A stretch of 64,000 nucleotides of DNA from Armatimonadota bacterium. GTDB taxonomy: Bacteria > Armatimonadota > SYMT01. This document shows, piece after piece, positions 1-64,000 of the stretch. The notes under the pieces are model-generated. The model was not told where the DNA came from and made no database searches. It worked only from the letters and a program-made list of their open reading frames with translations. The stretch lies in contig JAWLHY010000003.1 of assembly GCA_041690135.1 (NCBI GenBank), forward strand, positions 800,001 through 864,000, written 5' to 3'. Positions within the stretch are counted from its first letter, which is position 1. The number at the start of each line of letters is the position of its first letter. Made by a program: the position numbers and the translations under genes.

Positions 1-1099
1 CGGCACGCAGGGAAGCCTGCCGACGCATCCGGAGTTGTTGGACTGGTTGGCGACTGCGTTTTCTAGCACAACTTCGGTCCCCTTTACGCAAGGGAGCAGG
101 GGGCAGGGCGCAAGGGAGCCTGGTGACCAAACCGTACCCGCTTTGGCAGGACGCAAGGGAGCAGAGGCGCAGGGGGAAAGCGAGACGCGGATCTTGCGGA
201 CCGCAGCAGCTTCTGATCCCCGGGGTTCGAATTACCGGGTGCCCTCCGGCCGACGCAATACGAATTACGCACAAAAGGCCCGGTTAACCGCAGCAGCTTC
301 TGATCCCCGGGGTTCGGGTTACGCAAAACGCAATACGCAATACGCATTGGGTTGGGATTCCAAAGCGCTCCTGAAGCTCATCGTGACCTCCGCCACCTAC
401 CGGCAGTCGTCGCGGGTGACGCCGGAGGGGCTGCAGAAGGACCCGCGCAACACCTGGCTGTCTCGGTTCCCGCGGAAGCGGTTGGACGCGGAGACGGTGC
501 GGGACCAGGCCCTGGCGCTGAGCGGGCTGCTCTCCCGCAAGATCGGCGGGCCGTCGGTCTACCCGCCGCAGCCGGACGGCCTCTGGCGCGCCGCTTTCAA
601 CGGGCAGCGCAACTGGCCCACCAGCACCGGGGAGGACCGCTACCGGCGCGGCCTCTACACCTTCTGGCGGCGGACGGTCCCGTACCCCAGCATGGCGACC
701 TTCGACGCGCCCAGCCGCGAGATCTGCACGGTCCGGCGCCTCCCCACCAATACGCCGCTGCAGGCACTGGTGACCTTGAATGACCCCGCGTTCGTGGAGA
801 TGTCGCAGGCGCTGGGGCGGCGAATCCTGCGCGAGGGCGGCGCCACGCCGGCGGAGCGAGCCCGGTTCGCACTGCGGCTGGCCCTGGCCCGGCCGCCGCA
901 GCCGGAGCAGGTCCGGACCGTCGTGGCGCTCTACGAGAAGGAGCGGGAACACTACCGTACCCGCACTGCGGAAGCGGTGAAGCTGGCGGCGGACCCCCTG
1001 GGCCCCCTGCCGGAAGGAACCGACTCCGCAGAAGCGGCCGCCTGGACCGTGGTCGCGAATGTCCTCCTCAACCTGGACGGGGTGCTGAGCCGGAATTGA
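1..1099 (+). CDS. PSD1/DUF1553 domain protein, C-terminal part (5' end outside window), carrying a ~95-aa in-frame insertion
   Basis: Frame open from the window edge: GTQGSLPTHPELLDWLA...GWDSKALLKLIVTSATYRQSS...RLDAETVRDQAL...YRRGLYTFWRRT...FDAPSREIC...TNTPLQALVTLND, typical DUF1553 motifs. Confidence 0.9.
   Translation, partial: GTQGSLPTHPELLDWLATAFSSTTSVPFTQGSRGQGAREPGDQTVPALAGRKGAEAQGESETRILRTAAASDPRGSNYRVPSGRRNTNYAQKARLTAAASDPRGSGYAKRNTQYALGWDSKALLKLIVTSATYRQSSRVTPEGLQKDPRNTWLSRFPRKRLDAETVRDQALALSGLLSRKIGGPSVYPPQPDGLWRAAFNGQRNWPTSTGEDRYRRGLYTFWRRTVPYPSMATFDAPSREICTVRRLPTNTPLQALVTLNDPAFVEMSQALGRRILREGGATPAERARFALRLALARPPQPEQVRTVVALYEKEREHYRTRTAEAVKLAADPLGPLPEGTDSAEAAAWTVVANVLLNLDGVLSRN
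62..346 (+). repeat. In-frame repeat-derived insertion, copy 1
   Basis: Contains CCGCAGCAGCTTCTGATCCCCGGGGTTCG twice and ACGCAAT heptamer runs; homologous to 25700-25950 on the minus strand. Confidence 0.8.
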
Positions 1100-1210
1100 G
1101 AGTGGGGTCCTCCGGCTGGATAGCGTGGGACACTCGCAAGCACCCGATCGAACTGCTACGCTAATGGCAGCCGGATACCCACTCAAGGACCGACCTTGGG
1201 AGTTCACCAC

Positions 1211-2518
1211 ATGTTCCTCAGGCGCCTCCAACTCACCAACGTCCGCAGTATCGAGCACCTGGATATCTGCTTCGATGCCCCCGCTGATGCCCAGAAGCGG
1301 GGAACGCGGAAGTGGACCCTTCTCCTGGGAGAGAATGGGACCGGCAAGACATGCATCCTCAAGTCCATTGCACTGATCGTCGCCGGAAGTGAGGCCCTGC
1401 CGGAGTTGCTGGCATTCCCGGACCACTGGATCCGCCTGGGACAGAAGGAGTGCTCGCTGGAAGCCGAGCTGGTTACCGCGGAGGGCGAGGAGCGACAGAT
1501 TGCGCTCCGCTGGTCCCGGGGAGAGCACGTCCGCGATATTTTCCAGCGCAACGCAGACGCGATGGACCGGCTGGACGCGGCACTGCGCCACACCAACCGG
1601 AACTACTTCACGCTGGGTTACGGGGCGACGCGCCGCCTCGCGGGCTCGCGCTCGACCAGCCCGGCCGGAGAGGTGTTTCGCCACCCGCGCGCGCAAAGCG
1701 TCGGCACGCTGTTCTCCAACGACGCGGTGCTGAACCCCCTCGATACCTGGGCGATGGACCTGGAGTACCGGAAGAGCCAGGCCGGCCTCTCCATCGTGAA
1801 GGACACCCTCGGGGACCTCCTGCCGGGCCTGACGCTCTCCCGCATCGATCGCGAGAGCCGGGAGTTGCTCTTCCACACTCCGGACGGCGAGTTGCCCCTC
1901 GCGCAGCTTAGCGAGGGTTACCAGAACATGGCCGCCTGGTGCGGCGACCTCCTCTACCGGATCACCGAGACCTACCAGGACTACCGCCATCCCCTCCGAG
2001 CCCGCGGCCTGCTGCTGGTTGACGAGATCGACCTGCACCTGCATCCGGTGTGGCAGCGGGTCCTCAAGAAGTTCCTGGACCAGAAGCTGACCAATTTCCA
2101 GGTGATCGCCACGACCCACTCGCCCCTCACCGCGCAGCAAGCCGGCGAAGGGGAACTCTACTTCCTCCAGCGGGACCATGGCCGCGGCCCCTCCCGCCTC
2201 GAGCCGTTCCCGGGGGTTCCCAACCTCTCCCTGGTCCACCAGGTGCTGCTGAGCCCCGCGTTCGGCATTCCGTCCATGAACTCCGAGAAGGTGGAGGAGC
2301 TGAAGCGTGAATACCGGGATCTCCAATCCGCGGATGCGAAGCTGACGCGTACGCAGAAGACCCGGCTCAACCGCATCCGCGAGCAATTGAGCGAAGTTCC
2401 GGATTGGTCCCGGGAAACGCCCACGGACCGGCGGCAGACGGAGCTGCTGTCCCGCATCGAGACCGCGCTGGAAACCCTGCCGGAGTCGCGCAACGGCGGC
2501 CGTCGCAAGACCTCCTGA
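1211..2518 (+). CDS. ABC/AAA_21-type ATPase (PtuA/Septu-like)
   Basis: Walker A GENGTGKT, signature LSEGYQ, Walker B LLVDEIDLHLHPVWQ, H-loop ATTHSP; ATG at 1211. Confidence 0.85.
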   Translation: MFLRRLQLTNVRSIEHLDICFDAPADAQKRGTRKWTLLLGENGTGKTCILKSIALIVAGSEALPELLAFPDHWIRLGQKECSLEAELVTAEGEERQIALRWSRGEHVRDIFQRNADAMDRLDAALRHTNRNYFTLGYGATRRLAGSRSTSPAGEVFRHPRAQSVGTLFSNDAVLNPLDTWAMDLEYRKSQAGLSIVKDTLGDLLPGLTLSRIDRESRELLFHTPDGELPLAQLSEGYQNMAAWCGDLLYRITETYQDYRHPLRARGLLLVDEIDLHLHPVWQRVLKKFLDQKLTNFQVIATTHSPLTAQQAGEGELYFLQRDHGRGPSRLEPFPGVPNLSLVHQVLLSPAFGIPSMNSEKVEELKREYRDLQSADAKLTRTQKTRLNRIREQLSEVPDWSRETPTDRRQTELLSRIETALETLPESRNGGRRKTS

Positions 2519-2531
2519 GTGGCACGCACCC

Positions 2532-3368
2532 ATGATCCGCCTGGAACGAACACGCACCCAAGCGGCGATCTCCGCGGCATTCCGGGGAGAGAAGCGCATT
2601 CTCAAGGCCCTTTCCCTGTTGGTCGAGGCCGGGGCGGAGCGGAAGTTCGACTCCGGTTACTGGAAGGGCGCGAAGAAGCAGCTCAAAAAGGAGTCGTTCG
2701 GAAAGTGCGCTTACTGCGAGGCCCCCACGGACGCGGTCGCGCACGGTGATGTGGAGCATTTCCGGCCGAAGAGCGTTTACTGGTGGCTGGCCTACTGCTA
2801 CGACAACTATCTCTTCTCCTGCCAGATCTGCAACCAGACCTTCAAGAGCGACCACTTTCCCCTGCGGGAAGGCGGTGCGGCGATGCCGGAACCCGGCCTG
2901 CCGCTCGGGGCGGATGACGCGGGAAAGCGGGAGTTCGTCCGCCGCTTCGCGCCCGACCCCCTGGATGAAGCAGAAGGCCAGCCCTGGGTGGAGTTCGCTA
3001 CCCGTTGTTCCGACGAGGGGTGTTTGCTGCTCAATCCCTATACGGACGACCCGGAGAGCCATTTTGCCTGGGAAGCGGACGAAGTACTCCGCGAGGTGGC
3101 CCTGCGCCCCGCCCGGTCCGAGGCGGACCCGTTCTTCCAGGCAGCCGTCCAGTTCTACGGCCTGAACCGTCCCGAGTTGCTGGCTGAGCGGTGGAAAACG
3201 TACCGCATGCTATCCACCCTCCGCAAGACCTTCGCGGCCGAGGAGCTCAACGCAGAACTGCGAACCGCCATCAGCGCGGAGATCCGGCAAATGATGGCCG
3301 CGGAAGAACGGTTTGCCGGTATGTGCCGGTACTTCGTGCGCCAGGTCTGGGCGCTGCCTCTGGAATGA
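2532..3368 (+). CDS. HNH endonuclease (PtuB/TIGR02646-like)
   Basis: CAYCE...DVEHFRPKS...NYLFSCQICNQTFK and LLNPY motifs; 13 bp after the ATPase. Confidence 0.85.
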   Translation: MIRLERTRTQAAISAAFRGEKRILKALSLLVEAGAERKFDSGYWKGAKKQLKKESFGKCAYCEAPTDAVAHGDVEHFRPKSVYWWLAYCYDNYLFSCQICNQTFKSDHFPLREGGAAMPEPGLPLGADDAGKREFVRRFAPDPLDEAEGQPWVEFATRCSDEGCLLLNPYTDDPESHFAWEADEVLREVALRPARSEADPFFQAAVQFYGLNRPELLAERWKTYRMLSTLRKTFAAEELNAELRTAISAEIRQMMAAEERFAGMCRYFVRQVWALPLE

Positions 3369-3476
3369 TCCCCTTGATGTAGGCGGATCTGCGCCGGCGG
3401 GCCGGGGTGTAACTCGATAGCCCTCGCCGGCATCCAAGGAGTACCCGGCCGGTGGGGCCGGGTATTGGAGAAACCG

Positions 3477-4196
3477 ATGCTTTCACGCCGCCGACTGCTG
3501 ATCCTCGCTGCCGCTGCGGCCGCTCTGATTGTGGGAGGGAACCTGCCCGTGCAGGCCAAGCGCACCCCGCCGCCCACCGTGGCGCCCGTCACCGTGGAGG
3601 GCGTGGAATATCGAGTTGCCTACGAGCGGTTCTCGGAGGGGGAGCGCCCGGCCGGGCTGCGGGCGTACCTGCTGGCGACGAAGCCCGGAACGTACACGGA
3701 GCTCTGGAAGACCCGCCTCTATGAGGTACGCTACCAGGGCAACCTCGAGACCGACGTTCAGGACGACTACGTGAAGTCCCTCTCGCGGGAACTCCCGGGC
3801 CTGCTCGCGCTGACGGAAGAGAAACAGGCTTACGTGGTAAACCTCGCCTCACGCGCCGTCAAGCCGTTGCCGCCCGGGAATGGATTGTTCAACTTGCTCG
3901 AAGAGGGTCGAGATCCGGGGCCGGGGAAACGCTTCACGGACGCCCGGGGAGTGCAACGCGACTGCCGGCTCCATCAGATCGCCCTGAAGGAAGACGCGGT
4001 CGGCATCGTGTTCGGCCTCGTGAGCTTCCCGCCGGACGTCTTCCGTGCGATGGTCGAGAAGTTCCCCAACGCTGCCACGGTCAACTACGGCGGCTGTATC
4101 CCCGGTCCCAGCCCGTGGGCGGTGGTGCGCTACTGCCCACGGTGTCGAGAGGCCCAGGAAGCCTGGCTCAAGGAGCGCAACGGGGCCAGGCCCTGA
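3477..4196 (+). CDS. Exported hypothetical protein with Tat-like signal and C-terminal CxxC
   Basis: GGAG before ATG; MLSRRRLLILAAAAAAL signal; GGC...YCPRC near the C-terminus. Confidence 0.65.
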   Translation: MLSRRRLLILAAAAAALIVGGNLPVQAKRTPPPTVAPVTVEGVEYRVAYERFSEGERPAGLRAYLLATKPGTYTELWKTRLYEVRYQGNLETDVQDDYVKSLSRELPGLLALTEEKQAYVVNLASRAVKPLPPGNGLFNLLEEGRDPGPGKRFTDARGVQRDCRLHQIALKEDAVGIVFGLVSFPPDVFRAMVEKFPNAATVNYGGCIPGPSPWAVVRYCPRCREAQEAWLKERNGARP

Positions 4197-4375
4197 TGGG
4201 ATGAAGATAACGATGAGGATGAGGATAAGGATAAAGAGGACTGGCGTTGAAGCCGGTCCTCTTTTCGTTCCGGCGCACCCCACCCTTTCAGGGTGTCTCT
4301 GTGGGTTCTAATCGTAGAAGGGATAAAACCGCAGTGGCAGGGTAGGTTCGGGATAGACAACTCAATTACAGTCCA

Positions 4376-4799
4376 TCACCACTCTCCAAAGTAGAAGCGT
4401 TCCTCTTCGTGGCACAGTGCGAATCGGAAGCGCTCCAGGCAACCTTTCCAACCCAAGACCGAGGGGCCAGGCCAATCCGGGGATACAAACCAGGTGGCAT
4501 CCACGGCAAGAGCTTCACCTTCAGCAGCGAGAAACAGCACCGGAATGCGCTCCAGCCGCCCTTGAAAGACACCGAGCCGTGTCGCCAACCGCTGCGGGTA
4601 TTCGTCCGCGCCATCAAAACCGAGTGCGGCAACCAGGGGAGACGACAACACACCACTCGGCGGCTGTGTCTAGCATGCCGTCCGTTGCACTCGTCATTTC
4701 GCCGATGACGCAGGACACGGCTATGAACATACGGTGTGGCCCGTGGTTTACGTCGCAGCGGTAAGAAGTCCAGCCCTGATACTCCTGAAGGAAGCTCAT
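4376..4799 (-). pseudogene. Retropepsin-like aspartyl protease, frameshifted near 4650
   Basis: ORF 4614..4799 carries MLDTAAEWC; ORF 4376..4651 continues LSSPLVAALG...SVLGWKGCLERFRF...FYFG; ATGA overlap with the upstream gene. Confidence 0.7.
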
Positions 4800-5182
4800 G
4801 GCTGGTCGTCAGGTTGGTAGTGCAGAAACGCGACGTTTCCCTGATGGCCCAGGGTGGTACGAACCGCCTCCTGAACCGTCTCCAGACTCGGGTCCGCGGC
4901 GATCAGCCGGTCCTCGTAGGTGGCAATCCAACAACCCGGATATTCCCGCGCGTGCGCGCGCAGCCACTCATGATCCCGGCGGAAGGAGCGCCCCCGTAAG
5001 CTGGAGTCACCCGAGCGCACCCTCGGCGGCTCCAATACCCCAGCCAGATGCTGTATCTCACGCGATGCCGGCCACCGCAGTGCCAGCTCTGCCGCTAACT
5101 GGCGAGCTTCTTCCACTCGGTGTTCCAGGACGAGGCGACTGAGACGCGCCAGATCCTCCGAAAAACCCGCCTCCTCCTGCAT
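4796..5182 (-). CDS. DUF5678-like small protein
   Basis: WLRAHAREYPGCWIATYEDRLIAAD motif; start uncertain (5182 or slightly upstream). Confidence 0.7.
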   Translation of the reverse strand: MQEEAGFSEDLARLSRLVLEHRVEEARQLAAELALRWPASREIQHLAGVLEPPRVRSGDSSLRGRSFRRDHEWLRAHAREYPGCWIATYEDRLIAADPSLETVQEAVRTTLGHQGNVAFLHYQPDDQP

Positions 5183-5514
5183 GGCAGCTACAAATGCCAC
5201 CTCGCACCTCCCGAAATCCCGACCGAGTACCAACTCGCAGTGATTATACCCGTTTGCGCCTCCCCGGTCGTCCGTGTGTCTAGCAGGGATGTTGGCCAGT
5301 TCCAGGTGCTGCCGGTCCAGGGATTGACCATGTATGCTCCCGAGATTCGCGCGCTCTCGGCGGAGCGGCGGCTGGAGATCCGCGAAGACCGCTAAAACTC
5401 CGCGGGTCCCTTGGGACCACTGCCCGCGACTTCCTACAGATCCACGTGTCAAAAGAGGTAACCGGCAGGCAGGATGGAACCAGAATCGAAGAGATGTCCC
5501 GGAGGAGAGTGTCC

Positions 5515-6978
5515 ATGAACTTCAGGCTGGAACAGGCGAAGGCGATCACCCGACGGACCTTTTTCGGGCAGTCCGGAATGGGCCTGGGTGCGCTGGCGTT
5601 GGGTGCGCTGGTCCAGCGCGAAGGCCATGCCGCGGGTGCGCCCCAACGCCCAGGGGCCGGGGCCCAACGCCACCTCCAGCCGCACCACCGGCCGCGCGCC
5701 AAGTCGGTCATCTACCTCCACATGTCCGGGGCGCCGCCGACCCTGGACCTGTTCGACTACAAGCCCAAGCTGGTCGAGCTCCACATGCAGTCCTGCCCGC
5801 AGTCGCTGTTGGAGGGCCAGCGGTTCGCGTTCATCAAGGGCGTCCCCAAGATGCTGGGCACGCCGCACAAGTTCCAGCGCTACGGCCAGAGCGGGGCCGA
5901 GATCTCCGACCTCCTGCCGCACACCGCTTCCATCGCGGACGACATCGCCATCGTGCGCTCGATGGTGACGGACCAGTTCAACCACGCCCCCGCGGAGCTG
6001 TTCCTCTACACCGGCTCGGCGCGGGCCGGCAACGCCTCCATGGGCTCCTGGCTCACCTACGGGCTGGGGAGCGAGAACCAGGATCTTCCGGGCTTCGTGG
6101 TCCTGCTCTCCGGCGGCACCGACCCCACCGGCGGCAAGAGCCTCTGGAGCAGCGGTTTCCTGCCGTCCGTGCACCAGGGGGTCCAGTGCCGTTCGGCGGG
6201 CGAGCCGATCCTGTTCCTGAACAACCCGGCGGGAATGACCCGCGAGAACCGCCGCCGGAGCCTGGACGCGTTGAACCGGCTGAACGAGCTGGAAGCCCGG
6301 CAGTTCGGAGATCCCGAGACGCTCACCCGCATCCAGCAGTACGAGCTGGCCTACCGGATGCAGATCGCCGTGCCCGAGGTGATGGACATCTCGAAGGAGC
6401 CTAAGCAGATCCAGGAGATGTACGGCGCCAAACCGGGCGAGGCGACGTTCGCCAACAACTGCCTCCTGGCCCGTCGCCTGGTGGAGAAGGGGGTCCGGTA
6501 CGTCCAGCTTTACGACTGGGGCTGGGATATGCACGGCACCGCCCCGGACAACGACCTGGTGACCGGCCTGCCCCGCAAGTGCAAGGACGTGGACCAGGCC
6601 GCCGCCGCCCTGGTAAAAGACCTGAAGCAGCGGGGCCTGCTGGAGGACACCCTGGTGGTGTGGGGCGGCGAGTTCGGACGGACCCCCATGAACGAGGCCC
6701 GCGGCGGCTCCAAGTACCTCGGCCGCGACCACCATCCCCACTGCTTCAGCCTCTGGATGGCCGGCGGCGGCGTCAAGCCGGGCATCACCCACGGCGAGAC
6801 GGACGAGCTGGGCTACGGCGTGGTGAAGGAGAAGGTCACCATCCGCGACCTGCAGGCGACGATCCTCCATCTGATGGGCCTGGACCCCTACCACACCAGC
6901 TACCGTTACCAGGGCCTGGACCAGCGCCTGATCGGCCCCACGAACGAGGGGGTGATACAGACGGCGCTGCTCCGGTAG
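5515..6978 (+). CDS. DUF1501 family protein (sulfatase-like, Tat-like signal)
   Basis: TRRTFF; AKSVIYLHMSGAP..LDLFDYKP; GWDMH; WGGEFGRTP; GRDHHP. Confidence 0.93.
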   Translation: MNFRLEQAKAITRRTFFGQSGMGLGALALGALVQREGHAAGAPQRPGAGAQRHLQPHHRPRAKSVIYLHMSGAPPTLDLFDYKPKLVELHMQSCPQSLLEGQRFAFIKGVPKMLGTPHKFQRYGQSGAEISDLLPHTASIADDIAIVRSMVTDQFNHAPAELFLYTGSARAGNASMGSWLTYGLGSENQDLPGFVVLLSGGTDPTGGKSLWSSGFLPSVHQGVQCRSAGEPILFLNNPAGMTRENRRRSLDALNRLNELEARQFGDPETLTRIQQYELAYRMQIAVPEVMDISKEPKQIQEMYGAKPGEATFANNCLLARRLVEKGVRYVQLYDWGWDMHGTAPDNDLVTGLPRKCKDVDQAAAALVKDLKQRGLLEDTLVVWGGEFGRTPMNEARGGSKYLGRDHHPHCFSLWMAGGGVKPGITHGETDELGYGVVKEKVTIRDLQATILHLMGLDPYHTSYRYQGLDQRLIGPTNEGVIQTALLR

Positions 6979-6983
6979 GGGTG

Positions 6984-9029
6984 TCATTTCCCGGCAGGTG
7001 CATTTCGCACCCCCTTCCAGCACATGGCCCAGCCGGCGGCCAATAAAACCGTGCCAACCAGCAGTTGCGGAACCCAGTGTGCGGGAGCGGCCTGCCCGAT
7101 ACGCGACACGGCTTCCAGATCCAGGGGGCCGCCGCGGGGACCCCAGGCCATGAACGCCAGGAGCGTGGAGTCGTAGACAGCGTGGAGCGCGATGGCCGGG
7201 AAGAGCGAGCCGCCGCGGAGGACGATCCACCCCAGGAGCGCGCCGATCAGCATGCGCGCCGGCACCCCATGGGCGTCCAGGTGGGCGATGGCGAAGAGGA
7301 AGGCCCCAATGCCGATGGCGGTCCACGTCGGCAGCTTGCGGGCCAGGGCCGCCTGGATCGGCCCACGGTAGAGGAGCTCCTCGCTCACCCCGGCCAGGAG
7401 GCCGACCAGCACCACGGTGACGAGTGGATTCCGCTCCAGGTGCGGCCGGAACAGCGCCTCGATCGCCTTCGCGGTCTCCGGATCGCGGGGCCAGAACTGG
7501 TTCTGGAGCCCAGAGAGGGCCTGAATCCACGGGACCAGCCCCAGGCCCAGCAGCACAGAGCCGACCAGCACCAGCAGCACGGGCGGACGCCAGGAGAAGA
7601 CCGCCCGCCAGTCGTAGCGGCCCAGCCAGGCGAACAACAGCGCCGGGCCCGCGACCAGCAGCCCCTGCGTGACGAACAACAGCACGAAGAAGCCGTAGCC
7701 GGCAAACGCGGGGGAGACGTAGAACGTGAGGAGCACCGAGAAGGCGAAGAGCACCAGCGCCTCGTCGGTGGCGGGCAGGCGGGGGCTAGCGGGCCGCGCG
7801 CTGCGGCGGAAGCCCTTGAGCGACAGCGGCTCCCAGGCGGGGTTCACGAGCTGCTCGGTGCTGAACAGGCGGGCCGCGAAACTCAGCATCAGGCCGGCGT
7901 AGAGGCCGGAAGAGGCGAACGCCATAAAAAAGCCGCCCGGCGAGGCGTGGCCCGCCAGCACCTCCCGCATGATCAGGCAGGTGTTGATCAGCGGCATCAC
8001 CAGCAGCCCGGGGGTCGGCTTCGGCTCCGCCAGGCTCACGTAGGTCGGCACGAGCGAGAGGAGCATCACGGGCGTGGCGTAGGAGTTCGCCTCCCGGTAG
8101 TTCCGCGCGAAGAGCCCGACCACCATCACCGCGGCCGCGAAGAAGATGAGCGTGGGCAGGGCCGCCACATAAGTGAGCGCCAGGGCTCCCACGTTCAGTT
8201 GCAGGCTACCCAGCGACTCCCCGCCGCGTCCCCCCATCGAGAAGACCCGCCACAGGACCAGCGCCATGCTGATCAGATTGATCGCGGCGGTGAGCAGCCC
8301 ACAGAGCAGCACCAGCAGCGTCTTCCCCAGGAGCAGCTCCATTTTACTGGTGGGGGTGACGAGCAGCGCCTCCAGGGTGCCCAGCTCTCGCTCCGAGGTG
8401 GTGGCGTTGATCGCCGGAAAGAAGGCCCCGAACATGCCGGTGATGAGCAGCATCGTCGGGAGGAGCATGCCCAGCAGGTTGCCCAGGCGGCGGTCGGCGG
8501 AAGCCACGTCTTCCGTCTCGCTCTCGATTGGGCGCAGTACCGTATCGGGTACGGAGCGCGCCTTCAGGCGTTCCGCGATCACCCAGCGCTCGAACCGCTC
8601 CAGGATCTGCTCCAGCTTCCGCTGCGTGAACGCGGCCGAGGTGCGGCTCCGGTCGATCCGGATCTCGACCTTCACCGCCTCGGTGGCCAGGGCTTTCCGC
8701 TCCAGGTCTTCCGGAACATCCAGAATGGCATCGAGGCGGTTGTCCTTCAAGGCCGCTTCCGGATCGGGTAGCGACTCCAGCGTTACGCCGCTTTCCGGTT
8801 TGCGCAGCTCCTCCACCAGGCGGGGCGCGTCCTCTCCGTTCAGCACGACGACCCGCGAGGGCTTCTCCTGCATCTTGCGGACCGTGGAGGCGCCGATGGA
8901 GGCGGTGCTGAGGGTGAGCAGGGGGTAGAGGAGCACCGGAATCCCGAACATCACCGCGAGGGTGCGGCGGTCGCGCAGGGTTTCCCGCAGCTCCTTCAGG
9001 AAGACTTCCCGGACGATGTCAAACCGCAA
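6984..9029 (-). CDS. ABC transporter permease (NatB-like) fused to a CPBP/Abi intramembrane protease domain
   Basis: KELRETLRDRRT; ERELGTLEALLVTP; EELLYRG, FAIAH and ALHAVYD CPBP motifs; TTG start inferred. Confidence 0.85.
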   Translation of the reverse strand: MRFDIVREVFLKELRETLRDRRTLAVMFGIPVLLYPLLTLSTASIGASTVRKMQEKPSRVVVLNGEDAPRLVEELRKPESGVTLESLPDPEAALKDNRLDAILDVPEDLERKALATEAVKVEIRIDRSRTSAAFTQRKLEQILERFERWVIAERLKARSVPDTVLRPIESETEDVASADRRLGNLLGMLLPTMLLITGMFGAFFPAINATTSERELGTLEALLVTPTSKMELLLGKTLLVLLCGLLTAAINLISMALVLWRVFSMGGRGGESLGSLQLNVGALALTYVAALPTLIFFAAAVMVVGLFARNYREANSYATPVMLLSLVPTYVSLAEPKPTPGLLVMPLINTCLIMREVLAGHASPGGFFMAFASSGLYAGLMLSFAARLFSTEQLVNPAWEPLSLKGFRRSARPASPRLPATDEALVLFAFSVLLTFYVSPAFAGYGFFVLLFVTQGLLVAGPALLFAWLGRYDWRAVFSWRPPVLLVLVGSVLLGLGLVPWIQALSGLQNQFWPRDPETAKAIEALFRPHLERNPLVTVVLVGLLAGVSEELLYRGPIQAALARKLPTWTAIGIGAFLFAIAHLDAHGVPARMLIGALLGWIVLRGGSLFPAIALHAVYDSTLLAFMAWGPRGGPLDLEAVSRIGQAAPAHWVPQLLVGTVLLAAGWAMCWKGVRNAPAGK

Positions 9030-9777
9030 CGGCGGCCTCCGTATCGGCGGAGCGGACCAGCTTGAAGAAGGCCTCCCGCAGGGTCGGCGTACCGGTGGCG
9101 GCACGCAGGTCGTCGATGGTGCCCTCGGCCACCACCCGGCCGCTGGAGATCACCCCCAGCCGGGAACAGAGTTGTTGGGCCTGCTCCAGCAGGTGCGTGG
9201 AAAAGAGGACGCACTTCCCCGCCTGGGCCAGGGAGCGGACCGCCTCCTCGACGACCTGGGAGACCACGGGGTCGAGGCCCGTGGTCGGCTCGTCCAGGAT
9301 CCAGACCGGCGGGTCGTGCACCACGGAGCGGGCCAGGGAAACCCGCTGCTTCATGCCCGTGGAGAGGCGGTCGTTCGGACGATCCGCATAGCTGTTCATC
9401 TCGAAGAGCCGGAGCATCTCCTCCACGCGCGTTTCCAGTGCCCTCCCCTTCATTCCGTGCATGGACCCGAAGAACCGCAGCGTTTCGCGGGGGGTCAGCC
9501 GGCCATAGAGCCCGCTCCCGGCCGCCAGGAAGCCGATGGCGTGCCGGACCGCTTCCGGCTCCCGCACCACGTCATGTCCCGCGATATGCGCCGAACCCCC
9601 CGTGGGCGTGAGGATGGTCGCCAGGCAGCGGAGCGTGGTGGTCTTTCCCGCGCCGTTCGGCCCGAGGAGCCCGTAGACCTCGCCGGGGTAGCAGGTGAGC
9701 GTGGCCTCAGCCACCGCGACGATCTCTCCGCCGTCGGGATCTTCGTAAACTTTGGACAGGTTGCGGACTTCGATCAT
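9019..9777 (-). CDS. ABC transporter ATP-binding protein (NatA-like)
   Basis: GPNGAGKTT, LSTGMKQ, ILDEPTTGLD, STH. Confidence 0.92.
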   Translation of the reverse strand: MIEVRNLSKVYEDPDGGEIVAVAEATLTCYPGEVYGLLGPNGAGKTTTLRCLATILTPTGGSAHIAGHDVVREPEAVRHAIGFLAAGSGLYGRLTPRETLRFFGSMHGMKGRALETRVEEMLRLFEMNSYADRPNDRLSTGMKQRVSLARSVVHDPPVWILDEPTTGLDPVVSQVVEEAVRSLAQAGKCVLFSTHLLEQAQQLCSRLGVISSGRVVAEGTIDDLRAATGTPTLREAFFKLVRSADTEAAVAV

Positions 9778-9874
9778 GGAGGTGCAGGTTCCGTATTGCG
9801 GAGGAGACAACTTGATGATTGGGCGGGAAGGCCCGGAAGGCAAGAGCCTTTCGCGAGTGATCCGGGGGAACTGT

Positions 9875-10981
9875 ATGAGTTTATTCCCGATTGGACTGGC
9901 TGTCGGTATAGCCCTTCTGGTTTGCACCATGGCAAGCGGCGCGAACGAACGGCGGTCGCACGTGAAACTCCGGGGGATCTACGGGGGAATGCCCACCCAG
10001 ATCCTCGAGCGCGGCAAGACCCTGGCGGATTATGGGGTGAACGCCCTCTGGATCGGTTCCGGCGGCATTACTAAGGAACGGGTGGAGCAGGCGAAAGCCC
10101 AGGGCGCCCGAATCTTCGCCGAGTTCAACACGATGCACGAGGCCGGCTACCTGAAAGAGCACCCGGACGCCGCCCCGGTCGGGACGGACGGCAAAGTCAG
10201 TCCGCCCCCGCAGGGCTGGCAGGGAGTCTGCCCCACCCACCCGGGTTACCGCAAGTATCGGATGGATGCCTTCCGCAAGGTCCTACGCGACCATGCTATC
10301 GACGGCATCTGGTTGGACTACCATCACAGTCACGCCAGTTGGGAGCGCGCGGAACCGGACATGCCGGACACCTGTTTCTGCGGGCGGTGTCTCCGGGAGT
10401 TCCAACGGGCTTCCAGGTTGGAGTTACCCGACCGCCCGGCGGCTGAATTGTCCGTCCTGCTTCTGGGTATGCACCGCCGCGAATGGGTCCGGTGGCGCTG
10501 CGACGTCTTCACGGATTGGGTCCGCGAGTTCCGGCAGATCCTGGACGAGACCCGGCCGGGAGCCCTTCTGGGCACGTTCCATTGCCCCTGGTCCGACGAG
10601 GACTTCGAGGGCGCCCGGATCGAGAAACTTCACATCGACCTGAAGGCCCAGGCGAAGTACGTCGACGTCTTTTCGATCATGCCGTACCACGCGCGCTTCG
10701 GTCACCCGCAGGACCCGGCCTGGATCTCGCGCCAGACAGCGTGGCTCGGCCGCTATCTCGGGATCGAGGGAAAGGAAGGCGAACGGCACCGCATCTGGCC
10801 GATCGTGCAGCTTTCCGATTGGGGAGAAACGGTGCCGGTGGAGCAGGTGAAGGAAGTCCTTGATCACGGCACGCGCCCGCCGTCCACCGGAGTAATGGTC
10901 TTTGCGTGGGCGCGCCTCCACGAAAGCTGGGATAAAGTCGAGGAGATGGGTAGATACTATCGGTCAATCGAGCCCCGATAG
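9875..10981 (+). CDS. Putative glycoside hydrolase-like TIM-barrel protein (GHL10-like), exported
   Basis: Signal peptide; VCPTHPGYR...IDGIWLDY...CFCGRCLREF pattern. Confidence 0.65.
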   Translation: MSLFPIGLAVGIALLVCTMASGANERRSHVKLRGIYGGMPTQILERGKTLADYGVNALWIGSGGITKERVEQAKAQGARIFAEFNTMHEAGYLKEHPDAAPVGTDGKVSPPPQGWQGVCPTHPGYRKYRMDAFRKVLRDHAIDGIWLDYHHSHASWERAEPDMPDTCFCGRCLREFQRASRLELPDRPAAELSVLLLGMHRREWVRWRCDVFTDWVREFRQILDETRPGALLGTFHCPWSDEDFEGARIEKLHIDLKAQAKYVDVFSIMPYHARFGHPQDPAWISRQTAWLGRYLGIEGKEGERHRIWPIVQLSDWGETVPVEQVKEVLDHGTRPPSTGVMVFAWARLHESWDKVEEMGRYYRSIEPR

Positions 10982-11040
10982 GGTTGAAGGTTGAAAGTTC
11001 AAGGTTGAAAGTTGCAGGTTGGCAGGTTTGAAGGTTGAAG
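10982..11040. repeat. Heptamer tandem repeat (AGGTTGA-like)
   Basis: gggttgaaggttgaaagttcaaggttgaaagttgcaggtt... directly after the stop codon. Confidence 0.75.
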
Positions 11041-11115
11041 CCCCCCGCGGGGGCCAGGGGTTGAAGCCCACCTAGAGGTCGGGGCGGTTCAGTGTTCGGC
11101 GAGAGTCGCCACGCA

Positions 11116-11315
11116 ACTCCGGAGAGGTAGTTCGCAGTCCTGGAGGGCCGGTTCCCAGCCCCAGAGGGCGGTTCCCAGCCCCGGAGGGGCAATTCGGAGC
11201 CCCGGAGGGGCGGTTCGGAGCCCCGGAGGGGCGGAAAGAGACGGGCGCCCGCAAGCGGGCAGGGGGGTGCAAACCCCCGGAACTGGGGGCGGCTCACACA
11301 AGCCCCGGAGGGGCG
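11116..11315. repeat. REP-like cluster of ~21-bp tandem units with palindromic core GCCCC-GGA-GGGGC
   Basis: About six consecutive units AGCCCCGGAGGGGCGGTTCGG and variants, plus one more core near 11301. Confidence 0.75.
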
Positions 11316-11482
11316 GCAGAGGTTTGCGTCTTGCGGAGGATTGAATCACCCGGGTCTACGGAGACCGGGGGGCGGGTTACCGTGGACATCGTATTCGCGC
11401 GAGGTAACGCACATAACCCAGGGCGGCGGGTGTTTGCGACGTTTATATCGAGCGCGGAAACATTTTGAGAAAGGGCGGGGCA

Positions 11483-12418
11483 ATGCAGAACATGCGATGG
11501 ATGGCGTCCGGAACCGTGATGTTGGGGCTGGCGGTGACCACTCTGGTCGGGACGCCACGGGAAACGCGGGCGCAGCAACAGCCGGAGGCCCCCACCCCCG
11601 AGGCGATGCCTTCGCCGGAGGAGATCCGCGCGATCTGGCCGGCCAACCTGCAGAAGATCGCCGGACGATATGTGTTCGCCCAGGTGGCCAGCCCAGGCGG
11701 GCTGTGGGAGACCTTTACTCCCAAAAAGGGCGACCCGACTCACAGGCAGGTCTCCCTCAACGAACTTCCCGCCGCCTTCCGAAACCGGCTGCTCAAAGCC
11801 GAGATCACGATCTCCCAGCTGCAGGCGCCCACCGTTGTCCAGGCCAACCAGCGCCTCAGCCCCTCCAAACGGGGGATGCTCCGCTTCTACTCCGAGGCCG
11901 GGATGGGCCGGGTGGAGGTTAAGAATCTTCCGGGTGTGGCGGGCCGCGATGGCGACACGGGAAACTTCAAGGGACCGGTCGCCCTGCGCCTCGAGCACCA
12001 GAGCCACTCCAACCCCTCCGTGAATGGGGTGCTCTATCAGCGGCTGCAGGCCGAGAAGACGTGGGGGGCGGCCACGCTGGACTACGCCGATCTTCTCGCG
12101 CACTCGCTCCCGCCGGCTCCCAAGCCAGAGTCCGGCAAAGCCGCGCCCGAAGGGGCCGGGGCCGCAAAGGAAGAGAAGGAGGCGAAGGAGGCAAAGGAAG
12201 ACAAGGAAGAGCATGAGGACGAGCATGCGGGGGAGACCGTGCTCACCAACGCCCGCATCCTGCGCAGTGGGGTCGAAATCTTTGCCTTCGTCGAATGGAC
12301 GGAGAAGACGAACAAAGGCGACCGGCGCATCATGGGCAGCGTCCGGCTGATGAAGCAGGACGACGCGAAGCCGCAGACACCTGCGCCGCCCCTCGACGGA
12401 GTTACTTCTCGCCTTTGA
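11483..12418 (+). CDS. Exported hypothetical protein
   Basis: Signal peptide, long ORF with a charged linker. Confidence 0.7.
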   Translation: MQNMRWMASGTVMLGLAVTTLVGTPRETRAQQQPEAPTPEAMPSPEEIRAIWPANLQKIAGRYVFAQVASPGGLWETFTPKKGDPTHRQVSLNELPAAFRNRLLKAEITISQLQAPTVVQANQRLSPSKRGMLRFYSEAGMGRVEVKNLPGVAGRDGDTGNFKGPVALRLEHQSHSNPSVNGVLYQRLQAEKTWGAATLDYADLLAHSLPPAPKPESGKAAPEGAGAAKEEKEAKEAKEDKEEHEDEHAGETVLTNARILRSGVEIFAFVEWTEKTNKGDRRIMGSVRLMKQDDAKPQTPAPPLDGVTSRL

Positions 12419-12941
12419 TCGTCTTGTAAGCGCTCAATGCCAGGTTGGCCGCATCCAGCCAGCGGTTGAGCTGGGTTTCGGCCCGCTGGTTCTGCGTCCG
12501 GCGGATGCGCCATTCTGTAAAGGCCGGGTCGCGGGTCTCGCGGTCGAAGGCGTCGAGGCGTTCGATCAAGATGTGGGGGTACTTGGTGGAGAACTGCTGG
12601 GTCTCCACCAGGTGGCTCCGGGTCATCCGCTGGAAGATCGGTCCGCCCGGAGAGACATCCCGCAGGAAGGCGATCGTCCCCACCAGGATGCGCTCCACCA
12701 TGGTTAACCGGAGCTGGCCGTGGTCGATCCCCGGCGGCGCCGGCATCACGGAGATCTGGTCCCGGTGCCGGTGGTAGCGCCGGAGGAGCACCAGTTCGCT
12801 GCATCGTCCCGCCAGCAGTTCTTCTACCCGGATTTGCACCGCCGAGCTGTAGGCACGCTCCGCCGGGGTGTAAGGGGTATCCGTACGCACCCCGAAGAGA
12901 TCCTGGTGCTCCGCCGGCATCCGCTCCGCTGAAAAGGGCAT
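12402..12941 (-). CDS. Hypothetical protein
   Basis: 179-aa ORF with AGGGAGGA upstream of ATG; convergent overlap with the previous gene. Confidence 0.65.
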   Translation of the reverse strand: MPFSAERMPAEHQDLFGVRTDTPYTPAERAYSSAVQIRVEELLAGRCSELVLLRRYHRHRDQISVMPAPPGIDHGQLRLTMVERILVGTIAFLRDVSPGGPIFQRMTRSHLVETQQFSTKYPHILIERLDAFDRETRDPAFTEWRIRRTQNQRAETQLNRWLDAANLALSAYKTIKGEK

Positions 12942-13242
12942 GGGGGTTCCTCCCTGCTTTCCAATTGGCCTTCCCGCTCTCTTTATTCCCGCCAGCCCGA
13001 AAGCCGTAACGGCGCTGCAGCTTAAGCACGCCCCCCAGATTTAAGACAGCCCGGAGGTTCAATCTCGCGTGTTGCGGGAAGATCTGTGATTGCCGCGCTT
13101 TGACGAGAACCGCTGGTCGCGCGATCCGATCGTTGGGGAGCCGGGAACCGCCGATAGGGGCGTCCGGCTGGTCCGCTTGACGTGCCCCGGGCCATGAGGT
13201 CCCCACGGTTCCGCCGCCGGCAGAGGATCCGGGAGAGAACCG

Positions 13243-13794
13243 ATGACGGACGAAAGCCCTACCCTGGAACTGGCTCACACCACGCCCGGCCGCATCCGTT
13301 TCCGCTGGCGCGGCGGGACGGAGCCGCCGACTGCCCTGCTGGATCGCCTCCGCGCCCTACCGGACATCCAATCGGTTGAGTTCCGGCGACCGAGCCGGAG
13401 CCTGGTCGTGCTCCATCAAAACGGGCTCGGGGTGGAGGACGTCCGTGCCCTGGGCCGCGAGTTCGCCGTGGAGGTGCGGGAGCCGGAGACACAGGCCCCG
13501 GCGGCCCCCACGAAGACGGACGCGGATCCCCTCGGCGCGTCGACCTCCACTGCTCTCCCCGGTACACCCCAGAGCCCCTGGGAGCAGTACACCGCGGACT
13601 TCGAGGCGATCCTGCTCGTGGGCCTCCTGGTCAACTGGATCCGCGACCTGGTGATCTCGCGGACCCTGCGGCCCGGCACGATCATCCTGATCCTGCTGAC
13701 CCTGATGAATCTCTGGCAGTACTGGCAGAAGCGCTGGGCGGGTGAGAAAGACGCAGAAGAAAGAGCACCGGAGTTGGAAACGCTGACCGCATGA
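13243..13794 (+). CDS. HMA2-like domain membrane protein
   Basis: HTTPGRIRFR...SRSLVVLH motif plus C-terminal hydrophobic helices; ATGA overlap with the ATPase. Confidence 0.7.
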   Translation: MTDESPTLELAHTTPGRIRFRWRGGTEPPTALLDRLRALPDIQSVEFRRPSRSLVVLHQNGLGVEDVRALGREFAVEVREPETQAPAAPTKTDADPLGASTSTALPGTPQSPWEQYTADFEAILLVGLLVNWIRDLVISRTLRPGTIILILLTLMNLWQYWQKRWAGEKDAEERAPELETLTA

Positions 13795-16700
13795 ACGTCG
13801 CCTCTTCCATCCAGATAGATCCGATCCAGGTCCTCCACGCGGCCGTTCCGGGCCGGGCCCGCCTCCACGTCCCGGCGGTCAAGAAGAAGCCGCGGACTGC
13901 CGAACGGCTCCGCACCGCCCTCGCGGCCCTGCCCGGGGTTGCGGCCGTCACCGTGAGCACGGTGACGGCCAATTTGCTGGTGGAGTTCGATCCGGCCCGG
14001 TGCGGCCTGCGGGATCTGGGTAACGGCATACGCGCGTTTCTCGGCCTGTCTCCGGCCGGCGGGAGTGAAGGGACTCCGGAAGCCGGGAGCCGAAAGGCCG
14101 TTTCTCATCCAAGACCCGAAGAGACCCAGGTCGCCTCGCCCACACCCTCCGACCGGCCGCGGGAGCTTTACCTCCGGATCTCCGAAGCCCCGGTGGAAGC
14201 CGTGCTCCGCCGCCTCGGCGTGCCGGACCTCAACGGGCTGTCCCCCGCCGAGGTGGAGCGACGTGCCGCGGAAGCGCGCGCGCGGGCGTTCCGGCCGATG
14301 GGGCGGCGCAAGTGGTCCGATATTCTCCGGGAGCAGTTCGTCTCGGTCCCTACCCTGATGCTGGGGGCGGCGATGGTCGTCTCCTACTTCACCGCCAGCC
14401 GGATCGATGCGCTGGTCATTGGCGCGGTCCTTGCGCTGAACGGGGCCATCGGCGCCTACACGGAGCGGTACGCGGAGGGCGCCATCGAGGCGCTGCGGAA
14501 GCTGGGCCATCCCCAGGCGCATGCGGTCCGCGGCGGCCAGCGCTTGACCATGCCCGCCGAAAAGCTGGTGGTGGGGGATATCATCCGTCTTCGCGCCGGG
14601 GATCTCGTGCCGGCGGATGCCCGCGTGATCGAAGGCACCCTGCTGGTGGATGAGGCGATGCTCACCGGCGAGAGCGAGCCGGTGCACAAGCAGTGCGAAC
14701 CCCTAGAGCACGCAGAGAGCCCGCGGCACGTCTGGGAATTGGGAAACCTGCTCTTCCAGGGAACGGCCGTGTTGGATGGGCGCGCCCGCGCGGTGGTTCT
14801 GGCGACCGGTCGGGACACGGAACTGGGGCGTATCCAGTCGTTGGTCTCCGACGCCGCTCCGCCCCGCACCCAACTTCAGGAGCAGTTGGATGGCCTGGGG
14901 AAATCACTGGGGCTTGGCGCCACCGGCTTCTGCGGCGGCCTCTTCGGCATCGGCATGGCCCGCGGGCAATCGCTGCTCCAGAACCTGCAGACGGCCGTTT
15001 CCCTCGCGGTTTCCGCGGTGCCGGAAGGCCTTCCGGCCGTCGCGACCACGGCCCTGGCAGCCGGGATGAAGCGGATGCTCCGGCAGAAGGTGATCATCCG
15101 GAAACTGCCCGCCGTGGAGGCGCTGGGGAGCGTCACTGTCCTGTGCGTGGACAAGACCGGAACGCTCACCTATAACCGCATGACGGCCTCCCGCTACTGG
15201 CACGAGGGGCGGCACATCCACTACCGCAATGGCGGAGAGCCCGGCTCCGGATCATTCTTCCTGGAAGGGAAGTCGCTCTCGCAGGGGGAAGATCCCGCGC
15301 TCGATGCCATGTTGCGGGTGGGGGCGCTCTGCAGCGAAGCCAAGCTCCGCCGCGAGGGGGACGGGGTCCACATCAGCGGCAGCGCCACGGAGGGAGCCCT
15401 CCTCCTGGCCGCCCAGGCGGGAGGCTATCCCTACCAGGAACTGCGCCGCCGCTATCCCCAGGCGCTCCTCCACCGCCGCAACGAGCACCACCTGCGGATG
15501 GCCTCCGTCCACGAAGACCCCGAGGGCGGCCTGCTCGTCGCGGTGAAGGGATCGCCGGAGGCGGTGCTGGAGCTCTGCACCACGCGGATGCTCCCGGACG
15601 GCACGCGGGTCCCGCTCACCGAGATCGACCGCGCGAATTACCGGCGGGCCAACCGGGAACTGTCGGAAGACGGCCTGCGCGTGCTGGGATTTGCCTGCGG
15701 CAAGAAGCCGGACGAGGCGCTGCACAACGGCCATCTGGAGCAGTTGACGTGGCTCGGGCTCGTCGGGCTGGAAGACCCGGTTCGCTCCGGCGTGGCGGAG
15801 TCGATCCGCCGTTGTCGGGAGGCGGGAGTGCGCACCGTGATCCTCACCGGCGATCAGCGGGGAACGGCCCTGGCGGTGGCCCGGGCTTTGGAGCTGGAAA
15901 ATGGCTATGGCCAGGTGATGGAAGCTCCCGACCTGGAAGGGATGACCCCGGAAGAGGTGGCGCGTACGGTGGAACAGACGGCGGTGTACGCCCGCGTCTC
16001 ACCGGAGGATAAGCTGCGGATCGTCCAGGCGCTCCAGGCGGCGGGCCACGTGGTCGCCATGACGGGGGACGGCATCAACGATGGTCCCGCGCTCAAGGCG
16101 GCGGATATCGGCATCGCGATGGGCGAGGGGAGCAGCGATGTGGCCCGGGAACTGGCCGACGTGGTCCTCACCCGGAACGACTTCGAAGGCCTGGTAACGG
16201 CCGTGGAACAGGGTCGCGTGATCTTCGCGAATATCCGCCGCACCCTGCGCTACCTGGTGGCCTCCAATGTCTCCGAATTACTGCTGGCCGGCGTGACGCT
16301 CCTGGCCCGGGTGCCCTTCCCGTTCCAGCCGATCCAGATCTTGTGGCTCAACCTCATCTCGGACGTCTTTCCGGCCCTGGCGCTGGTGCTGGAGCCGAGC
16401 GACCGGGACGTGATGCGCGAGCCGCCCCGCAAGCCGGGCACCCCGCTGGTGGGGCGGTCGGACTGGGGCCGGCTAGGGACAGATGCCACGGTGATCGGGG
16501 GTTCCACCCTGGGCGCCTACCTCTGGGCGGCCCGGCGGTACGGCTTCGGGCCCACCGCCGCGGCGGTGGCATTCACGGCCATGACGGTCGGCGAGGCGCT
16601 GTACGCGCTCTCCTACGGGGGCCGTTCCGCGGAACCGAGCCGGTCCAGTCACGGAGCGTTGGCGGCCAGCACAGTCGGCGTGGTCGGTCTGCAACTGGCA

Positions 16701-16934
16701 GTCAACCATTGGGAGCCGCTACGCCGGCTCCTCCACGGAGCGCCGTTGGGCCGCGCCGATTACGCGGTTGCGCTCACGGCTGCCGTTTTGCCCGCTGCCT
16801 GGGCTACGGTGCGGAACCACTTTCTCTGCCGCCAGGATACGCGTGCCCTACCTGCTCCGGCCGCACCGGTGGAGGAGTCGCCTGTTAAAACCCCAGGGGT
16901 TGAGAGCCCGGTGCTACTCGCCCGGGCCGCGTGA
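13791..16934 (+). CDS. Cation-transporting P-type ATPase (type II-like) with N-terminal HMA2-like domain
   Basis: TGES, PEGL, DKTGTLT, KGSPE, TGD, TGDGINDGPALKAADIG. Confidence 0.95.
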   Translation: MNVASSIQIDPIQVLHAAVPGRARLHVPAVKKKPRTAERLRTALAALPGVAAVTVSTVTANLLVEFDPARCGLRDLGNGIRAFLGLSPAGGSEGTPEAGSRKAVSHPRPEETQVASPTPSDRPRELYLRISEAPVEAVLRRLGVPDLNGLSPAEVERRAAEARARAFRPMGRRKWSDILREQFVSVPTLMLGAAMVVSYFTASRIDALVIGAVLALNGAIGAYTERYAEGAIEALRKLGHPQAHAVRGGQRLTMPAEKLVVGDIIRLRAGDLVPADARVIEGTLLVDEAMLTGESEPVHKQCEPLEHAESPRHVWELGNLLFQGTAVLDGRARAVVLATGRDTELGRIQSLVSDAAPPRTQLQEQLDGLGKSLGLGATGFCGGLFGIGMARGQSLLQNLQTAVSLAVSAVPEGLPAVATTALAAGMKRMLRQKVIIRKLPAVEALGSVTVLCVDKTGTLTYNRMTASRYWHEGRHIHYRNGGEPGSGSFFLEGKSLSQGEDPALDAMLRVGALCSEAKLRREGDGVHISGSATEGALLLAAQAGGYPYQELRRRYPQALLHRRNEHHLRMASVHEDPEGGLLVAVKGSPEAVLELCTTRMLPDGTRVPLTEIDRANYRRANRELSEDGLRVLGFACGKKPDEALHNGHLEQLTWLGLVGLEDPVRSGVAESIRRCREAGVRTVILTGDQRGTALAVARALELENGYGQVMEAPDLEGMTPEEVARTVEQTAVYARVSPEDKLRIVQALQAAGHVVAMTGDGINDGPALKAADIGIAMGEGSSDVARELADVVLTRNDFEGLVTAVEQGRVIFANIRRTLRYLVASNVSELLLAGVTLLARVPFPFQPIQILWLNLISDVFPALALVLEPSDRDVMREPPRKPGTPLVGRSDWGRLGTDATVIGGSTLGAYLWAARRYGFGPTAAAVAFTAMTVGEALYALSYGGRSAEPSRSSHGALAASTVGVVGLQLAVNHWEPLRRLLHGAPLGRADYAVALTAAVLPAAWATVRNHFLCRQDTRALPAPAAPVEESPVKTPGVESPVLLARAA

Positions 16935-16953
16935 GGGCGTCCGGAAAACCTGG

Positions 16954-16999
16954 CAATAGCGGTTCATAGGAACACCCTCGGTCCTATGAACCGCTATTG
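16954..16999. terminator. Hairpin between convergent genes, probable bidirectional terminator
   Basis: 18-bp perfect inverted repeat CAATAGCGGTTCATAGGA / TCCTATGAACCGCTATTG. Confidence 0.7.
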
Positions 17000-17076
17000 G
17001 CAGAGGCGCATCCTGGTCTCCAACTCCCGCCGGCGCCGAGGAGACGGTCGGGAGAATCTGCCCGAACCGTCGCTGT

Positions 17077-18501
17077 TCAAACCAGGATATCGGTCAGCAC
17101 CTTCGCGCCTTCCACGCCGGTGAGCTTCGCGTCGAGGCCCTGGAACTTGACGCTGAAGGCGTCGTGCCGGATCCCGAGCTGGTGGAGCATGGTGGCGTGC
17201 AGGTCGTGGACGGTGCAGACGTTCTCCACGGCGGCGTACCCCAGTTCGTCGGAGGCGCCGTAGACCATGCCGCCCTTCACGCCGCCGCCCGCCAGCCAGA
17301 CGGACATGGCCTTGTTGTGGTGGTCGCGCCCGCTGCCGCCCTGGGACATGGGGGTGCGGCTGAACTCGCCGGACCACACGATCAAGGTGCTCTCCAGCAT
17401 CCCCCGGCGCTTGAGATCCGTGATCAGCGCCATGCAGGCGCGGTCGATCTCCTCCGCTTTGAACTCCACCCCCTGTTTGATGCCGCCGTGGTGGTCCCAG
17501 TCCTTGTGGTAGAGCTGCATGAAGCGGACGCCGCGCTCGGCCAGGCGGCGCGCCAGGAGGCAGTTGGAGGCGAAGGAGCCGTCGCCGGGACGGCAGCCGT
17601 ACAATTCCAGCGTCTTCGGGTCCTCATCGCGGAGGTCCATCAACTCGGGGACGCTGGCCTGCAGTTTGAAGGCCAGCTCGTACTGGGCGATGCGGGTGGC
17701 GATCTCCGGGTCGCGGACGAGCGCGTCGTGCTGCTGGTTGAGGGCGTTGATGGCGCTCACGTCGGCGCCCTGGCGCTCGCGGGAGATGCCGGCGGGGTTG
17801 GAGAGGTAGAGGACCGGATCGCCCTTGCCCCGGAGCTGGACGCCCTGGTATTTGCTGGGCAGGAAGCCGCTGCTCCACTGCCGCGCGGCGATCGGCTGGT
17901 TCTGGCCGCCCCGTCCGAGGGAGGTGAGCACGACAAACCCCGGCAGGTCTTCCGCGTCGGTGCCGAGGCCGTAGGTGACCCAGGACCCCATGCTGGGGCG
18001 ACCGGCGATCTGCGAGCCGGTGTTGATGAACATGTGCGCCGGGTCGTGGTTGATCGCCTCGGTGGTCATGGAGCGGATGAGGCAGATATCGTCGATCACC
18101 GAGCCAAGGTGCGGGAAGAGCGAGCAGATCTCGATCTGGTTCTTCCCGAACTTGGAAAACGGGTGCTGCGGCCCGAAGCAGATGAGCTGCTGCCCCTGGA
18201 GCTGGGCCAGTTGCTGCCCCTTCGTCAGGCTCTCCGGCATCGGCTTGCCGTGCATTTCGGCAAGCTTCGGTTTGGGGTCGAAAGTTTCCAGGTGGGAGGG
18301 CCCGCCCGCCATGGTCAACCAGATGACCCGCTTCGCTTTCGCCGGGAGCGGGAGCGTTTTCAACACCCCCCCGTTGGGCGCGGCCGTGGCCCGGTCGGCG
18401 GCCAGCAGCGAGGCGAGGGCCGCGACGCCCACGCCCTGCGAGGCTTTGCCGAGGAAGGCGCGGCGGGTGAAGTGCTCTCGAATGCGTTTCGGGTCTTCCA
18501 T
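17077..18501 (-). CDS. DUF1501 family protein
   Basis: TRRAFL; MAGGPSHLETFDPKP; DWDHH; GEFSRTP; GRDHH. Confidence 0.93.
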   Translation of the reverse strand: MEDPKRIREHFTRRAFLGKASQGVGVAALASLLAADRATAAPNGGVLKTLPLPAKAKRVIWLTMAGGPSHLETFDPKPKLAEMHGKPMPESLTKGQQLAQLQGQQLICFGPQHPFSKFGKNQIEICSLFPHLGSVIDDICLIRSMTTEAINHDPAHMFINTGSQIAGRPSMGSWVTYGLGTDAEDLPGFVVLTSLGRGGQNQPIAARQWSSGFLPSKYQGVQLRGKGDPVLYLSNPAGISRERQGADVSAINALNQQHDALVRDPEIATRIAQYELAFKLQASVPELMDLRDEDPKTLELYGCRPGDGSFASNCLLARRLAERGVRFMQLYHKDWDHHGGIKQGVEFKAEEIDRACMALITDLKRRGMLESTLIVWSGEFSRTPMSQGGSGRDHHNKAMSVWLAGGGVKGGMVYGASDELGYAAVENVCTVHDLHATMLHQLGIRHDAFSVKFQGLDAKLTGVEGAKVLTDILV

Positions 18502-18596
18502 GGTGGGTGTTCGGGTAGCGGGGTGGGGCGGTTAGTATCCGGGCGTTCGGCGTCTCAGAGAGATATGACACGCAACGGCGCTTCCAGTTTCGGGAG

Positions 18597-18651
18597 GCAG
18601 AAAGACAGCAGTCCCGCCCCCAACGCGGGAGCGGGACTGCTGTCTTTCTGC
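18597..18651 (-). terminator. Long hairpin downstream of the PPIase gene
   Basis: GCAGAAAGACAGCAGTCCCGC...GCGGGACTGCTGTCTTTCTGC, 21-bp stem. Confidence 0.7.
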
Positions 18652-18670
18652 GATCGAGGCTCGCACCGGC

Positions 18671-20395
18671 TTACGGCTTGGAGGCGTCTTTCTTGGCAGC
18701 ACCTTCAGCCTGGGCGTCGCCCTTGCCGTCGGCGGCCTTCTCACCCGGCTTGGTGGTCTTAACTTCCAGGATCTTCGGCTTGCCCGTCTTCGGGTCGATT
18801 TCGCCGGTCTTCACGGTGACTTCCTGGACGACGTCGCCGCCGGACGCGGCGGGCTTGGCGGCGGCGGCGGCCTGCTTCTGGGCCGCTTCCATCGCCTTGC
18901 GATCCTCTTCCTGCTTCACCAGGATCTTGGCCTGCTTGGTGGTCGCCTCGGTGGCCAGGTCCGCGCGGCCCAGTTCCTTGAACTTATCCGACAGGCGAGC
19001 CAGCAGGCCCGTGTCGTTCTTGGACTGCTTCATCGCCTGCTGGAAGGCCTTGAGGGCATCCGTCTTCCGCGGCGTCTTCAGCTTCATCAGCGCCTCGCCG
19101 TAGGCGAAGTGCAGCTCCGGATCGCTGTACGGGCGGACTTCCTTCTCCAGGACGGCGATCGCCTGATCCGGCTGTTTCGCCTCCTGGTAGAGCTGGGCCA
19201 GCTTGTAAGCGAGGCCGGGTCCGGCCCATACGCCGCCGCCCTTGTAGGCTTCGCTGTAGGCGTCGATCGCCGGCTTCAGCTTGGCCGCCGGGTCTTCCAC
19301 CTTGCCGTCTTTCACCGCCGTCAGCGGGTTGCTCGCGGAAGCCTCCTCCGCCAGGTGACCCTTCAGCCACGGGTGCTCGGCGGATACCTGGGCGCGGGCC
19401 TTGTACTCGGCGAACAGCCCTTCGGCGATGGCGTTGCCCACCGCAGTGCGGTAGGAGTCGATCGCTTCCTGACGCTTCTTCGCGTCCTTCTGGACCTTCT
19501 CATCGGAAGGCTCGTAGTCGCGGGTTTCGAGCGCCTTGATGACGTGGTAGCCGAAATTGCTCTTCACCGGGGCGCTGACCTCGCCGACCTTCAGGCGGAG
19601 GGAAGCAGCCGTGAACTCCGGCACGAAAGAGGTGGCGGGCTCGCGGGTGGGCTTCTTCTTCGCGTCGGCCGGAGCGGATTCCGGCATGGCGCTCGCCCAG
19701 CCGACGACGCCGTCTTTCACCTTGCTGCCTTCGTCTTCGGAATGCTCGCGGGCGAGCTTGGCGAAGTCCACACCGGTCTTGGCCTGGCGATAGTAACCTT
19801 CAGCCAGCTTCCGGGCCTCGGCTTCGGAGCGCTTGTCGGTCTTCACCAGGATGTGCGCGACCTTCACCTCGACCGGCTTGGCTTCGCGGGTGAGCTTCTC
19901 GCGCAGCCGCTGCGCTTCCATCTGGCGCTGCACGCCCTCGCGGTCCATCGCGGAGCGGAGGACCTGCCGGGCCTGATCCAGCTCATCCTTGGTGGCGCCG
20001 GCGCCGACCGTCTTCAGACGCTCTTCGATCTGGCGATCGATCTCGGCACCCACCTCGCCGCTGCTCACGCTGACGCCATTGGCGCGGGCCGCCGCGGACT
20101 GGGCGTGCGAGCTGAGGATCTGCTCCCAGGCGAAGCGCGGGAGCTGGCTCAACTGCGCCACGCCGGGCCGGCCGAACATCTCCCGGTAATTGCGGATGAG
20201 GTTCTCGAATTCCTGGGTGGTGATGGTCTCTCCGTTGACCCGCGCGAGCACGCCGGTGCCACGCGCCTGGGCCGAGCCATCCATCCCGCCGTTGTAATTA
20301 AAGGAAAGGAATATACCAAGGATAAAGACGGCGACGAATGCTCCGACCCATTTGGTCATCTCCTGCATTCTTCGTCGGGTGTTTACGAGCGACAT
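18671..20395 (-). CDS. SurA/PrsA-like parvulin peptidyl-prolyl isomerase with TPR region
   Basis: ARVNGETIT; VAHILVK; DFAKLAREHSEDEGS; FVPEF; PVKSNFGYHVIK; TPR-like helices. Confidence 0.88.
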   Translation of the reverse strand: MSLVNTRRRMQEMTKWVGAFVAVFILGIFLSFNYNGGMDGSAQARGTGVLARVNGETITTQEFENLIRNYREMFGRPGVAQLSQLPRFAWEQILSSHAQSAAARANGVSVSSGEVGAEIDRQIEERLKTVGAGATKDELDQARQVLRSAMDREGVQRQMEAQRLREKLTREAKPVEVKVAHILVKTDKRSEAEARKLAEGYYRQAKTGVDFAKLAREHSEDEGSKVKDGVVGWASAMPESAPADAKKKPTREPATSFVPEFTAASLRLKVGEVSAPVKSNFGYHVIKALETRDYEPSDEKVQKDAKKRQEAIDSYRTAVGNAIAEGLFAEYKARAQVSAEHPWLKGHLAEEASASNPLTAVKDGKVEDPAAKLKPAIDAYSEAYKGGGVWAGPGLAYKLAQLYQEAKQPDQAIAVLEKEVRPYSDPELHFAYGEALMKLKTPRKTDALKAFQQAMKQSKNDTGLLARLSDKFKELGRADLATEATTKQAKILVKQEEDRKAMEAAQKQAAAAAKPAASGGDVVQEVTVKTGEIDPKTGKPKILEVKTTKPGEKAADGKGDAQAEGAAKKDASKP

Positions 20396-20761
20396 TCTGG
20401 ATCCCTTCCCCCTCGTGGGTGTTCCGGGCCGTTTGCGGCGAAATACCCGCACCCGGAGGTAGCTGGCGCCTCGCGGGCGCGATATACAATCGTTCTACGG
20501 GAACGCTACGCGAATGCGGCGGTGCGGCGAGAGAATGCGCCGGGCAAACGGCCAGGGCGCCACTCCGCATGCAAATACCGCTGCTGCTTGCTGGTGCGTT
20601 CCGGACCGGTGGGATTTCCCGCCTGACCTATTGTCGGTCCGGTAATGCTTGCCTCCAGCGTCCGCGTTCCACCGAGCGCATCCGCATGTTATTCGAACTG
20701 ACGCTATCCGGTCAATGACCGCCGCCATGAGGCAGGGATTCCCTGCCTGCGAACACTCCCC

Positions 20762-21757
20762 ATGAAGCCCTTACTCGCCCTTACCGTGGGGGACCCGGCC
20801 GGAATCGGTCCGGAAATCGTCCTCAAGGCGCTCGCGGAGCCGGAAGCCCGCGAGCTGGCCCGCTATCTGGTGATTGGCCCGCACCAGGTGATTGCGGACA
20901 TGCACCAGCGGCTGCGTTCTCCGTTCGAGCTTTCCCTGGTTTCCGGCGTCGAGGTCCTCGACTCCGTGCCCTCGGGGAATTTACCGGTAGTATCCATTGC
21001 GTTCGATCCGGCCTCCGCTTTTCCGATCGGGCAGGTGAGTGCCCGCTCCGGGAAGGCGGCGGCGGAGGCGGTGGAAGAGGCCGTGCGCCTCGCGCTGGGG
21101 AAGAAGGTCGACGCCATCGTGACGGCGCCGCTCAATAAGGAGGCGCTGCAGGCCGCCGGCTATCCCTACCCCGGCCACACGGAGATGCTGGGGGCGCTCT
21201 GCAACGCCCGAGCCTCCATGCTGCTCTGGTCGCCGCGGCTGCGGGTGGTCCACGTGAGTGTCCACTGCTCGCTGCGGGAAGCGATCGAGCGCGTGACCCG
21301 GGAGAACGTCCGCGCGACGATCCAGCTCGCCCATGACGCGATGCGGCGGCTCGGCGAGGACCGGCCCCGGATCGCGGTGGCGGGCCTGAACCCGCACGCC
21401 GGGGAAGCGGGGATGTTCGGGACCGAAGAGCGGGACGAGGTCCTTCCGGCCATCGCGGACGCACGCGCGGCCGGTCTCGACGTTTCGGGCCCCTGGCCGC
21501 CCGATACCGTCTTCCTGCGAGCCTCGCGGGGTGAGTGGGACATTGTGGTGGGGATGTATCACGACCAGGGCCACATCGCCGTGAAGCTGTTCGGCCTGGA
21601 AGACGGCGTGAACGTGACCCTGGGTTTGCCGATCATTCGCACCTCCGTGGACCACGGGACCGCCTTCGACATCGCCGGCCAGGGGATCGCCCAGCACGAG
21701 AGCATGCTCCAGGCAATCCGATTGGCTACCCGGATGACGATCAGCGGACAACGGTAA
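20762..21757 (+). CDS. pdxA: 4-hydroxythreonine-4-phosphate dehydrogenase (PdxA family)
   Basis: GDPAGIGPE, TAPLNK, GHTE, GLNPHAGE, MYHDQGHI, RTSVDHGTAFDIAG. Confidence 0.95.
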   Translation: MKPLLALTVGDPAGIGPEIVLKALAEPEARELARYLVIGPHQVIADMHQRLRSPFELSLVSGVEVLDSVPSGNLPVVSIAFDPASAFPIGQVSARSGKAAAEAVEEAVRLALGKKVDAIVTAPLNKEALQAAGYPYPGHTEMLGALCNARASMLLWSPRLRVVHVSVHCSLREAIERVTRENVRATIQLAHDAMRRLGEDRPRIAVAGLNPHAGEAGMFGTEERDEVLPAIADARAAGLDVSGPWPPDTVFLRASRGEWDIVVGMYHDQGHIAVKLFGLEDGVNVTLGLPIIRTSVDHGTAFDIAGQGIAQHESMLQAIRLATRMTISGQR

Positions 21758-21910
21758 GCCTGGGCCGCACCCCAACGACCCGAACCGGGGAGCGATTTGC
21801 TTGCTGCTTTGTACACCAGTCGATGGAATTCAGGGTTTGCTTGGGGCGCGAGCCGCGGCTTGTGGCACAATTGAAAAGAAAAGTCGCTCGGTGTACGAAA
21901 GGAGAAGGGC

Positions 21911-22570
21911 TTGAGATCCTGGAAAACGTTCGTGCTTTCGCTTCTTGCCCTTGGGCTCCTCGGAGCTGCCAGGCCGGCTGCGGCGCAAACGGTGCTGATC
22001 ACCAACCTGTATCACGATTTGTATGCCCTCAACGAGATCAGTTCCTCTAATGTCATCGGGCAAGCCTTTATAACCGACGGAGTAGCGCGCAACCTCCACT
22101 CCTTCGACGCACCCCTGGATTTCCATGACGGCGCGCTGCCGTCGCAGGTCACGGCGACCCTTTATAGCGTGGACAGCGAAGGATTCATAAATTCAGCTCT
22201 CAAGACATTGAGGCCCGCCTCCAGCCTGGGTGGCAACCTCTACCGCTTCGCGGGAGACAGCTTCAATCTGAGCCCGTCCACGAAGTACTTCATGGTGCTG
22301 GGTATGACCGGCACGGGTTACGCCCATTGGGAATTCACGTATTCTCACGAAAAACAGGGGCCCGGTTCTCTTGCGCTTTCAGGCTTCAAGGCGATGGCGT
22401 TCTCCACTGACTCAGGTGGGACGTGGCGACACACGTCCGCTTCCAACGGTGTCCACCAATTCCAGGTGAACGTGAACGACGTTCCCACCGAAGCCGTCCC
22501 CGAGCCCGGCGCCCTGCTGCTCTTCCTCCCCGCCCTGGGCGCCGTAGCCCTCCTGCGCCGCCGCCGTTAG
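21911..22570 (+). CDS. PEP-CTERM sorting domain exported protein
   Basis: Signal peptide; C-terminal VPEPGALLLFLPALGAVALLRRRR. Confidence 0.9.
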   Translation: MRSWKTFVLSLLALGLLGAARPAAAQTVLITNLYHDLYALNEISSSNVIGQAFITDGVARNLHSFDAPLDFHDGALPSQVTATLYSVDSEGFINSALKTLRPASSLGGNLYRFAGDSFNLSPSTKYFMVLGMTGTGYAHWEFTYSHEKQGPGSLALSGFKAMAFSTDSGGTWRHTSASNGVHQFQVNVNDVPTEAVPEPGALLLFLPALGAVALLRRRR

Positions 22571-22575
22571 GTTCA

Positions 22576-22773
22576 GTCTCGCGCCAAGCCGCCAAGCCGC
22601 CAAGCAGTAAAGGGGACCTGTCTCTCGCAAAGACGCAAAGAACGCAAAGGAGAAGGGGGGAGCCGTAGTTGGTACGGCTCCCCCCTTCTCCTTGAGCAGA
22701 ACCTGGTGCACAGCCGCCTCGCCTCAAGTTTCTTCCAATTCCCTCTTGGCGGCTTGGCGGCTTGGCGCGAGAC
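22576..22773. repeat. MITE-like unit with 29-bp perfect terminal inverted repeats and an internal hairpin
   Basis: GTCTCGCGCCAAGCCGCCAAGCCGCCAAG at 22576 and its reverse complement ending at 22773; inner AAGGAGAAGGGGGGAGCCGTA/TACGGCTCCCCCCTTCTCCTT stem. Confidence 0.8.
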
Positions 22774-22786
22774 ATCGTCCGGGGGG

Positions 22787-24253
22787 TTAGCCGAAGATGC
22801 CCTCCACGATCTTGGCCTGGATCAGCTCGCGGGGCTGGTTCAGGTGGTTGTAGACGATGGTGTCGGGACGGATCCCGAGGGAGTAGTAGACGGAAGCCAG
22901 GATCTCGGTGGGGTGGACCGGGTCCTCGGCGGGGCTGGAGGCGGTGGCGTCGGACTTGCCGTACTGGACGCCGCGCTTGACCCCCGCGCCCGCCACCAGG
23001 CCGGTGTAGCAGTAGGGCCAGTGGTCCCGACCGTCCGGGGCGTTGCCGTTGCCGGAGGTGGAGACGCCCATCCGCGGGGAGCGGCCGAACTCGCCGATGG
23101 CGACGACCATGGTCTCCTCCAGCAGGCCGCGCTGGTGCAGGTCTTCCAGCAGGGCGGAGAGGGCGCTGTCCAGCTTGGGGCAATGGAGATCCTTCAGCGG
23201 GCCGAAGTTGGCGGCGTGGGTGTCCCAGGCGGTGGTCTTCGGGTCGCCGTTGGCCACGGAAGGCCAGTTCACTTCCACGAAGCGGGTGCCGGCCTCGACC
23301 AGGCGGCGCGCCAGCAGGACGCTCTGGCCGAAGGTATGGCGGCCGTAGCGGTCGCGGACCTTGTCCGGCTCCTGGGTGAGATCGAACGCCTTGCGCGCCC
23401 GGCCGGAGAGGATAAGGTCGTACGCCTGCTCGTAGTACTTGTTGAGGGCGTACTTCTCGACGGCCTTCTGGACTTCGGGCATCTGGGCGTCCAGCGACTT
23501 GCGCAGGCCCGCGCGCCGCTCCAGCCGGTTCTCGGTGACCTCCGGGCGGAGCTTCAGGTCGTCGATCTTGATGTGGTTCATCTTGTCCTGGTCGGTATCG
23601 CCGCCCGGCGGGAACAGGTAGTAGGGATCGTACGCCTTGCCGAGGAACCCGGCGGTGCCGCCCTTGTTGACCACGCCCGACTCCTGCATGGGGCGGGGCA
23701 GCATCACGAACGGCAGCATCGGCTCGGACGGCGGCTTGAGCCGCGCGATCTGCGAGCCCCCGTGCGGGAAGTCGGTGGGGGAGGGCGGATCGAGCTGTCC
23801 GGACGGGGCGACCTTGTCCGGGGTGTAACCGGTGACCATCTGGTACATGGCGGCCGTGTGGTTGAAGAGGCCGGCCGGCGTGTAGCTGACGGAGCGGATG
23901 AGGGTGGCCTTATCGAGTTGCTGGGCCAGCAGCGGCATGTGCTCGCCCACGAACGTGCCGGGGATCTTCGTGGGGATCGGCTTGAACTGGCCGCGGATGT
24001 TCTCCGGCGCGTCCGGCTTGGGGTCCCAGATATCGATGTGGCTGGGGCCGCCCTGGAGGAAGATGAAGATGACGCTCTTCGCCTTCCCGAACGCCGCCGC
24101 GGACCCGCCCGCCGCTTCCACCGCTTGAGCGGAGCGGAGCGCGAGCACGTTGGGGAGGGAGAGCCCCATGAGGCTGATGCCCCCGATGCGGAGCAGGTCG
24201 CGCCGGGTGAAGCTGTCGCACAGCCTTCCTTTATTTCCCTGGATTGTCAGCAT
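22787..24253 (-). CDS. DUF1501 family protein
   Basis: TRRDLL; [16 protein letters not shown]; WDTH; GEFGRSP; GRDHWP. Confidence 0.93.
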
Positions 24254-24270
24254 TGCGGGCCTCCGGTTTT

Positions 24271-24374
24271 AAGGAGCGCAGTGCAATCCCTACGGACGCA
24301 TGCGCTGCGCACGACGTATAAGGAGCGCAGTGCAACTGCGCGCGAAGTTTGGTCCTGCAGTGCAACTGCAGGAC
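24271..24374. repeat. Short REP-like repeats GCAGTGCAACTGC
   Basis: AAGGAGCGCAGTGCAA twice and the palindromic GTCCTGCAGTGCAACTGCAGGAC. Confidence 0.55.
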
Positions 24375-24387
24375 ATCAATTCTGGCT

Positions 24388-27111
24388 CTAACGGTTGAAC
24401 AGGAAGGCCGGGCTGTTGATGAGGGCCCACATGAGGTCCTGGGCGCCTTCGCTCCGGTCTTTCGCGGTTTGGATGTGCTTGACGGCCGTGTCCAGCTCCT
24501 TCGCCGTGGGGAGCCGGCAGAAGACGGCCAAGTAGATCTCTTCGACGAGCTTCCGGTTCTCCGGAACCTCTTTCACCAGGCGCGCCACCCGGCCGTTGGG
24601 GTCGGCGATGGCCGTGGCGATGGTGTCGCCGTTCATCAGGTTGAGCGCCTGGGCCAGGCTGACTTCGCTGGAGCGCTCGCACTCGCAGGGGCTTTCGCGT
24701 GACGGCCGGCCGAACAGGTCGAGGAAGTTGGTGTTGGCCACGCGGGTATCGGGAAGCTGCTGCGCCCGGGTGCCGGAGGGCACGCCGGGGTACTTGGGGT
24801 AGCTGCCCGTAGCGTGGCTGATGGCGTCCATGAGCTGTTCCGCGGTGAGCCGCCGGGCCACCTGGTGGGAGAAGTTGATCTGGTCGTCCTCGTTCCACCG
24901 GTTGGCGGCGATGCTCGCCTGGTAGGTGCGGGAGCTCACGATGGTGCGCATCAGGTGGCGCAGGTCGAACCCGCTCCGGATGAAGTCCGCCGTGAGGGCA
25001 TCGAGGAGCGGCGCGTTGCTGGGCGGGTTGCTGTTGCGGATGTCATCGACCGGGTCGATGATGCCACGCCCCAGGAAGTAGCTCCAGATGCGGTTGGACC
25101 AGGACTTCGCGAAGAAGGGGTTTTGGGCCGCGGTGAGCCACTGGGCCAGCGCCTGCCGGCGGGTGGCGGGCGTGGCGCCGCCCTGGAGAGCCGCCACCGT
25201 GACAGGGAACTCCGGAGCGACCACCGTCCCCTTGCGCGGGTGGGTCACCTCTCCGGTATTGCGGTCGTAGATCGACTCGTCGCCGCTGGGGCCCGGCTTG
25301 AACCCGACCTGCGCGAAGTAGGCGCCGAGCTGGTAGTACTGGGCCTGCGTCCAGCGCTCGAAGGGGTGGTCGTGGCACTTGTTGCAGGAGAACCGCACCC
25401 CCAGGAAGAGCTGCGTGACGTTCTCCGTGGCGGTGGAGGTGTCGCGGATGACGCGGAAGTAGTTGCTGGCCGGGTTCTCGAAGGCGCTGCCCGTGGAGGT
25501 GAGCAACTCGCGGACGAACTGGTCGAGCGGCCGGTTCTGGGCGATGGAAGCGTGGATCCAGGCCCGGAAGGCGTGCATCCCCTTATCGCCCAGGTACTTG
25601 CGGTTCACCTGGAGCAGGTCGGCGAACTTGTAGGTCCAGTGGTCGTCGAACTCGGGGGAGCGGAGGAGGCGGTCGATGAGGCGTGCACGGGCTTTGACGG
25701 CGATGGTTTGCCGGGAGTTGGAACCTCGCACCGGGGCAGTGTAATGCGTATTGCGTATTGCGTAATTCGAACCCATGGGTTCAGATGTTGCTGCGGTTAA
25801 CCGAGCGGTCTGCTCCCCCGGTCCCTGCGCCCTTGCGCCCTTGCGTTCTGCCAAACCGTGCTCGCTCTGTAACCTACTGCCCCCTGCCCCCTGCTCCCTG
25901 CCCCCTTGCGCTTTGGCGACAGAAACCGCCCGCAGTTCTTCCGCACACTCGGATAGGAACTGGCGTGTTTGCTGGGGCGTGGGGAGGGTGCCGGTGAGAT
26001 CGAGGGTGACGCGGCGGAGGAAGTCGGCGTCGGAGCAGTAGGGGGCGGGGAGGGCCTTGATCCGCTTCAGTTTGAGATCGACCAGCTCGTCGACGAAGTT
26101 CTGCTGGGGCGCGGCGACCCACTTCCAGCCGGTGCGGTCGCCCAGGACGGTGAACTCGTTGGTGGCGAACTGCCCCTCGTAGGAGACCTGGACGGCGGTC
26201 TCCCCGCGGCGGACCGTGGTGACTCGCCCATGGTCGTCCACCGTGGCGACCTCGGGGACACTGCTGGTGTAGCGGGCGTCGCGGGTGACGTCGCGGGTGG
26301 TACCGTCGTCGTAGTGGGCGATGACGACCAGGTTCTGCTTCTGGCCGGGGAGCGGGATGGTGGGGTGCTTCGGCAGGACCTCGAGGCGCGCGACGCGGCT
26401 GACTTTCTCCACGTCGGACTGGACGCCCTCCGCGATCCACTGGCGGATAACGTGATAGTAGCGGCTGCCGCGGTCGAACACGAGCCCGCCCTGGTGGGGC
26501 ACGTCCTGCACCGGCTTCTGGAGCATCAGGCTGGAGTCGGGCGCGGCCCGGTTGAAGCGGCGGCCGCTGACGTCATCGACGAGCGCCTGGTAATCGAACT
26601 CCAGGTCGTAGCCGCGCAGGGAGAGCTTGAACCCGTTCTTCCCCGCCTGGGCGCCGTGGCAGGTGCCCTGGTTGCAGCCGGTTTTGGCGAGCACCGGCGA
26701 CACGTCGCGCACGAAGCTAATGGGCGGCGCGGCCATGCTCTTCACCGTGAGGGGCAGCGCGATCGTCTTTCCGGCCGCCCGGATCGTAACGCTTCCCTTC
26801 CCCACCTTCTGCGGCACCAGGTAACCGCCGGGCGCCGCCTGCACCAGCCCACCCACCGGACGGAAGACCGCGCTGCCCGTGAGGTCGACCGTCCCGCCGG
26901 ACTTCGTAATGCCGGTAACGAGCACTCGCCGGATATCGCGCTTGTTGGCCAGGGTCAGCGTCGCGGGCAGCAACTGCAGCCGCACCACGGCCCGGCCGGG
27001 ATCCGCCTTCCGGACCGCCGGTTTCGCCGCGGGGGCTCGCTTTGGGGCGGGCGCGGCTCCGGCCGGCAGGGCGGTTCCGGCGGCGAGGAGGAGGGCTAGG
27101 GAGTATTTCAT
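24388..27111 (-). CDS. DUF1549/DUF1553 (PSD1) protein with Ig-like domains, carrying a ~80-aa in-frame insertion
   Basis: GCNQGTCHG, FKLSLRG, DADFLRRVTLDLTGTLPT, FSCNKCHDHPFERWTQ, IIDPVDD, CECER. Confidence 0.92.
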   Translation of the reverse strand: MKYSLALLLAAGTALPAGAAPAPKRAPAAKPAVRKADPGRAVVRLQLLPATLTLANKRDIRRVLVTGITKSGGTVDLTGSAVFRPVGGLVQAAPGGYLVPQKVGKGSVTIRAAGKTIALPLTVKSMAAPPISFVRDVSPVLAKTGCNQGTCHGAQAGKNGFKLSLRGYDLEFDYQALVDDVSGRRFNRAAPDSSLMLQKPVQDVPHQGGLVFDRGSRYYHVIRQWIAEGVQSDVEKVSRVARLEVLPKHPTIPLPGQKQNLVVIAHYDDGTTRDVTRDARYTSSVPEVATVDDHGRVTTVRRGETAVQVSYEGQFATNEFTVLGDRTGWKWVAAPQQNFVDELVDLKLKRIKALPAPYCSDADFLRRVTLDLTGTLPTPQQTRQFLSECAEELRAVSVAKAQGGREQGAGGSRLQSEHGLAERKGARAQGPGEQTARLTAATSEPMGSNYAIRNTHYTAPVRGSNSRQTIAVKARARLIDRLLRSPEFDDHWTYKFADLLQVNRKYLGDKGMHAFRAWIHASIAQNRPLDQFVRELLTSTGSAFENPASNYFRVIRDTSTATENVTQLFLGVRFSCNKCHDHPFERWTQAQYYQLGAYFAQVGFKPGPSGDESIYDRNTGEVTHPRKGTVVAPEFPVTVAALQGGATPATRRQALAQWLTAAQNPFFAKSWSNRIWSYFLGRGIIDPVDDIRNSNPPSNAPLLDALTADFIRSGFDLRHLMRTIVSSRTYQASIAANRWNEDDQINFSHQVARRLTAEQLMDAISHATGSYPKYPGVPSGTRAQQLPDTRVANTNFLDLFGRPSRESPCECERSSEVSLAQALNLMNGDTIATAIADPNGRVARLVKEVPENRKLVEEIYLAVFCRLPTAKELDTAVKHIQTAKDRSEGAQDLMWALINSPAFLFNR
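25700..25950 (-). repeat. In-frame repeat-derived insertion, copy 2
   Basis: Encodes LAERKGARAQG...RLTAATSEPMGSNYAIRNTHY, versus LAGRKGAEAQG...RLTAAASDPRGSGYAKRNTQY in copy 1; boundaries approximate. Confidence 0.8.
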
Positions 27112-27190
27112 GGGCGTTGGGCGTTGGGCGTTGGGCGTTGGGTATTCGGGTGTTCGGGTGTTCGGGTTTTCAGGGGTTCAGGTATTCGGG
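27112..27190. repeat. Heptamer (GGGCGTT x4) and octamer (GGGTGTTC-like) tandem repeats
   Basis: Visible directly upstream of the PSD1 gene start. Confidence 0.8.
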
Positions 27191-27591
27191 AGTTGGTGAA
27201 TGGAAGTAGTCTCGGATGGCGGCACTGTAGGGAATGTGACGCCGCTCCATTCCGCCGCTCGCGAGGTTGATCTTGCTTGGCCAACTCGTGCGCACTATGG
27301 CTTCCAGTCCCGTAGAAGGTGCTCGCTCTCCCGGCCATTCGGCCCCCCGGCCTGGGCTTCGCTGGATTAGGATGAAGATTGGGATAAGGATAAGGACGTT
27401 CTTGGGCTGTTACAGCTTCCGCTTATCAGTTCGGAGTGCCCTCTTCGGCGCTTTCGGCCCCCCGGCCCCCAATCCTGGGGGAGTCTGTTCAACGTTACGG
27501 GTTCTCAACGCTATGTGTAGAGTTCGTCTCCAGTTGTTTCAGCGATCAGGATGTGGATTACGATTAGAGTCGGGGCAAGGAGGCGGCGGGT

Positions 27592-28986
27592 TTATTTGTT
27601 GCCGGCGGCGACGACGATCGGGACGGGGAGCAGGATGCTTTTGAGCGTGCCGGTGGGCAGCTCGTAGAGGCGGACCTGGCCGTCGAAGCCGCCGGCGGCG
27701 AGTTGACCGCTCTTGGGGTGCCAGGCCAGGGTGTGGATGCTGCCCTGGTGGCCCTTGAGGGTGGCGACGCGGCTGCCATCCGCCGTTTTGTAGACCCGCA
27801 CCTCGGCGGAGCGGCCGCCCACGGCCATCAGGGCGCCGTCTGGGCTGAAGGCGAGGGCGTGGATCGGTCCGTCCAGCTTCTCGAAGGTCCGCAGCAGGTT
27901 GTAGTCCTCCCGGTTCATCGTCCGCGCCTGCTTCTTATAGATGGAGTAGTAGCGGACCAGCCCCTCCTCCCCGCCGACGGCGACCTCGTCCGTGGCCGGG
28001 TTGCGGGCAATGGCGAAGTAGCCGCCGTTGTAGACCTGGTAGTTGACGTCGTCGACGAAGTTCTTCGTGGCGATCTCCACGAGCTTGATCGCCTTATCGC
28101 GGCTGGTGCTCACCATGTGGGAGCTGTCGCGCGTGAAGGTGGTCCCGAACACCCAGTCGCTGTGGTTGTCGAACTTGAGTAGCGGCTGGAGCTCCGGCAC
28201 GGTGTGCAGGTACACCGACTTCTCCGCGCTGCCGCAGGCCAGCTTCTTTCCGTCCGGCGAGAAGGAGACGCCGTAGAGGAGATCGAAGCCGACCTCCACC
28301 GACCGGACCTGCTTGCGGGTGGCAACCTCCCAGAGCTGGATCTCGCCGAAGCGGCAGGAGTTGCCGCCGACCGCCGCCAGATACTTGCCGTCCGGGCTGA
28401 ACGCCACGCTCTCGATCCGCTCGCTGCGCCCCACGAGGCGACCCACCAGCCCGCTGCCGTCCGCCTTGTGCAGCAGGACCTCCCGATAGCCGTTCACCGC
28501 GAGGAGGGCGCCGTCCGGCGAATAGGCCAGGGTGGTGGTGACCGGTAGCTTGGGGTAGACCGGCGGGTGCTCCGCGCTGATGGGGTCCTTCGGCTGGGGG
28601 GTGTCGTCCTTCCCGCCCTGCGCGATCCAGAGGCGGATCGTTTCCACCTCGACGGCGGAGAGGGGCGGGGCGTCCTTCGGCATGGAGGGCTTCTTGCCGC
28701 TGATCGACTTGTAGAGGGGACTATCCGCCGGTTTGCCGGAGACGAACCCCGGCCCCGCGACCCCGCCGGACTTGAGGGCGGCGTAGGTGACTACGCTGAG
28801 CTTGCCGCTGCGGTTGCCGGGGAAGTGGCAGCCCTGGCAGCGTTTGGCGAGGAGGGGGCGCACCTCGCGGTGGAAGCTGACCGCTTTGCTGCCGGCCGGG
28901 GCCTGGGAGAAGGCCGGCAGGGCGAGGCCCGCCAGGAGCGCGCTGCCCGCGCCGAGGAGTAGGGGAAGGGAGTACTGCTTCAACAT
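27592..28986 (-). CDS. Planctomycete-type cytochrome c domain plus WD40 repeat protein
   Basis: SFHREVRPLLAKRCQGCH, MP...WIAQG; repeated AFSPDG and GH...AWHP. Confidence 0.9.
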   Translation of the reverse strand: MLKQYSLPLLLGAGSALLAGLALPAFSQAPAGSKAVSFHREVRPLLAKRCQGCHFPGNRSGKLSVVTYAALKSGGVAGPGFVSGKPADSPLYKSISGKKPSMPKDAPPLSAVEVETIRLWIAQGGKDDTPQPKDPISAEHPPVYPKLPVTTTLAYSPDGALLAVNGYREVLLHKADGSGLVGRLVGRSERIESVAFSPDGKYLAAVGGNSCRFGEIQLWEVATRKQVRSVEVGFDLLYGVSFSPDGKKLACGSAEKSVYLHTVPELQPLLKFDNHSDWVFGTTFTRDSSHMVSTSRDKAIKLVEIATKNFVDDVNYQVYNGGYFAIARNPATDEVAVGGEEGLVRYYSIYKKQARTMNREDYNLLRTFEKLDGPIHALAFSPDGALMAVGGRSAEVRVYKTADGSRVATLKGHQGSIHTLAWHPKSGQLAAGGFDGQVRLYELPTGTLKSILLPVPIVVAAGNK

Positions 28987-29119
28987 CGAGGAAATACTGC
29001 CATCGGCTTTCTGCCGGCTTTTCAACGGCTTTCCAGAGCTTGGTCGGCCCGCGAGAAGCGACCCGAACAACCGCAAAGTGTTATGAGAGCGGCCAATTGC
29101 CGGAGTTGCGAGAATCTTG

Positions 29120-29370
29120 GGTACGTGATGCGTGTTGCGTAATGCGTGAGGCTTGCGTGCGTGGCGGGTGCGGGGGGCAGGGATTTCGCCTCGAACGTGG
29201 GGAGGCGTGAGGCGTGAAACGTAAGGCGTGAGGCGTGAGGTCTGGGGCAGGGGCGGGGTTGGTTTGGCATGGGTGGGTTCTGGGGTGTGAGGCGTGGGGT
29301 CGGGTGCTGGGTGGCTGCATAGGGCAGGATGAGTGCCTCGAGCGCATGGAGACGTGATGCGTGAGGTCTA
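29120..29370. repeat. Degenerate heptamer tandem repeats (GCGTGAG/GCGTAAT)
   Basis: gcgtgatgcgtgttgcgtaatgcgtgag; ggcgtgaggcgtgaaacgtaaggcgtgaggcgtgag. Confidence 0.65.
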
Positions 29371-29932
29371 GACACAGGAGGGGGGCGGGGGCATGGAGTG
29401 GTGGGGTGATCAGAGGGTGCGCTGCGCGGGCCAACACGAAATCGCGAAAGCCCATACGGGCCCGTAGGGAGCGAAATCACGAAAGGGAACGGTCGAGGTG
29501 GCTGCGATGGGGCTTCCTGACACGGAGGAGCCGGAGGCGATGGAGGGACACGTGGGCGGATCCGCGACTGAAGGGGATGCGGTGAATGGTGCAGGATGAG
29601 GCCGGGGCAAGCGAGCGTTGCACGTTTTTGCACGTACTTGCACTCCTGGGGGCTGATTTCTGGAGGTGCGAGGTGAGAAGGGCGAAGTGCGAGTTGCCCA
29701 TGGCCTTCTGCCCACTGCCTCCTGCCTTCTGCGCCCGGGTTGGACGAATCTGGACGGTTTTGGACATGGGAAGAAAAATCTGGGGCCTCCTTCGCGGTAC
29801 TGGCATGAGGAACCCCTTCCGGCGGCTGGCACTGCGGGGTGCCTGGTCGCCGTGGCTCCCAACCTCCCAATAGTCCGGAGCGGTGGGAATCTCAACCCCA
29901 ATTTTGGAAATTAGTTCCAACTAATGTTTGCG

Positions 29933-30080
29933 GAGGGTGGGGGGGAGTTGCGGACCCGTTTTGCACGCCTGCCACGAACCTGTTTCTCCGCGCAGGTCAG
30001 TGAGGCTTGCCGGAGTGCCGGCGCTTGCGCGGCCTCCACTTGGTGTACCGTACCTGCCCAGTAGCTTGCACGCACCTCTT
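29933..30080 (-). mobile_element. MITE-like family C, degenerate copy
   Basis: Reverse complement shares ACTGGGCAGGTACGGT, CACTCCGGCAAGCCTC, GACCTG and GAAACAGG with 56020-56189. Confidence 0.65.
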
Positions 30081-30142
30081 GGCGGTCGGATTTGGTGCGT
30101 GGAGCAAGGATTGTGTACTGGGCTTCCGAGGGGCGTGGGGAT

Positions 30143-30551
30143 CCATGTCGGCGGCCGCTCACCTTGACGGCACGCAACGTGGTGCGGGTTCAAGGACCCG
30201 GCTCGGTTTGTCCGTGTGACCTCATCCCCAACCCCTTCTCCGACACAGAGAAGGGGCTATCGGCGTGAACCCAGTACGACGCCGTACTTTCCGCAGAAGC
30301 CACCGGTCACTTTGGCCGACATTCTGATCGCCCACCAAGCCCCCACACGACCGTGATCGTCGAGCCCGTGAAGACCAGAGCCATCCCTGTACTGCGCGAG
30401 GGCTTCCCCCTTCCCTGCGTCGGAGAAGTTTACGCCCCGCGGGAGTGGGGGACCGAGGGGGATGAGGTTACCGCGGTCACCGCAGCCGTTAGTATTGTCG
30501 CACTCCAAGCCTTGCAGCACCCTGGTAGACCGCTGGATGCGTTGGCCACGG
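30143..30551. repeat. Giant-spacer cassette A1
   Basis: REP-like arms CCCTTCTCCGACACAGAGAAGGGG and CCCCCTTCCCTGCGTCGGAGAAGTTTACGCCCCG; followed by a CRISPR repeat at 30552-30580. Confidence 0.8.
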
Positions 30552-30580
30552 CGGTCCACCCCCACGTGCGTGGGGAGTAA

Positions 30581-30901
30581 TGCTTCGTCTCACCCGTGGG
30601 GGCGCAGCTACGTTGCTCCGTCCTCTTGCCCCAGGGTGCTACCGTGGGGTCGCCCCCAGCCCTTGCTTTGGGCCACCGCCCTCCCGCGTGTTAAGCCTCC
30701 GCTCGGCCTTTCACGCTCCCTGCCCGCCAGCGGGCGCCCGTCGCTAGCGGCCGGCTCCGGCGTGCAGCCCAAGACCTGGGCTCCGCGCTGCGGACGGGCG
30801 CTTGGCCTAGTCGTGGCGTGGACGGGCGGCGACCCGACAGCTTCGAGCTATCCCCCCGTCCGGGGAGATCACATGGGCCCGGCGCTGCCGGGCTACGGTT
30901 T
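30581..30901. repeat. Giant-spacer cassette B1
   Basis: Core CTACCGTGGGGTCGCCCCCAGCC...GAGCTATCCCCCCGTCCGGGGAGATCAC...GCCCGGCGCTGCCGGGCT, between repeats at 30552 and 30902. Confidence 0.85.
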
Positions 30902-30930
30902 CCGTTCACCCCCATGTGCGTGGGGACCCA

Positions 30931-31333
30931 TTTCCGTGGTCGTTCACCTTGAGGGCACGCAACGGGGTGCGGGTTCAAGGTCTCGATCCGGTTTGGCCGT
31001 GTGACCTCACCCCAACCCCTCTCCGACGCAGAGAGGGGCTATCGGTGTGTGCCCAAGCCGACGGTGCATTTTCCAGAGATGCCGTCGGCTACGACTGCCG
31101 ACGTCCTGAACTTCCACCAAGCCGCAGCGCAACCGTGACCGTGACCGTGGAGTCTGCGAAGATCAACACCAGTCCTCTACTGCGCGAGGGCTTCCCCCTT
31201 CTCTGCGTCGGAGAAGTTTACGCCCCGCGAGGGTGGGGGACCGAGGGGGATGAGGTTACCGCGGTCACCGCACTGGTGGACGATGACGTGCCAGCGCCTT
31301 CAGAATCCGGGTGGAACGCTGGTTGTCGTGCCG
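30931..31333. repeat. Giant-spacer cassette A2
   Basis: Closely similar to 48020-48461; between degenerate repeats at 30902 and 31334. Confidence 0.85.
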
Positions 31334-31362
31334 CAGTTCATCCCCACGTACTTGGGGACAGT

Positions 31363-31683
31363 TCGCGACTCCCGGGTTGAAGCGTAGGCATAGCCACTTT
31401 AGGTTGGTCCGCTCCCACTACCACTATCATGGGGTCGCCCCCAGCCCTTGCCTTGGGCCGCCGCCCTCACGCGTGTTGGGCCTGCGCTCGCCCTTTCACG
31501 CGCCACCCCTCGGGGGTCCCCGGCGCTAACGGGCGGCTTCGGCGTGCAGCCCAGGACCTGGGCTCCGTGCTGCGACCGGGCACTGGAACCACGCCGGGCG
31601 TGGACGGGCGGCGACCCGGCGTCTTCGAGCTATCCCCCCGTCCGGGGAGATCACAAGGGCCCGGCGTTGCCGGGCTTTGGTTT
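31363..31683. repeat. Giant-spacer cassette B2
   Basis: Same B core; between degenerate repeats at 31334 and 31684. Confidence 0.85.
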
Positions 31684-34457
31684 CCGTCCATCCCCACGTG
31701 CGTGGGGACAACTGGGCTCTGCTGGAAGCGTTCGCTGAGACGCCCGGTCCACCGCCACGTGCGTGGGGAAAACATCGGCTGCCGAGATGATGATCTCCAT
31801 GTGTGCGGTCCACCCCCACGTGCGTGGGGATAAGAGCGCCTTCGGGAGTTGGCGCGCTCCGGCGAGCGGTTCACCCCCACGTGCGTGGGGACAAGGCCGT
31901 TGCGGATAAGGCCCGTGTCCAGGCCCACGGTTCACCCCCACGTGCGTGGGGACAAGGACGGTAACACCGAGGGTGAGGCGTACGACGACGGTTCACCCCC
32001 ACGTGCGTGGGGACAAGGCTGTGAAGATCATCAATGGGCGGGGTGGTGGCGGTTCACCCCCACGTGCGTGGGGACAAGCGGTCTATCTGGTTCACAAGGT
32101 TAAGGAGTCACGGTTCACCCCCACGTGCGTGGGGACAAGCGGGGCGTCGCTCGGGATCACCACCGGGCCCGCGGTTCACCCCCACGTGCGTGGGGACAAG
32201 AAAACTGCCGGGCGGTAAAGCTCCGAGCCCGCCGGTTCACCCCCACGTGCGTGGGGACAAGAGGGCGCGCTCCTGCTCCGGAGTGAGCCGACCCGGTTCA
32301 CCCCCACGTGCGTGGGGACAAGCTCACCCAGCTCCTCAACCGGCCCAATCCCCACGGTTCACCCCCACGTGCGTGGGGACAAGTCAGGATCGGCGCCTTG
32401 TGCTCGCCCTGGAACCGGTTCACCCCCACGTGCGTGGGGACAAGGACTCGTCCAGGTTCGGCACGATCCGGCTGAACGGTTCACCCCCACGTGCGTGGGG
32501 ACAAGCCCCTACGCGAACGCCTGACCTTCGCCCGCGTCGGTTCACCCCCACGTGCGTGGGGACAAGCGCGCCGAGGAGCACCCCTCGCAGGCTCGCCACG
32601 GTTCACCCCCACGTGCGTGGGGACAAGGAGGTGCTGGACGCGATGCGGGAGTATGCGGCCGGTTCACCCCCACGTGCGTGGGGACAAGGAGGACCTCCGC
32701 CTCCGGAAGAACTGCGTCCACGGTTCACCCCCACGTGCGTGGGGACAAGTGCGGTAGTGGAGTGCGTGCGCCGGGGTGGGGCGGTTCACCCCCACGTGCG
32801 TGGGGACAAGACCACCCCCCCTATTGTCCGACAATAGGGCCTCGGTTCACCCCCACGTGCGTGGGGACAAGTCATCTCGTTCCTTCAACAGCCGCTCGGA
32901 GCGCGGTTCACCCCCACGTGCGTGGGGACAAGGAGGAACTTCTCCGCCTGGGAGACGGCCTCCGCGGTTCACCCCCACGTGCGTGGGGACAAGGGTCTCG
33001 GCCCCGTCTTCCGGGTCGCCGTCCCCGGTTCACCCCCACGTGCGTGGGGACAAGTGTGGTGAGTGGTTGCAATCGCGCGGATGGGGCGGTTCACCCCCAC
33101 GTGCGTGGGGACAAGTGCCGGTTGGCATCGGAGAGGGACCGTCCGTCCGGTTCACCCCCACGTGCGTGGGGACAAGAACCCGTCGCCGGGCTCGGTGTTG
33201 CCCAGGTCCGGTTCACCCCCACGTGCGTGGGGACAAGTTTGCACCAGCCGCCTTCCAGTCTTGGCCCAACGGTTCACCCCCACGTGCGTGGGGACAAGCC
33301 TCGTGTCCGTCCGGGCAGGCCTGGAATTATCGGTTCACCCCCACGTGCGTGGGGACAAGTAATAGTGCTTTCGGCAACGTCTCCGTTAATCAGGTTCACC
33401 CCCACGTGCGTGGGGACAAGTGCTCGAAGTTGAGGACCCCCAGGTCCACCGTCGGTTCACCCCCACGTGCGTGGGGACAAGCTATCTCCCGTTCAAAAGG
33501 AACGGCCGGCCCACGGTTCACCCCCACGTGCGTGGGGACAAGGTCCGGTATCAACGCCTGCGCGAGGACCCCACCGGTTCACCCCCACGTGCGTGGGGAC
33601 AAGATCCCATCCAGTGCTGTCTGCACCCGTCGGGCCGGTTCACCCCCACGTGCGTGGGGACAAGCCGGCGGCATTCCTCGGCGGCGAACGTTTCGGCGGT
33701 TCACCCCCACGTGCGTGGGGACAAGCGGCAAGACCGGCACATCAGTGCCTTACCGGTCGGTTCACCCCCACGTGCGTGGGGACAAGATCCTGAACGAAAA
33801 GGCGTTGCGGACCCGCGCCGGTTCACCCCCACGTGCGTGGGGACAAGCCGTTTGATGTTGCCCAGCAGGTTCACCCCGGCGGTTCACCCCCACGTGCGTG
33901 GGGACAAGTTGATCTTGCGGTCGCGGATCTCGGCTTCCCACGGTTCACCCCCACGTGCGTGGGGACAAGCCGTTTGATGTTGCCCAGCAGGTTCACCCCG
34001 GCGGTTCACCCCCACGTGCGTGGGGACAAGAACTGCCGCGCTTTAAGGATGATCTCCTTCTTCGGTTCACCCCCACGTGCGTGGGGACAAGAGTCGAAGA
34101 ACGGGGTCTTGGTGCCCTGCTCCCGGTTCACCCCCACGTGCGTGGGGACAAGAACTGCCGCGCTTTAAGGATGATCTCCTTCTTCGGTTCACCCCCACGT
34201 GCGTGGGGACAAGAGTCGAAGAACGGGGTCTTGGTGCCCTGCTCCCGGTTCACCCCCACGTGCGTGGGGACAAGAACTGCCGCGCTTTAAGGATGATCTC
34301 CTTCTTCGGTTCACCCCCACGTGCGTGGGGACAAGGATCAGCAGCGCCGCAATCGCCGTCACCTTCGCGGTTCACCCCCACGTGCGTGGGGACAAGCTCT
34401 GGGGCCTGAAGCGCAGGGGGCGCCGTGTCGGTTCACCCCCACGTGCGTGGGGACAAG
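31684..34457 (-). CRISPR. Type I-E CRISPR array 1, 46 repeats and 45 spacers of 32 bp
   Basis: 29-bp repeat CTTGTCCCCACGCACGTGGGGGTGAACCG (minus strand), exact 61-bp period; degenerate copies at the left end, leader at the right. Confidence 0.98.
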
Positions 34458-34508
34458 AGCAAACTTAGCGTTTGCTGGAACTGGCCAATGGGCGCTGCGG
34501 TGTAGGAA

Positions 34509-34973
34509 TCAGGTATCGGTTTCTTCGCCTGCGGATCCGGTTCCTTCCGGGAGGGGCGGTCCCTCTTCGGGAACGGCTGTCGCCACCGGTGCGGGTGCTG
34601 AGTCGTCTTCAACCGCGCCCGTTCCCGGTGGCTTGTCGGGTTTTTTGGCGGTTTTCCAGGCCGGGTCGTAGAGGTAGGGGACGCGGACCAGCGACAGGCC
34701 CTCCAGGTCGAGGACCTCGCGGCTGGGGTCGCCGTACTTGCGGAAGGTGAAGCCCTGCTCGGTGCGGGCGCCGTACACCATCAGCGCGCCGGGGCGCTTG
34801 TCGGGATCCTGGACCTTCGTCTTCTCACAGCTCTCGCAGACCATGGTCCAGAGCCGGTCGCGCACGAGAGCGCTCATGCGGCCGACGAACACGCCGGTCC
34901 GCGGCTCGATCATCCACCGGGAGAGCTCGCCCCGGAGCTTCACCGGGACCTTTTCAAGGATCATCACTACCAT
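34509..34973 (-). CDS. cas2: Type I-E Cas2 with a C-terminal low-complexity extension
   Basis: MVVMILEKVPVKLRGELSRWMIEPRTGVFVG...VRDRLW...EQGF...DLEGLSLV. Confidence 0.95.
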   Translation of the reverse strand: MVVMILEKVPVKLRGELSRWMIEPRTGVFVGRMSALVRDRLWTMVCESCEKTKVQDPDKRPGALMVYGARTEQGFTFRKYGDPSREVLDLEGLSLVRVPYLYDPAWKTAKKPDKPPGTGAVEDDSAPAPVATAVPEEGPPLPEGTGSAGEETDT

Positions 34974-35000
34974 CTCGTCACCGTACCCTTCCGAAGGGGA

Positions 35001-35221
35001 TTCACCGCAGAGGCGCAGAGAACGCGGAGCCCACGCTGAGGGGAAAAGAAAGGCGGAGGGGAGAACGGGGAGATAGCTGATAACCGGCCAGACAGTTCGG
35101 CTGAGACTTCGGGCGTCCAGCGCGGAAACTTGAAGCCGGAACAGGATCTTCTCTCATCCAACGGAACTAGCCATTTCTTCCCTCTGCGCACTCTCAGCGT
35201 CCTCAGCGTCTCTGCGGTGAA
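35001..35221. repeat. Insert between cas1 and cas2 bounded by imperfect inverted repeats built of 9-mer units
   Basis: TTCACCGCAGAGGCGCAGAGAACGCGGAG ... CTCAGCGTCCTCAGCGTCTCTGCGGTGAA. Confidence 0.7.
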
Positions 35222-36172
35222 CTATTCTTCGCCGGACATGTCTTCGCTGTAGTTGAGGCCGCCGGCGACGCCCTGGGGAGTGCCGGGCTCCCAGAGGTAG
35301 CCGGGGGCGGCGGGGTCTACGTCGCCTTCGAAGAGGTTTTCGATCGGCTCGGGCTTGAGGCCGAGGACGCGGGGGAGGTCGTCGGCGAGGCGGTCGAGGA
35401 GGCGGTGCTCGCGGAAGAGATCGCGGCAGGCGAGGCGGACGGAACGCTCCAGGGGACGGGTGTCCTGGGCGACGGTCCGGAACGCTAGGGGGATGGTGAT
35501 CACCGTTTTGTAGAGGTCGGCGATGTCGTAGACGAAGGAGAGCTGCTTGCCGGTGTGGATAAAGCCGAGCGCCGGGCTGAGGCCCATGGAGAGGATGGCG
35601 GCGTGGCAGAGGCCGTAGAGGCAGGAGTTGGCCGCGGAGAGGGCGCGGTTGACGGGATCCGCGGCGTTCCAGCTTCCGCGGTCGTAGTGGCGGCCGTGCC
35701 AGGGAACGCCGGTTTCCTGCGAGGCGCGCGCGTAAGTGTCGCGGACGCGCCGCCCCTCCCAGCCGCGGAGCTGCTCCAGGTTGAGGTTAGGGTCCACCTC
35801 TTCCTGGAAGCGCATCTGGTACATCCGCCGGGCGACCTCCAGGCGGAGCGTGTCGTCGCTGACGAGCCGGGCCTGGTGGAGCAGCCAGGAGGCGCTGCGC
35901 GTGCCGCCGGTCCCGTGCGCGTAGAACCGCACGCCCTGTTCCCCGCACCAGACGACGAGGCAGTTGCTTTCGGCCAGCACGGCCATGGCGGCGTGGGTGA
36001 CGCGGGTGCCGGGGCCGAGCATGAGGATGGCCAGGGAAGCGGCGGGGACGCGCGTTTCGCCGACCTGGTCGTACAGGGCGATGGCGGAGTCTTTGCGGTC
36101 GACGCAGCAGTGCTCGACGTAGAGGTACGAGAGGCTGTCGCGGAGCTTGGGTAGGGTGCGAAGGTCGTCCAT
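35222..36172 (-). CDS. cas1: Type I-E Cas1
   Basis: SYLYVEH, LMLGPGTRVTHAA, LRGWEGRRVR, LGFIHTGKQLSFVYDIADLYK. Confidence 0.97.
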   Translation of the reverse strand: MDDLRTLPKLRDSLSYLYVEHCCVDRKDSAIALYDQVGETRVPAASLAILMLGPGTRVTHAAMAVLAESNCLVVWCGEQGVRFYAHGTGGTRSASWLLHQARLVSDDTLRLEVARRMYQMRFQEEVDPNLNLEQLRGWEGRRVRDTYARASQETGVPWHGRHYDRGSWNAADPVNRALSAANSCLYGLCHAAILSMGLSPALGFIHTGKQLSFVYDIADLYKTVITIPLAFRTVAQDTRPLERSVRLACRDLFREHRLLDRLADDLPRVLGLKPEPIENLFEGDVDPAAPGYLWEPGTPQGVAGGLNYSEDMSGEE

Positions 36173-36258
36173 TGTAGCTATCCCTTTACCGAACGGGTTG
36201 GCCCGCGGAATTCGCGGAAAGCGGGCCTTGGTTCACCCCCACGGTGCGTGGGGATTAT

Positions 36259-36563
36259 TGCGTCCACTCATTCGTGGTGGCGAAGCTACCATGGTCCTAC
36301 TCATTGCCTGGAGGTGCTACCGTGGGGTCGCCCCCAGCCCTTGCCTTGGGCCGCCGCCCTCCCGCGGAATCAGCCTCCGCTCGGCCTTTCACGCTCGTCG
36401 CTCGCTAGCGGCCGGCTCCGGCGTGCTCACCAGGCCCTGTGTTCCGCGCCGCTGACGGGCGCTGCAACCATTCCGGGCGTAGACGGGCGGCGCCCCGGCG
36501 TCTTCGAGCTATCCCCCCGTCCGGGGAGATCACAAGGGCCCGGCTCTGCCGGGCTCTGGTTGC
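36259..36563. repeat. Giant-spacer cassette B3
   Basis: B core, with a flank homologous to B1; between degenerate repeats at 36229 and 36564. Confidence 0.85.
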
Positions 36564-36592
36564 CGGGCACCCCCCACATGCGTGGGGACAAG

Positions 36593-36918
36593 GTATCCGG
36601 CCCGACCTTTCGCGACTCCCGGGTTGAGGAGTTGGCGAAGCTTCGTGGATGTTGTGCTGTTTCCCACTACCACTACCGTGGGGTCGCCCCCAGCCCTTGC
36701 ATTGGGCCGCCACCCTCCCGCGGAAGAAGCCTCCGCTCGGCCTTTCACGCTCGTCCCTCGCTAGCGGCCGGCTCCGGCGTGCAGCCCAAGACCTGGGCGC
36801 CGCGCTGCTGCCGGGCACTGGAACCAGTCGATGCGTGGACGGGCGGCGCCCCGGCGTCTTCGAGCTATCCCCCCGTCCGGGGAGATCACATAGGCCCGGC
36901 GCTGCCGGGCTTCGTTTT
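36593..36918. repeat. Giant-spacer cassette B4
   Basis: B core, with flank TTCGCGACTCCCGGGTTGA...CCCACTACCACTA shared with B2. Confidence 0.85.
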
Positions 36919-36984
36919 CCGTCCCCCCCACGTGCGTGGGGGGGACGGAAAACGAAGCCCGCCCTCGGTCTCCAGGTCCGGCCG

Positions 36985-38907
36985 CGGTCCACCCCCACGT
37001 GCGTGGGGAAAACTCGACCCGCTTCGCGCCGGCCAGCTCGCTCGTCGGTCCACCCCCACGTGCGTGGGGAAAACGCCCGCCATGGCTACCGCATAGTAGG
37101 GAGCATCGGTCCACCCCCACGTGCGTGGGGAAAACGCGCACACGCTCTCCCGGAATGCCCGCGACAACGGTCCACCCCCACGTGCGTGGGGAAAACTGGG
37201 CAGCCTTATCGCCCCCTTTCTCTAGCTGCGGTCCACCCCCACGTGCGTGGGGAAAACTTCTGCTTCCTGCTGGCGCTTCCGCTTCTCGGCTGGTCCACCC
37301 CCACGTGCGTGGGGAAAACTTCGCCAGAGAGGCGGGCCTGGGCCTGACGGGCGGTCCACCCCCACGTGCGTGGGGAAAACGCGGCGACGTCGTTCTCTTC
37401 CTTCGCGGCCTTCGGTCCACCCCCACGTGTGTGGGGAAAACCCGGGGGGCTGGTCGGTGTAGACCTTCACCAGCGGTCCACCCCCACGTGCGTGGGGAAA
37501 ACACCACCTGTGGGCGCGGGGGACCGAACCGCGACGGTCCACCCCCACGTGCGTGGGGAAAACTAGGGCACCGTGGAGGCCGGCCACTCCTTCGCCGGTC
37601 CACCCCCACGTGCGTGGGGAAAACGTCAAACGGCGCAAGGCATTGTTTCGCCATGTAGGTCCACCCCCACGTGCGTGGGGAAAACGCCCGCCCCCGCGCT
37701 AGTGGACGGCGGGGCTGCGGTCCACCCCCACGTGCGTGGGGAAAACGTGGTCGGCGCTGGCGCGCAGCACCCGCCGGGCGGTCCACCCCCACGTGCGTGG
37801 GGAAAACGCTGCTTCCTCGATGGTCTCATACAGCCCCAGCGGTCCACCCCCACGTGCGTGGGGAAAACGGCGCGGGCGAGGGCGGCGCGGGCACGCTGTC
37901 CGGTCCACCCCCACGTGCGTGGGGAAAACAGCAACATAGGACATCAGTAGCTCCCCTGGAACGGTCCACCCCCACGTGCGTGGGGAAAACTGGACTGCTG
38001 AAAGAGGACGGGACGCTCTGGGCGGTCCACCCCCACGTGCGTGGGGAAAACGCCAGCCGCGCCCACCTCCCGCCAGCCCGCCGCCGGTCCACCCCCACGT
38101 GCGTGGGGAAAACTCGTCTACTACTACGCTCAGCACCCGCTCCAGCGGTCCACCCCCACGTGCGTGGGGAAAACATGAGCCCTGCCCTGTGGCGGGCGGC
38201 GGATACCGGTCCACCCCCACGTGCGTGGGGAAAACTCATGACCTCTTCCGGGTCCTGCGGCATGCCGCGGTCCACCCCCACGTGCGTGGGGAAAACATCC
38301 CCACTTTCCAAGGATGTGGAGTTTGGGGCGGTCCACCCCCACGTGCGTGGGGAAAACACATCCGCCTCACTGATCGTCCGTCCGCGGACCGGTCCACCCC
38401 CACGTGCGTGGGGAAAACGTGACGCTGGACGCGGATGCCTGGGAAGTGGACGGTCCACCCCCACGTGCGTGGGGAAAACACGATAGCCTCACCTTCGCTC
38501 ATATCCTCTTCCGGTCCACCCCCACGTGCGTGGGGAAAACGCCGGTAAGCCCGCGACAGCGGTTCATACTGGCCGGTCCACCCCCACGTGCGTGGGGAAA
38601 ACGTCCGGCCGAATTCAGCGCCCATCGGCATCTCCGGTCCACCCCCACGTGCGTGGGGAAAACAACCGCGCCCACACTTCCGCCGCCACCTTCGACGGTC
38701 CACCCCCACGTGCGTGGGGAAAACCGCCCAGCGCTAGATAGGCGGCCACGATGAGGCGGTCCACCCCCACGTGCGTGGGGAAAACCTGGTACCACTTGTC
38801 CGGGTTCTCGCTCTCCTCGGTCCACCCCCACGTGCGTGGGGAAAACTCCAGAACTGCCCCCGTGGTACTTAACGAACGCGGTCCACCCCCACGTGCGTGG
38901 GGAAAAC
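36985..38907 (-). CRISPR. Type I-E CRISPR array 2, 32 repeats, located between cas6e and cas1
   Basis: Repeat GTTTTCCCCACGCACGTGGGGGTGGACCG (minus strand); 32-33 bp spacers. Confidence 0.98.
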
Positions 38908-38948
38908 AGCAAACTTAGATTAGCGCTTGCATGGAGGTTCGTGTGCTC

Positions 38949-39617
38949 TCAGTTTGCGGGGGCGAGGGAGAGGAGCCCGAAGCCGAAGCCTTTGGCGGTG
39001 CCGATACCGGCGCGGAGGGTGGCGAGGAAGAGCTCCGGATTCCGGACTTCTAGCAGGCCTTCGAATTCGACGCAGGCGTAGGGAACGCTTTTCCCCGCGG
39101 ACTTGCGGACAAGAACTACCCCGCGGTCGGTGACGGTGAAGGTGGTGGGCGCAAACCCGCCTTGCTCTCCTTTGCGGTGCAGCCAGCTCCGTTGGGCGAC
39201 CTCGGTTTCCTGGGGGTCGTCGAAGACGAGTGCCCGGCGCGCGCCGTCTTTGGGTTTGCCGGTGCGTGCATCGACCGCGTGCCCGCCGGGCTCCCGGCGA
39301 GTGGGGTTGGCGGTCAGGCGAAAGCGCAGGCTTTGCCCGGCGGAGAACTTCAGGTCGAGCGCTTTCACCTGTGGGGTGACGGCCAGGTAACGACCGCTGT
39401 TCTCCAGGCGGCGCCAATCCGGCTCGGCCAGAGATTGGACCAGCACTCGCGGCCCCCGCCGGCTTTCCTCGGCTCGGAACAGGCAGCGTGCTTCCTGATA
39501 GGCCTGTCCGTCCGGAAAGCCGGTGGAAAGCGTCCGATGCAGTTGATACACGTCGCGCAACTCGGACCGTACCCGGGGAGAGGCGGGGTTCAACTCCAAC
39601 AGCGTGAGGTAGATCAT
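38949..39617 (-). CDS. cas6e: Cas6e/Cse3 crRNA processing endonuclease
   Basis: YQLHRTL, FRLTANPT, GIGTAKGFGFGLLSL Gly-loop. Confidence 0.96.
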   Translation of the reverse strand: MIYLTLLELNPASPRVRSELRDVYQLHRTLSTGFPDGQAYQEARCLFRAEESRRGPRVLVQSLAEPDWRRLENSGRYLAVTPQVKALDLKFSAGQSLRFRLTANPTRREPGGHAVDARTGKPKDGARRALVFDDPQETEVAQRSWLHRKGEQGGFAPTTFTVTDRGVVLVRKSAGKSVPYACVEFEGLLEVRNPELFLATLRAGIGTAKGFGFGLLSLAPAN

Positions 39618-40381
39618 CCGTTGCCTCCTACGGCAGTCCCTCCCTGCGGAGGGTTTACGTGGATGCAGCGACAGTGGCGAAAGGCATACTGCCGTGCGAG
39701 GTTGACACGCAGGGCATCCTGGCGAACCAGGTCACCTACCGGGTCTTCAATGAAGGCCTGCAAGGGAAAGGATGGCGGCGACTTCCGCTGCGCGTGCGCG
39801 CTGCCTCGCCAGTCCCAGGGATGCCGGGTAAGGGCCTCCTCGATGCCGGAATAGACCTGTGTCAGGGTCTCCAGGATGGGGCGGGTGGGAATACAGGCCT
39901 TGCGCCCGAGGTAGAGCGGCCACGCCGGAGCCCCAAGTGCCCCTGCGGCGGTGGTTAACAGGCCGGCTCCCCGTTCGGTTTCCTCCAGGGCCACCAGGAA
40001 CGCGGCATCCTCCAGGTAGTACCGGGGCGAGATGATGGTGGCGGGAGTGGCGTCCGGGTCGCGGCCCAGCCGCTCCAGCGAGGTGGCCGTTTTCAACCCG
40101 GAGTGCCGATACGTGCCTTCGGCGGTCGGAAGAAACCCGCTAACGGTGTGATAGTCGAGCATCACCCGGCCGGGCGCTTCTACCCGTACGCCGAAGCGCA
40201 GCCCCGCGTCCAGGGCTTCGAGGCGCGCGTCTCCGACGGGGTACCCGAGCGCGCAGCCCAGCAAGCCGATGACGCCAGATTTGGTCGGCTCCGCCTGGGT
40301 ATCCCGTACGTCCCAGCGGGCACGCACGCCCCAGGACTGCAACGGCCCTTCCAGGCGGAGCAGCAACACGGGCTTACCCAT
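39614..40381 (-). CDS. cas5e: Cas5e/CasD
   Basis: LLLRLEGPLQSWG, PTKSGVIGLLGCALG, DYHTV, RYYLEDA, LYLGRKAC. Confidence 0.96.
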   Translation of the reverse strand: MGKPVLLLRLEGPLQSWGVRARWDVRDTQAEPTKSGVIGLLGCALGYPVGDARLEALDAGLRFGVRVEAPGRVMLDYHTVSGFLPTAEGTYRHSGLKTATSLERLGRDPDATPATIISPRYYLEDAAFLVALEETERGAGLLTTAAGALGAPAWPLYLGRKACIPTRPILETLTQVYSGIEEALTRHPWDWRGSAHAQRKSPPSFPLQAFIEDPVGDLVRQDALRVNLARQYAFRHCRCIHVNPPQGGTAVGGNG

Positions 40382-41546
40382 GGAGGGCTACCTCTTCCAG
40401 TCGCGCGCGGAGAGTATTCAGGTCCTTGACCCGCTCCACGCCGGCGATGGAGAAGTCCGGGTGCTCGGGCGCAAACAACCAGCGGGACGTGGCCTGGAGA
40501 TTGAAGCCATCGGTGAGGGCCTGGACGTGGCGGCCGAGCTTTTCCAGCGATGCGGTTACCAGATCCTTCGCACCCTGGCGGGCGGGGTCCACGAAGGCAT
40601 TGGCATAACTTACGGGCTGGCAATGCGGGCGAACTTCCACCAGGATGGCCGCCGGAAGCTGGTGCGCCGCGAAGCTGTTCTGCTTGCCCGAAGGAGTGGT
40701 GAGGGCCGACGCGGCAACCAGGGCGGACACGGCCCGTGCTGCCAGGGCGTGGGCTGCCTGTTCTTCTCCTTCGGCCGGCTCGCGGCGGAACGGTCGTTTA
40801 CCCGTTAGACTATCCCGCAGGCCCTTCACGTCCACGGAGAAGTACTTGTAAAAGCAGGCCGAGTTGAACTCCACGTCGCCGAGCATGTCGGCGCCGGAGT
40901 CGGCTTCTTTCTCCGCATCACCCAGGTCCTGGAGGTCGTCCACCGCCGTGAAGTAGTCGAACTCGTGATCCACCTTGTGCGTGGAGAGGGCGTGAGCCAC
41001 CTGCGCGGACGCTTCCACGTCGCGGAAGGCTGCCGAAGTCGTCATGCGCCCGAAGAGTGCCACGTCGACCGTGAGCTCACGAAAGCCCTTCTGTTCCGCC
41101 TGGGCCTGAAGATCCTTCGCCGGCACCTTCTCCAGTTGCGCAGCCGTTTTTCCCTGCGCCGCTTCTCGCAGCACGGTGGTGACCGCCGCGATGTCCTCCT
41201 CGGTGAGAAACATCGTCTGGGCCGTTTCCAACTGGTCCCGCTCTTTGCCATCCTTCGTGCCGAAGCCGGACACCTTCTTGGCGGCTACCACCGCCAGTTC
41301 GGGAGCCAGACCTTCCGCCAGGAGGCGGTCGCGAACCAACTCGGGAAGGCGGCGGGTCCGCGTGGCTACCTGGCCGTCCATCGCCTCGCGGAACACGGTG
41401 GAACGGCGGATGCTGCGCTTGAGGCACTGGCTGGATATGCGCGCGCGCTTGATCCCTCCGAACATGCACTCTTTCGGGCTGCCCGTATCGTCCCGGTTGA
41501 GGTTGGCGGGCGAATGGTTCTGGATGATGTGAATCTCTACGAGCAT
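40374..41546 (-). CDS. cas7e: Cas7e/Cse4/CasC
   Basis: ANLNRDDTGSPK, RARISSQCLKR, VALFGRM, DYFTAVDD, PSGKQNSFA. Confidence 0.97.
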   Translation of the reverse strand: MLVEIHIIQNHSPANLNRDDTGSPKECMFGGIKRARISSQCLKRSIRRSTVFREAMDGQVATRTRRLPELVRDRLLAEGLAPELAVVAAKKVSGFGTKDGKERDQLETAQTMFLTEEDIAAVTTVLREAAQGKTAAQLEKVPAKDLQAQAEQKGFRELTVDVALFGRMTTSAAFRDVEASAQVAHALSTHKVDHEFDYFTAVDDLQDLGDAEKEADSGADMLGDVEFNSACFYKYFSVDVKGLRDSLTGKRPFRREPAEGEEQAAHALAARAVSALVAASALTTPSGKQNSFAAHQLPAAILVEVRPHCQPVSYANAFVDPARQGAKDLVTASLEKLGRHVQALTDGFNLQATSRWLFAPEHPDFSIAGVERVKDLNTLRARLEEVALHG

Positions 41547-41585
41547 CGTGATCTCTCCTTAGCCGGTGGGAAAACAAACGGGAAT

Positions 41586-42191
41586 TCAGGGTTCGTTGCG
41601 CTCGGGATCGCCGGAGCCGGCAGCCGGGTGCGGGGCGGCGGAAGAAAGGGGCGGAGCGTAGAAGGCAGCGGCCCACTGCTTCTGCACGCGCTTCTCCGGA
41701 TCTCCCCAGCGCTTGAGATCGTGCAGAAGCTGCGGCCAGGCGATGCCGACCTCTTTGGACGCGGCCAGGCGAACCAGTTGGCGGAGGCGGAAAGCCAACT
41801 CTCCGCCTCCGGGCTTCCGGCCTTCCACCAGATCGAACTGGGCATCGAGCAACACGTTGAAGCGTCGTTCCACCCCTTCGCGGTTGGCAAGGCTGCTCAG
41901 GATGGCGAGGGTGTGGCCCAGGTTCTTACCTCGCGCGGGGTGGCGGTTGTGGGGCATCAGCGTAGCGATGAGGAAGTGAATTTCCGCGTCTCTGCCGCGC
42001 TGGTTCTCTTCCAGCAGGCGGTAGAACCAGGAGACGCCGCGCGCCTCCGCTATCGTGCGTCCCGCGTTCCGGCCCAGGGCCGAACGGTAGGCGCGGTCGA
42101 GGTCGCGGACGCGCGCGACAAAGTCCTGGTCCGGATCGCGGTCCTCCACGGGGGGATGCGCCCGGGATTCCGTTGCCGTATCGGTGGTCAC
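41586..42191 (-). CDS. cse2: Cse2/CasB (Cas11)
   Basis: Operon position; VERRFNVLLDA...LRQLVRL...WPQLLHDLKRW...VQKQWAAAFY; GTG start inferred from the RBS. Confidence 0.9.
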   Translation of the reverse strand: MTTDTATESRAHPPVEDRDPDQDFVARVRDLDRAYRSALGRNAGRTIAEARGVSWFYRLLEENQRGRDAEIHFLIATLMPHNRHPARGKNLGHTLAILSSLANREGVERRFNVLLDAQFDLVEGRKPGGGELAFRLRQLVRLAASKEVGIAWPQLLHDLKRWGDPEKRVQKQWAAAFYAPPLSSAAPHPAAGSGDPERNEP

Positions 42192-42193
42192 TC

Positions 42194-43801
42194 TCAATCT
42201 CCCTTCTGCTGGACGGGACGGCCGGAGGCTTTCTTGCCTTTGCCGGAGGGGTTGGCGGGCTGGGGATGGAAAACGCCATACAGCCGACGCCGAAAGTGGG
42301 AACGCGCGAGGACCTGCCGGCGGAGTGCATCTCCGTCCGTGTCGAGCGGTCCCACGGCTGCTTCGAACGCAGCCTGGCTTTCTGCTTCCACCGCCTCCCG
42401 CCAGCGCTCCAGCAAGGGGGTTGCGGCACCAAGCTCGGCGCTCGGATCCAGCGCGGCCAACTCGCGTAACAGCCGATCATAATGCGGCCGCAGCGCCGAC
42501 CAGTAGCCGCTCTCGGCGCGGGCCGCCAACGCGCCAAAGGGGTCCCGGCTGCCTTTCCCGTCGCGGGGGTAAGCCTGGCGGATGGAGCTCCGCAAGGCGT
42601 AAGCCACGGCATCGGCCTGGTCGAGCGCCCGGTCGGCAAAGGTGTGGAAGCTGGTGTTCCAGAGGAGGCGGGTGGGAAGGTTGAGACGCTCCGCCCGCCA
42701 CTCGAACACCTTCATCTTCATGTCCGTCCGCATTCCATAGGCCTGGAGCTGGAGTTCCGGCTGCCGGCCCAACTCGCGGTCGGCGGCCAGGCCGGCAAAC
42801 TGATCCATCACTCGCGGCCGGGCAAAGCGCACCGGGTGCTCGGAGCCGTGGTGCTGCCGCTGACACACCAGCGCGAGTGGACCCGTATCTCGCCAGAGCT
42901 CGCGACCTTCGCGTAACCGGAGCGGCGTGGGGCCTTTCTCCGTAATGCGGTACGGCACGTTGGGATCGTCCCACCAATCGAAGCCGGCGCCGTCTCCCGC
43001 GGAGAAGAGCATCCGGCTAACCCGCATTTCCGTGGGACGGCCGGTGAGGGCACATTCCCCCGGCCCTTCCGGCAGCAAACGCACCCGCCGGGGCCGCCAG
43101 GTCAGGGCTTCCAGCAGATCCGCACTCTCTCGACGCTCGCCACCCGGATCGCGGTCGCTGCGCCACGCGGGCACACCGAGGGCCCGGACGTGCGGCTGCG
43201 GCAGCACACAAGCGTTGAGCAGGAGCGTTTGGAGCAGGGTATTGCCGCGCACCAACACGTACCACGGCGGCGCGCCATTGATGGACGGAGAGAGGCCTGC
43301 ACCGCCGGCGGTCATAAATGGCGCCAGGGTAGTCAAAAGGCGAGCTGCTACCGCCGCATCCACGCCGAACTCGGTCTCCCGGCGGCGATGAAAGTGGAAG
43401 GCGTTCGTTCCGGAAGGAAGCGAGGGAAGCAGCGCTGCCAGCGGCTTCGGCTTCTCGCCGGCCATATCGGGCGTTTGCAGAAACGGGCGCCCCGGGTGGA
43501 AGAGATCAAAGCGATCGCCCCACCGCTCGAAGTAGGCGTCGACCTTCGCCGCATCGAGGCTTCCCGCCTGCAAAAGCTCGCCCAGATCTAACGTATCTTC
43601 CGGCCGAAAGATGTCGAGAACCAGAGCGATGAGCAGGCGGTAGAGGCCGAACTCGGAAAGCGGAAGGGGGTCCCGGATCTCGCGGAGCCGGTGAGCCTGA
43701 AGAAGCACCTCCCGCAGCCCCAGCAAGTCCGGCTTTCGTTCCGGATCGTCCCACACCACCGGGATCCACTTCCGGGATCGCAGATCAAACGTGGGCGTCA
43801 T
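42194..43801 (-). CDS. cse1: Cse1/CasA (Cas8e)
   Basis: FDL..WIPV, RFDLFHPGRPFLQ, GNTLLQTLLLN, LTWRPRRVRL, RELWRD. Confidence 0.93.
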   Translation of the reverse strand: MTPTFDLRSRKWIPVVWDDPERKPDLLGLREVLLQAHRLREIRDPLPLSEFGLYRLLIALVLDIFRPEDTLDLGELLQAGSLDAAKVDAYFERWGDRFDLFHPGRPFLQTPDMAGEKPKPLAALLPSLPSGTNAFHFHRRRETEFGVDAAVAARLLTTLAPFMTAGGAGLSPSINGAPPWYVLVRGNTLLQTLLLNACVLPQPHVRALGVPAWRSDRDPGGERRESADLLEALTWRPRRVRLLPEGPGECALTGRPTEMRVSRMLFSAGDGAGFDWWDDPNVPYRITEKGPTPLRLREGRELWRDTGPLALVCQRQHHGSEHPVRFARPRVMDQFAGLAADRELGRQPELQLQAYGMRTDMKMKVFEWRAERLNLPTRLLWNTSFHTFADRALDQADAVAYALRSSIRQAYPRDGKGSRDPFGALAARAESGYWSALRPHYDRLLRELAALDPSAELGAATPLLERWREAVEAESQAAFEAAVGPLDTDGDALRRQVLARSHFRRRLYGVFHPQPANPSGKGKKASGRPVQQKGD

Positions 43802-46454
43802 CGTATGTTTCCTTCTTTTCAACCAGGCGCACAACACCCAGCTCCGGATCGTCGCGCAAGATCACGGAACGTCCCTGGGCGTCCCGGCCCCGCCACTCCC
43901 GACCGTGCATCCGCACGCTCTGGTGGTGGCGCAGCCAGGCAGGTGAGGCTTCGAGCGGGGGAAAGGGCACTTCCGCCGTGAGATCGCGCAACCACCAGGC
44001 GGGGACCTTCACCTGGCGGCGGAGCAGCCCGCGGAGGTCGGAACGCTTCGGAGCTGTTTCACTCTCCAGCAGCGCCAGGTGGGCGGGGTCCTCCAGGAGC
44101 AAGAGTTGCAGGGTGGGATCGCCCAGCCGCGTTTGCGCGTGGAAATAGCCGGTGGGGCCGCCTTCTTCCCCTTCCCACACCGCTTCCACCATCTCCGCGA
44201 GCACGAAAGTCTTCGCCCGTGGGGCGGCAACCAGGTGCGTGCATGCCTCGGCCGCCGCTTTGCGCCCCAACTCCCGCCGAATCTCGGCGGCTTCCTGCAG
44301 ATCCGGCTCCGATACCACGCCGGCAGGAACCGGCGCGCCATCGTAGCAGGCCGAGATGAGAGGGCGAAAATCCTGCGGCAGACGGAATTCGGAAAGGCCG
44401 GCGAGTAAGGCGTGGGTGCGCAGAAGCGGCTCCTGTGCCTGATAGACGTAAGCGGTGGGCCCAAACTCCAGGGTGCTGTCTTCGGGAAGGAGAACGTGGA
44501 GGACGGCTTCGAGGCCGGTGGGGCGTACGCCGCGCTCGTGCCGGTGGAGACGGCCACATCGCTGCAGCAGCAGGTCTACCGGCGCAATCTGGCTGATGAA
44601 CACGTCGAAGTCCACATCCAGACTCTGTTCGACAACCTGGGTGGCCACCAGGACCGCGCGTGCCGGCCGGGGTGGTCTCCCGTCTTTCCCGGCGTCTTTC
44701 CCAAACAGCCCCACGACCTGGTCTTCCCGATCCTGCCGGTCTCCGGCGGTAAACCGCGCGTGGAACAGAAAGAGGTCGGTATCGGCCAATTGCGGTTCCT
44801 GGCGGACAAGATCCTGGAGCGCGCGGAAGATGGCCTGCGCCTGCCCTACCGTATTGGCAAGCACGCAAGCACACCCGCCGTCCTCAACCGCCTTCAGCGC
44901 CAGGTGCGCGGTGCCCACCGCATCCAGAAGCAGGCCGGGATGCCGCTTCACCAGGATGCGGCGGTCTCGCTCCGGGTCGGCCGGCACCGGTACCGTGCGC
45001 GGGGAGCCGTGCAGGGGGACGTGAGTGAGTAAGGGATAAGCTGCTAGGGGCTCGACTGGCAGCTCCGCACCGTACGCCTGTGCGAGCCGCTGGCGCTGCC
45101 CGGCAGACAGGGTGGCGGAAAGCAGGATGACCGGAACGCCCAGGCAGCGGCACCAGTGCAGGAGACGCTCCAGCAAGACGGTCATGTACTCGTCGTAGGC
45201 ATGGACCTCATCCACGATCAGCACCTTCCGTGACAGCCCCAGCAGCCGCAGGAAGCCATGCTTCACATTGAGCACCGCCATGAGCGCCTGATCGATGGTG
45301 CCCACCCCTTCCGGCGCCAGCAAAGCGCGCTTGGTGTTGCGGAACCAATCCAGCGACAGAGAGCGCTCGCTGGTCCACCCCCTTGCGCCGGCTTCGTCGT
45401 AGGTCTGTGCAGGGGTTGAAGGCGTGACGGCGTCCACCAGCCAGGCCATGCCGTGCACCAGGCGGGGAGCCGGCATTTCCGGCCAGCGCTGCTGGAGAAA
45501 CGTGCTGTAACGGGCATGGATCTGATTGCTGGTGGCGGCGGTGGGGAGTGCCAGGTAAGCGCCCCCGAGGGCCTGCTCCTGTCGCCGCCATTCTTCCGCG
45601 ACGTAGACGGCTCCCTCGGTCTTCCCTTCACCCATGGGCGCTTCCAGGATGAGCAGGCCGGGCGTCAAGCGTCCGGCGCGCGCTTCCGCTTCCAGAGCCC
45701 GCTGCGACGGCCGGAGCCGGGTGCACTCCGGCCAAACGTGTGAGAAGGGGAAGGGCTCTTCGGCGGGATTCACTCCGAGAGGTGCGAGCCCCAAAGAAGC
45801 GACGGCACGCTGCGCTTCCCTGCGAGCTGCCGCAAAATACTCGTGAGGTGAAAGCGAGCGAGCGAGGGAAGGATAGGCATAGAGCTCGTGATTCGAGGCA
45901 ATCCAGTCCGAAAGCACGATCAGCCCGGACAGCCGGAGGCCGGCTACACTGGCATCCGGAAACTGCTCCAGGACAAACGGCTCCAGGGCCAACACGTCCG
46001 CGACCATGGCGGCCATTGCCCGGCGTACGGCCTGCCACTCCTCTTGCCTGGGTCCCGTGTCCGGCAGGGGGGTAGGAGCGAAGTTCCCGTGGTGCCCACT
46101 CACCGCCTGACGGATCACCCTGGCAGCTCGGGTGCCCCACCCGCGGTCGTCCCGCAGATGCGTGAACAACCAGTCCGCGGACCGCTCTTCATGCCGGAAG
46201 GGCTGCGCATCGGTGGGGATGTCGAAACCCTGGTCCCGGAGGGATACGGCAAGCGCCTCATCCTTGTTCTGAAAGTACCGGTCGGCCTTGCCGAGATCGT
46301 GCAGCGCCGCAACCCACAAGAGCCACGACACCGGAAGAGGCGAAACTCCCCCAAACCGCGGAACCAGCGCCTCGCAAACCGCCGCCACGTCCAGCAGGTG
46401 GCACCACAGCGGGTGGTACGGATCCGATTTCGCCCAGAGCTGACGCCAGTCCAT
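43785..46454 (-). CDS. cas3: Cas3 HD nuclease-helicase
   Basis: WAKS..HLLDV, LHDLGKA, GHHG, APMGEGKTE, DEVHAYD, LSAT, ATQVVEQSLDVDFD, QRCGRLHRH. Confidence 0.97.
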   Translation of the reverse strand: MDWRQLWAKSDPYHPLWCHLLDVAAVCEALVPRFGGVSPLPVSWLLWVAALHDLGKADRYFQNKDEALAVSLRDQGFDIPTDAQPFRHEERSADWLFTHLRDDRGWGTRAARVIRQAVSGHHGNFAPTPLPDTGPRQEEWQAVRRAMAAMVADVLALEPFVLEQFPDASVAGLRLSGLIVLSDWIASNHELYAYPSLARSLSPHEYFAAARREAQRAVASLGLAPLGVNPAEEPFPFSHVWPECTRLRPSQRALEAEARAGRLTPGLLILEAPMGEGKTEGAVYVAEEWRRQEQALGGAYLALPTAATSNQIHARYSTFLQQRWPEMPAPRLVHGMAWLVDAVTPSTPAQTYDEAGARGWTSERSLSLDWFRNTKRALLAPEGVGTIDQALMAVLNVKHGFLRLLGLSRKVLIVDEVHAYDEYMTVLLERLLHWCRCLGVPVILLSATLSAGQRQRLAQAYGAELPVEPLAAYPLLTHVPLHGSPRTVPVPADPERDRRILVKRHPGLLLDAVGTAHLALKAVEDGGCACVLANTVGQAQAIFRALQDLVRQEPQLADTDLFLFHARFTAGDRQDREDQVVGLFGKDAGKDGRPPRPARAVLVATQVVEQSLDVDFDVFISQIAPVDLLLQRCGRLHRHERGVRPTGLEAVLHVLLPEDSTLEFGPTAYVYQAQEPLLRTHALLAGLSEFRLPQDFRPLISACYDGAPVPAGVVSEPDLQEAAEIRRELGRKAAAEACTHLVAAPRAKTFVLAEMVEAVWEGEEGGPTGYFHAQTRLGDPTLQLLLLEDPAHLALLESETAPKRSDLRGLLRRQVKVPAWWLRDLTAEVPFPPLEASPAWLRHHQSVRMHGREWRGRDAQGRSVILRDDPELGVVRLVEKKETYDDAHV

Positions 46455-46521
46455 TTCTACTCCCGGAACCCCGCCTACTCGATCAGTGATTGATACTCGA
46501 AAATCCGTTTGCATCCCATAT

Positions 46522-46551
46522 AGCATACATTGCGCGCCATTGCCAGCAATG
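46522..46551 (-). promoter_or_regulatory. Candidate cas3 promoter with an overlapping inverted repeat
   Basis: TTGCTG-N16-TATGCT on the minus strand in an AT-richer patch; CATTGC-CA-GCAATG overlaps the -35 box. Confidence 0.3.
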
Positions 46552-46749
46552 CCTGCAAGCACCCGCCAACTTTTTCGCGTTCTTCGCTCTTTCGCGTTTT
46601 CTCCGGCAGCCTCGGCTACGCCCCTCCGACCGGCCGTTCAGGATTCCGGATTGACCCCTTTTGCACCCATCAGCCCCGTCCGCGTTCTCCTGCAGTCTCT
46701 CCAGGATTCCAGACCGGTTCCATTCGCGACCATTCGCCCCATTCGCGGA

Positions 46750-47754
46750 TCAGGGGTCCCCATACCGCTCCGCGGCGCGGCGGTGCTCTTCGCGGACCCG
46801 TTCCCGCAGCGCCTCGGGGGCTTCCACCACCACGTGGCTCCCGTAGCCGAGGACCCAGCGGGTGAGGTCTCCCTCTCCGGCGACGGTGAGCCGCAGCCGG
46901 ACCTCGCCCCCCGGCAGCTCCTCCAACACCTGTGTGGGGTGCCACGTCCGCTCGTGGATCCAGCGGGCCTGGTAGGCGTCGAAGCGGAGGACCACCTCCT
47001 GCGGCGTGCTGCCGTGCTCCGTCCGGAAGGTGTGCTTCCGGTAAGTCTCGCGGGAAAGCTCCGGGCGCGGGCGGAACCCGGTGTCCAGGACCGTCCACTC
47101 GCGCACCCGGGAGAGCATGAACACGCGGTCGGCATCGCGCCACTCGTCCCAGGCCACGCACATCCAGTCGCCGGCGACATTGGTGAGGAAGTGGGGATGG
47201 ATCACCCGCTCCCCCAACTCGTCGCGACCCGCCGTGTAGTAGAGGATCCGCAGTTTCCGGTGCTCCCGGATCGCCCGGCGGAAGTCGGCCATCAGGGAAG
47301 CCGGCACCGCCACGCTGGTGGCCCCGGCGAACTCGTAGGTATCGGCCACGTCCTCCATGGCCACCTCCACCCCTTCCGGCAGGTGGCGCTGGAGCTTCTC
47401 GATGGCGGTCCGCAGCTCCGCCTCCAGGGGCGATCCCAGGTACTGGCGCGTGACCTCCCGGGCCAGGACCAGGGCCAGCAGCTCTCCCTCCCGGAAGAAG
47501 ACCGCGGGGAGGGCGTAAGTCGGCTCGGTGTAGACGTAGCCTTTCCGCCGGCGGTCGTACCGGATGGGCGCCTCCAGCGAGTCGCGGAGGTAGTCCAGGG
47601 TATCGAAGACGGTCCGCCGGGCGATCCCGAATGCTTCCTGGATGGCGCGGACGTTGGGGCTGCCGCCCTGCCGGATCTGGCGGTCGATCCAGACGACGCG
47701 GGCCCACATCCCGGCGGGGTCGCCGGGCTGACGTTGGGGGGTGCGAGGTTCCAT
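46750..47754 (-). CDS. wHTH-WYL-WCX transcriptional regulator
   Basis: N-terminal HTH (RRTVFDTLDYLRD..API.YD), ERVIHP...WMCVAWD..R..RVFMLSRV, RWVLGYGSHVVVEAPEALR. Confidence 0.92.
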   Translation of the reverse strand: MEPRTPQRQPGDPAGMWARVVWIDRQIRQGGSPNVRAIQEAFGIARRTVFDTLDYLRDSLEAPIRYDRRRKGYVYTEPTYALPAVFFREGELLALVLAREVTRQYLGSPLEAELRTAIEKLQRHLPEGVEVAMEDVADTYEFAGATSVAVPASLMADFRRAIREHRKLRILYYTAGRDELGERVIHPHFLTNVAGDWMCVAWDEWRDADRVFMLSRVREWTVLDTGFRPRPELSRETYRKHTFRTEHGSTPQEVVLRFDAYQARWIHERTWHPTQVLEELPGGEVRLRLTVAGEGDLTRWVLGYGSHVVVEAPEALRERVREEHRRAAERYGDP

Positions 47755-48019
47755 TGAGGAAAGGATAGCGAAGGCAGGGTGCGGTGAGGGTGCACTCTGA
47801 AAAGTCTTCCGTGAGCGTGGCCGGGGAAGGGGATTGCCCGCGGAACACGCGAGCTTGCCCGTATGGGATGGACGCGGAAGGTGGACGGAAAAGGGATGGA
47901 AGGAATTGTTCCGAGACGAGCGAGGGTGGGCTTAATGACTTCTTAAGCACTGTGCTGCGTTTGGCTCACCCCATATGCGCGCGAATCTTGAATCCCTCAA
48001 TGCGGTGCTAACGGAGCTC

Positions 48020-48461
48020 AGTGATCGTTCACCCTGACTGCGCACGGCGTGGTGCGAACACAAAAGCTTGATCCGGTTTGGCCGTGTAACCTCATCCCCG
48101 CCACCCAGAGGGTGCCCCCCACCCAAAGGGTGCCCCCCACCCAAAGGGTGCCCGGTCCGACGCAGAGAGGGGCTATCGGTGTGTGCCCAATCCGGCGGTG
48201 CAATTTCCAGAGATGCCGTCGGCTACGACTGCCGACGTCCTGAACTTCCACCAAGCCTCAGCGCAACCGTGACCGTGGAGTCTGCGAAGACCAACACCAT
48301 TCCTCTACTGCGCGAGGGCTTCCCCCTTCTCTGCGTCGGAGAAGTTTACGCCCCGCGGGGGTGGGGGACCGAGGGGGATGAGGTTACTACGGGCGCCGCA
48401 GCCGTGGATGATAATGGACCAGCGCCTTGTAGAATCCAGGTGGAACGCTGGATGTCGTGTT
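48020..48461. repeat. Giant-spacer cassette A3, with an internal 18-bp x3 tandem repeat
   Basis: Closely similar to A2; CCCCCCACCCAAAGGGTG units at about 48097-48150; followed by a repeat at 48462. Confidence 0.85.
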
Positions 48462-48490
48462 CGGTCCACCCCCACGTGCGTGGGTACCCA

Positions 48491-48894
48491 TTTCCGTGGC
48501 CGTTCACCTCGACGGCACACAACGGGGTGCGGATTACAAGGTCTCGGTCCGGTTTGGCCGTGGAATCTCACCCCAACCCCTCTCCGACGCAGAGAGGGGC
48601 TATCGGCTCGGACACAGTCCGGCGGTACACACACCGGAGATACCGTGAGCTACGACCGCCGAAGTTCTGATCGCCCATCGCTTCGCCCATTCGCGAGCGT
48701 GACCACGCCTCCTGCAAAAGACAAGATTCACTCCGTTCTGAACACGGGCTTCCCCCTTCTCTGTGTCGGAGAAGTTTACGCCCCGCGGGGGTGGGGGATT
48801 GAGGGGGATGAGGTTACCACGGCCACCGAAGCCATTAGCGGTGTCGCACTCCAAGCCTTCCCGACCCCTGGTAAACCGCTGGTTGTCGTGTCGG
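48491..48894. repeat. Giant-spacer cassette A4
   Basis: Shares TGTCGCACTCCAAGCCTT and TTCTGATCGCCCA with A1; between repeats at 48462 and 48895. Confidence 0.85.
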
Positions 48895-50155
48895 CAGTCT
48901 ACCCCCACGTGCGTGGGGACAAGGGCCACGCCCGCTTCCACCTTCACCACGTAGATCGGTTCACCCCCACGTGCGTGGGGACAAGGGCCACGCCCGCTTC
49001 CACCTTCACCACGTAGATCGGTTCACCCCCACGTGCGTGGGGACAACGCGATCTCATCCATCGTCGCTTCAGCCACCAGCGGTTCACCCCCACGTGCGTG
49101 GGGACAACAGGACCGGAACATCCAGCGTGCGGGCCAATACCGGTTCATCCCCACGTGCGTGGGGACAAGCACGCTTCCCAGGCGGCCTTCCGTTCCTCAA
49201 CCGGTTCACCCCCACGTGCGTGGGGACAAGCTACTCGGATAGCAACGTGACGCTGGGCCGCTTCGGTTCACCCCCACGTGCGTGGGGACAAGTCAGGCGA
49301 TCCTCAGGTGGGAGCCGCGCTCCACGGTTCACCCCCACGTGCGTGGGGACAAGTCCGGAATCCCACTCTTCCGGCGCCCCATGGTCCGGTTCACCCCCAC
49401 GTGCGTGGGGACAAGCTGTGCGACCACCTGCGCACCGCCGTATTCATCGGTTCACCCCCACGTGCGTGGGGACAAGAGTGGGTCCAACAGGCTCGTCTCC
49501 GCGCTCACCGGTTCACCCCCACGTGCGTGGGGACAAGCTGGCGCTCACGCTGGAGGTATAGGACATCAACTGGTTCACCCCCACGTGCGTGGGGACAAGG
49601 CGTAGGAGAGGGGCTGGAAGCCCGGCCACGTCTTGCCGGTTCACCCCCACGTGCGTGGGGACAAGGCAAACCGCCCGCGAACCGCCGCCGCCGTCCGCGG
49701 TTCACCCCCACGTGCGTGGGGACAAGATGACGTTCCTCGCGACGATCCATCAGGGACTCGGTTCACCCCCACGTGCGTGGGGACAAGCCCCCTGCCCTGC
49801 GGTTCGGGGTCGGTGTGGTACGGTTCACCCCCACGTGCGTGGGGACAAGCCTGCGGCCTGCAGAGCTGTTTTGGGCAGATACGGTTCACCCCCACGTGCG
49901 TGGGGACAAGGCGATGGCCTCCCGTGGGGAGTTGCAAAACTCCGGTTCACCCCCACGTGCGTGGGGACAAGGAGATGAGATCCGTAGAGAATACCGTGAC
50001 CTACGGTTCACCCCCACGTGCGTGGGGACAAGTTCTCGCCGTTCAGCGCGTATCCGCTCGCGTCCGGTTCACCCCCACGTGCGTGGGGACAAGGGTACCG
50101 GGTTGTCTTCCCTTCCCCCCGCTTTACGGTTCACCCCCACGTGCGTGGGGACAAG
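48895..50155 (-). CRISPR. Type I-E CRISPR array 3, 21 repeats
   Basis: Same repeat as array 1; spacers of 32, 33 and one of 37 bp. Confidence 0.97.
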
Positions 50156-50488
50156 AGCAAACTTAGCGTTTGCAGGTTCCGGCGGGCGGAAGCGGCGGGA
50201 GAGTAGTCGAAATCTCCTTCGGCAGCGGCCAGCCCGGCACCTGCCGGGAGAAATAGTTGTCGTCCGCCCGCAGAACCAGGCCTTCCAGGAACTTGAATCC
50301 TACCGGAGCACCCGCGAACCGCCGCGCTCGGACCTTCTTCCCCTTCTTCTGTTCCCCTTCTTCCGTTCCCCTTCTTCCGCCCACCTCTTCCGCTGCCCTT
50401 CTAACGCCCCCCCTTCTTCCGTTCCCTTTTCCGCGCCTTTCCGCGTGTTCCGCGGGCAATAACCCGTCCCCCTCTTCCGCAGTCGTGT

Positions 50489-50950
50489 TCAGGAAACTGC
50501 CGGGGTCTCGGCGGTAGCCAGGCCGGTTGGGGGATGGGAGAGGAGAAAGTCCTCCACGGCGGCGACCAGGGCGGGCTTCTCGCGCTCCACGGCGTTGGTC
50601 ACCCACTCGCCCCAGCCGGACTCCCGCAGTTCGCGCACGAAGTCGTCGCGCAGCCAGGCCACGGCCCGGCGGGCGCAGTCTTCCCACTCGGCGGCGGTGA
50701 GGCGCTTCCCCATCTCCGCCAGGTCGGTGCGGATCTCCACCGGGACCTCTACCGCCTCGTTCATCCGGGGGGTCTGGGTGTGGTGGTGCGGCTCGATGGC
50801 GAAGCAGTCGATCCGGCCCAGGTCGAGCAGCACGCCGGAGCGGCCGTCCAGCACGAAGCGGCAGACCGGACCCCCGTTGGCGCCGCCGCGCTGCGCTCCC
50901 GTAAACAAGATCACCCGGCCGTACTGGCCCACCGGTTGTTCCCCAAACAT
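50489..50950 (-). CDS. Hypothetical protein
   Basis: AAGGAG RBS before ATG at 50950; protein-like composition. Confidence 0.65.
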   Translation of the reverse strand: MFGEQPVGQYGRVILFTGAQRGGANGGPVCRFVLDGRSGVLLDLGRIDCFAIEPHHHTQTPRMNEAVEVPVEIRTDLAEMGKRLTAAEWEDCARRAVAWLRDDFVRELRESGWGEWVTNAVEREKPALVAAVEDFLLSHPPTGLATAETPAVS

Positions 50951-51104
50951 GGTGCTCCTTTGCTTCCGTGTACGTCGTCTGGATTGCGTCACCTACCCAC
51001 GGGCAATGCCGGTGTGGCTGCAAGCTGCTTCCTCGTTTGACGAGCGATGTTACCCCTGATAGAATGCATCCGAACCCACCTGGCGGCCTGCTCGATCCCG
51101 GAGA

Positions 51105-52820
51105 ATGTTCATGCGACTCGGCTATTCTCTCCTTCTCGCCCTGCTGCTCCCGGCCGCGGCCGTGCGCGCGGACAGCGTCACCGAACTCCCGCTGCCGGCC
51201 AACGACCTCGTTTACGATGCACCTTCGGGGCTGATCTACGCTAGCGTTCCGGGCCGCGTTGGGGCTTCAGGTAACAGCATCACCCGTTTCGATCCGCTTT
51301 CGGGCGAGGTGATCGGTTCTGTTTTTGTCGGCAGCGAGCCGGGTCCGCTGGCGCGCACGGACGACGGTAGTTATCTCTACGTGGGTCTGAACGGCGCCGC
51401 GGCGGTCCGCCGCTACGACCTGGGGTCCCACCTGGCCGGACCGCAGTTCTCCGTCGAGTCCCCGGTGCAGCGCCTGGTGGCGTTGCCGGGTCAGCCCCAT
51501 TCCCTGGCCGTGTTGGCCGGCGTCTTCTTCTCCAACCCCCTCATGGTCTTTGATGCGGGCGTTCGCCGGCCGAACTCCTCGGCCATCGATCAACTCCGCC
51601 TCACGGATGTGCTCCCGTCGCTTTCTCCGGGACGGCTCTATGGCGCGGACCACACATCGGTTCGGGTGGATGTGCGGGGCGGCGAGCTCCAGCGGGTTGG
51701 CGAATACGGTTCGGGCGTCACCGACCTAGACATTACGGGCAACCGCTCCCAACGCGGCCTCCTGTTCGCTCCCACGGGGAAGGTGATCGATCCGGAAGCG
51801 GATGTGCTCCTGGGAACCTTTGCGCTGAATAGTTTCTATGGTCCGCACCTCGTATGCCCGGATCTGCCGAACGGGCGCGCCTACTTTCTCACCCGGACAG
51901 GCGCCGACGCTTACGAGCTCCAGGCGTACGATGCACGCACGTACACGCCTGCCGGAACGCTGCCGCTCCCCGCGCTGACCCAGTATCCGCACAGCCTGAT
52001 CCGGTGGGGGGACGATGGCCTGGCCTTCGCTGCCGGGGACAAGGTGTACCTCGTCCGGACGTCCCTGGTGCCCCAGGGCAGCCCGGAAGTGGATCTGCAG
52101 GTCCATGGCGTCACCCTGCCGGGCGAGGTGGCCGCGGGAGAGACGCTTACTTACACGCTTTCCGTCCATAACCAGGGCAGCCACCCGGCCACCTTCGTGT
52201 CGCTGACCGACACGCTGCCGGTTTCCACCAGTGACCTTTCCGCGGTCGCCAGCCAGGGGCAGGTCTATGTCGCGGGAGGAGTCGTCACCGCGCGTCTCGG
52301 CGACCTGGCGCCCGGAGCCACCGCCACGGTCACCGTGCAGGCCCGTTTCAAGACCGCCGGACCGGCGACGCACACTGCGGTCGCTACAGCCTTCGAGGCG
52401 GACACGGACAACTCCAATGATCAGGCCACGCACGCCGTAACGGTTACCGCCCCGCTCCTCGCCGAACTGAACGCGGAGTGGACCCAGGTCAAAGTGATCT
52501 GCCCGCCCCGCGGCAAGTGCCGTTACATCGGCCGACTGCGCCTCCGCAACAGCGGCGGGCAGGACGCGCGCCGGTTTACCGTGCGGTTCTATGCCACATC
52601 CCGGTCGTTCGGCACCACCAATCTGCTGGGCGAGGTGAAGGTCCGTCTGCTCCGCCGCGGAAAAACGGCCACCCTGCGTCTGAACAAGCGGCAATTCGCC
52701 CCCACCTTCGGCGAGTATGACGTGCGGGCGGTAGTGGACGCGTCCGCTGTCGTTGTCGAGGCCAATGAAGACGACAACACGGCCGTTTCCGCGACCTTCA
52801 ACAGGGGCGACCTTCCGTAA
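51105..52820 (+). CDS. Exported beta-propeller protein with DUF11 and CARDB-like Ig domains
   Basis: Signal peptide; NDLVYD..IYASVP; FVGSEPGPLA; LTYTLSVHNQG..A..V.LTDTLP; VVEANEDDN. Confidence 0.8.
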   Translation: MFMRLGYSLLLALLLPAAAVRADSVTELPLPANDLVYDAPSGLIYASVPGRVGASGNSITRFDPLSGEVIGSVFVGSEPGPLARTDDGSYLYVGLNGAAAVRRYDLGSHLAGPQFSVESPVQRLVALPGQPHSLAVLAGVFFSNPLMVFDAGVRRPNSSAIDQLRLTDVLPSLSPGRLYGADHTSVRVDVRGGELQRVGEYGSGVTDLDITGNRSQRGLLFAPTGKVIDPEADVLLGTFALNSFYGPHLVCPDLPNGRAYFLTRTGADAYELQAYDARTYTPAGTLPLPALTQYPHSLIRWGDDGLAFAAGDKVYLVRTSLVPQGSPEVDLQVHGVTLPGEVAAGETLTYTLSVHNQGSHPATFVSLTDTLPVSTSDLSAVASQGQVYVAGGVVTARLGDLAPGATATVTVQARFKTAGPATHTAVATAFEADTDNSNDQATHAVTVTAPLLAELNAEWTQVKVICPPRGKCRYIGRLRLRNSGGQDARRFTVRFYATSRSFGTTNLLGEVKVRLLRRGKTATLRLNKRQFAPTFGEYDVRAVVDASAVVVEANEDDNTAVSATFNRGDLP

Positions 52821-52868
52821 CCAGCCCATGTGGCCCCCGGTTCATGCGGAGATCCTTCCCAGCCGTCC

Positions 52869-53603
52869 TCAGTCCTGCGGTACGAAGAGCAGCACCAGGG
52901 AAAAGATGGCGGAGCACCCATCGAAAAGAGACTGGTAGCCCATGTAGGTGTCGAAATTGCGTTTGGCCGCGACGGCGTGAGACACGGCGCCGCCGGAACC
53001 CTGGCCGGCGGGAGTTCCCTGGCGAAGCTCTTCGATGCGGGGGCCCACCTGAGCGACTTCCTCGGGAGTCAGCACGCGGTCCAGCGCATCGGTGGCATGC
53101 AGCAGGGCGATCAGCGCCCCGAGCCGCGCGTCGACGGGACCGGATTCCAGCAGGGCAGCGCGCAGCTGTTCCCGCAAGCGCCGCTCGGGATGGGCGTTCT
53201 GTGTCGGGTAGACGGGATTGGGAAGTACCCAGAGGAGCCGGTCTTCCTGCCGGGTCAGGATGCCGCGCTCGATCAGCCGCGTGGCGACGGAAGCATGGAG
53301 CACCGGCTCGCTGGGATAGAGGTTGTTGGGGACCAGCTTTCCAATCCACTCTCCACTCTTCCGGGGTTTGGCGGCCTCTTCGATGCGGGCGAGCGCCTGG
53401 TCGAGGAGTGCATCGCCGGTCGGGGTCGGATCGAACACGCCGAGGTGGCCTTCCTCGTCCACGCCCACGCGCTCCTGTAGAAGCAACTCGGCCAGCACGG
53501 CGCCTTCCAGGCCCTGGCGCAGGTACAACTCTTCGCTCCTACCCGTCTCATCGTTCAGGCAGAGCAGCAGCAACTGTTCGGGTAGGGAAAGGGTGGCTTC
53601 CAT
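52869..53603 (-). CDS. GOLPH3/VPS74 (GPP34) family protein
   Basis: LSLPEQLLLLCLNDETG, GAVLAELLL, PTGDALLDQAL, RLIERGIL. Confidence 0.85.
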   Translation of the reverse strand: MEATLSLPEQLLLLCLNDETGRSEELYLRQGLEGAVLAELLLQERVGVDEEGHLGVFDPTPTGDALLDQALARIEEAAKPRKSGEWIGKLVPNNLYPSEPVLHASVATRLIERGILTRQEDRLLWVLPNPVYPTQNAHPERRLREQLRAALLESGPVDARLGALIALLHATDALDRVLTPEEVAQVGPRIEELRQGTPAGQGSGGAVSHAVAAKRNFDTYMGYQSLFDGCSAIFSLVLLFVPQD

Positions 53604-53908
53604 CGATTTCTCCAGTGCCGGATAGGCCTCTCGGCGAGGTCGTGATTGCAACGGGTTGTTGAACGCTCAAGCAGGCCGCTGCGTTGCCCCCAGAATGTTG
53701 AGAGTAGCTAGCGGGAATCTCCTGCCCGCCTCTTTCGATCGCTGCGCAGGAACCGCCTGAAAGCCCGGAGAAGGTTACGCCATCTACTGTTCCGGCGGAG
53801 GGTCTCTCCGGCGTACCGCCCCTGTTCTCCCACCGGAACTGGTCGCAACGAGACCTATGTCCGGCCGTCCAGGTCCGCGGCCACTGCTTGCTCACATCCA
53901 ACGCCGCC

Positions 53909-56023
53909 ATGAAGTTCAGGTTTCTCACGCAGGATAGACGTCTCAACCTCTTCGGGCCCTCGCGCCTGATCCTGCTGACGGCCGCGCTGGCTACGGTCGC
54001 GGCCGCCGCGCCCCCCAGAGCGGAGCAAGCCGGCAGTACTTCGCTGGCCCAGCGCTACCGCGCGTTGGCGCTGGAACTGTTGGCTGAGTGCCCCCGCCTG
54101 CTCGAGAACCCGCGGGAGATCCTGCCGAACTGGCAGCACCCGCGGCAGTTCGACCCGAACATCGACACGAAGGAGCCGCCGCGTGACCAGGTGCTGGCCG
54201 ACCTCGCCGGCGCCTATGCCCGCCTTGGCGAGTTGGAGCAGGCCCGCCAGCTCGCCGCCGGGCTGAGGATGGCCGAAGCACGCGTAAGGGCCCATACGGC
54301 AATCGCCGAGGCGGCGCTGGAGGCGGGGGACCAAGAAGGCGCACGGGCGGCCTTCAAGAAGGCGTTCGGCGGGTTGGGGGTGGTCTCCGCTTCCCAGTCC
54401 GTCACGCTGCGCCTGGAGCTGGTGCGGCTGGCGAAGGAGTTGAACGACGTGCCGGCACTGGAGCGGCTGCGGGCCGGGATCTACCCCGGCGCGGGTCCCC
54501 GCATTGCGCGGAAGGGTGCGGCCAGCCTCATCCCGCGCGAAAAGTATCAGGCAGCGGCCGATAACGCCGCGGCGCTCGCCGCCCGGGGGCAAACCGAAGA
54601 GGCGCTGAAGATTGCCGAGGGCATCCCGCTGGCGATGCACCGGGCGCGGGCGTATCTCGACATCGCTATCGCCCGGAGCGAGCGCGATGATGAGCCCGGG
54701 GCACGCCGCGCGGCCGCTAGAGCCTCCGCCGTGGCGCGAAAGACCCTGGGGCCGGCCCACCGCGCCGACCTCTTCACGCTGCTCGGGGGCGTCTACGGGC
54801 GCGTGGGCTACCGCAAGCACGCCGAGTGGGCGTTCGGCCGCGCCCACGAAGCCATTCCCTTCGTGCCGGAGTCGAACTCGATCTCGACCGAGACCGGCTA
54901 CATGCGGATGTTGATCGACAGGCCGCAAGCCTACCTGCTGCTGGCCCACACTCAGGCCCGCGTGGGGGATCTGGACGGCGCCTTCCGCACCATGGCGCGG
55001 GTGACCGCACCCGACCCACATTCCCTGCGGTTTCGCGTCTACCGCCTGCAGACCGACGGCTGGCTCTCGCTGGCCCGCACTGCCCGGGCTCGTGGAGATC
55101 AGACGAAGACTCGCATGGCGCTCGCCGGCGCCCTGAAGGCGGTCCGGGCGGCCGGCGACGCCGAAGCCCCGAACGCCCTGGAAGTGGCCACCCTGGCGGA
55201 GGCGTGCGGGCTCGGCGCGCTCTCGGGGGAGGCCGAACGGCTTTTCGCGGCCGGCGTAGCGGCCCGGCGGCGCGCCGACTTCGGCTTCGTCCACGAACTC
55301 GTGGAGAAGCGCACGGAACTGGCGCAGGCCATTGCGGGAGCGGTCCGAACACCCCCCGCGCCGCCGGAGGTCCCAGCCGCGGCCAGTGATGAGCCTGCCC
55401 CGCCTCCAGCGGACGTGCCGACGCCACCCTCATCCACGCTCGCCGGCGGCCGCACCATCACCTGGGCCTGTGCGGCCCAGCCCCAGGTATCGTACCAGCT
55501 CTACATGCCGAAGAACCGCACCCTCGCTACCGTGCGCGACGTCTTCCTCCTGATCCCGCCCGGCGGCTCGGCCCGGCTCCCCTCCCCGCAACTCGCCGAC
55601 CAGCTCGGTTGGGCTTTCGTGGGTCTCCAGAAGACAACCTACGACCTCGGCGAACTGATGGGGGCGGTGCTCGCGGCCGTGCGCGATCTCTCCCAGAGGG
55701 CCGGGCATCCGCTAAGGTGGCGGTTTGGCGGCCTCTCCGCGGGCGGGTACGCCTCGATGCACACGGCGCGAGTTCTGCCGGAGGTGTGCGCCGGCGTGGT
55801 GATGGTCGGAAGCTTCGATGAGGTCGACGACGTCACCTTCCCAGTAGTGTTTCTTGTGGGGGAAAACGACTACGCGCGGGGCGACGCAGAGCGCATCTAC
55901 GAGCGGCTGCGGGCAGGTAAACGGTGGTGCCGGTTGATGCTCCACCCCGGCGGCCACACCTATGGCCGCCCGGCCGACCTGGAGAATGCGATCCGTCACC
56001 TGGCCCGGAATAGTCCGCGCTAA
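53909..56023 (+). CDS. TPR-like helical protein with a C-terminal alpha/beta-hydrolase domain
   Basis: Ala-rich helical repeats; GLSAGG nucleophile motif, GEND, HPGGH. Confidence 0.7.
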   Translation: MKFRFLTQDRRLNLFGPSRLILLTAALATVAAAAPPRAEQAGSTSLAQRYRALALELLAECPRLLENPREILPNWQHPRQFDPNIDTKEPPRDQVLADLAGAYARLGELEQARQLAAGLRMAEARVRAHTAIAEAALEAGDQEGARAAFKKAFGGLGVVSASQSVTLRLELVRLAKELNDVPALERLRAGIYPGAGPRIARKGAASLIPREKYQAAADNAAALAARGQTEEALKIAEGIPLAMHRARAYLDIAIARSERDDEPGARRAAARASAVARKTLGPAHRADLFTLLGGVYGRVGYRKHAEWAFGRAHEAIPFVPESNSISTETGYMRMLIDRPQAYLLLAHTQARVGDLDGAFRTMARVTAPDPHSLRFRVYRLQTDGWLSLARTARARGDQTKTRMALAGALKAVRAAGDAEAPNALEVATLAEACGLGALSGEAERLFAAGVAARRRADFGFVHELVEKRTELAQAIAGAVRTPPAPPEVPAAASDEPAPPPADVPTPPSSTLAGGRTITWACAAQPQVSYQLYMPKNRTLATVRDVFLLIPPGGSARLPSPQLADQLGWAFVGLQKTTYDLGELMGAVLAAVRDLSQRAGHPLRWRFGGLSAGGYASMHTARVLPEVCAGVVMVGSFDEVDDVTFPVVFLVGENDYARGDAERIYERLRAGKRWCRLMLHPGGHTYGRPADLENAIRHLARNSPR

Positions 56024-56189
56024 GGGGTTGGGGCGAGTAACTGGGCAGGTACGGTTTTCCAGAAGGGGGCCGACACCCGCGCGCGGGTACCCGGCGCCGT
56101 CACTCCGGCAAGCCTCGCGGACCTGGGTGAAGAAACAGGCTCGTGTCGAGCGGTCTAAAACTGGCCAGATTCTTCACCCAACCCCTTAG
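56020..56189 (+). mobile_element. MITE-like family C, best-preserved copy
   Basis: 13-bp perfect terminal inverted repeats CTAAGGGGTTGGG / CCCAACCCCTTAG; overlaps the TAA stop of the upstream gene. Confidence 0.75.
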
Positions 56190-56319
56190 TAAGCCCCTAG
56201 GGGCATGCCGCTTTGACGGGCCTTTTCCAGTGGTTTCTCGAAACCTGCGGCGGTTTCCCGACTCAGATGCCTGGAGTGCGGGGAACCGCGAGGCCGAGCG
56301 GGCCGGAGGGCGAGGACCG

Positions 56320-57771
56320 ATGCTTTCGATCACCACGCGAGGATACCGGGTGTGCGACGGGACGTCGCGGCGGCAGTTGCTGCAGGCGGGGGGCGCGGGG
56401 CTGCTGGGGCTCTCCCTGCCGAAGGTTCTGGCGGCGGAGGAAGCACGGGGCGCGGCGCCCGCCCGGCGCCCGGGGCGCGCGAAGTCGGTCATTTTCCTGT
56501 TCCTGTTCGGAGGGCCGAGCCAGCTCGAGACGTTCGACTTGAAGCCAGAAGCCCCCACGCAGGTACGCGGCCCCTTCAAGCCGATCCCGTGCCGGACGGA
56601 TGACCTGCTGGTCTCCGAGTCGCTGCCGCGGTTGGCACAGCTTTCCCACCGGTACTGCGTCATCCGCACCATGACGCACGACTTCAACGACCACAGCGGC
56701 GGCGGGCACTACATCCAGACGGGTCACCGGTGGCACGTGCCGATCGGCGGCGGGTTCAGCCCCACGCCCAAGGACTGGCCCTCCATCGGCTCGGTCGTGG
56801 AGTACACGGCCCAGCATGAGCCGGGCGGGCTCCAGCGGGATCTGCCGGCCTACGTGGTGCTGCCGAACAGCCTGGGGCGGCTGCAGCAGCGGGGACAGTA
56901 CCCGCGTCCGGGCGAGCATGCGGGCTGGCTGGGGAAGGCGTACAACCCCCTCACGACCGTGGTGGACAAGCGTAACCTGCAGGACAACCCCTACTGGCGG
57001 GTGTGCACGGATGAGGAGCTGACCTTCCAGATCCAGGGGCAGTCGCCCGCGAAGGAGATCCGGCTGGACCGCCTCGCCCGGCGGCGGTCGCTGCTGGAGC
57101 AGTTCGATGCCCACCGGCAGGTGCTGGAGGGGGACCCTTCCGTGGAGAGCTACAACCGATTCCGCAGCCGAGCCCTCGGATTGGTCTGTTCGGAGCGGAC
57201 CCGCACGGCGCTCAATCTCCAGGCGGAGCCGGCGAAGACCCGCGACCGGTACGGCCGGCACCTGTTCGGCCAGAGCTGCCTGCTGGCCCGGCGGCTGGTG
57301 GAGTCCGGGGTCCGGTTCGTGACCGTCCACTACGACTGTGTGGACGGCTATAGCTGGGACTCCCACCGCAACAGCGACGACGTGAAGGACCACCTGATGC
57401 CGACCACCGACCAGGCGGCCTCGGCGCTGCTGGAGGACCTTCACGACCGGGGCATGCTGGACGACACCCTGGTGGTGATGCTGGGGGAGATGGGCCGCAC
57501 TCCCAAGGCGAACGCCAAGTGGGGGCGGGACCACTGGAGCACGCTCTTCCCGGCCCTGCTGGCCGGCGGGGGCATCCGCGGCGGAACGTGGTACGGGAAG
57601 TCGGACGCGGAGGCGGCCTTCCCCACGGAGAACCCGGTCCGTCCCGAAGACCTGGCGGCCACCCTCTACTGGGCGCTGGGCCTGGACCCCGAGATGATGG
57701 TTCCCGATCCGGAGGACCGCCCTATTCCCCTGATCGATGGTGGGCGGCCGGTGACGGGGATCTTTGCGTGA
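56320..57771 (+). CDS. DUF1501 family protein
   Basis: SRRQLL; FLFGGPSQLETFDLKP; WDSH; GEMGRTP; GRDHW. Confidence 0.93.
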   Translation: MLSITTRGYRVCDGTSRRQLLQAGGAGLLGLSLPKVLAAEEARGAAPARRPGRAKSVIFLFLFGGPSQLETFDLKPEAPTQVRGPFKPIPCRTDDLLVSESLPRLAQLSHRYCVIRTMTHDFNDHSGGGHYIQTGHRWHVPIGGGFSPTPKDWPSIGSVVEYTAQHEPGGLQRDLPAYVVLPNSLGRLQQRGQYPRPGEHAGWLGKAYNPLTTVVDKRNLQDNPYWRVCTDEELTFQIQGQSPAKEIRLDRLARRRSLLEQFDAHRQVLEGDPSVESYNRFRSRALGLVCSERTRTALNLQAEPAKTRDRYGRHLFGQSCLLARRLVESGVRFVTVHYDCVDGYSWDSHRNSDDVKDHLMPTTDQAASALLEDLHDRGMLDDTLVVMLGEMGRTPKANAKWGRDHWSTLFPALLAGGGIRGGTWYGKSDAEAAFPTENPVRPEDLAATLYWALGLDPEMMVPDPEDRPIPLIDGGRPVTGIFA

Positions 57772-57877
57772 TTCGCTCTATTTGCTGTTCGCATTGGGCG
57801 GCGGGCCGTGGCTCCCGGCCAAAGGCCACAACCTCCTTATCCTGATCCGCATCTCATCTCAATCGGCTGAAAGCCCT

Positions 57878-58945
57878 TCATCCTTCAACCGGCAGCACCA
57901 CGTCCACTTCTTCGCCCGGGCGGAGGTCGAGCGGCTTGAGCGGCTTGACCCAGAGCCAGGTGTAGAAGAGCTGGCGGTCCCAGCCGGGCACGATCTTCTC
58001 CAGCTTGCCGGGGACCCCACCGCCCGCGAGCTCCACTTCCACCTTCTGGCCTTCGTCCAGGGGCTGAGCCGTTTGCTGCTTTACCAGGGCCACGACTCGG
58101 TAGCTGGCGGGATCGTCCACACGGATGATGGGGGTCTTGGCCCGGATCCAGTGACCCTCCCCGGCGATGATCGAAGTGACGACGCCGTCCATCGGGCTGT
58201 GTCGTTTCGCCTGCCCCATCAGCTTCCGCAGGCGGGCGGCTTCGGCACGGGCGGCGCGCTGCCGGTGAATGCTGTCCACTACGGCCAGGTGGAACGCGCG
58301 CTGGCGCTTCCGGTAGTACTCCTCGGAAGCCGAGAGCTGGCTCTTCAATTCCGCGACGTTCCACGGGCTGTTACTGGTTGCCAGCCGTATCGGGGAGTTT
58401 TGCTGCTGTTGCGCCAGGTACTTTTCCTGCTTGCGGGTCTCCACGATGAGGGAGCGCAGCAGCCGGTGATCGCGGGCCAGCAATCCCAATTCCTCCTTAC
58501 GCTCCCGGCGGTGCCGGTTGGTCGCCTCGGCGTACCGGCGCTCATTGGCCAGGGCCGCCTGCAGCCGGCGCTGGAGGTCGGAGGTGTCCATCTGGAAGAG
58601 GAGCTGACCGCGCTGCACGCGCTGGCCCTTCTTCACCTGGAGATCGGCGACCTTACCCGAAAAATAGGAGCCGATGCCCTTCGACTTCCGGCTGACCACC
58701 GTTCCCGTGGCGACCACGCCGTCGTCACCCACTCTCTCCCGCTCGGGTTCGGAAGCCGCCATTACCGGTTGGGGCCGGTCCGGCATGGGGCCGAAGCCGA
58801 AGTAATAGAACATCAGTCGACCTACCGCCACTACCAGCACGACCATCACGGCCGTAACCGTCAAGCGGAGAATGGTCCAAAGCCAGAACCCGTCGCGCAC
58901 GGGGCGTCCGCCCCTACCGGGGTTGTCTCTCGATGCTTCACTCAT
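57878..58945 (-). CDS. HlyD/RND-type membrane fusion (periplasmic adaptor) protein
   Basis: TM anchor, GKVADLQVKKGQRVQRGQLL, coiled coil, SPMDGVV, LRPG. Confidence 0.85.
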   Translation of the reverse strand: MSEASRDNPGRGGRPVRDGFWLWTILRLTVTAVMVVLVVAVGRLMFYYFGFGPMPDRPQPVMAASEPERERVGDDGVVATGTVVSRKSKGIGSYFSGKVADLQVKKGQRVQRGQLLFQMDTSDLQRRLQAALANERRYAEATNRHRRERKEELGLLARDHRLLRSLIVETRKQEKYLAQQQQNSPIRLATSNSPWNVAELKSQLSASEEYYRKRQRAFHLAVVDSIHRQRAARAEAARLRKLMGQAKRHSPMDGVVTSIIAGEGHWIRAKTPIIRVDDPASYRVVALVKQQTAQPLDEGQKVEVELAGGGVPGKLEKIVPGWDRQLFYTWLWVKPLKPLDLRPGEEVDVVLPVEG

Positions 58946-59645
58946 GGGTTTCCAATTCCTCACCGGGCTTTACCCAGGCGAGGTGGAAACCAACGGGGGG
59001 AGAGTGCGTGGAATCACAGGTTCGGAGAGGCGTGGGCGTGGGCGGTGAACAGGGAGTATGGGGGAGTGGGAGTATGGGGGTGTGGGAGTGGGCAGTGGGG
59101 CAGTGTGCGTCTCGCCCGCCAGAGGTCGATCACGGTCGCGACGCGGCAGCGAAAGTGGCGCGGGCGTCCCGCCCGCCACGGTACCCGCTATGGATTAGTC
59201 TCTTGCCGGTACAATTCTGCGCAAAACGCGCACAAGTAGCGTAGCTTCGGAAAGCTAACGCACGTCATCCATACGGACTTGCAGTTTGCGAGCCCCGACC
59301 GGTCCGTCGGTAAGTACGCGTGCCGTGCTTTGGTTGGTATCGCGTGCGGGTGCGAGTTCCGGCCATTGCGGGGCGTGGCAATCCCCCTGGTGACCGCAGC
59401 GGGTCTCGACCCCCGTAGGTCGCCTTCCGGCCCCGGAGTTCCGCAGTAAATCCTGCAAGTCGGACGAACTGAGGCGAAGGTAGCGGCGCGGATGGCAGGG
59501 GGATTGCCGCAGTCGCTAAGGCTCCTTCGCAATGACGCCGTTTCCCTCTTGCTGGTGGCTGCCAATTCCGAAAGATGAGACGCCCGCCCCACATCGTGCC
59601 TCTCCCAATTCGCCTCATTCGCCTCATTCGCGGATCACCCCTCAC

Positions 59646-62285
59646 CTACGGCCGCAGGACGGCTACGGCGCAGTCGGCGCCGCGGAGGACGGTGGCGATG
59701 GCGGAACCGAGGAAGAGGCGGCGGGTGGGGCGGATGCTCCCGCCCATGACGATGAGGTCCACGCCGCGCTCCTGGGCTACGCGGACGATCTCGGGGCCGG
59801 CGCGGTCGCCGCGGGCGAGTAGGGTTTCCGCGGGCACGTGATAAGCCTCGGCCAGGCTGCGGACCTGTTCCAGTAGGTCCTGCCCCGCCTCCCGAGCCCG
59901 TTGCTCGTAATCGGTTAGCCAGAAGAGCGCCTCGTCGTATTCCTCGTAGACATATACGGCGGTGAGGCGGGCGCCCGTGGCGCGGGCGACGGCAACCGCC
60001 AGTTCGGCGGCCTGGATGGATTGGGCGGCGGCGGAGACCGGTACGAGGACGTGTTGGGGTCGGGACCATTCCGCCGTGCGGGGCGCCCGTACCACGAGCA
60101 AGGGGTGCGACAGTTCGCGAGCAATCTCGTCCACGAAGGCTCCGAAGACGGCATCGCCCGTTCCCGCATCCGGGCTGCAGCCCAGCGCCACCAGATCGAA
60201 GCCCCGCCGGGCTTCCGTGAGGATGGTCCGGATGGCGAGCTCGGGAGGGGACCCCTCGCCTTCGGGAGTGACGATCGATGGGTGGAAGGCCGCCTGTTCG
60301 CCGCGCAGGTGCTGCTTGAGGGACGCCAGGGCGGAGGTGCCGTTGCCGTTGCCGTCGCCGCGGGCCCGCACGTAGAGGCCGGTCACCTCCACCGGCTGCT
60401 GCCCGGCGACGGCATCAATCACCTCGGCGGCGATGGCGGCGTCGCTGCCGCCGCGGGAGGGCAGCAGCACCCGCTGGATGCGACCGAGGAAACTGCGCTG
60501 GCGGAGGGACTCCTGGCGGAGGCGCGCTTCTTCTGCGGCTTCCGGCTGCACCTGCCGGAGCGACCAGCGGAGGAGGGGCGGCGTCACCGCGGTGGTGAGC
60601 ACCGCCATCACGATGATCATGGAGAACATGTCGACGGTGAGGATACCCAGCGAGAAGCCGATGATCCCCACGATCAGCCCCATGGCCCCGCGGGCATTGG
60701 TGCCGAACCCCACGCTAAGGGCCTCCCAGTGTTTCACCTGGGCGAGGCGCGCCCCCCAGTAACAGCCGGCGATCTTACCCAAGGCGGCGGCCCCAGTCAG
60801 GAGCGCGGCCATGCCGAGCAGCGGCGGCGAGGCGAGGACGCCCAGGTTGACGTGAAGGCCCGCCGCCGCGAAGAAGATCGGGGCGAAGATGGCGCTGGTG
60901 ACCGTCTCCACCGGGTGCAGCACCCGCTCGTTGATGACCGGAGACTCGCGGAGCAGGATACCGGCCACAAACGCCCCGAGCACGGCGTGGACGCCGATGA
61001 ACTGGGTGGCGGCGGCACTGAGCAACATCAACACAATGACGGCGGTCAGCAGCGCGTGCTCCACCCGCAGGCGGTCGTTAACCCACCGCAGGAGACGGCG
61101 GACCAGCAGGCGCCCCAGGGTGGCGGAGAAGACCAGGAACAACAGCGTGCCGAGGATGGTCTTCCCGGCGTGCCCGGCATCCACGTGGCCGCCCCCGGCG
61201 AGACTGGCGACCACCCCCAGGATGATCCAGCCGAGGGTATCGTGGGCCAGGGCGGCGGCCAGGATCAACTGGCCGACGTTCCGCCGGAGGAGCTGCATAT
61301 CCAGCAGGATCTTGGCGATCACCGGCACGGAGGAGACGGAGAGTACGGTGCCGAGGAAGAGCGCCAGCACCAGCCGGGAATCGGGCGTGGTCAGGAGCGT
61401 GGGCGGGAGCAGGAAGCCCAGGCCCGCGCCCAGCGCGAAGGGGACCAGCACCCCGGAGATCGCGATGAAGAGCGTGGGCCGGCCCTGCTGGCGGATCAGG
61501 GCGATATCCGTTTCCAACCCCGTGAGCATCAGCAGGAACAACACGCCGATCCAGGAGACCACCTCCAGCAGGTACGACTGGGTGGTCTCCACGGGGAACA
61601 CCAGCGCCTTGAGCTCGGGAAGGACCATCCCCAGGAACGACTGTCCCAGCAGGATGCCGGCCAGCAGTTGCCCAATCACCGGAGGCTGTCCCAGGCGCAG
61701 CGCGAGCTCGCCGCAGAGGCGCGCGACGAGCAGTAACACGGCGACCTGGATGATGAGTAGCAGGACGCGGTGCTCGCTCAGGGTCTTGACGCTGAGGGTC
61801 TGCTGCTGCCGCGTGTAGAGCGGTTTTAGCTGGGTGAGATTGGCGCGCAGGGTGGTGGCCCATTCCTCCGCCAGTTGCTCGGGGGTGGTGTCTTCTGCCT
61901 CGGCGTCCGCCGTCGTGACTTCCACCACCCGGAAGTCTCCCAGCACCACCCCGGGGCTGCCGTCGGAAAAGGTGCGAACGGAAAGTTGATGGGGGTCCAG
62001 CCCCGGTTCGTGGAGGATCCGCTCGATCCGCCGGTTGACCAGGAAGGCACGCTCGTCCGCCGTGATGGAGCCAATCCGCCCGTAGAGCAGAAACAGGCTG
62101 CGCGTGCCGGCCCGCACCTCGGCGGCATCCAATGGCGCTTGCGAGGCGCGTGGAGGTTCCTGGGCCGCGGTGGGGGCGATCAGGCCGACAGGCAGGAGGA
62201 GGCACACCAGTAAGATCAGCGACGCGAGACCGCTACGGTAGGCGACCAGGAACCGGCACCAATGGCCTACTGCTGTATTCCTCAC
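59646..62285 (-). CDS. CPA2 cation:proton antiporter with an N-terminal extracytoplasmic domain and C-terminal USP domains (start uncertain)
   Basis: LGQPPVIGQLLAGILLG, LMLTGLETD, HAVLGAFVAG, PIFF, ARGAM; VDLIVMG...FLGS....VLRGADCAV. Confidence 0.88.
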   Translation of the reverse strand: MRNTAVGHWCRFLVAYRSGLASLILLVCLLLPVGLIAPTAAQEPPRASQAPLDAAEVRAGTRSLFLLYGRIGSITADERAFLVNRRIERILHEPGLDPHQLSVRTFSDGSPGVVLGDFRVVEVTTADAEAEDTTPEQLAEEWATTLRANLTQLKPLYTRQQQTLSVKTLSEHRVLLLIIQVAVLLLVARLCGELALRLGQPPVIGQLLAGILLGQSFLGMVLPELKALVFPVETTQSYLLEVVSWIGVLFLLMLTGLETDIALIRQQGRPTLFIAISGVLVPFALGAGLGFLLPPTLLTTPDSRLVLALFLGTVLSVSSVPVIAKILLDMQLLRRNVGQLILAAALAHDTLGWIILGVVASLAGGGHVDAGHAGKTILGTLLFLVFSATLGRLLVRRLLRWVNDRLRVEHALLTAVIVLMLLSAAATQFIGVHAVLGAFVAGILLRESPVINERVLHPVETVTSAIFAPIFFAAAGLHVNLGVLASPPLLGMAALLTGAAALGKIAGCYWGARLAQVKHWEALSVGFGTNARGAMGLIVGIIGFSLGILTVDMFSMIIVMAVLTTAVTPPLLRWSLRQVQPEAAEEARLRQESLRQRSFLGRIQRVLLPSRGGSDAAIAAEVIDAVAGQQPVEVTGLYVRARGDGNGNGTSALASLKQHLRGEQAAFHPSIVTPEGEGSPPELAIRTILTEARRGFDLVALGCSPDAGTGDAVFGAFVDEIARELSHPLLVVRAPRTAEWSRPQHVLVPVSAAAQSIQAAELAVAVARATGARLTAVYVYEEYDEALFWLTDYEQRAREAGQDLLEQVRSLAEAYHVPAETLLARGDRAGPEIVRVAQERGVDLIVMGGSIRPTRRLFLGSAIATVLRGADCAVAVLRP

Positions 62286-62389
62286 CTGGTTGGTCAAGAA
62301 GGGATGGCGGTCCAAAGGTTCTCCGGTTCCCATTCGGCGGCACGGACGGAATCCCATGGGGCGCAACGGGTGTGCGTACAGGACGTCCT

Positions 62390-62540
62390 CTACGGGGTCT
62401 CTGCAAATTACTGAGCAGGTACGGATTCCCAGAAGGAGGCCGCGCAAGCGCCGTCACTCCGGCAAGAATCGCTGACCTGCATTGAGAAACATGCTCGTGC
62501 CGAGTGGCCAAGACTGTTCAGATACTTCCCCAACCCATTG
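62390..62540 (+). mobile_element. MITE-like family C, degenerate copy
   Basis: GCAGGTACGG..CCAGAAGGAGGCCGCGCAAGCGCCGTCACTCCGGCAAG..GACCTG..GAAACA.GCTCGTG..CCCAACCC. Confidence 0.65.
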
Positions 62541-62572
62541 TTGCAGTGCGGGTGCGAGGGCCTGATCCTGGT

Positions 62573-62728
62573 CGGGGACTGCCCTAACTCCGCCGGGTGT
62601 ACGCCCCGACCCTACCGTCCGCACTGCGACTGCCGCGATGGAGTACAGGTGTGGGAGCACGAACCTGGTTGGGGACTGTCCTATGCCCAGATGCCCTATG
62701 CCCCGCCGGGTGTACGCCCCGAACCTAC
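62573..62728. repeat. Direct repeat pair (REP-like)
   Basis: CGCCGGGTGTACGCCCCGA(C/A)CCTAC at 62591 and 62704, each preceded by GGGGACTG(C/T)CCTA. Confidence 0.6.
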
Positions 62729-62824
62729 ATTAACAGGTGCGGGCCCAAAGGTCATCCCATTTGCCAGGTGTTATTCCCCTGTTCCCCCACGGCGGGACAG
62801 GGGAATAACCAGGACGAGGGGGAG

Positions 62825-64000
62825 TTAGCTCGTGCCCGGTCGCTCGGAAGCTCCTGAGGCACCCGTTCCACCATTGGGAGCGGCTACCGCCACGGGGGCC
62901 TCGTGGGCGTGGCCGTTCTTGCCGTTGCCGCTCATGGCGTGGATCAGGCGGTCCCACGGGATGCCGGAGCGGAGATGGAGGTCGCGCTGCGGAAACGGAA
63001 TCTCGATGTCCCGCTCGCCGAACGCCCGGAAGAGCTGGTGGAGGAGCTGGCTGGTTACGCGCGGTCGCACGCTCGTGCGCAGGTCGGTCCAGACCAGCAG
63101 GTCGAACTCCAGGGCGTTGTCCCCCATGTTTTTGAACCAGACTTCCGGCGCCGGCTCGGGCAGCACATCCGGGTGCGCCCGCGCCACGGCCAGGGCCGCT
63201 TCTTCCACGGCCGTCGGGTCCGCGGAATAGGCCACGCCGAAGGGGACCTTGCTGCGCACCACGCTGGTCCCGTGGGTCCAGTTGATCAGCGTGTCTTCCA
63301 GCAGCTTGGAGTTGGGGATGAGGAGATCCAGGTTGTCGCCGGTCGTAACGGTGGTGGCTCGCAGGTTCACCTCCCGCACGATGCCGGTCTGGTCGCCCAC
63401 GGTGATCAGGTCGCCCTGGCGCACCTGCCGGCTGGTGAGCAGGATCAGGCCGCTGGCGAGATTGTTGGCGATGTTCTGAAGGCCGAAGCCAAGGCCCACG
63501 CTGAGGCCGCCCGCGACCAGGGCCAGGCTGGTGGGAGAAAGCCCCAGGTTGTTCAGCACCAGCAGCACGATCGCGGCCACGATGGCGTAGTGGAGCAGCC
63601 GGTTGAGCGCATACGCTTCTCCCGCCCCGATCCCCATCCGCGGGTAGACGTGGAAGCTGAGGGCCGACTGGAGCCAGCGGGACACCAGGAGGAGGAAGGC
63701 GCCGAGGAGCAGGCTGAGCCAGATGCCGTTCCCCGTGACCCGGAGGCTTCCCGCTTCGATCCACGGCTGCTCGCGCAGGTGCAGCCAGGGCTCCCACAGG
63801 TCGAGGACCTTGAGGCTGAAGGCGTAGACGAAGACTAGGACGACGAACGCGGCGAGCCGGTGCAGCGAGCTGAGCAACTGCTCCCGCTCCGCGGCCCTCT
63901 CGGGGTGGGGCGGAATGGAGCGGTCGGCGAGGCGGTAGAGGGTGTGGAACAGGCCGAAGCCGATGAGCCAGATGGCCACCAGGGCCCAACTCCGGGCCAG
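62825..64000 (-). CDS. MscS-family mechanosensitive channel (5' end outside window)
   Basis: GGLSVGLGFGLQNIANNLASG, GDLITV, LRATTV, IPNS, INWT, GVAY, IEIPFPQRDLHLRS. Confidence 0.92.
   Translation of the reverse strand: MARSWALVAIWLIGFGLFHTLYRLADRSIPPHPERAAEREQLLSSLHRLAAFVVLVFVYAFSLKVLDLWEPWLHLREQPWIEAGSLRVTGNGIWLSLLLGAFLLLVSRWLQSALSFHVYPRMGIGAGEAYALNRLLHYAIVAAIVLLVLNNLGLSPTSLALVAGGLSVGLGFGLQNIANNLASGLILLTSRQVRQGDLITVGDQTGIVREVNLRATTVTTGDNLDLLIPNSKLLEDTLINWTHGTSVVRSKVPFGVAYSADPTAVEEAALAVARAHPDVLPEPAPEVWFKNMGDNALEFDLLVWTDLRTSVRPRVTSQLLHQLFRAFGERDIEIPFPQRDLHLRSGIPWDRLIHAMSGNGKNGHAHEAPVAVAAPNGGTGASGASERPGTS

Follow-up and report, generated by a model that had tools for sequence, protein, structure and literature searches.

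Two genes of the PSD1 family, both lying wholly or partly within a 64,000-nucleotide window (the whole stretch of DNA that was analysed), carry related inserts that interrupt different parts of their coding sequences without breaking the reading frame. This arrangement raises the question of whether a DNA element has entered such genes independently, surviving where the host frame was kept, or whether the inserts are copies of a functional peptide module that is biased to this protein family. Both possibilities were put forward in the original prediction, and the evidence that bears on each is given below.

Two related inserts in the window

The gene at 24388..27111 on the reverse strand (host B) encodes P0001, a protein of 907 aa in which Pfam recognizes Big_2, PSCyt2 (DUF1549) and PSD1 (DUF1553), with 160.6 bits for PSD1 and 135.2 bits for PSCyt2 (PF07583 and PF07587 both above the gathering score). 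Its insert, copy B, spans 25690..25953 on the same strand and adds 88 residues between L386 and R475, in the PSCyt2/DUF1549 region, as is evident from the translation, from homolog alignments and from the PSCyt2 match, which is split into two stretches, the second beginning at profile position 54. The original prediction had placed an insert of about 80 aa at 25700-25950, between PTPQQTRQFL and RARLIDRLL, and is confirmed with these slightly wider limits. Directly downstream of host B, at 22787..24253 on the reverse strand, lies a DUF1501 gene (PF07394, E 2.9e-99), DUF1501 being the usual partner of DUF1549/DUF1553 genes.

Host gene A enters the window with its 3′ part only, a 5′-open ORF recognized by translation at 2..1099 on the forward strand. 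The whole ORF (C3:797296-801096, 1267 codons) comprises PSCyt1, PSCyt2, F5/8 type C and PSD1, with 315.4 bits for PSCyt2 and 315.2 bits for PSD1, both above the gathering score. Copy A, an in-frame insert of 93 residues at 71..349 on the forward strand, follows PSD1 profile position 62-63 and breaks the domain between profile positions 62 and 65, the translation running LLDWLATAF SST, then the 93 residues, then GWDSK. A full copy of the element is found within this insert at 81..271 (forward; nhmmer model positions 4-182). It holds an extra CCGGGTGCCCTCCGGCCGA segment, a variant that recurs at intergenic C11:13735-13831 and at C2:482884-483038. A second, tandem copy of the 3′ module, recognized from model positions 113-182 and from repeat pairs, follows at 277..346 (forward).

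The similarity between the two inserts is not due to chance or to low-complexity sequence. In a genome-sized search space, blastn aligns 153 nt at 73.2% identity (E 1.5e-14) and a further 66 nt at 84.8% (E 5.4e-14), and both alignments are identical under DUST masking. The observed score is 75-77 bits, whereas 200 shuffles of B reach 26.5 bits at most. A repeat search in the window also recovered the pair, with arms at 278-343 and 25741-25806 (66 nt, 85% complementary) and two further repeat pairs. The three collinear peptide blocks said to be common to both inserts are present in both translations, and both quoted DNA match strings were found in the sequence. The claim that the two sites are not homologous likewise stands, since by Pfam profiles B interrupts PSCyt2/DUF1549 and A interrupts PSD1/DUF1553; in P0001's own PSD1, site A is empty.

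An AlphaFold2 model of P0001 (pLDDT 80.6, pTM 0.81) gives residues 411-463 of insert B a pLDDT below 50 and places them between helices 379-408 and 465-483. In the same model, site A is the turn that joins helices 700-712 and 717-725. The insert is thereby predicted to be a disordered loop at a place where the fold tolerates it.

A unique core flanked by heptanucleotide repeats

The element, about 180 bases long, is a mosaic of degenerate heptanucleotide tandem repeats around a unique core of 120 nt. In copy B, this core (40 aa, HGLAERKG...AIRNTHY) occupies 25741..25860 on the reverse strand and can be aligned gap-free with 10 other cores. GCAGGGG-type tracts lie on the 5′ side of the core and ACGCAAT-type tracts on the 3′ side, the latter often followed by CCCCAAC-type tracts. 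For example, the sequence at 25878..25912 (reverse) is a G-rich degenerate tract of the GCAGGGG/GCAAGGG type that is translated as QGGREQGAGG, and aligned copies likewise have this type of tract 5′ of their cores. An ACGCAAT/ACGCATT tract at 25743..25766 (reverse), seen in the sequence and in a repeat pair, lies at the core's 3′ end. It reads YAIRNTHY, since 21 nt, the length of three heptamers, correspond to 7 codons. The inserts read as peptides with a period of seven residues (YAIRNTQ, QGAGGRG, SSFILHP and PQPPTPN), and their translated composition is that of a G/A/S/R/P-rich loop. The tracts, of 2-4 units each, are short and degenerate, and modules have been freely duplicated, lost and swapped among copies.

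Heptanucleotide repeats are widespread in this genome. TRF reported 893 period-7 arrays before de-duplication, with AACCTTC (91), AATACGC (48) and AATGCGT (47) as the leading units; the AATACGC/AATGCGT unit accounts for 95 of the 893. After de-duplication, 326 of 659 arrays are intergenic and 88 reside in PSD1 ORFs, which make up 2.6% of the genome. The corresponding share for arrays of other periods is near 2-3%.

Distribution, orientation and frame

Iterated nhmmer searches over the genome itself yielded 101 matches at E < 1e-3. As divided by our own crude gene caller, 40 of these fall in PSD1-family ORFs, 36 are intergenic and 5 are partly intergenic. The proposed bias of the element to this protein family is real, with 25 of the 26 near-full-length matches (score >= 55) located in PSD1 ORFs. 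The core is carried by 24 of the 77 PSD1 genes, at two sites only and in the sense orientation throughout, and in a profile search of the genome 15 ORFs matched the whole 40-aa core (positions 1-40 or 2-40) with E <= 1.8e-15; the core is at site A in 11 of them and at site B in the other 4. Site A, the PSD1 turn after profile position 62-63, holds a whole or partial core in 18 genes; site B, the PSCyt2 turn FLxD-PRP-SxxKR, holds the whole core in 4 genes and the 3′ module only in a fifth. Both sites are insertion hot spots for low-complexity sequence in general. The whole core was found inside PSD1-family genes only, whereas the 3′ module is also present elsewhere, and a NicO-type ORF and a transketolase-lipoyl ORF (in its linker) are among those outside the family that contain partial modules.

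Orientation and frame are consistent within this family. All 40 matches in PSD1-family ORFs are in sense, and codon phase at three anchors agrees in 18/18, 17/18 and 18/18 strong copies; the common orientation and frame predicted for the two copies in the window are confirmed. Each of the 42 site-A inserts, which range from 6 to 129 aa, is contained in one stop-free ORF that runs into the conserved downstream part. Frame selection, as originally predicted, does hold, but it is trivial: 14 of 18 copies have a single stop-free sense frame, and a surviving sense insertion must therefore use that frame. A uniform orientation was also observed in 20 of 20 other gene calls. We discount this count, which is affected by the preference of the ORF caller for the stop-free strand of the repeats; moreover, the Pfam domain mostly starts well downstream of the match, and the match is thus probably upstream of the true start.

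Insert identity and host-gene history

Insert identity is nearly the same within and between sites, at 0.705 (A-A), 0.703 (A-B) and 0.712 (B-B), whereas host domain identity is 0.565, 0.464 and 0.587 for the same comparisons, and the two measures are uncorrelated (r=0.06). Even at third codon positions, host identity (0.44-0.51) is below the insert identity of 0.70. The PSD1 tree, built from 226 columns, reaches support >= 0.7 at no more than 45 of its 74 nodes; on it the core carriers require 20 changes by parsimony, and shuffled labels a mean of 20.6. Several carrier genes have a nearest paralog without any insert, and all site-A carriers fall in the LLD[YWF]LA branch of the family. The loop at site B has 9 residues and no insert in 84 of 87 P0001 homologs (56-73% identical), compared with 88 residues in P0001, an excess of 79. 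At site A, 14 of 44 host A homologs have the minimal loop of 7 residues between the anchors, compared with 100 in host A. The presence of an insert is accordingly read as the derived condition.

Vertical inheritance is contradicted by the lack of correlation, by the insert-free homologs and by carriers that are scattered like shuffled labels. The same three observations bear out the idea of independent insertion at non-homologous sites and indicate that it has been repeated. Long-tract gene conversion through the flanks was also considered and rejected. Third-position identity in the 60-nt flanks is barely higher in carrier pairs (0.50-0.55) than in non-carrier pairs (0.45-0.53), and insert identity (0.68-0.71) is far above the flank values of carriers.

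Coding signature and constraint

By codon position, pairwise insert identity is 0.713/0.714/0.684; the difference of -0.029 compares with a permutation sd of 0.044 (P=0.25), and the highly conserved columns are spread evenly over the three positions (22/21/21). G+C at the three positions is 0.65/0.65/0.62 in the inserts and 0.68/0.49/0.86 in the host domain, GC3 of the insert being lower than that of the domain in 37 of 37 genes, and the inserts show no codon periodicity in G+C. Together with the intergenic 3′ modules and the lack of a comparable protein in the searches described below, this flat pattern argues against the functional peptide module that had been offered as the alternative to insertion. 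Many copies also contain an antisense ORF of 80-99 codons. No frame has a coding pattern, conservation being flat in every phase, and we take this ORF as a by-product of composition.

Nevertheless, conservation differs among columns more than expected (sd 0.182 vs 0.093, with a 99.9th percentile of 0.111), and the 120-nt core has zero indels and an invariant length in 11 of 11 aligned copies. These two features, which neutral passenger DNA leaves unexplained, suggest some constraint on nucleotide sequence or length.

Intergenic modules, RNA structure and mobility

Intergenic 3′ modules occur both upstream of genes and next to 5S rRNA; those at C11:12-15 kb carry the variant segment of copy A. 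The genome contains 42 occurrences of the block GGTTC-N3-TTACGCA, which adjoins 5S rRNA at four contig ends. Its 17 intergenic occurrences comprise 11 that are co-oriented with the next gene and 6 that are convergent, a non-significant split, and fixed spacing between the block and gene starts is absent.

A structured RNA or ribozyme was rejected. RNAalifold gives -3.3 for 18 copies and -2.9 +/- 2.1 for column shuffles, the antisense strand scores -8.3, the mean single-sequence z is +0.6, and Rfam has no match at E <= 1 in 25500-26100. We also rejected an intein or self-splicing intron, as neither insert peptide matches a Pfam family at E <= 1 and Rfam is equally empty at this threshold; in addition, the frame is kept in all copies, and a spliced intron would not need such frame keeping. 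No terminal inverted repeats were seen and no enzyme is linked to the element. Comparison of filled and empty paralog sites revealed no evident target-site duplication. The genome does encode Y1 (HUH) transposase homologs (9 matches, 3 of them strong).

Searches beyond this genome

A DNA search of the genomes of 30 relatives, 6 of them from the same family, returned nothing at E <= 0.001. With the core profile, one same-family genome (G002) gave no match and another (G005) gave weak matches only, mostly to the heptamer end (best E 0.023). Scans of public data, which may leave out records of this genome or of near kin, produced, for the 3′ motif, three single matches among 185,579 species genomes and, in metagenome contigs, no match to two patterns that match 7 and 8 copies in the genome itself. 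Among 1.84 billion cluster representatives, the core profile matched 6 proteins at E <= 0.001, none with the core: one is a fungal low-complexity protein, and the other five are ORFs of 146-198 aa composed of QYAIRNTQYA repeats on contigs of 527-1846 nt. When the insert peptide was compared with 5.8 billion proteins, the query alone passed out of 57 candidates. In sequencing runs the best share of words was 0.11, and the contigs of four runs are mostly conserved parts of other organisms. Contig X1 (151 nt, 0 differences) covers 25576-25726 and contig X4 (248 nt, 14 differences) reaches 25514-25759, with none of the contigs of these four runs extending across 25781-25965. No account of such inserts was found in the literature searched on heptanucleotide tandem repeats (Planctomycetes) and on DUF1553/DUF1549/DUF1501. 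In other organisms, 30 of 44 homologs have an expanded site-A PSD1 loop, and some of these loops contain peptides that read like translated 8-nt repeats (for example, FNDSTIQR).

Discussion

On balance, we think it somewhat probable that this is a mosaic DNA repeat specific to the lineage, translated as passenger or selfish DNA rather than selected as a peptide. In the DUF1549/DUF1553 (PSCyt2/PSD1) family it would have settled in two permissive turns between helices, and the copies that survive would be those that kept the host frame and were stop-free, which leaves one sense frame. We infer that short-tract recombination or template switching, anchored in the flanking repeat tracts, carried copies of the core from one loop to another. 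Copying of this kind would leave site, orientation and frame unchanged and would reassort modules. It would also call for one or more illegitimate transfers from one of the two non-homologous sites to the other.

It is rather unlikely that the conserved nucleotide blocks are functional as DNA, that is, as a binding or recombination signal that also stands in intergenic regions and is tolerated or used in genes, for instance as a hot spot of recombination by which paralogs diversify their loops. Such a signal would fit conservation that is uneven along the element and even over codon positions, the invariant core length, and the recurrence of GGTTC-N3-TTACGCA in intergenic regions and beside 5S rRNA. 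However, no protein partner is known, the distance to gene starts is not fixed, the 11:6 orientation split is non-significant, RNA structure is at shuffle level with no Rfam match, and the whole core, unlike the 3′ module, is confined to PSD1-family genes. We give less credence still to a peptide selected as a flexible tether, docking motif or processing site, whose selection would account for the DNA likeness as well. This would explain why all strong copies use one frame, why the gap-free 40-aa core has 8 invariant and 7 nearly invariant residues, why whole-core copies are limited to two sites in one family, and why the same PSD1 loop is expanded in most of the 44 homologs from other organisms. 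Yet third codon positions are not relaxed, codon periodicity in G+C is lacking, modules are duplicated, lost and swapped freely, and stops in the other sense frames of 14 of 18 copies force the frame. Moreover, nearly all host B homologs lack the insert, no Pfam family matches it, and none of the 6 profile matches among cluster representatives has the core.

Gene duplication alone would keep site, orientation and frame, and an old loop inherited from an ancestral paralog, with nothing moving, would be consistent with the restriction of site-A carriers to the LLD[YWF]LA branch. We consider this very improbable, given that insert identity (0.70) exceeds that of host domains (0.46-0.59) and of host third positions without correlating with it, that carriers are scattered like random labels with some nearest paralogs insert-free, and that the same core stands at a second, non-homologous site which is empty in nearly all host B homologs. 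There is a similarly slight chance that the repeats are contingency (phase-variation) tracts, in which gain or loss of a single heptamer switches paralogs on and off. The unit length is not divisible by 3, the family has roughly five times the heptamer arrays expected from its genome share, and it is large, with members predicted to be exported; but the tracts are short and degenerate, and in the assembly 0 of 42 insert-bearing genes are out of frame at the insert.

A translated passenger repeat of the kind we favour is most similar to the Rickettsia palindromic elements (RPEs), which a review describes as MITEs that insert in frame into protein-coding genes and occupy unrelated metabolic genes (PMC10969869). 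RPEs and the present element have in common a repeat of about 150 bp with many copies in one genome, in-frame insertion by which the host ORF stays open and gains a peptide, occurrence outside genes as well, and placement where the fold tolerates it, here in a predicted disordered loop between helices. RPEs are palindromic, whereas this element has no hairpin or conserved structure; RPEs are found in unrelated genes, whereas the whole core here resides in one paralogous family at two sites; and, unlike RPEs, this element is modular and built of heptanucleotide tandem repeats. Nor is the host a Rickettsia, its closest homologs being labelled Armatimonadota or Chthonomonadaceae by their sources.

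Heptanucleotides are also the unit of the short tandemly repeated repetitive elements (STRRs) of heterocyst-forming cyanobacteria, of which STRR1-3 have defined unit sequences, and which were reportedly found by Vioque in 1997 inside the RNase P RNA gene as well. Both STRRs and the repeats of this genome are genome-wide families of tandem heptanucleotides that are mostly intergenic and are tolerated inside a functional gene. STRRs belong to a different phylum and have different units; here, unlike in STRRs, the repeats lie within protein-coding frames and, with unique junction sequences, form a composite that recurs as a unit. In the BIME architecture the components are REPs, extragenic palindromes with GTAG/CGTC heads, and neither such palindromes nor such heads were seen in this element. 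REP/BIME sequences are mosaic elements (PMC3733652). To that extent they resemble the present case, in which short repeated motifs and conserved junctions form a many-copy mosaic and the genome has Y1 homologs. Phase-variable simple-sequence repeats, or contingency loci, are exemplified by Haemophilus influenzae (PMC2651432). The likeness is in tandem units that are not multiples of three inside ORFs of predicted exported proteins from multi-copy families; the tracts here differ in being short and degenerate, with all 42 in frame.

In-frame colonisation of genes by repeats has been documented in depth mainly for Rickettsia, and this case adds a non-palindromic, tandem-repeat-built element in a free-living lineage with a large genome. 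We would tentatively entertain the possibility that it represents an undescribed kind of bacterial repeat, a tandem-repeat-anchored, translated cassette that copies itself from loop to loop in a giant paralogous family. If so, in-frame expansion driven by repeats may be a general route, and possibly an exploited one, to the diversification of exposed DUF1549/DUF1553 loops across several phyla, as may follow from the expanded PSD1 loops of foreign homologs, some of which resemble 8-nt repeats. The inserts also matter for annotation, as they divide Pfam matches and cut BLAST alignments in two. The roughly two dozen carriers among 77 paralogs, with presence and absence between close paralogs, form a natural series in which to examine how non-coding-like DNA turns into a protein loop, how low-complexity inserts in bacterial proteins originate, and where, among the loops of the uncharacterised DUF1549/DUF1553 family, any sequence is tolerated.

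Results

Two inserts at different domain sites

The window (C3:800001-864000) belongs to an assembly of 9.1 Mb with a G+C content of 0.65. Copy B of the element (25690-25953, minus strand) accounts for 88 residues, between PTPQQTRQFL and RARLIDRLL, of P0001, a 907-aa protein encoded at 24388-27111 on the minus strand and carrying Big_2, PSCyt2 (DUF1549) and PSD1 (DUF1553) domains. Copy A (71-349, plus strand) adds 93 residues, flanked by LLDWLATAFSST and GWDSK, to host gene A, whose 3′ part, a 5′-open ORF at 2-1099 (plus strand), completes an ORF of 1267 codons encoding PSCyt1, PSCyt2, F5/8 type C and PSD1 domains. The three peptide blocks and both DNA strings that the original prediction reported as shared are indeed present. 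A repeat search of the window recovered a 66-nt match at 85%, and blastn of copy A against copy B gave 153 nt at 73% plus 66 nt at 85% (E ~1e-14 in a genome-sized space). The significance of this alignment survives low-complexity masking, as DUST leaves the result as is and the match scores 75-77 bits versus at most 26.5 bits in 200 shuffles. Because copy B splits the PSCyt2 match of P0001, with the second stretch starting at profile position 54, and copy A splits the PSD1 match of its host between positions 62 and 65, the two sites (A in PSD1, B in PSCyt2) are not homologous, as had been proposed. The PSD1 site of P0001 itself is empty.

In an AlphaFold2 model of P0001 built from 88 sequences (pLDDT 80.6, pTM 0.81), residues 411-463 have pLDDT < 50 and are flanked by helices 379-408 and 465-483, and the empty site A is a short turn that joins helices 700-712 and 717-725.

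A genome-wide family built from heptamer repeats

An iterated nhmmer search of the genome started from copy B returned 101 matches at E < 1e-3, confirming and extending the earlier observation to a genome-wide family. All 26 matches scoring at least 55 bits lie co-oriented in ORFs of 583-1515 codons. The genome holds 77 PSD1-family ORFs, as counted with a purpose-built PSD1 HMM alongside a Pfam search, and these contain 40 of the matches; the others fall in other gene calls (20), partly in calls (5) or in intergenic sequence (36). Matches in PSD1 ORFs are sense in 40/40 cases, and one codon phase is common to 17-18 of 18 strong copies. In a profile search, 15 ORFs contain the whole 40-aa core (E <= 1.8e-15), 11 of them at the PSD1 site and four at the PSCyt2 site, and seven further PSD1-site genes contain part of it; a fifth PSCyt2-site gene has the 3′ module alone. 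When the 77 domains are aligned with hmmalign, the dominant insertion point of the PSD1 domain follows match state 63, where 10-129 extra residues are present in 41 genes and 6 in one other, the remaining 35 having no insert.

The inserts are mosaics. Many of their blocks are translated heptanucleotide repeats and hence recur every seven residues, as three units make seven codons: ACGCAAT gives YAIRNTQ, GCAGGGG gives QGAGGRG, CCTTCAT gives SSFILHP and CCCCAAC gives PQPPTPN. QLSIVNS is an additional 7-residue block. Unique segments, such as those coding for YGLAERRGA and ACCGCAGCAGCTTCTGATCCCCGGGGTTCG, separate the heptamer blocks, and modules are duplicated (the 3′ module twice in copy A, the 5′ module three times in C3:986534-989362, on the contig of the window) and swapped from gene to gene. 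Repeats of this kind abound in the genome, where TRF found 6,975 arrays, 893 with period 7. Once the arrays are de-duplicated, PSD1 ORFs (2.6% of the genome) contain 88 of the 659 with period 7, and 1-3% of those with periods 6, 8, 9 and 10.

The genome's heptamer repeats also occur near gene starts. In the window, (GGGCGTT)4 lies at 27113-27142, immediately 5′ of host gene B's start codon (ATG); a related AACGCCC-type tract (5642-5671) lies in the 5′ part of a DUF1501 ORF (5446-6975) whose Pfam domain starts at residue 85; and (GGATAAG)-type tracts occur at 4194-4237 and 27365-27396. Just downstream of the DUF1501 gene next to host gene B lies a perfect inverted repeat (22576-22604 / 22745-22773), its 29-nt arms consisting of GCCGCCAA-type tandem units and standing 140 nt apart.

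Copies outside the PSD1 family

The 3′ module (GGTTC-N3-TTACGCA, then more heptamers) occurs 42 times: 18 times in PSD1 genes, seven in other calls and 17 in intergenic sequence. The intergenic copies lie just 5′ of genes, next to 5S rRNA where four contigs end, and at C11:12-15 kb, where repeats are dense; one of them shares the CCGGGTGCCCTC-containing variant with copy A. At the four contig ends (C14:146-293, C15:147-295, C9:365780-365926 and C4:509633-509682), which are probably collapsed rRNA operons, a GGTTCC-N-TTACGCA heptamer module stands just a few bases upstream of 5S rRNA-like sequence and in another conserved spacer. Most matches in other genes are probably upstream of the true gene start, since they precede the first Pfam domain. 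Two copies look genuinely internal, one in a loop of a NicO-type ORF and one in a transketolase-lipoyl linker. The latter belongs to a single ORF (C3:998007-999671) with transketolase pyrimidine-binding, C-terminal and lipoyl domains, whose linker of ~100 residues contains the element's 5′ module (YG[LF]AERKGA-like) twice in tandem.

Distribution and history

Between any two copies the core is ~0.70 identical on average, whether the hosts carry it at the same or at different sites, while the PSD1 domains of the hosts share 0.46-0.59 identity (0.44-0.51 at third positions); core and host-domain identity are uncorrelated (r=0.06). On a moderately resolved FastTree phylogeny of the 77 domains (support >= 0.7 at 45/74 nodes), the 24 core-bearing genes require 20 parsimony changes versus a mean of 20.6 and a minimum of 15 for shuffled labels, and the nearest paralog of several carriers lacks any insert.

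Outside the genome, 87 homologs of P0001 (56-73% identical) were compared at site B: the loop has 9 residues in 84 and 13, 20 or 41 unrelated residues in the other three. Among 44 homologs of host A, site A has the minimal 7 residues in 14 and 13-66 residues of other low-complexity sequence in 30. Among the homologs P0159, P0161, P0167, P0175, P0214 and P0238, some peptides at the same PSD1 loop have an 8-residue period (FNDSTIQR, LNDSTIQR) and would be translated 8-nt tandem repeats, and others resemble SSFILHP (IPSSFAPRRA). Both sites are thus general insertion hot spots, the element itself being specific to this genome. A DNA search of 30 relatives' genomes did not find it at E <= 0.001; a sister genus gave only weak core-profile matches, mostly to the heptamer end; the 3′ motif gave three single matches among 185,579 species genomes; and two diagnostic patterns gave 0 matches in metagenome contigs. 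In a genome of the same family and another genus (G005), PSD1 matches outnumber candidates (73 from 56, versus 57 from 57 in G001, another genome compared), suggesting that inserts likewise interrupt a good number of its PSD1 genes.

Other features of the window

Three large CRISPR arrays (31684-34500, 36986-38950 and 48886-50200) hold more than 100 copies of a 29-nt repeat at 61-nt spacing, CGGTTCACCCCCACGTGCGTGGGGACAAG or a ...GGTCCAC...GAAAAC variant. Degenerate repeated leader-like units accompany them at 30126-31700, 36237-36930 and 47996-48890, and a perfect 27-nt hairpin (36906-36961) lies next to an array. The next gene after host gene A encodes an AAA_21/AAA_15 (AbiEii-type) ATPase (1196-2518), and behind it comes an ORF in which a Cys/His-rich motif occurs (2532-3368); the pair may form a two-gene defence module, the domain scan covering 1196-2518.

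Discussion

The frame is kept in 42/42 inserts at site A, which shows at the sequence level that the insert is translated. The original prediction offered a functional peptide module as one explanation, and this is not supported. The codon phase used is the sole stop-free sense frame in 14 of 18 strong copies, whereas 15 have one or more open antisense frames. Mean pairwise identity at codon positions 1, 2 and 3 is 0.713, 0.714 and 0.684 (difference -0.029, permutation sd 0.044), and the 64 best-conserved columns divide 22/21/21. G+C at the three positions is 0.65/0.65/0.62 in inserts versus 0.68/0.49/0.86 in the surrounding domain, with GC3 lower in the insert in 37/37 genes. No Pfam family matches insert peptide A or B at E <= 1. 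Searched against 1.84 billion cluster representatives, the core profile returned six proteins, one a fungal low-complexity protein and five short ORFs of QYAIRNTQYA repeats, and none of the six contains the core. The five (P0242-P0246, from public metagenome contigs of 527-1846 nt), whose units lie 8-12 residues apart, are on sequence evidence interspersed ACGCAAT heptamer arrays in other organisms. The element is shown to lack a coding signature and to have modules in common with non-coding repeats. Nucleotide-level constraint of some kind, or recent copying, is likely, because columns are unequally conserved (sd 0.182 versus 0.093 expected) and the 120-nt core has zero indels across 11 aligned copies; no RNA structure or Rfam family was found to fit.

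The alternative explanation, that of independent insertion with frame selection, is in essence correct. Among known elements the nearest analogue is the Rickettsia palindromic element, described as a repeat in frame within genes (PMC10969869); compared with that description, the element here lacks a palindrome and unrelated hosts. Like cyanobacterial STRR, it is built from tandem repeats. A dedicated enzyme may spread it. The genome has nine Y1 (HUH) transposase matches (PF01797; C11:209659-210000, C1:627841-628185, C2:54557-54895 and six weaker places), none of them linked to the element. We favor instead a spread of the core in which short tracts are copied and the repeats on either side serve as anchors. 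All whole copies have G-rich heptamers 5′ and ACGCAAT heptamers 3′, PSCyt2-site paralogs without the core retain the G-rich tract, and the host codons next to the inserts show no homogenisation. This route requires the core to have passed at least once between the non-homologous sites A and B. Short-tract copying would preserve site, orientation and frame without selection on the peptide, in an insert shown to be derived, lineage-specific and decoupled from the history of its host genes.

Follow-up and report, generated by a model that had tools for sequence, protein, structure and literature searches.

Copies of two dispersed host repeat families occupy repeat-bounded positions at the leader-distal ends of three type I-E CRISPR arrays in an Armatimonadota genome

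According to the CRISPRDetect paper (PMC4869251), arrays lose repeats and spacers through recombination or through insertions and deletions, both small and large. The locus described here shares with such degenerate trailer ends the worn leader-distal repeats and the duplication and deletion of units by recombination, but it differs in that host repeat families, designated A and B, are represented there by copies of 306-467 bp, two to four per array, in three arrays. The insertion of IS6110 in the DR locus of Mycobacterium tuberculosis is an example of a mobile element entering a CRISPR array. In both cases foreign or repeated DNA interrupts the array, whereas the inserts in the present study are accompanied by no transposase, terminal inverted repeats (TIRs) or target duplication, and are bounded by whole repeats with which they have been amplified. 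REP/REPIN elements accompany RAYT (Y1) transposases. They resemble the arms of A, which are short GC-rich palindromes at 37 loci, and B in its frequent occurrence as inverted pairs; B, however, is a multi-helix element of 230-290 nt and thus far larger, similarity between the two copies of a pair is only about 68%, and neither A nor B has a linked Y1 gene. CreTA and its kin carry short spacer-like guides and occur, together with a toxin RNA, in cas operons. Repeat-like hairpins around something other than an ordinary spacer are common to both, but the inserts described here are long, multi-copy and not CRISPR-specific. A literature search of main texts brought up no account of long cassettes bounded by repeats and none of the B motif.

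The window analysed is the whole stretch of 64,000 nucleotides (GCA_041690135.1, contig JAWLHY010000003.1, positions 800,001 to 864,000). All components of a type I-E system, i.e. cas3, cse1, cse2, cas7, cas5, cas6e, cas1 and cas2, were identified there by matches to Pfam (PF18019/PF22590, PF09481, PF09485, PF09344, PF09704, PF08798, PF01867 and PF09707). The cas2 gene (PF09707) is situated at 34509-34973, cas1 (PF01867) at 35222-36172, and cas6e, cas5, cas7, cse2, cse1 and cas3, together with a gene for a WYL-domain regulator, at 38949-47754. Every cas gene lies on the minus strand, which is also the reading direction of the three arrays and the strand of all of the units and repeats described below. 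The repeat is palindromic and 29 nt long, with spacers of approximately 32 nt, a period of 61 nt and a leader at one end; 102 repeat sites and 97 spacers were counted. Array 1 (31684-34457) has the leader motif AGCAAACTTAG at 34458, array 2 (36918-38907), located between cas6e and cas1, carries a repeat variant (...GGGGAAAAC), and array 3 (48895-50155) has the leader motif at 50156. As AGCAAACTTAG adjoins the right-most repeat in all three arrays, the worn repeats lie to the left and the cas genes are all on the minus strand, the trailer ends had been assigned correctly in the first-pass annotation of this DNA. A genome-wide pattern search for the repeat core (two mismatches or fewer) revealed clusters at these three arrays only, and self-targeting matches of the spacers to the genome itself were partial, at 17-23 nt.

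The leader-distal end of each array is composed of 306-467 bp units of the two kinds, with full-length degenerate repeats between them. In array 1, the outermost cassette, unit A1 (30143-30551), is followed by repeat R1 (30552-30580; 25 of 29 positions identical to the 29-nt consensus, hairpin intact), unit B1 (30581-30901; folded core 30639-30890), R2 (30902-30930; 24/29, one stem change), unit A2 (30931-31333), R3 (31334-31362; 23/29, one change each in loop and stem), unit B2 (31363-31683; core 31423-31672) and the array-side boundary repeat (31684-31712; 25/29). Array 2 ends in Rx (36229-36258; 1-nt insertion in the loop), unit B3, directly upstream of cas1 (36259-36563; core 36317-36552), Ry (36564-36592; 24/29), unit B4 (36593-36917; core 36672-36908) and its boundary repeat (36918-36946; 20/29). 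Array 3 ends in unit A3 (47991-48461, its outer edge uncertain), which contains an 18-nt tandem repeat at 48097-48153, followed by Rq (48462-48490; 24/29), unit A4 (48491-48894) and the boundary repeat (48895-48923; 26/29). Both the positions of the degenerate repeats and the order of the units agree with the first-pass annotation. The start-to-start spacings of the repeats in array 1 are 350, 432, 350 and then 61, and the A-R-B-R module recurs with a period of 782-788 bp. Among the nine repeats that flank units, six have the full stem, although the loop of one is altered, and three have a single stem mismatch; a hand count gave three changes in 108 stem positions and three in 36 loop positions.

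Faint repeat pieces were also observed outside A1, at 30094-30108 (p~0.03) and, as read by eye, at 30128-30142, and outside A3, at 47962-47971 (p~0.07). Matches to 17 of the 29 repeat positions occur inside A and B, roughly the chance level for GC-rich hairpins according to a rough estimate made with no control.

The units are unlike CRISPR spacers in length, at 306-467 bp versus the 32-33 nt or so set by the integrase, and in origin, being not unique foreign sequence but copies from host families that occupy 18 (B) and 41 (A-related) genomic loci. Among the A units, the identities are 90.6% over 310 nt for A2 and A3, 80.7% over 358 nt for A1 and A2, 78.9% over 342 nt for A2 and A4, and 75.8% over 414 nt for A1 and A4; the corresponding values for B are 89.5% over 239 nt (B3 and B4), 83.7% over 264 nt (B1 and B2), 79.1% over 321 nt (B1 and B3) and 80.2% over 324 nt (B2 and B4). 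The pairing of subtypes across loci that had been proposed earlier is a mosaic: B1 matches B3 and B2 matches B4 only through the 60-90 nt beside the left repeat, while in the core B3 and B4 are closest, and A4, which had been paired with A1, is about equally close to A2. The R2 and Rq junctions are alike (GGGxACCCATTTCCGTGG), as are those of R1 and Rx (GGGGA(G/T)TA(A/T)TGC), and all four array-linked B units terminate in a hairpin plus approximately 9 nt before the repeat. The presence of the same repeat-to-unit junction variants in different arrays shows that repeat and unit were copied as one module. Four of the 97 spacers are duplicated, and repeat-mediated duplication therefore acts in these arrays.

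Using nhmmer, 18 copies of B were found in the genome, of which four lie at the arrays and the remaining 14 are spread over five further contigs. Element A, which consists of two inverted REP-like palindromes flanking a core, gave 54 hits at 41 loci, comprising the three CRISPR loci, one further long copy (C3:779587-779860) and 37 short REP-like loci on 15 contigs. It had been asked whether A and B are confined to CRISPR repeats; with 14 of the 18 B copies and 38 A loci elsewhere, they are not. An abundance of copies across the genome that lack a neighbouring CRISPR repeat had been named in the annotation as one sign of ordinary REP or MITE debris, and such copies are what was found. No repeat remnant was detected at the ends of 10 non-CRISPR copies of B (20 flanks tested, all p>0.1). 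The homology of B with the copy at C2:552 kb spans nearly repeat to repeat. A repeat-like flank of that copy was considered and set aside, since the resemblance is not significant (p~0.14).

Outside this genome, B was found in a different genus, two further MAG records and metagenome contigs, with an array beside none of them, in searches by BLAST and exact pattern that miss distant copies. The other genome records held 17 loci (33 nhmmer hits), with no repeat-like site within the stretches of 4.5-8 kb inspected, and eight of 18 metagenome loci have B without an array. A 61-nt periodic repeat beside one metagenomic copy proved not to be CRISPR. Conversely, 14 loci from other genomes, 10 of which match the repeat pattern with three or fewer mismatches (some arrays, some lone near-matches) and four of which were picked around repeat sites, gave no hit to either A or B, and in related genomes that carry the same repeat both are absent from the repeat sites inspected; the search among relatives covered 41 genomes, all from outside the genus. 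The CRISPR association of A and B was observed in this genome only. One soil-metagenome contig of 232 nt is 100% identical to 31279-31510, the A2-R3-B2 junction, but the match is not independent if, as may be the case, that metagenome is the source sample; apart from it, only short pieces at low depth were recovered there.

The earlier suggestion that the units are elements that insert at, or recombine through, repeats fits best with the dispersed families, the shared junctions and the four duplicated spacers. On balance, it is probable that host elements first entered old spacer positions in a small number of founding insertions and were then amplified and sorted through repeat-mediated recombination. 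We infer the following founding mechanism and order of steps. Copies of two dispersed host repeat families would have come to lie in spacer positions of an ancestral I-E array, between old leader-distal repeats, in one or a few founding events. For B, the founding event was most likely the insertion of an element of approximately 330 bp into a spacer, given that the leftovers on the two sides of B4 (17-18 nt and about 9 nt) total nearly one spacer length. Repeat-unit modules would next have been amplified in tandem and carried along as one array became three, and homologous recombination between repeats would have trimmed them differently in each array. The units would be passengers, not guides, and any cutting of a read-through transcript by Cas6e would be a by-product.

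Several observations count against such trapping of host elements. The order in array 3, an A2-like unit and then an A1-like one, requires that the ancestor had three or more A units. No TIRs or target-site duplications (TSDs) were found, the folded body being all that copies of B have in common, and no mobilising gene lies beside any copy, the neighbouring genes being unrelated; PF07282 (TnpB) had no match in the genome, and the Y1 genes are flanked by other repeats. The units have the dispersed copies expected of a MITE or IS insertion but neither the TIRs and TSDs nor the linked transposase. Nor is B sited, as a TnpB/IscB guide-scaffold (omega) RNA would be, at the end of an element encoding such a protein, none of 10 B-flanking ORFs being TnpB- or IscB-like in a Pfam scan. 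A role for B as the 5' leader of adjacent genes was likewise considered and rejected, a crude gene call revealing no pattern (22 opposite versus 17 same orientation on one side, 21 versus 18 on the other). Furthermore, well-kept flanking hairpins and a possible common direction of B and the arrays would fit function too, and the near-exact fill of spacer positions with full-length repeats on both sides is also expected from Cas1-Cas2 integration.

B is a conserved folded RNA or single-stranded DNA element, about 230-290 nt in length, in which compensatory change keeps the base pairs. In an alignment of 43 copies with 47 pairs, 88.3% of the cells are paired, compared with 74.0% in shuffles (a value reached by none of 500), double-sided changes number 281 versus 95, and slid controls gave 36-44%. 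No match at the gathering score of Rfam was obtained in the whole window, and a permissive scan of 29900-31750 returned chance-level matches only (E 0.4-8). Read on the plus strand, the two best-covarying helices contain far more A.C than G.U cells (20 versus 4 in P1, 7 versus 0 in P6), one copy has nine A.C cells and is otherwise free of mismatches, and 17 of 23 copies fold better on the minus strand. These data indicate that the folded strand is probably co-transcribed with the crRNA, and the functional strand of B, judged by wobble statistics, may be co-directional with it. The opposite strand is favoured by the hairpin and U-rich tail in which plus-strand B ends, and by the inverted pairs, of which there are four in this genome and at least six in another: in the latter the end hairpins are only about 26-30 nt apart, a gap too small for two diverging promoters. 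Scans for sigma-70 promoters and terminators yielded no sites in 29900-31800; in 36150-37000 a terminator-like site follows B4 (+), another occupies 36967-36953 (-), and one promoter-like site precedes cas1.

The strand of B bears on a reading in which the array is an expression and processing platform, the read-through pre-crRNA carrying B (and A) and Cas6e freeing functional long folded RNAs. Cutting by Cas6e at the flanking repeats would be possible in that their hairpins are mostly intact and B may run in the direction of the crRNA, on whose strand every array-linked B begins 7-9 nt past the repeat and is without the sequence found upstream of other copies. We nevertheless consider this reading unlikely, as 14 of the 18 copies here, and all of those elsewhere, do without a repeat, the association is limited to this genome, and the end hairpin, U-rich tail and narrow gap just described favour the other strand. 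Its most specific form is improbable: B would be a new class of folded RNA for whose expression the array was co-opted, promoter-less copies being borne on the pre-crRNA and excised by Cas6e at hairpins that have the cleavage stem but not the Cascade handle.

It is similarly doubtful that Cas1-Cas2 integrated the units as grossly oversized, self-derived spacers, later shifted to the trailer end by newer ones. Whole repeats bound each unit, and the unit edges fall within a few nucleotides of the repeat ends, as this would predict; however, the Cas1-Cas2 of type I-E systems measures prespacers of about 33 bp, and a random fragment would not share its termini with a dispersed element in the way that B does (see the C2:552 kb copy). 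The shared junctions, moreover, need only one or two events, and so give no sign of a recurring process. Least probable is a specific targeting of the palindromic CRISPR repeat by A and B as mobile elements, comparable to the preference of some insertion sequences for REP palindromes. Although the arms of A are REP-like hairpins and the genome is REP-rich, with nine genes for Y1 (IS200/RAYT-like) transposases, seven of them with their own repeats within +/-1.5 kb (some one-sided or a single palindrome), neither A nor B occurs at any of the nine Y1 loci, no other copy lies beside a repeat-like hairpin, and every CRISPR-linked copy traces to a few shared junctions.

Amplification of founding insertions by recombination between repeats implies that host repeat elements can gather and multiply at the old end of an array, precisely where spacers would lie. 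Caution is therefore warranted, in that long "spacers" are not to be taken as guides. The case also documents repeat-mediated shuffling between sister arrays. B itself is a folded element of approximately 250 nt with strong covariation, which several soil lineages carry in many copies per genome and for which Rfam 15 has no entry. If Cas6e does cut out the CRISPR-embedded copies, they would constitute a natural case in which an array delivers RNA other than guides and a CRISPR nuclease carries out its maturation.

The genome assembly (9.1 Mb, 65% GC, 25 contigs) contains a complete type I-E CRISPR-Cas system within the window, C3:800001-864000, on the minus strand. It comprises a WYL-domain regulator (46750-47754), cas3, cse1, cse2, cas7, cas5 and cas6e (46562 down to 38949), cas1 (35222-36172), cas2 (34509-34973) and three minus-strand arrays of 29-nt repeats and 32-nt spacers, situated at 31684-34457 (array 1), 36918-38907 (array 2) and 48895-50155 (array 3). 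Since the motif AGCAAACTTAG lies immediately right of the right-most repeat in all three arrays, worn repeats lie at the left and the cas genes point leftward, the arrays read along the minus strand, with their left ends as trailers. In that orientation the array repeat appears to resemble known I-E repeats. The minus-strand order is array 3, A4, A3, the WYL gene, cas3 to cas6e, array 2, B4, B3, cas1, cas2, array 1, B2, A2, B1 and A1, where A1-A4 and B1-B4 are long units of two kinds occupying the trailer ends in place of spacers. Array 2 interrupts the cas operon between cas6e and cas1, and together with two B units it splits cas1-cas2 from the effector genes; a sigma-70-like site is present just upstream of cas1 (minus strand, 36283-36254). 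A tandem repeat of 14/27-nt period (TTCCCCTTCTTCCG) occupies 50338-50441, approximately 180 bp past the array 3 leader, and short tandem repeats of 7-8 nt occur at 25877-25906, 27111-27194 and 29202-29240, in or beside large minus-strand reading frames left of the CRISPR region.

The first-pass annotation had reported long repeat-bounded units beyond the array trailers, and this observation was confirmed. Degenerate repeats are present at the places claimed, with 23-25 matches in 29 positions each (one with a 1-nt insertion), and at array 1 they are spaced at 350, 432 and 350 nt, after which the regular 61-nt periodicity sets in. Faint additional repeat pieces were observed outside A1 and outside A3. 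BLAST of the eight units agreed that two kinds are common to several arrays. The pairing of subtypes across loci proved to be a mosaic: A2 does pair with A3 (90.6%), B1 with B3 and B2 with B4 pair only in the 60-90 nt beside the left repeat (the closest pair over the B core being B3/B4, at 89.5%), and A4 is approximately equidistant from A1 and A2, having just its last ~60 nt in common with A1. An 18-nt unit (CCCCCCACCCAAAGGGTG), repeated 3.2 times at 48097-48153, is found in A3 only and accounts for its greater length.

The repeats preceding A2 and A4 have the same ending (...ACCCATTTCCGTGG) and those following them both start CAGT; those preceding B1 and B3 both read GGGGA(G/T)TA(A/T)TGC, and all four B units finish with the end hairpin and ~9 nt, followed by a repeat with C instead of G as its second base. 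These junction variants, common to different arrays, indicate that units and repeats were copied as blocks. The module A-R-B-R, where R is the degenerate repeat, occurs as a tandem duplication whose period is 782-788 bp.

Iterated nhmmer searches identified 18 copies of B in the genome, four at the arrays and 14 on other contigs (six on C2 and two each on C5, C6, C7 and C11). Sites matching the repeat core (two or fewer mismatches) cluster at the three arrays only; the ten remaining sites are isolated near-matches with no B copy nearby. The copies are not confined to CRISPR-repeat neighbourhoods, 14 of 18 B copies and 38 of 41 A loci lying elsewhere in the genome, and A and B do not constitute a CRISPR-specific system. 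No repeat remnant was detected on either side of ten non-CRISPR B copies, and neither A nor B gave a hit in 14 loci that were taken from other genomes for comparison, ten of which match the repeat pattern (three or fewer mismatches) and four of which were picked around repeat sites, including one lone repeat and one palindrome. The association of A and B with CRISPR is therefore peculiar to this locus.

The genes adjacent to B are mutually unrelated (sugar kinase, cytochrome-like proteins, peptidases, an AbiJ-like protein, a sulfatase and lipases), and a crude gene call gave no preferred orientation of B relative to them. The TnpB family model had no match in the genome. B copies are frequently paired in inverted orientation, with two subtypes per pair (loci L001-L005, L023, L031, L032 and L034-L036): four such pairs occur among the 18 copies and at least six in another genome, with ~105-250 bp separating the aligned bodies, and members of one subtype resemble each other across loci more than they resemble the partner in their own pair. 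At C2:549204-552640 (L001, 6204-9640), two same-orientation copies flank a 2.9-kb segment, and the protein encoded there carries an AbiJ N-terminal domain (PF18860).

By BLAST, B was found in three of 41 genomes: this one, a member of a second genus in the same family and, as a very weak match, one more. Scanning one genome per species for an exact motif yielded 17 loci with 33 nhmmer hits in total: 13 lie in a MAG whose title is Armatimonadota, three in two further MAG records, which include tandem arrays of three and five copies, and one is marginal. No repeat-like sites were found in these 17 loci. The scan of metagenome contigs yielded 18 loci, eight of which carry 10 B hits, with no CRISPR array beside B in any of the eight. 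In metagenome contig L068 (150-660), a B copy adjoins a block of ~120-nt GC-rich palindromic repeats in tandem; elsewhere, too, B is therefore found alongside other repeat families.

A profile built from the four A units gave 54 hits at 41 loci. Three of these are the array ends, and one is an additional long copy (274 nt, C3:779587-779860), situated before a strong hairpin and downstream of a gene whose product was judged by eye to be DinB-like. The other 37 loci are short (52-359 bp) and spread over 15 contigs; they correspond to two portions of A in opposite orientations, so A consists of two inverted REP-like palindromes around a ~130-nt core, with ~45 nt at one end. Among the 41 genomes the long form is restricted to this one, and the short palindrome alone recurs (five sites in one genome, one in another). 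Nine Y1 (IS200/RAYT-like) transposase genes were located (C11:209659, C1:627841, C2:54557, C1:749332, C9:14121, C23:493, C14:178027, C19:87395 and C1:1172517). Seven are accompanied, within +/-1.5 kb, by repeats particular to them (35-306 nt), and none of the nine loci contains A or B; short versions of several of these repeats are scattered over the genome.

A covariation check supported a multi-helix fold for B. Across 43 aligned copies, drawn from this genome and other records, 88.3% of the cells (base-pair positions per copy) of the 47 pairs are paired, versus 74.0% in shuffles, none of 500 of which attains 88.3%, and 36-44% in slid controls; double-sided changes occur in 281 cells versus 95. 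Rfam contained no match for B.

The evidence on the folded strand is conflicting. On the plus strand, covarying pairs include 61 A.C cells and 21 G.U cells; with optimised registers, helix P1 has 530 Watson-Crick, 4 G.U, 20 A.C and 13 other cells, helix P6 has 343, 0, 7 and 4, respectively, and one copy has nine A.C cells and no other mismatch. Folding z-scores are better on the minus strand in 17 of 23 copies, and the plus strand is rich in C (40%, with G at 31%). The A.C excess, z-scores and C-richness count for the minus strand, the crRNA direction. Counting for the plus strand are two U.G positions in helix P3 that hardly vary, the end hairpin followed by a U-rich tail, and the ~26-30 nt between end hairpins in two inverted pairs of another genome, a gap that suits converging terminators better than diverging promoters. 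On balance, the folded strand is probably the window's minus strand; the wobble pattern would also be compatible with B acting as folded single-stranded DNA.

The most likely origin, favoured with a little over even confidence, is that the units are dispersed elements that were trapped and then amplified. Homology of B2 and B4 with their closest outside copy (C2:552 kb) extends from about TCGCGACTCCC to the end hairpin. In B2 it fills the inter-repeat space almost exactly, and in B4 it leaves 17-18 nt on one side and ~9 nt on the other, approaching the length of a 32-nt spacer. These extents fit a founding event in which a B element would have inserted into a spacer; less probably, integrase-mediated capture may have founded the B units. 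Array 2 can be derived from array 1 through loss of A units, and array 3 calls for an ancestor carrying at least three A units. Four spacers are duplicated in the arrays, showing that recombination of the same kind is active in their regular part. Spacer-repeat units are tandemly duplicated at 33819-34459 and 48901-49046, with one spacer occurring three times near the array 1 leader and two identical spacers at the array 3 trailer.

A minority reading, judged unlikely, is that Cas6e matures the array-embedded B copies. By hand count on the minus strand, the 6-bp stem is kept in six of nine flanking repeats (one with an altered loop) and has one mismatch in the other three, so these hairpins are plausible candidate Cas6e sites. 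The handle and other flank are far more divergent than the stem; because several differences are shared junction states, that divergence represents few independent events.

A search of the literature, exclusive of supplements, returned no account of repeat-bounded long cassettes or of the B family. Worn trailer repeats, inter-repeat recombination and insertions into arrays are already known, PMC4869251 being one source; further examples exist. What is new, with trapping and amplification as the preferred account, is that the inserts have a multi-copy host origin, were amplified along with their own repeats and are common to three sister arrays, together with the folded B family itself.
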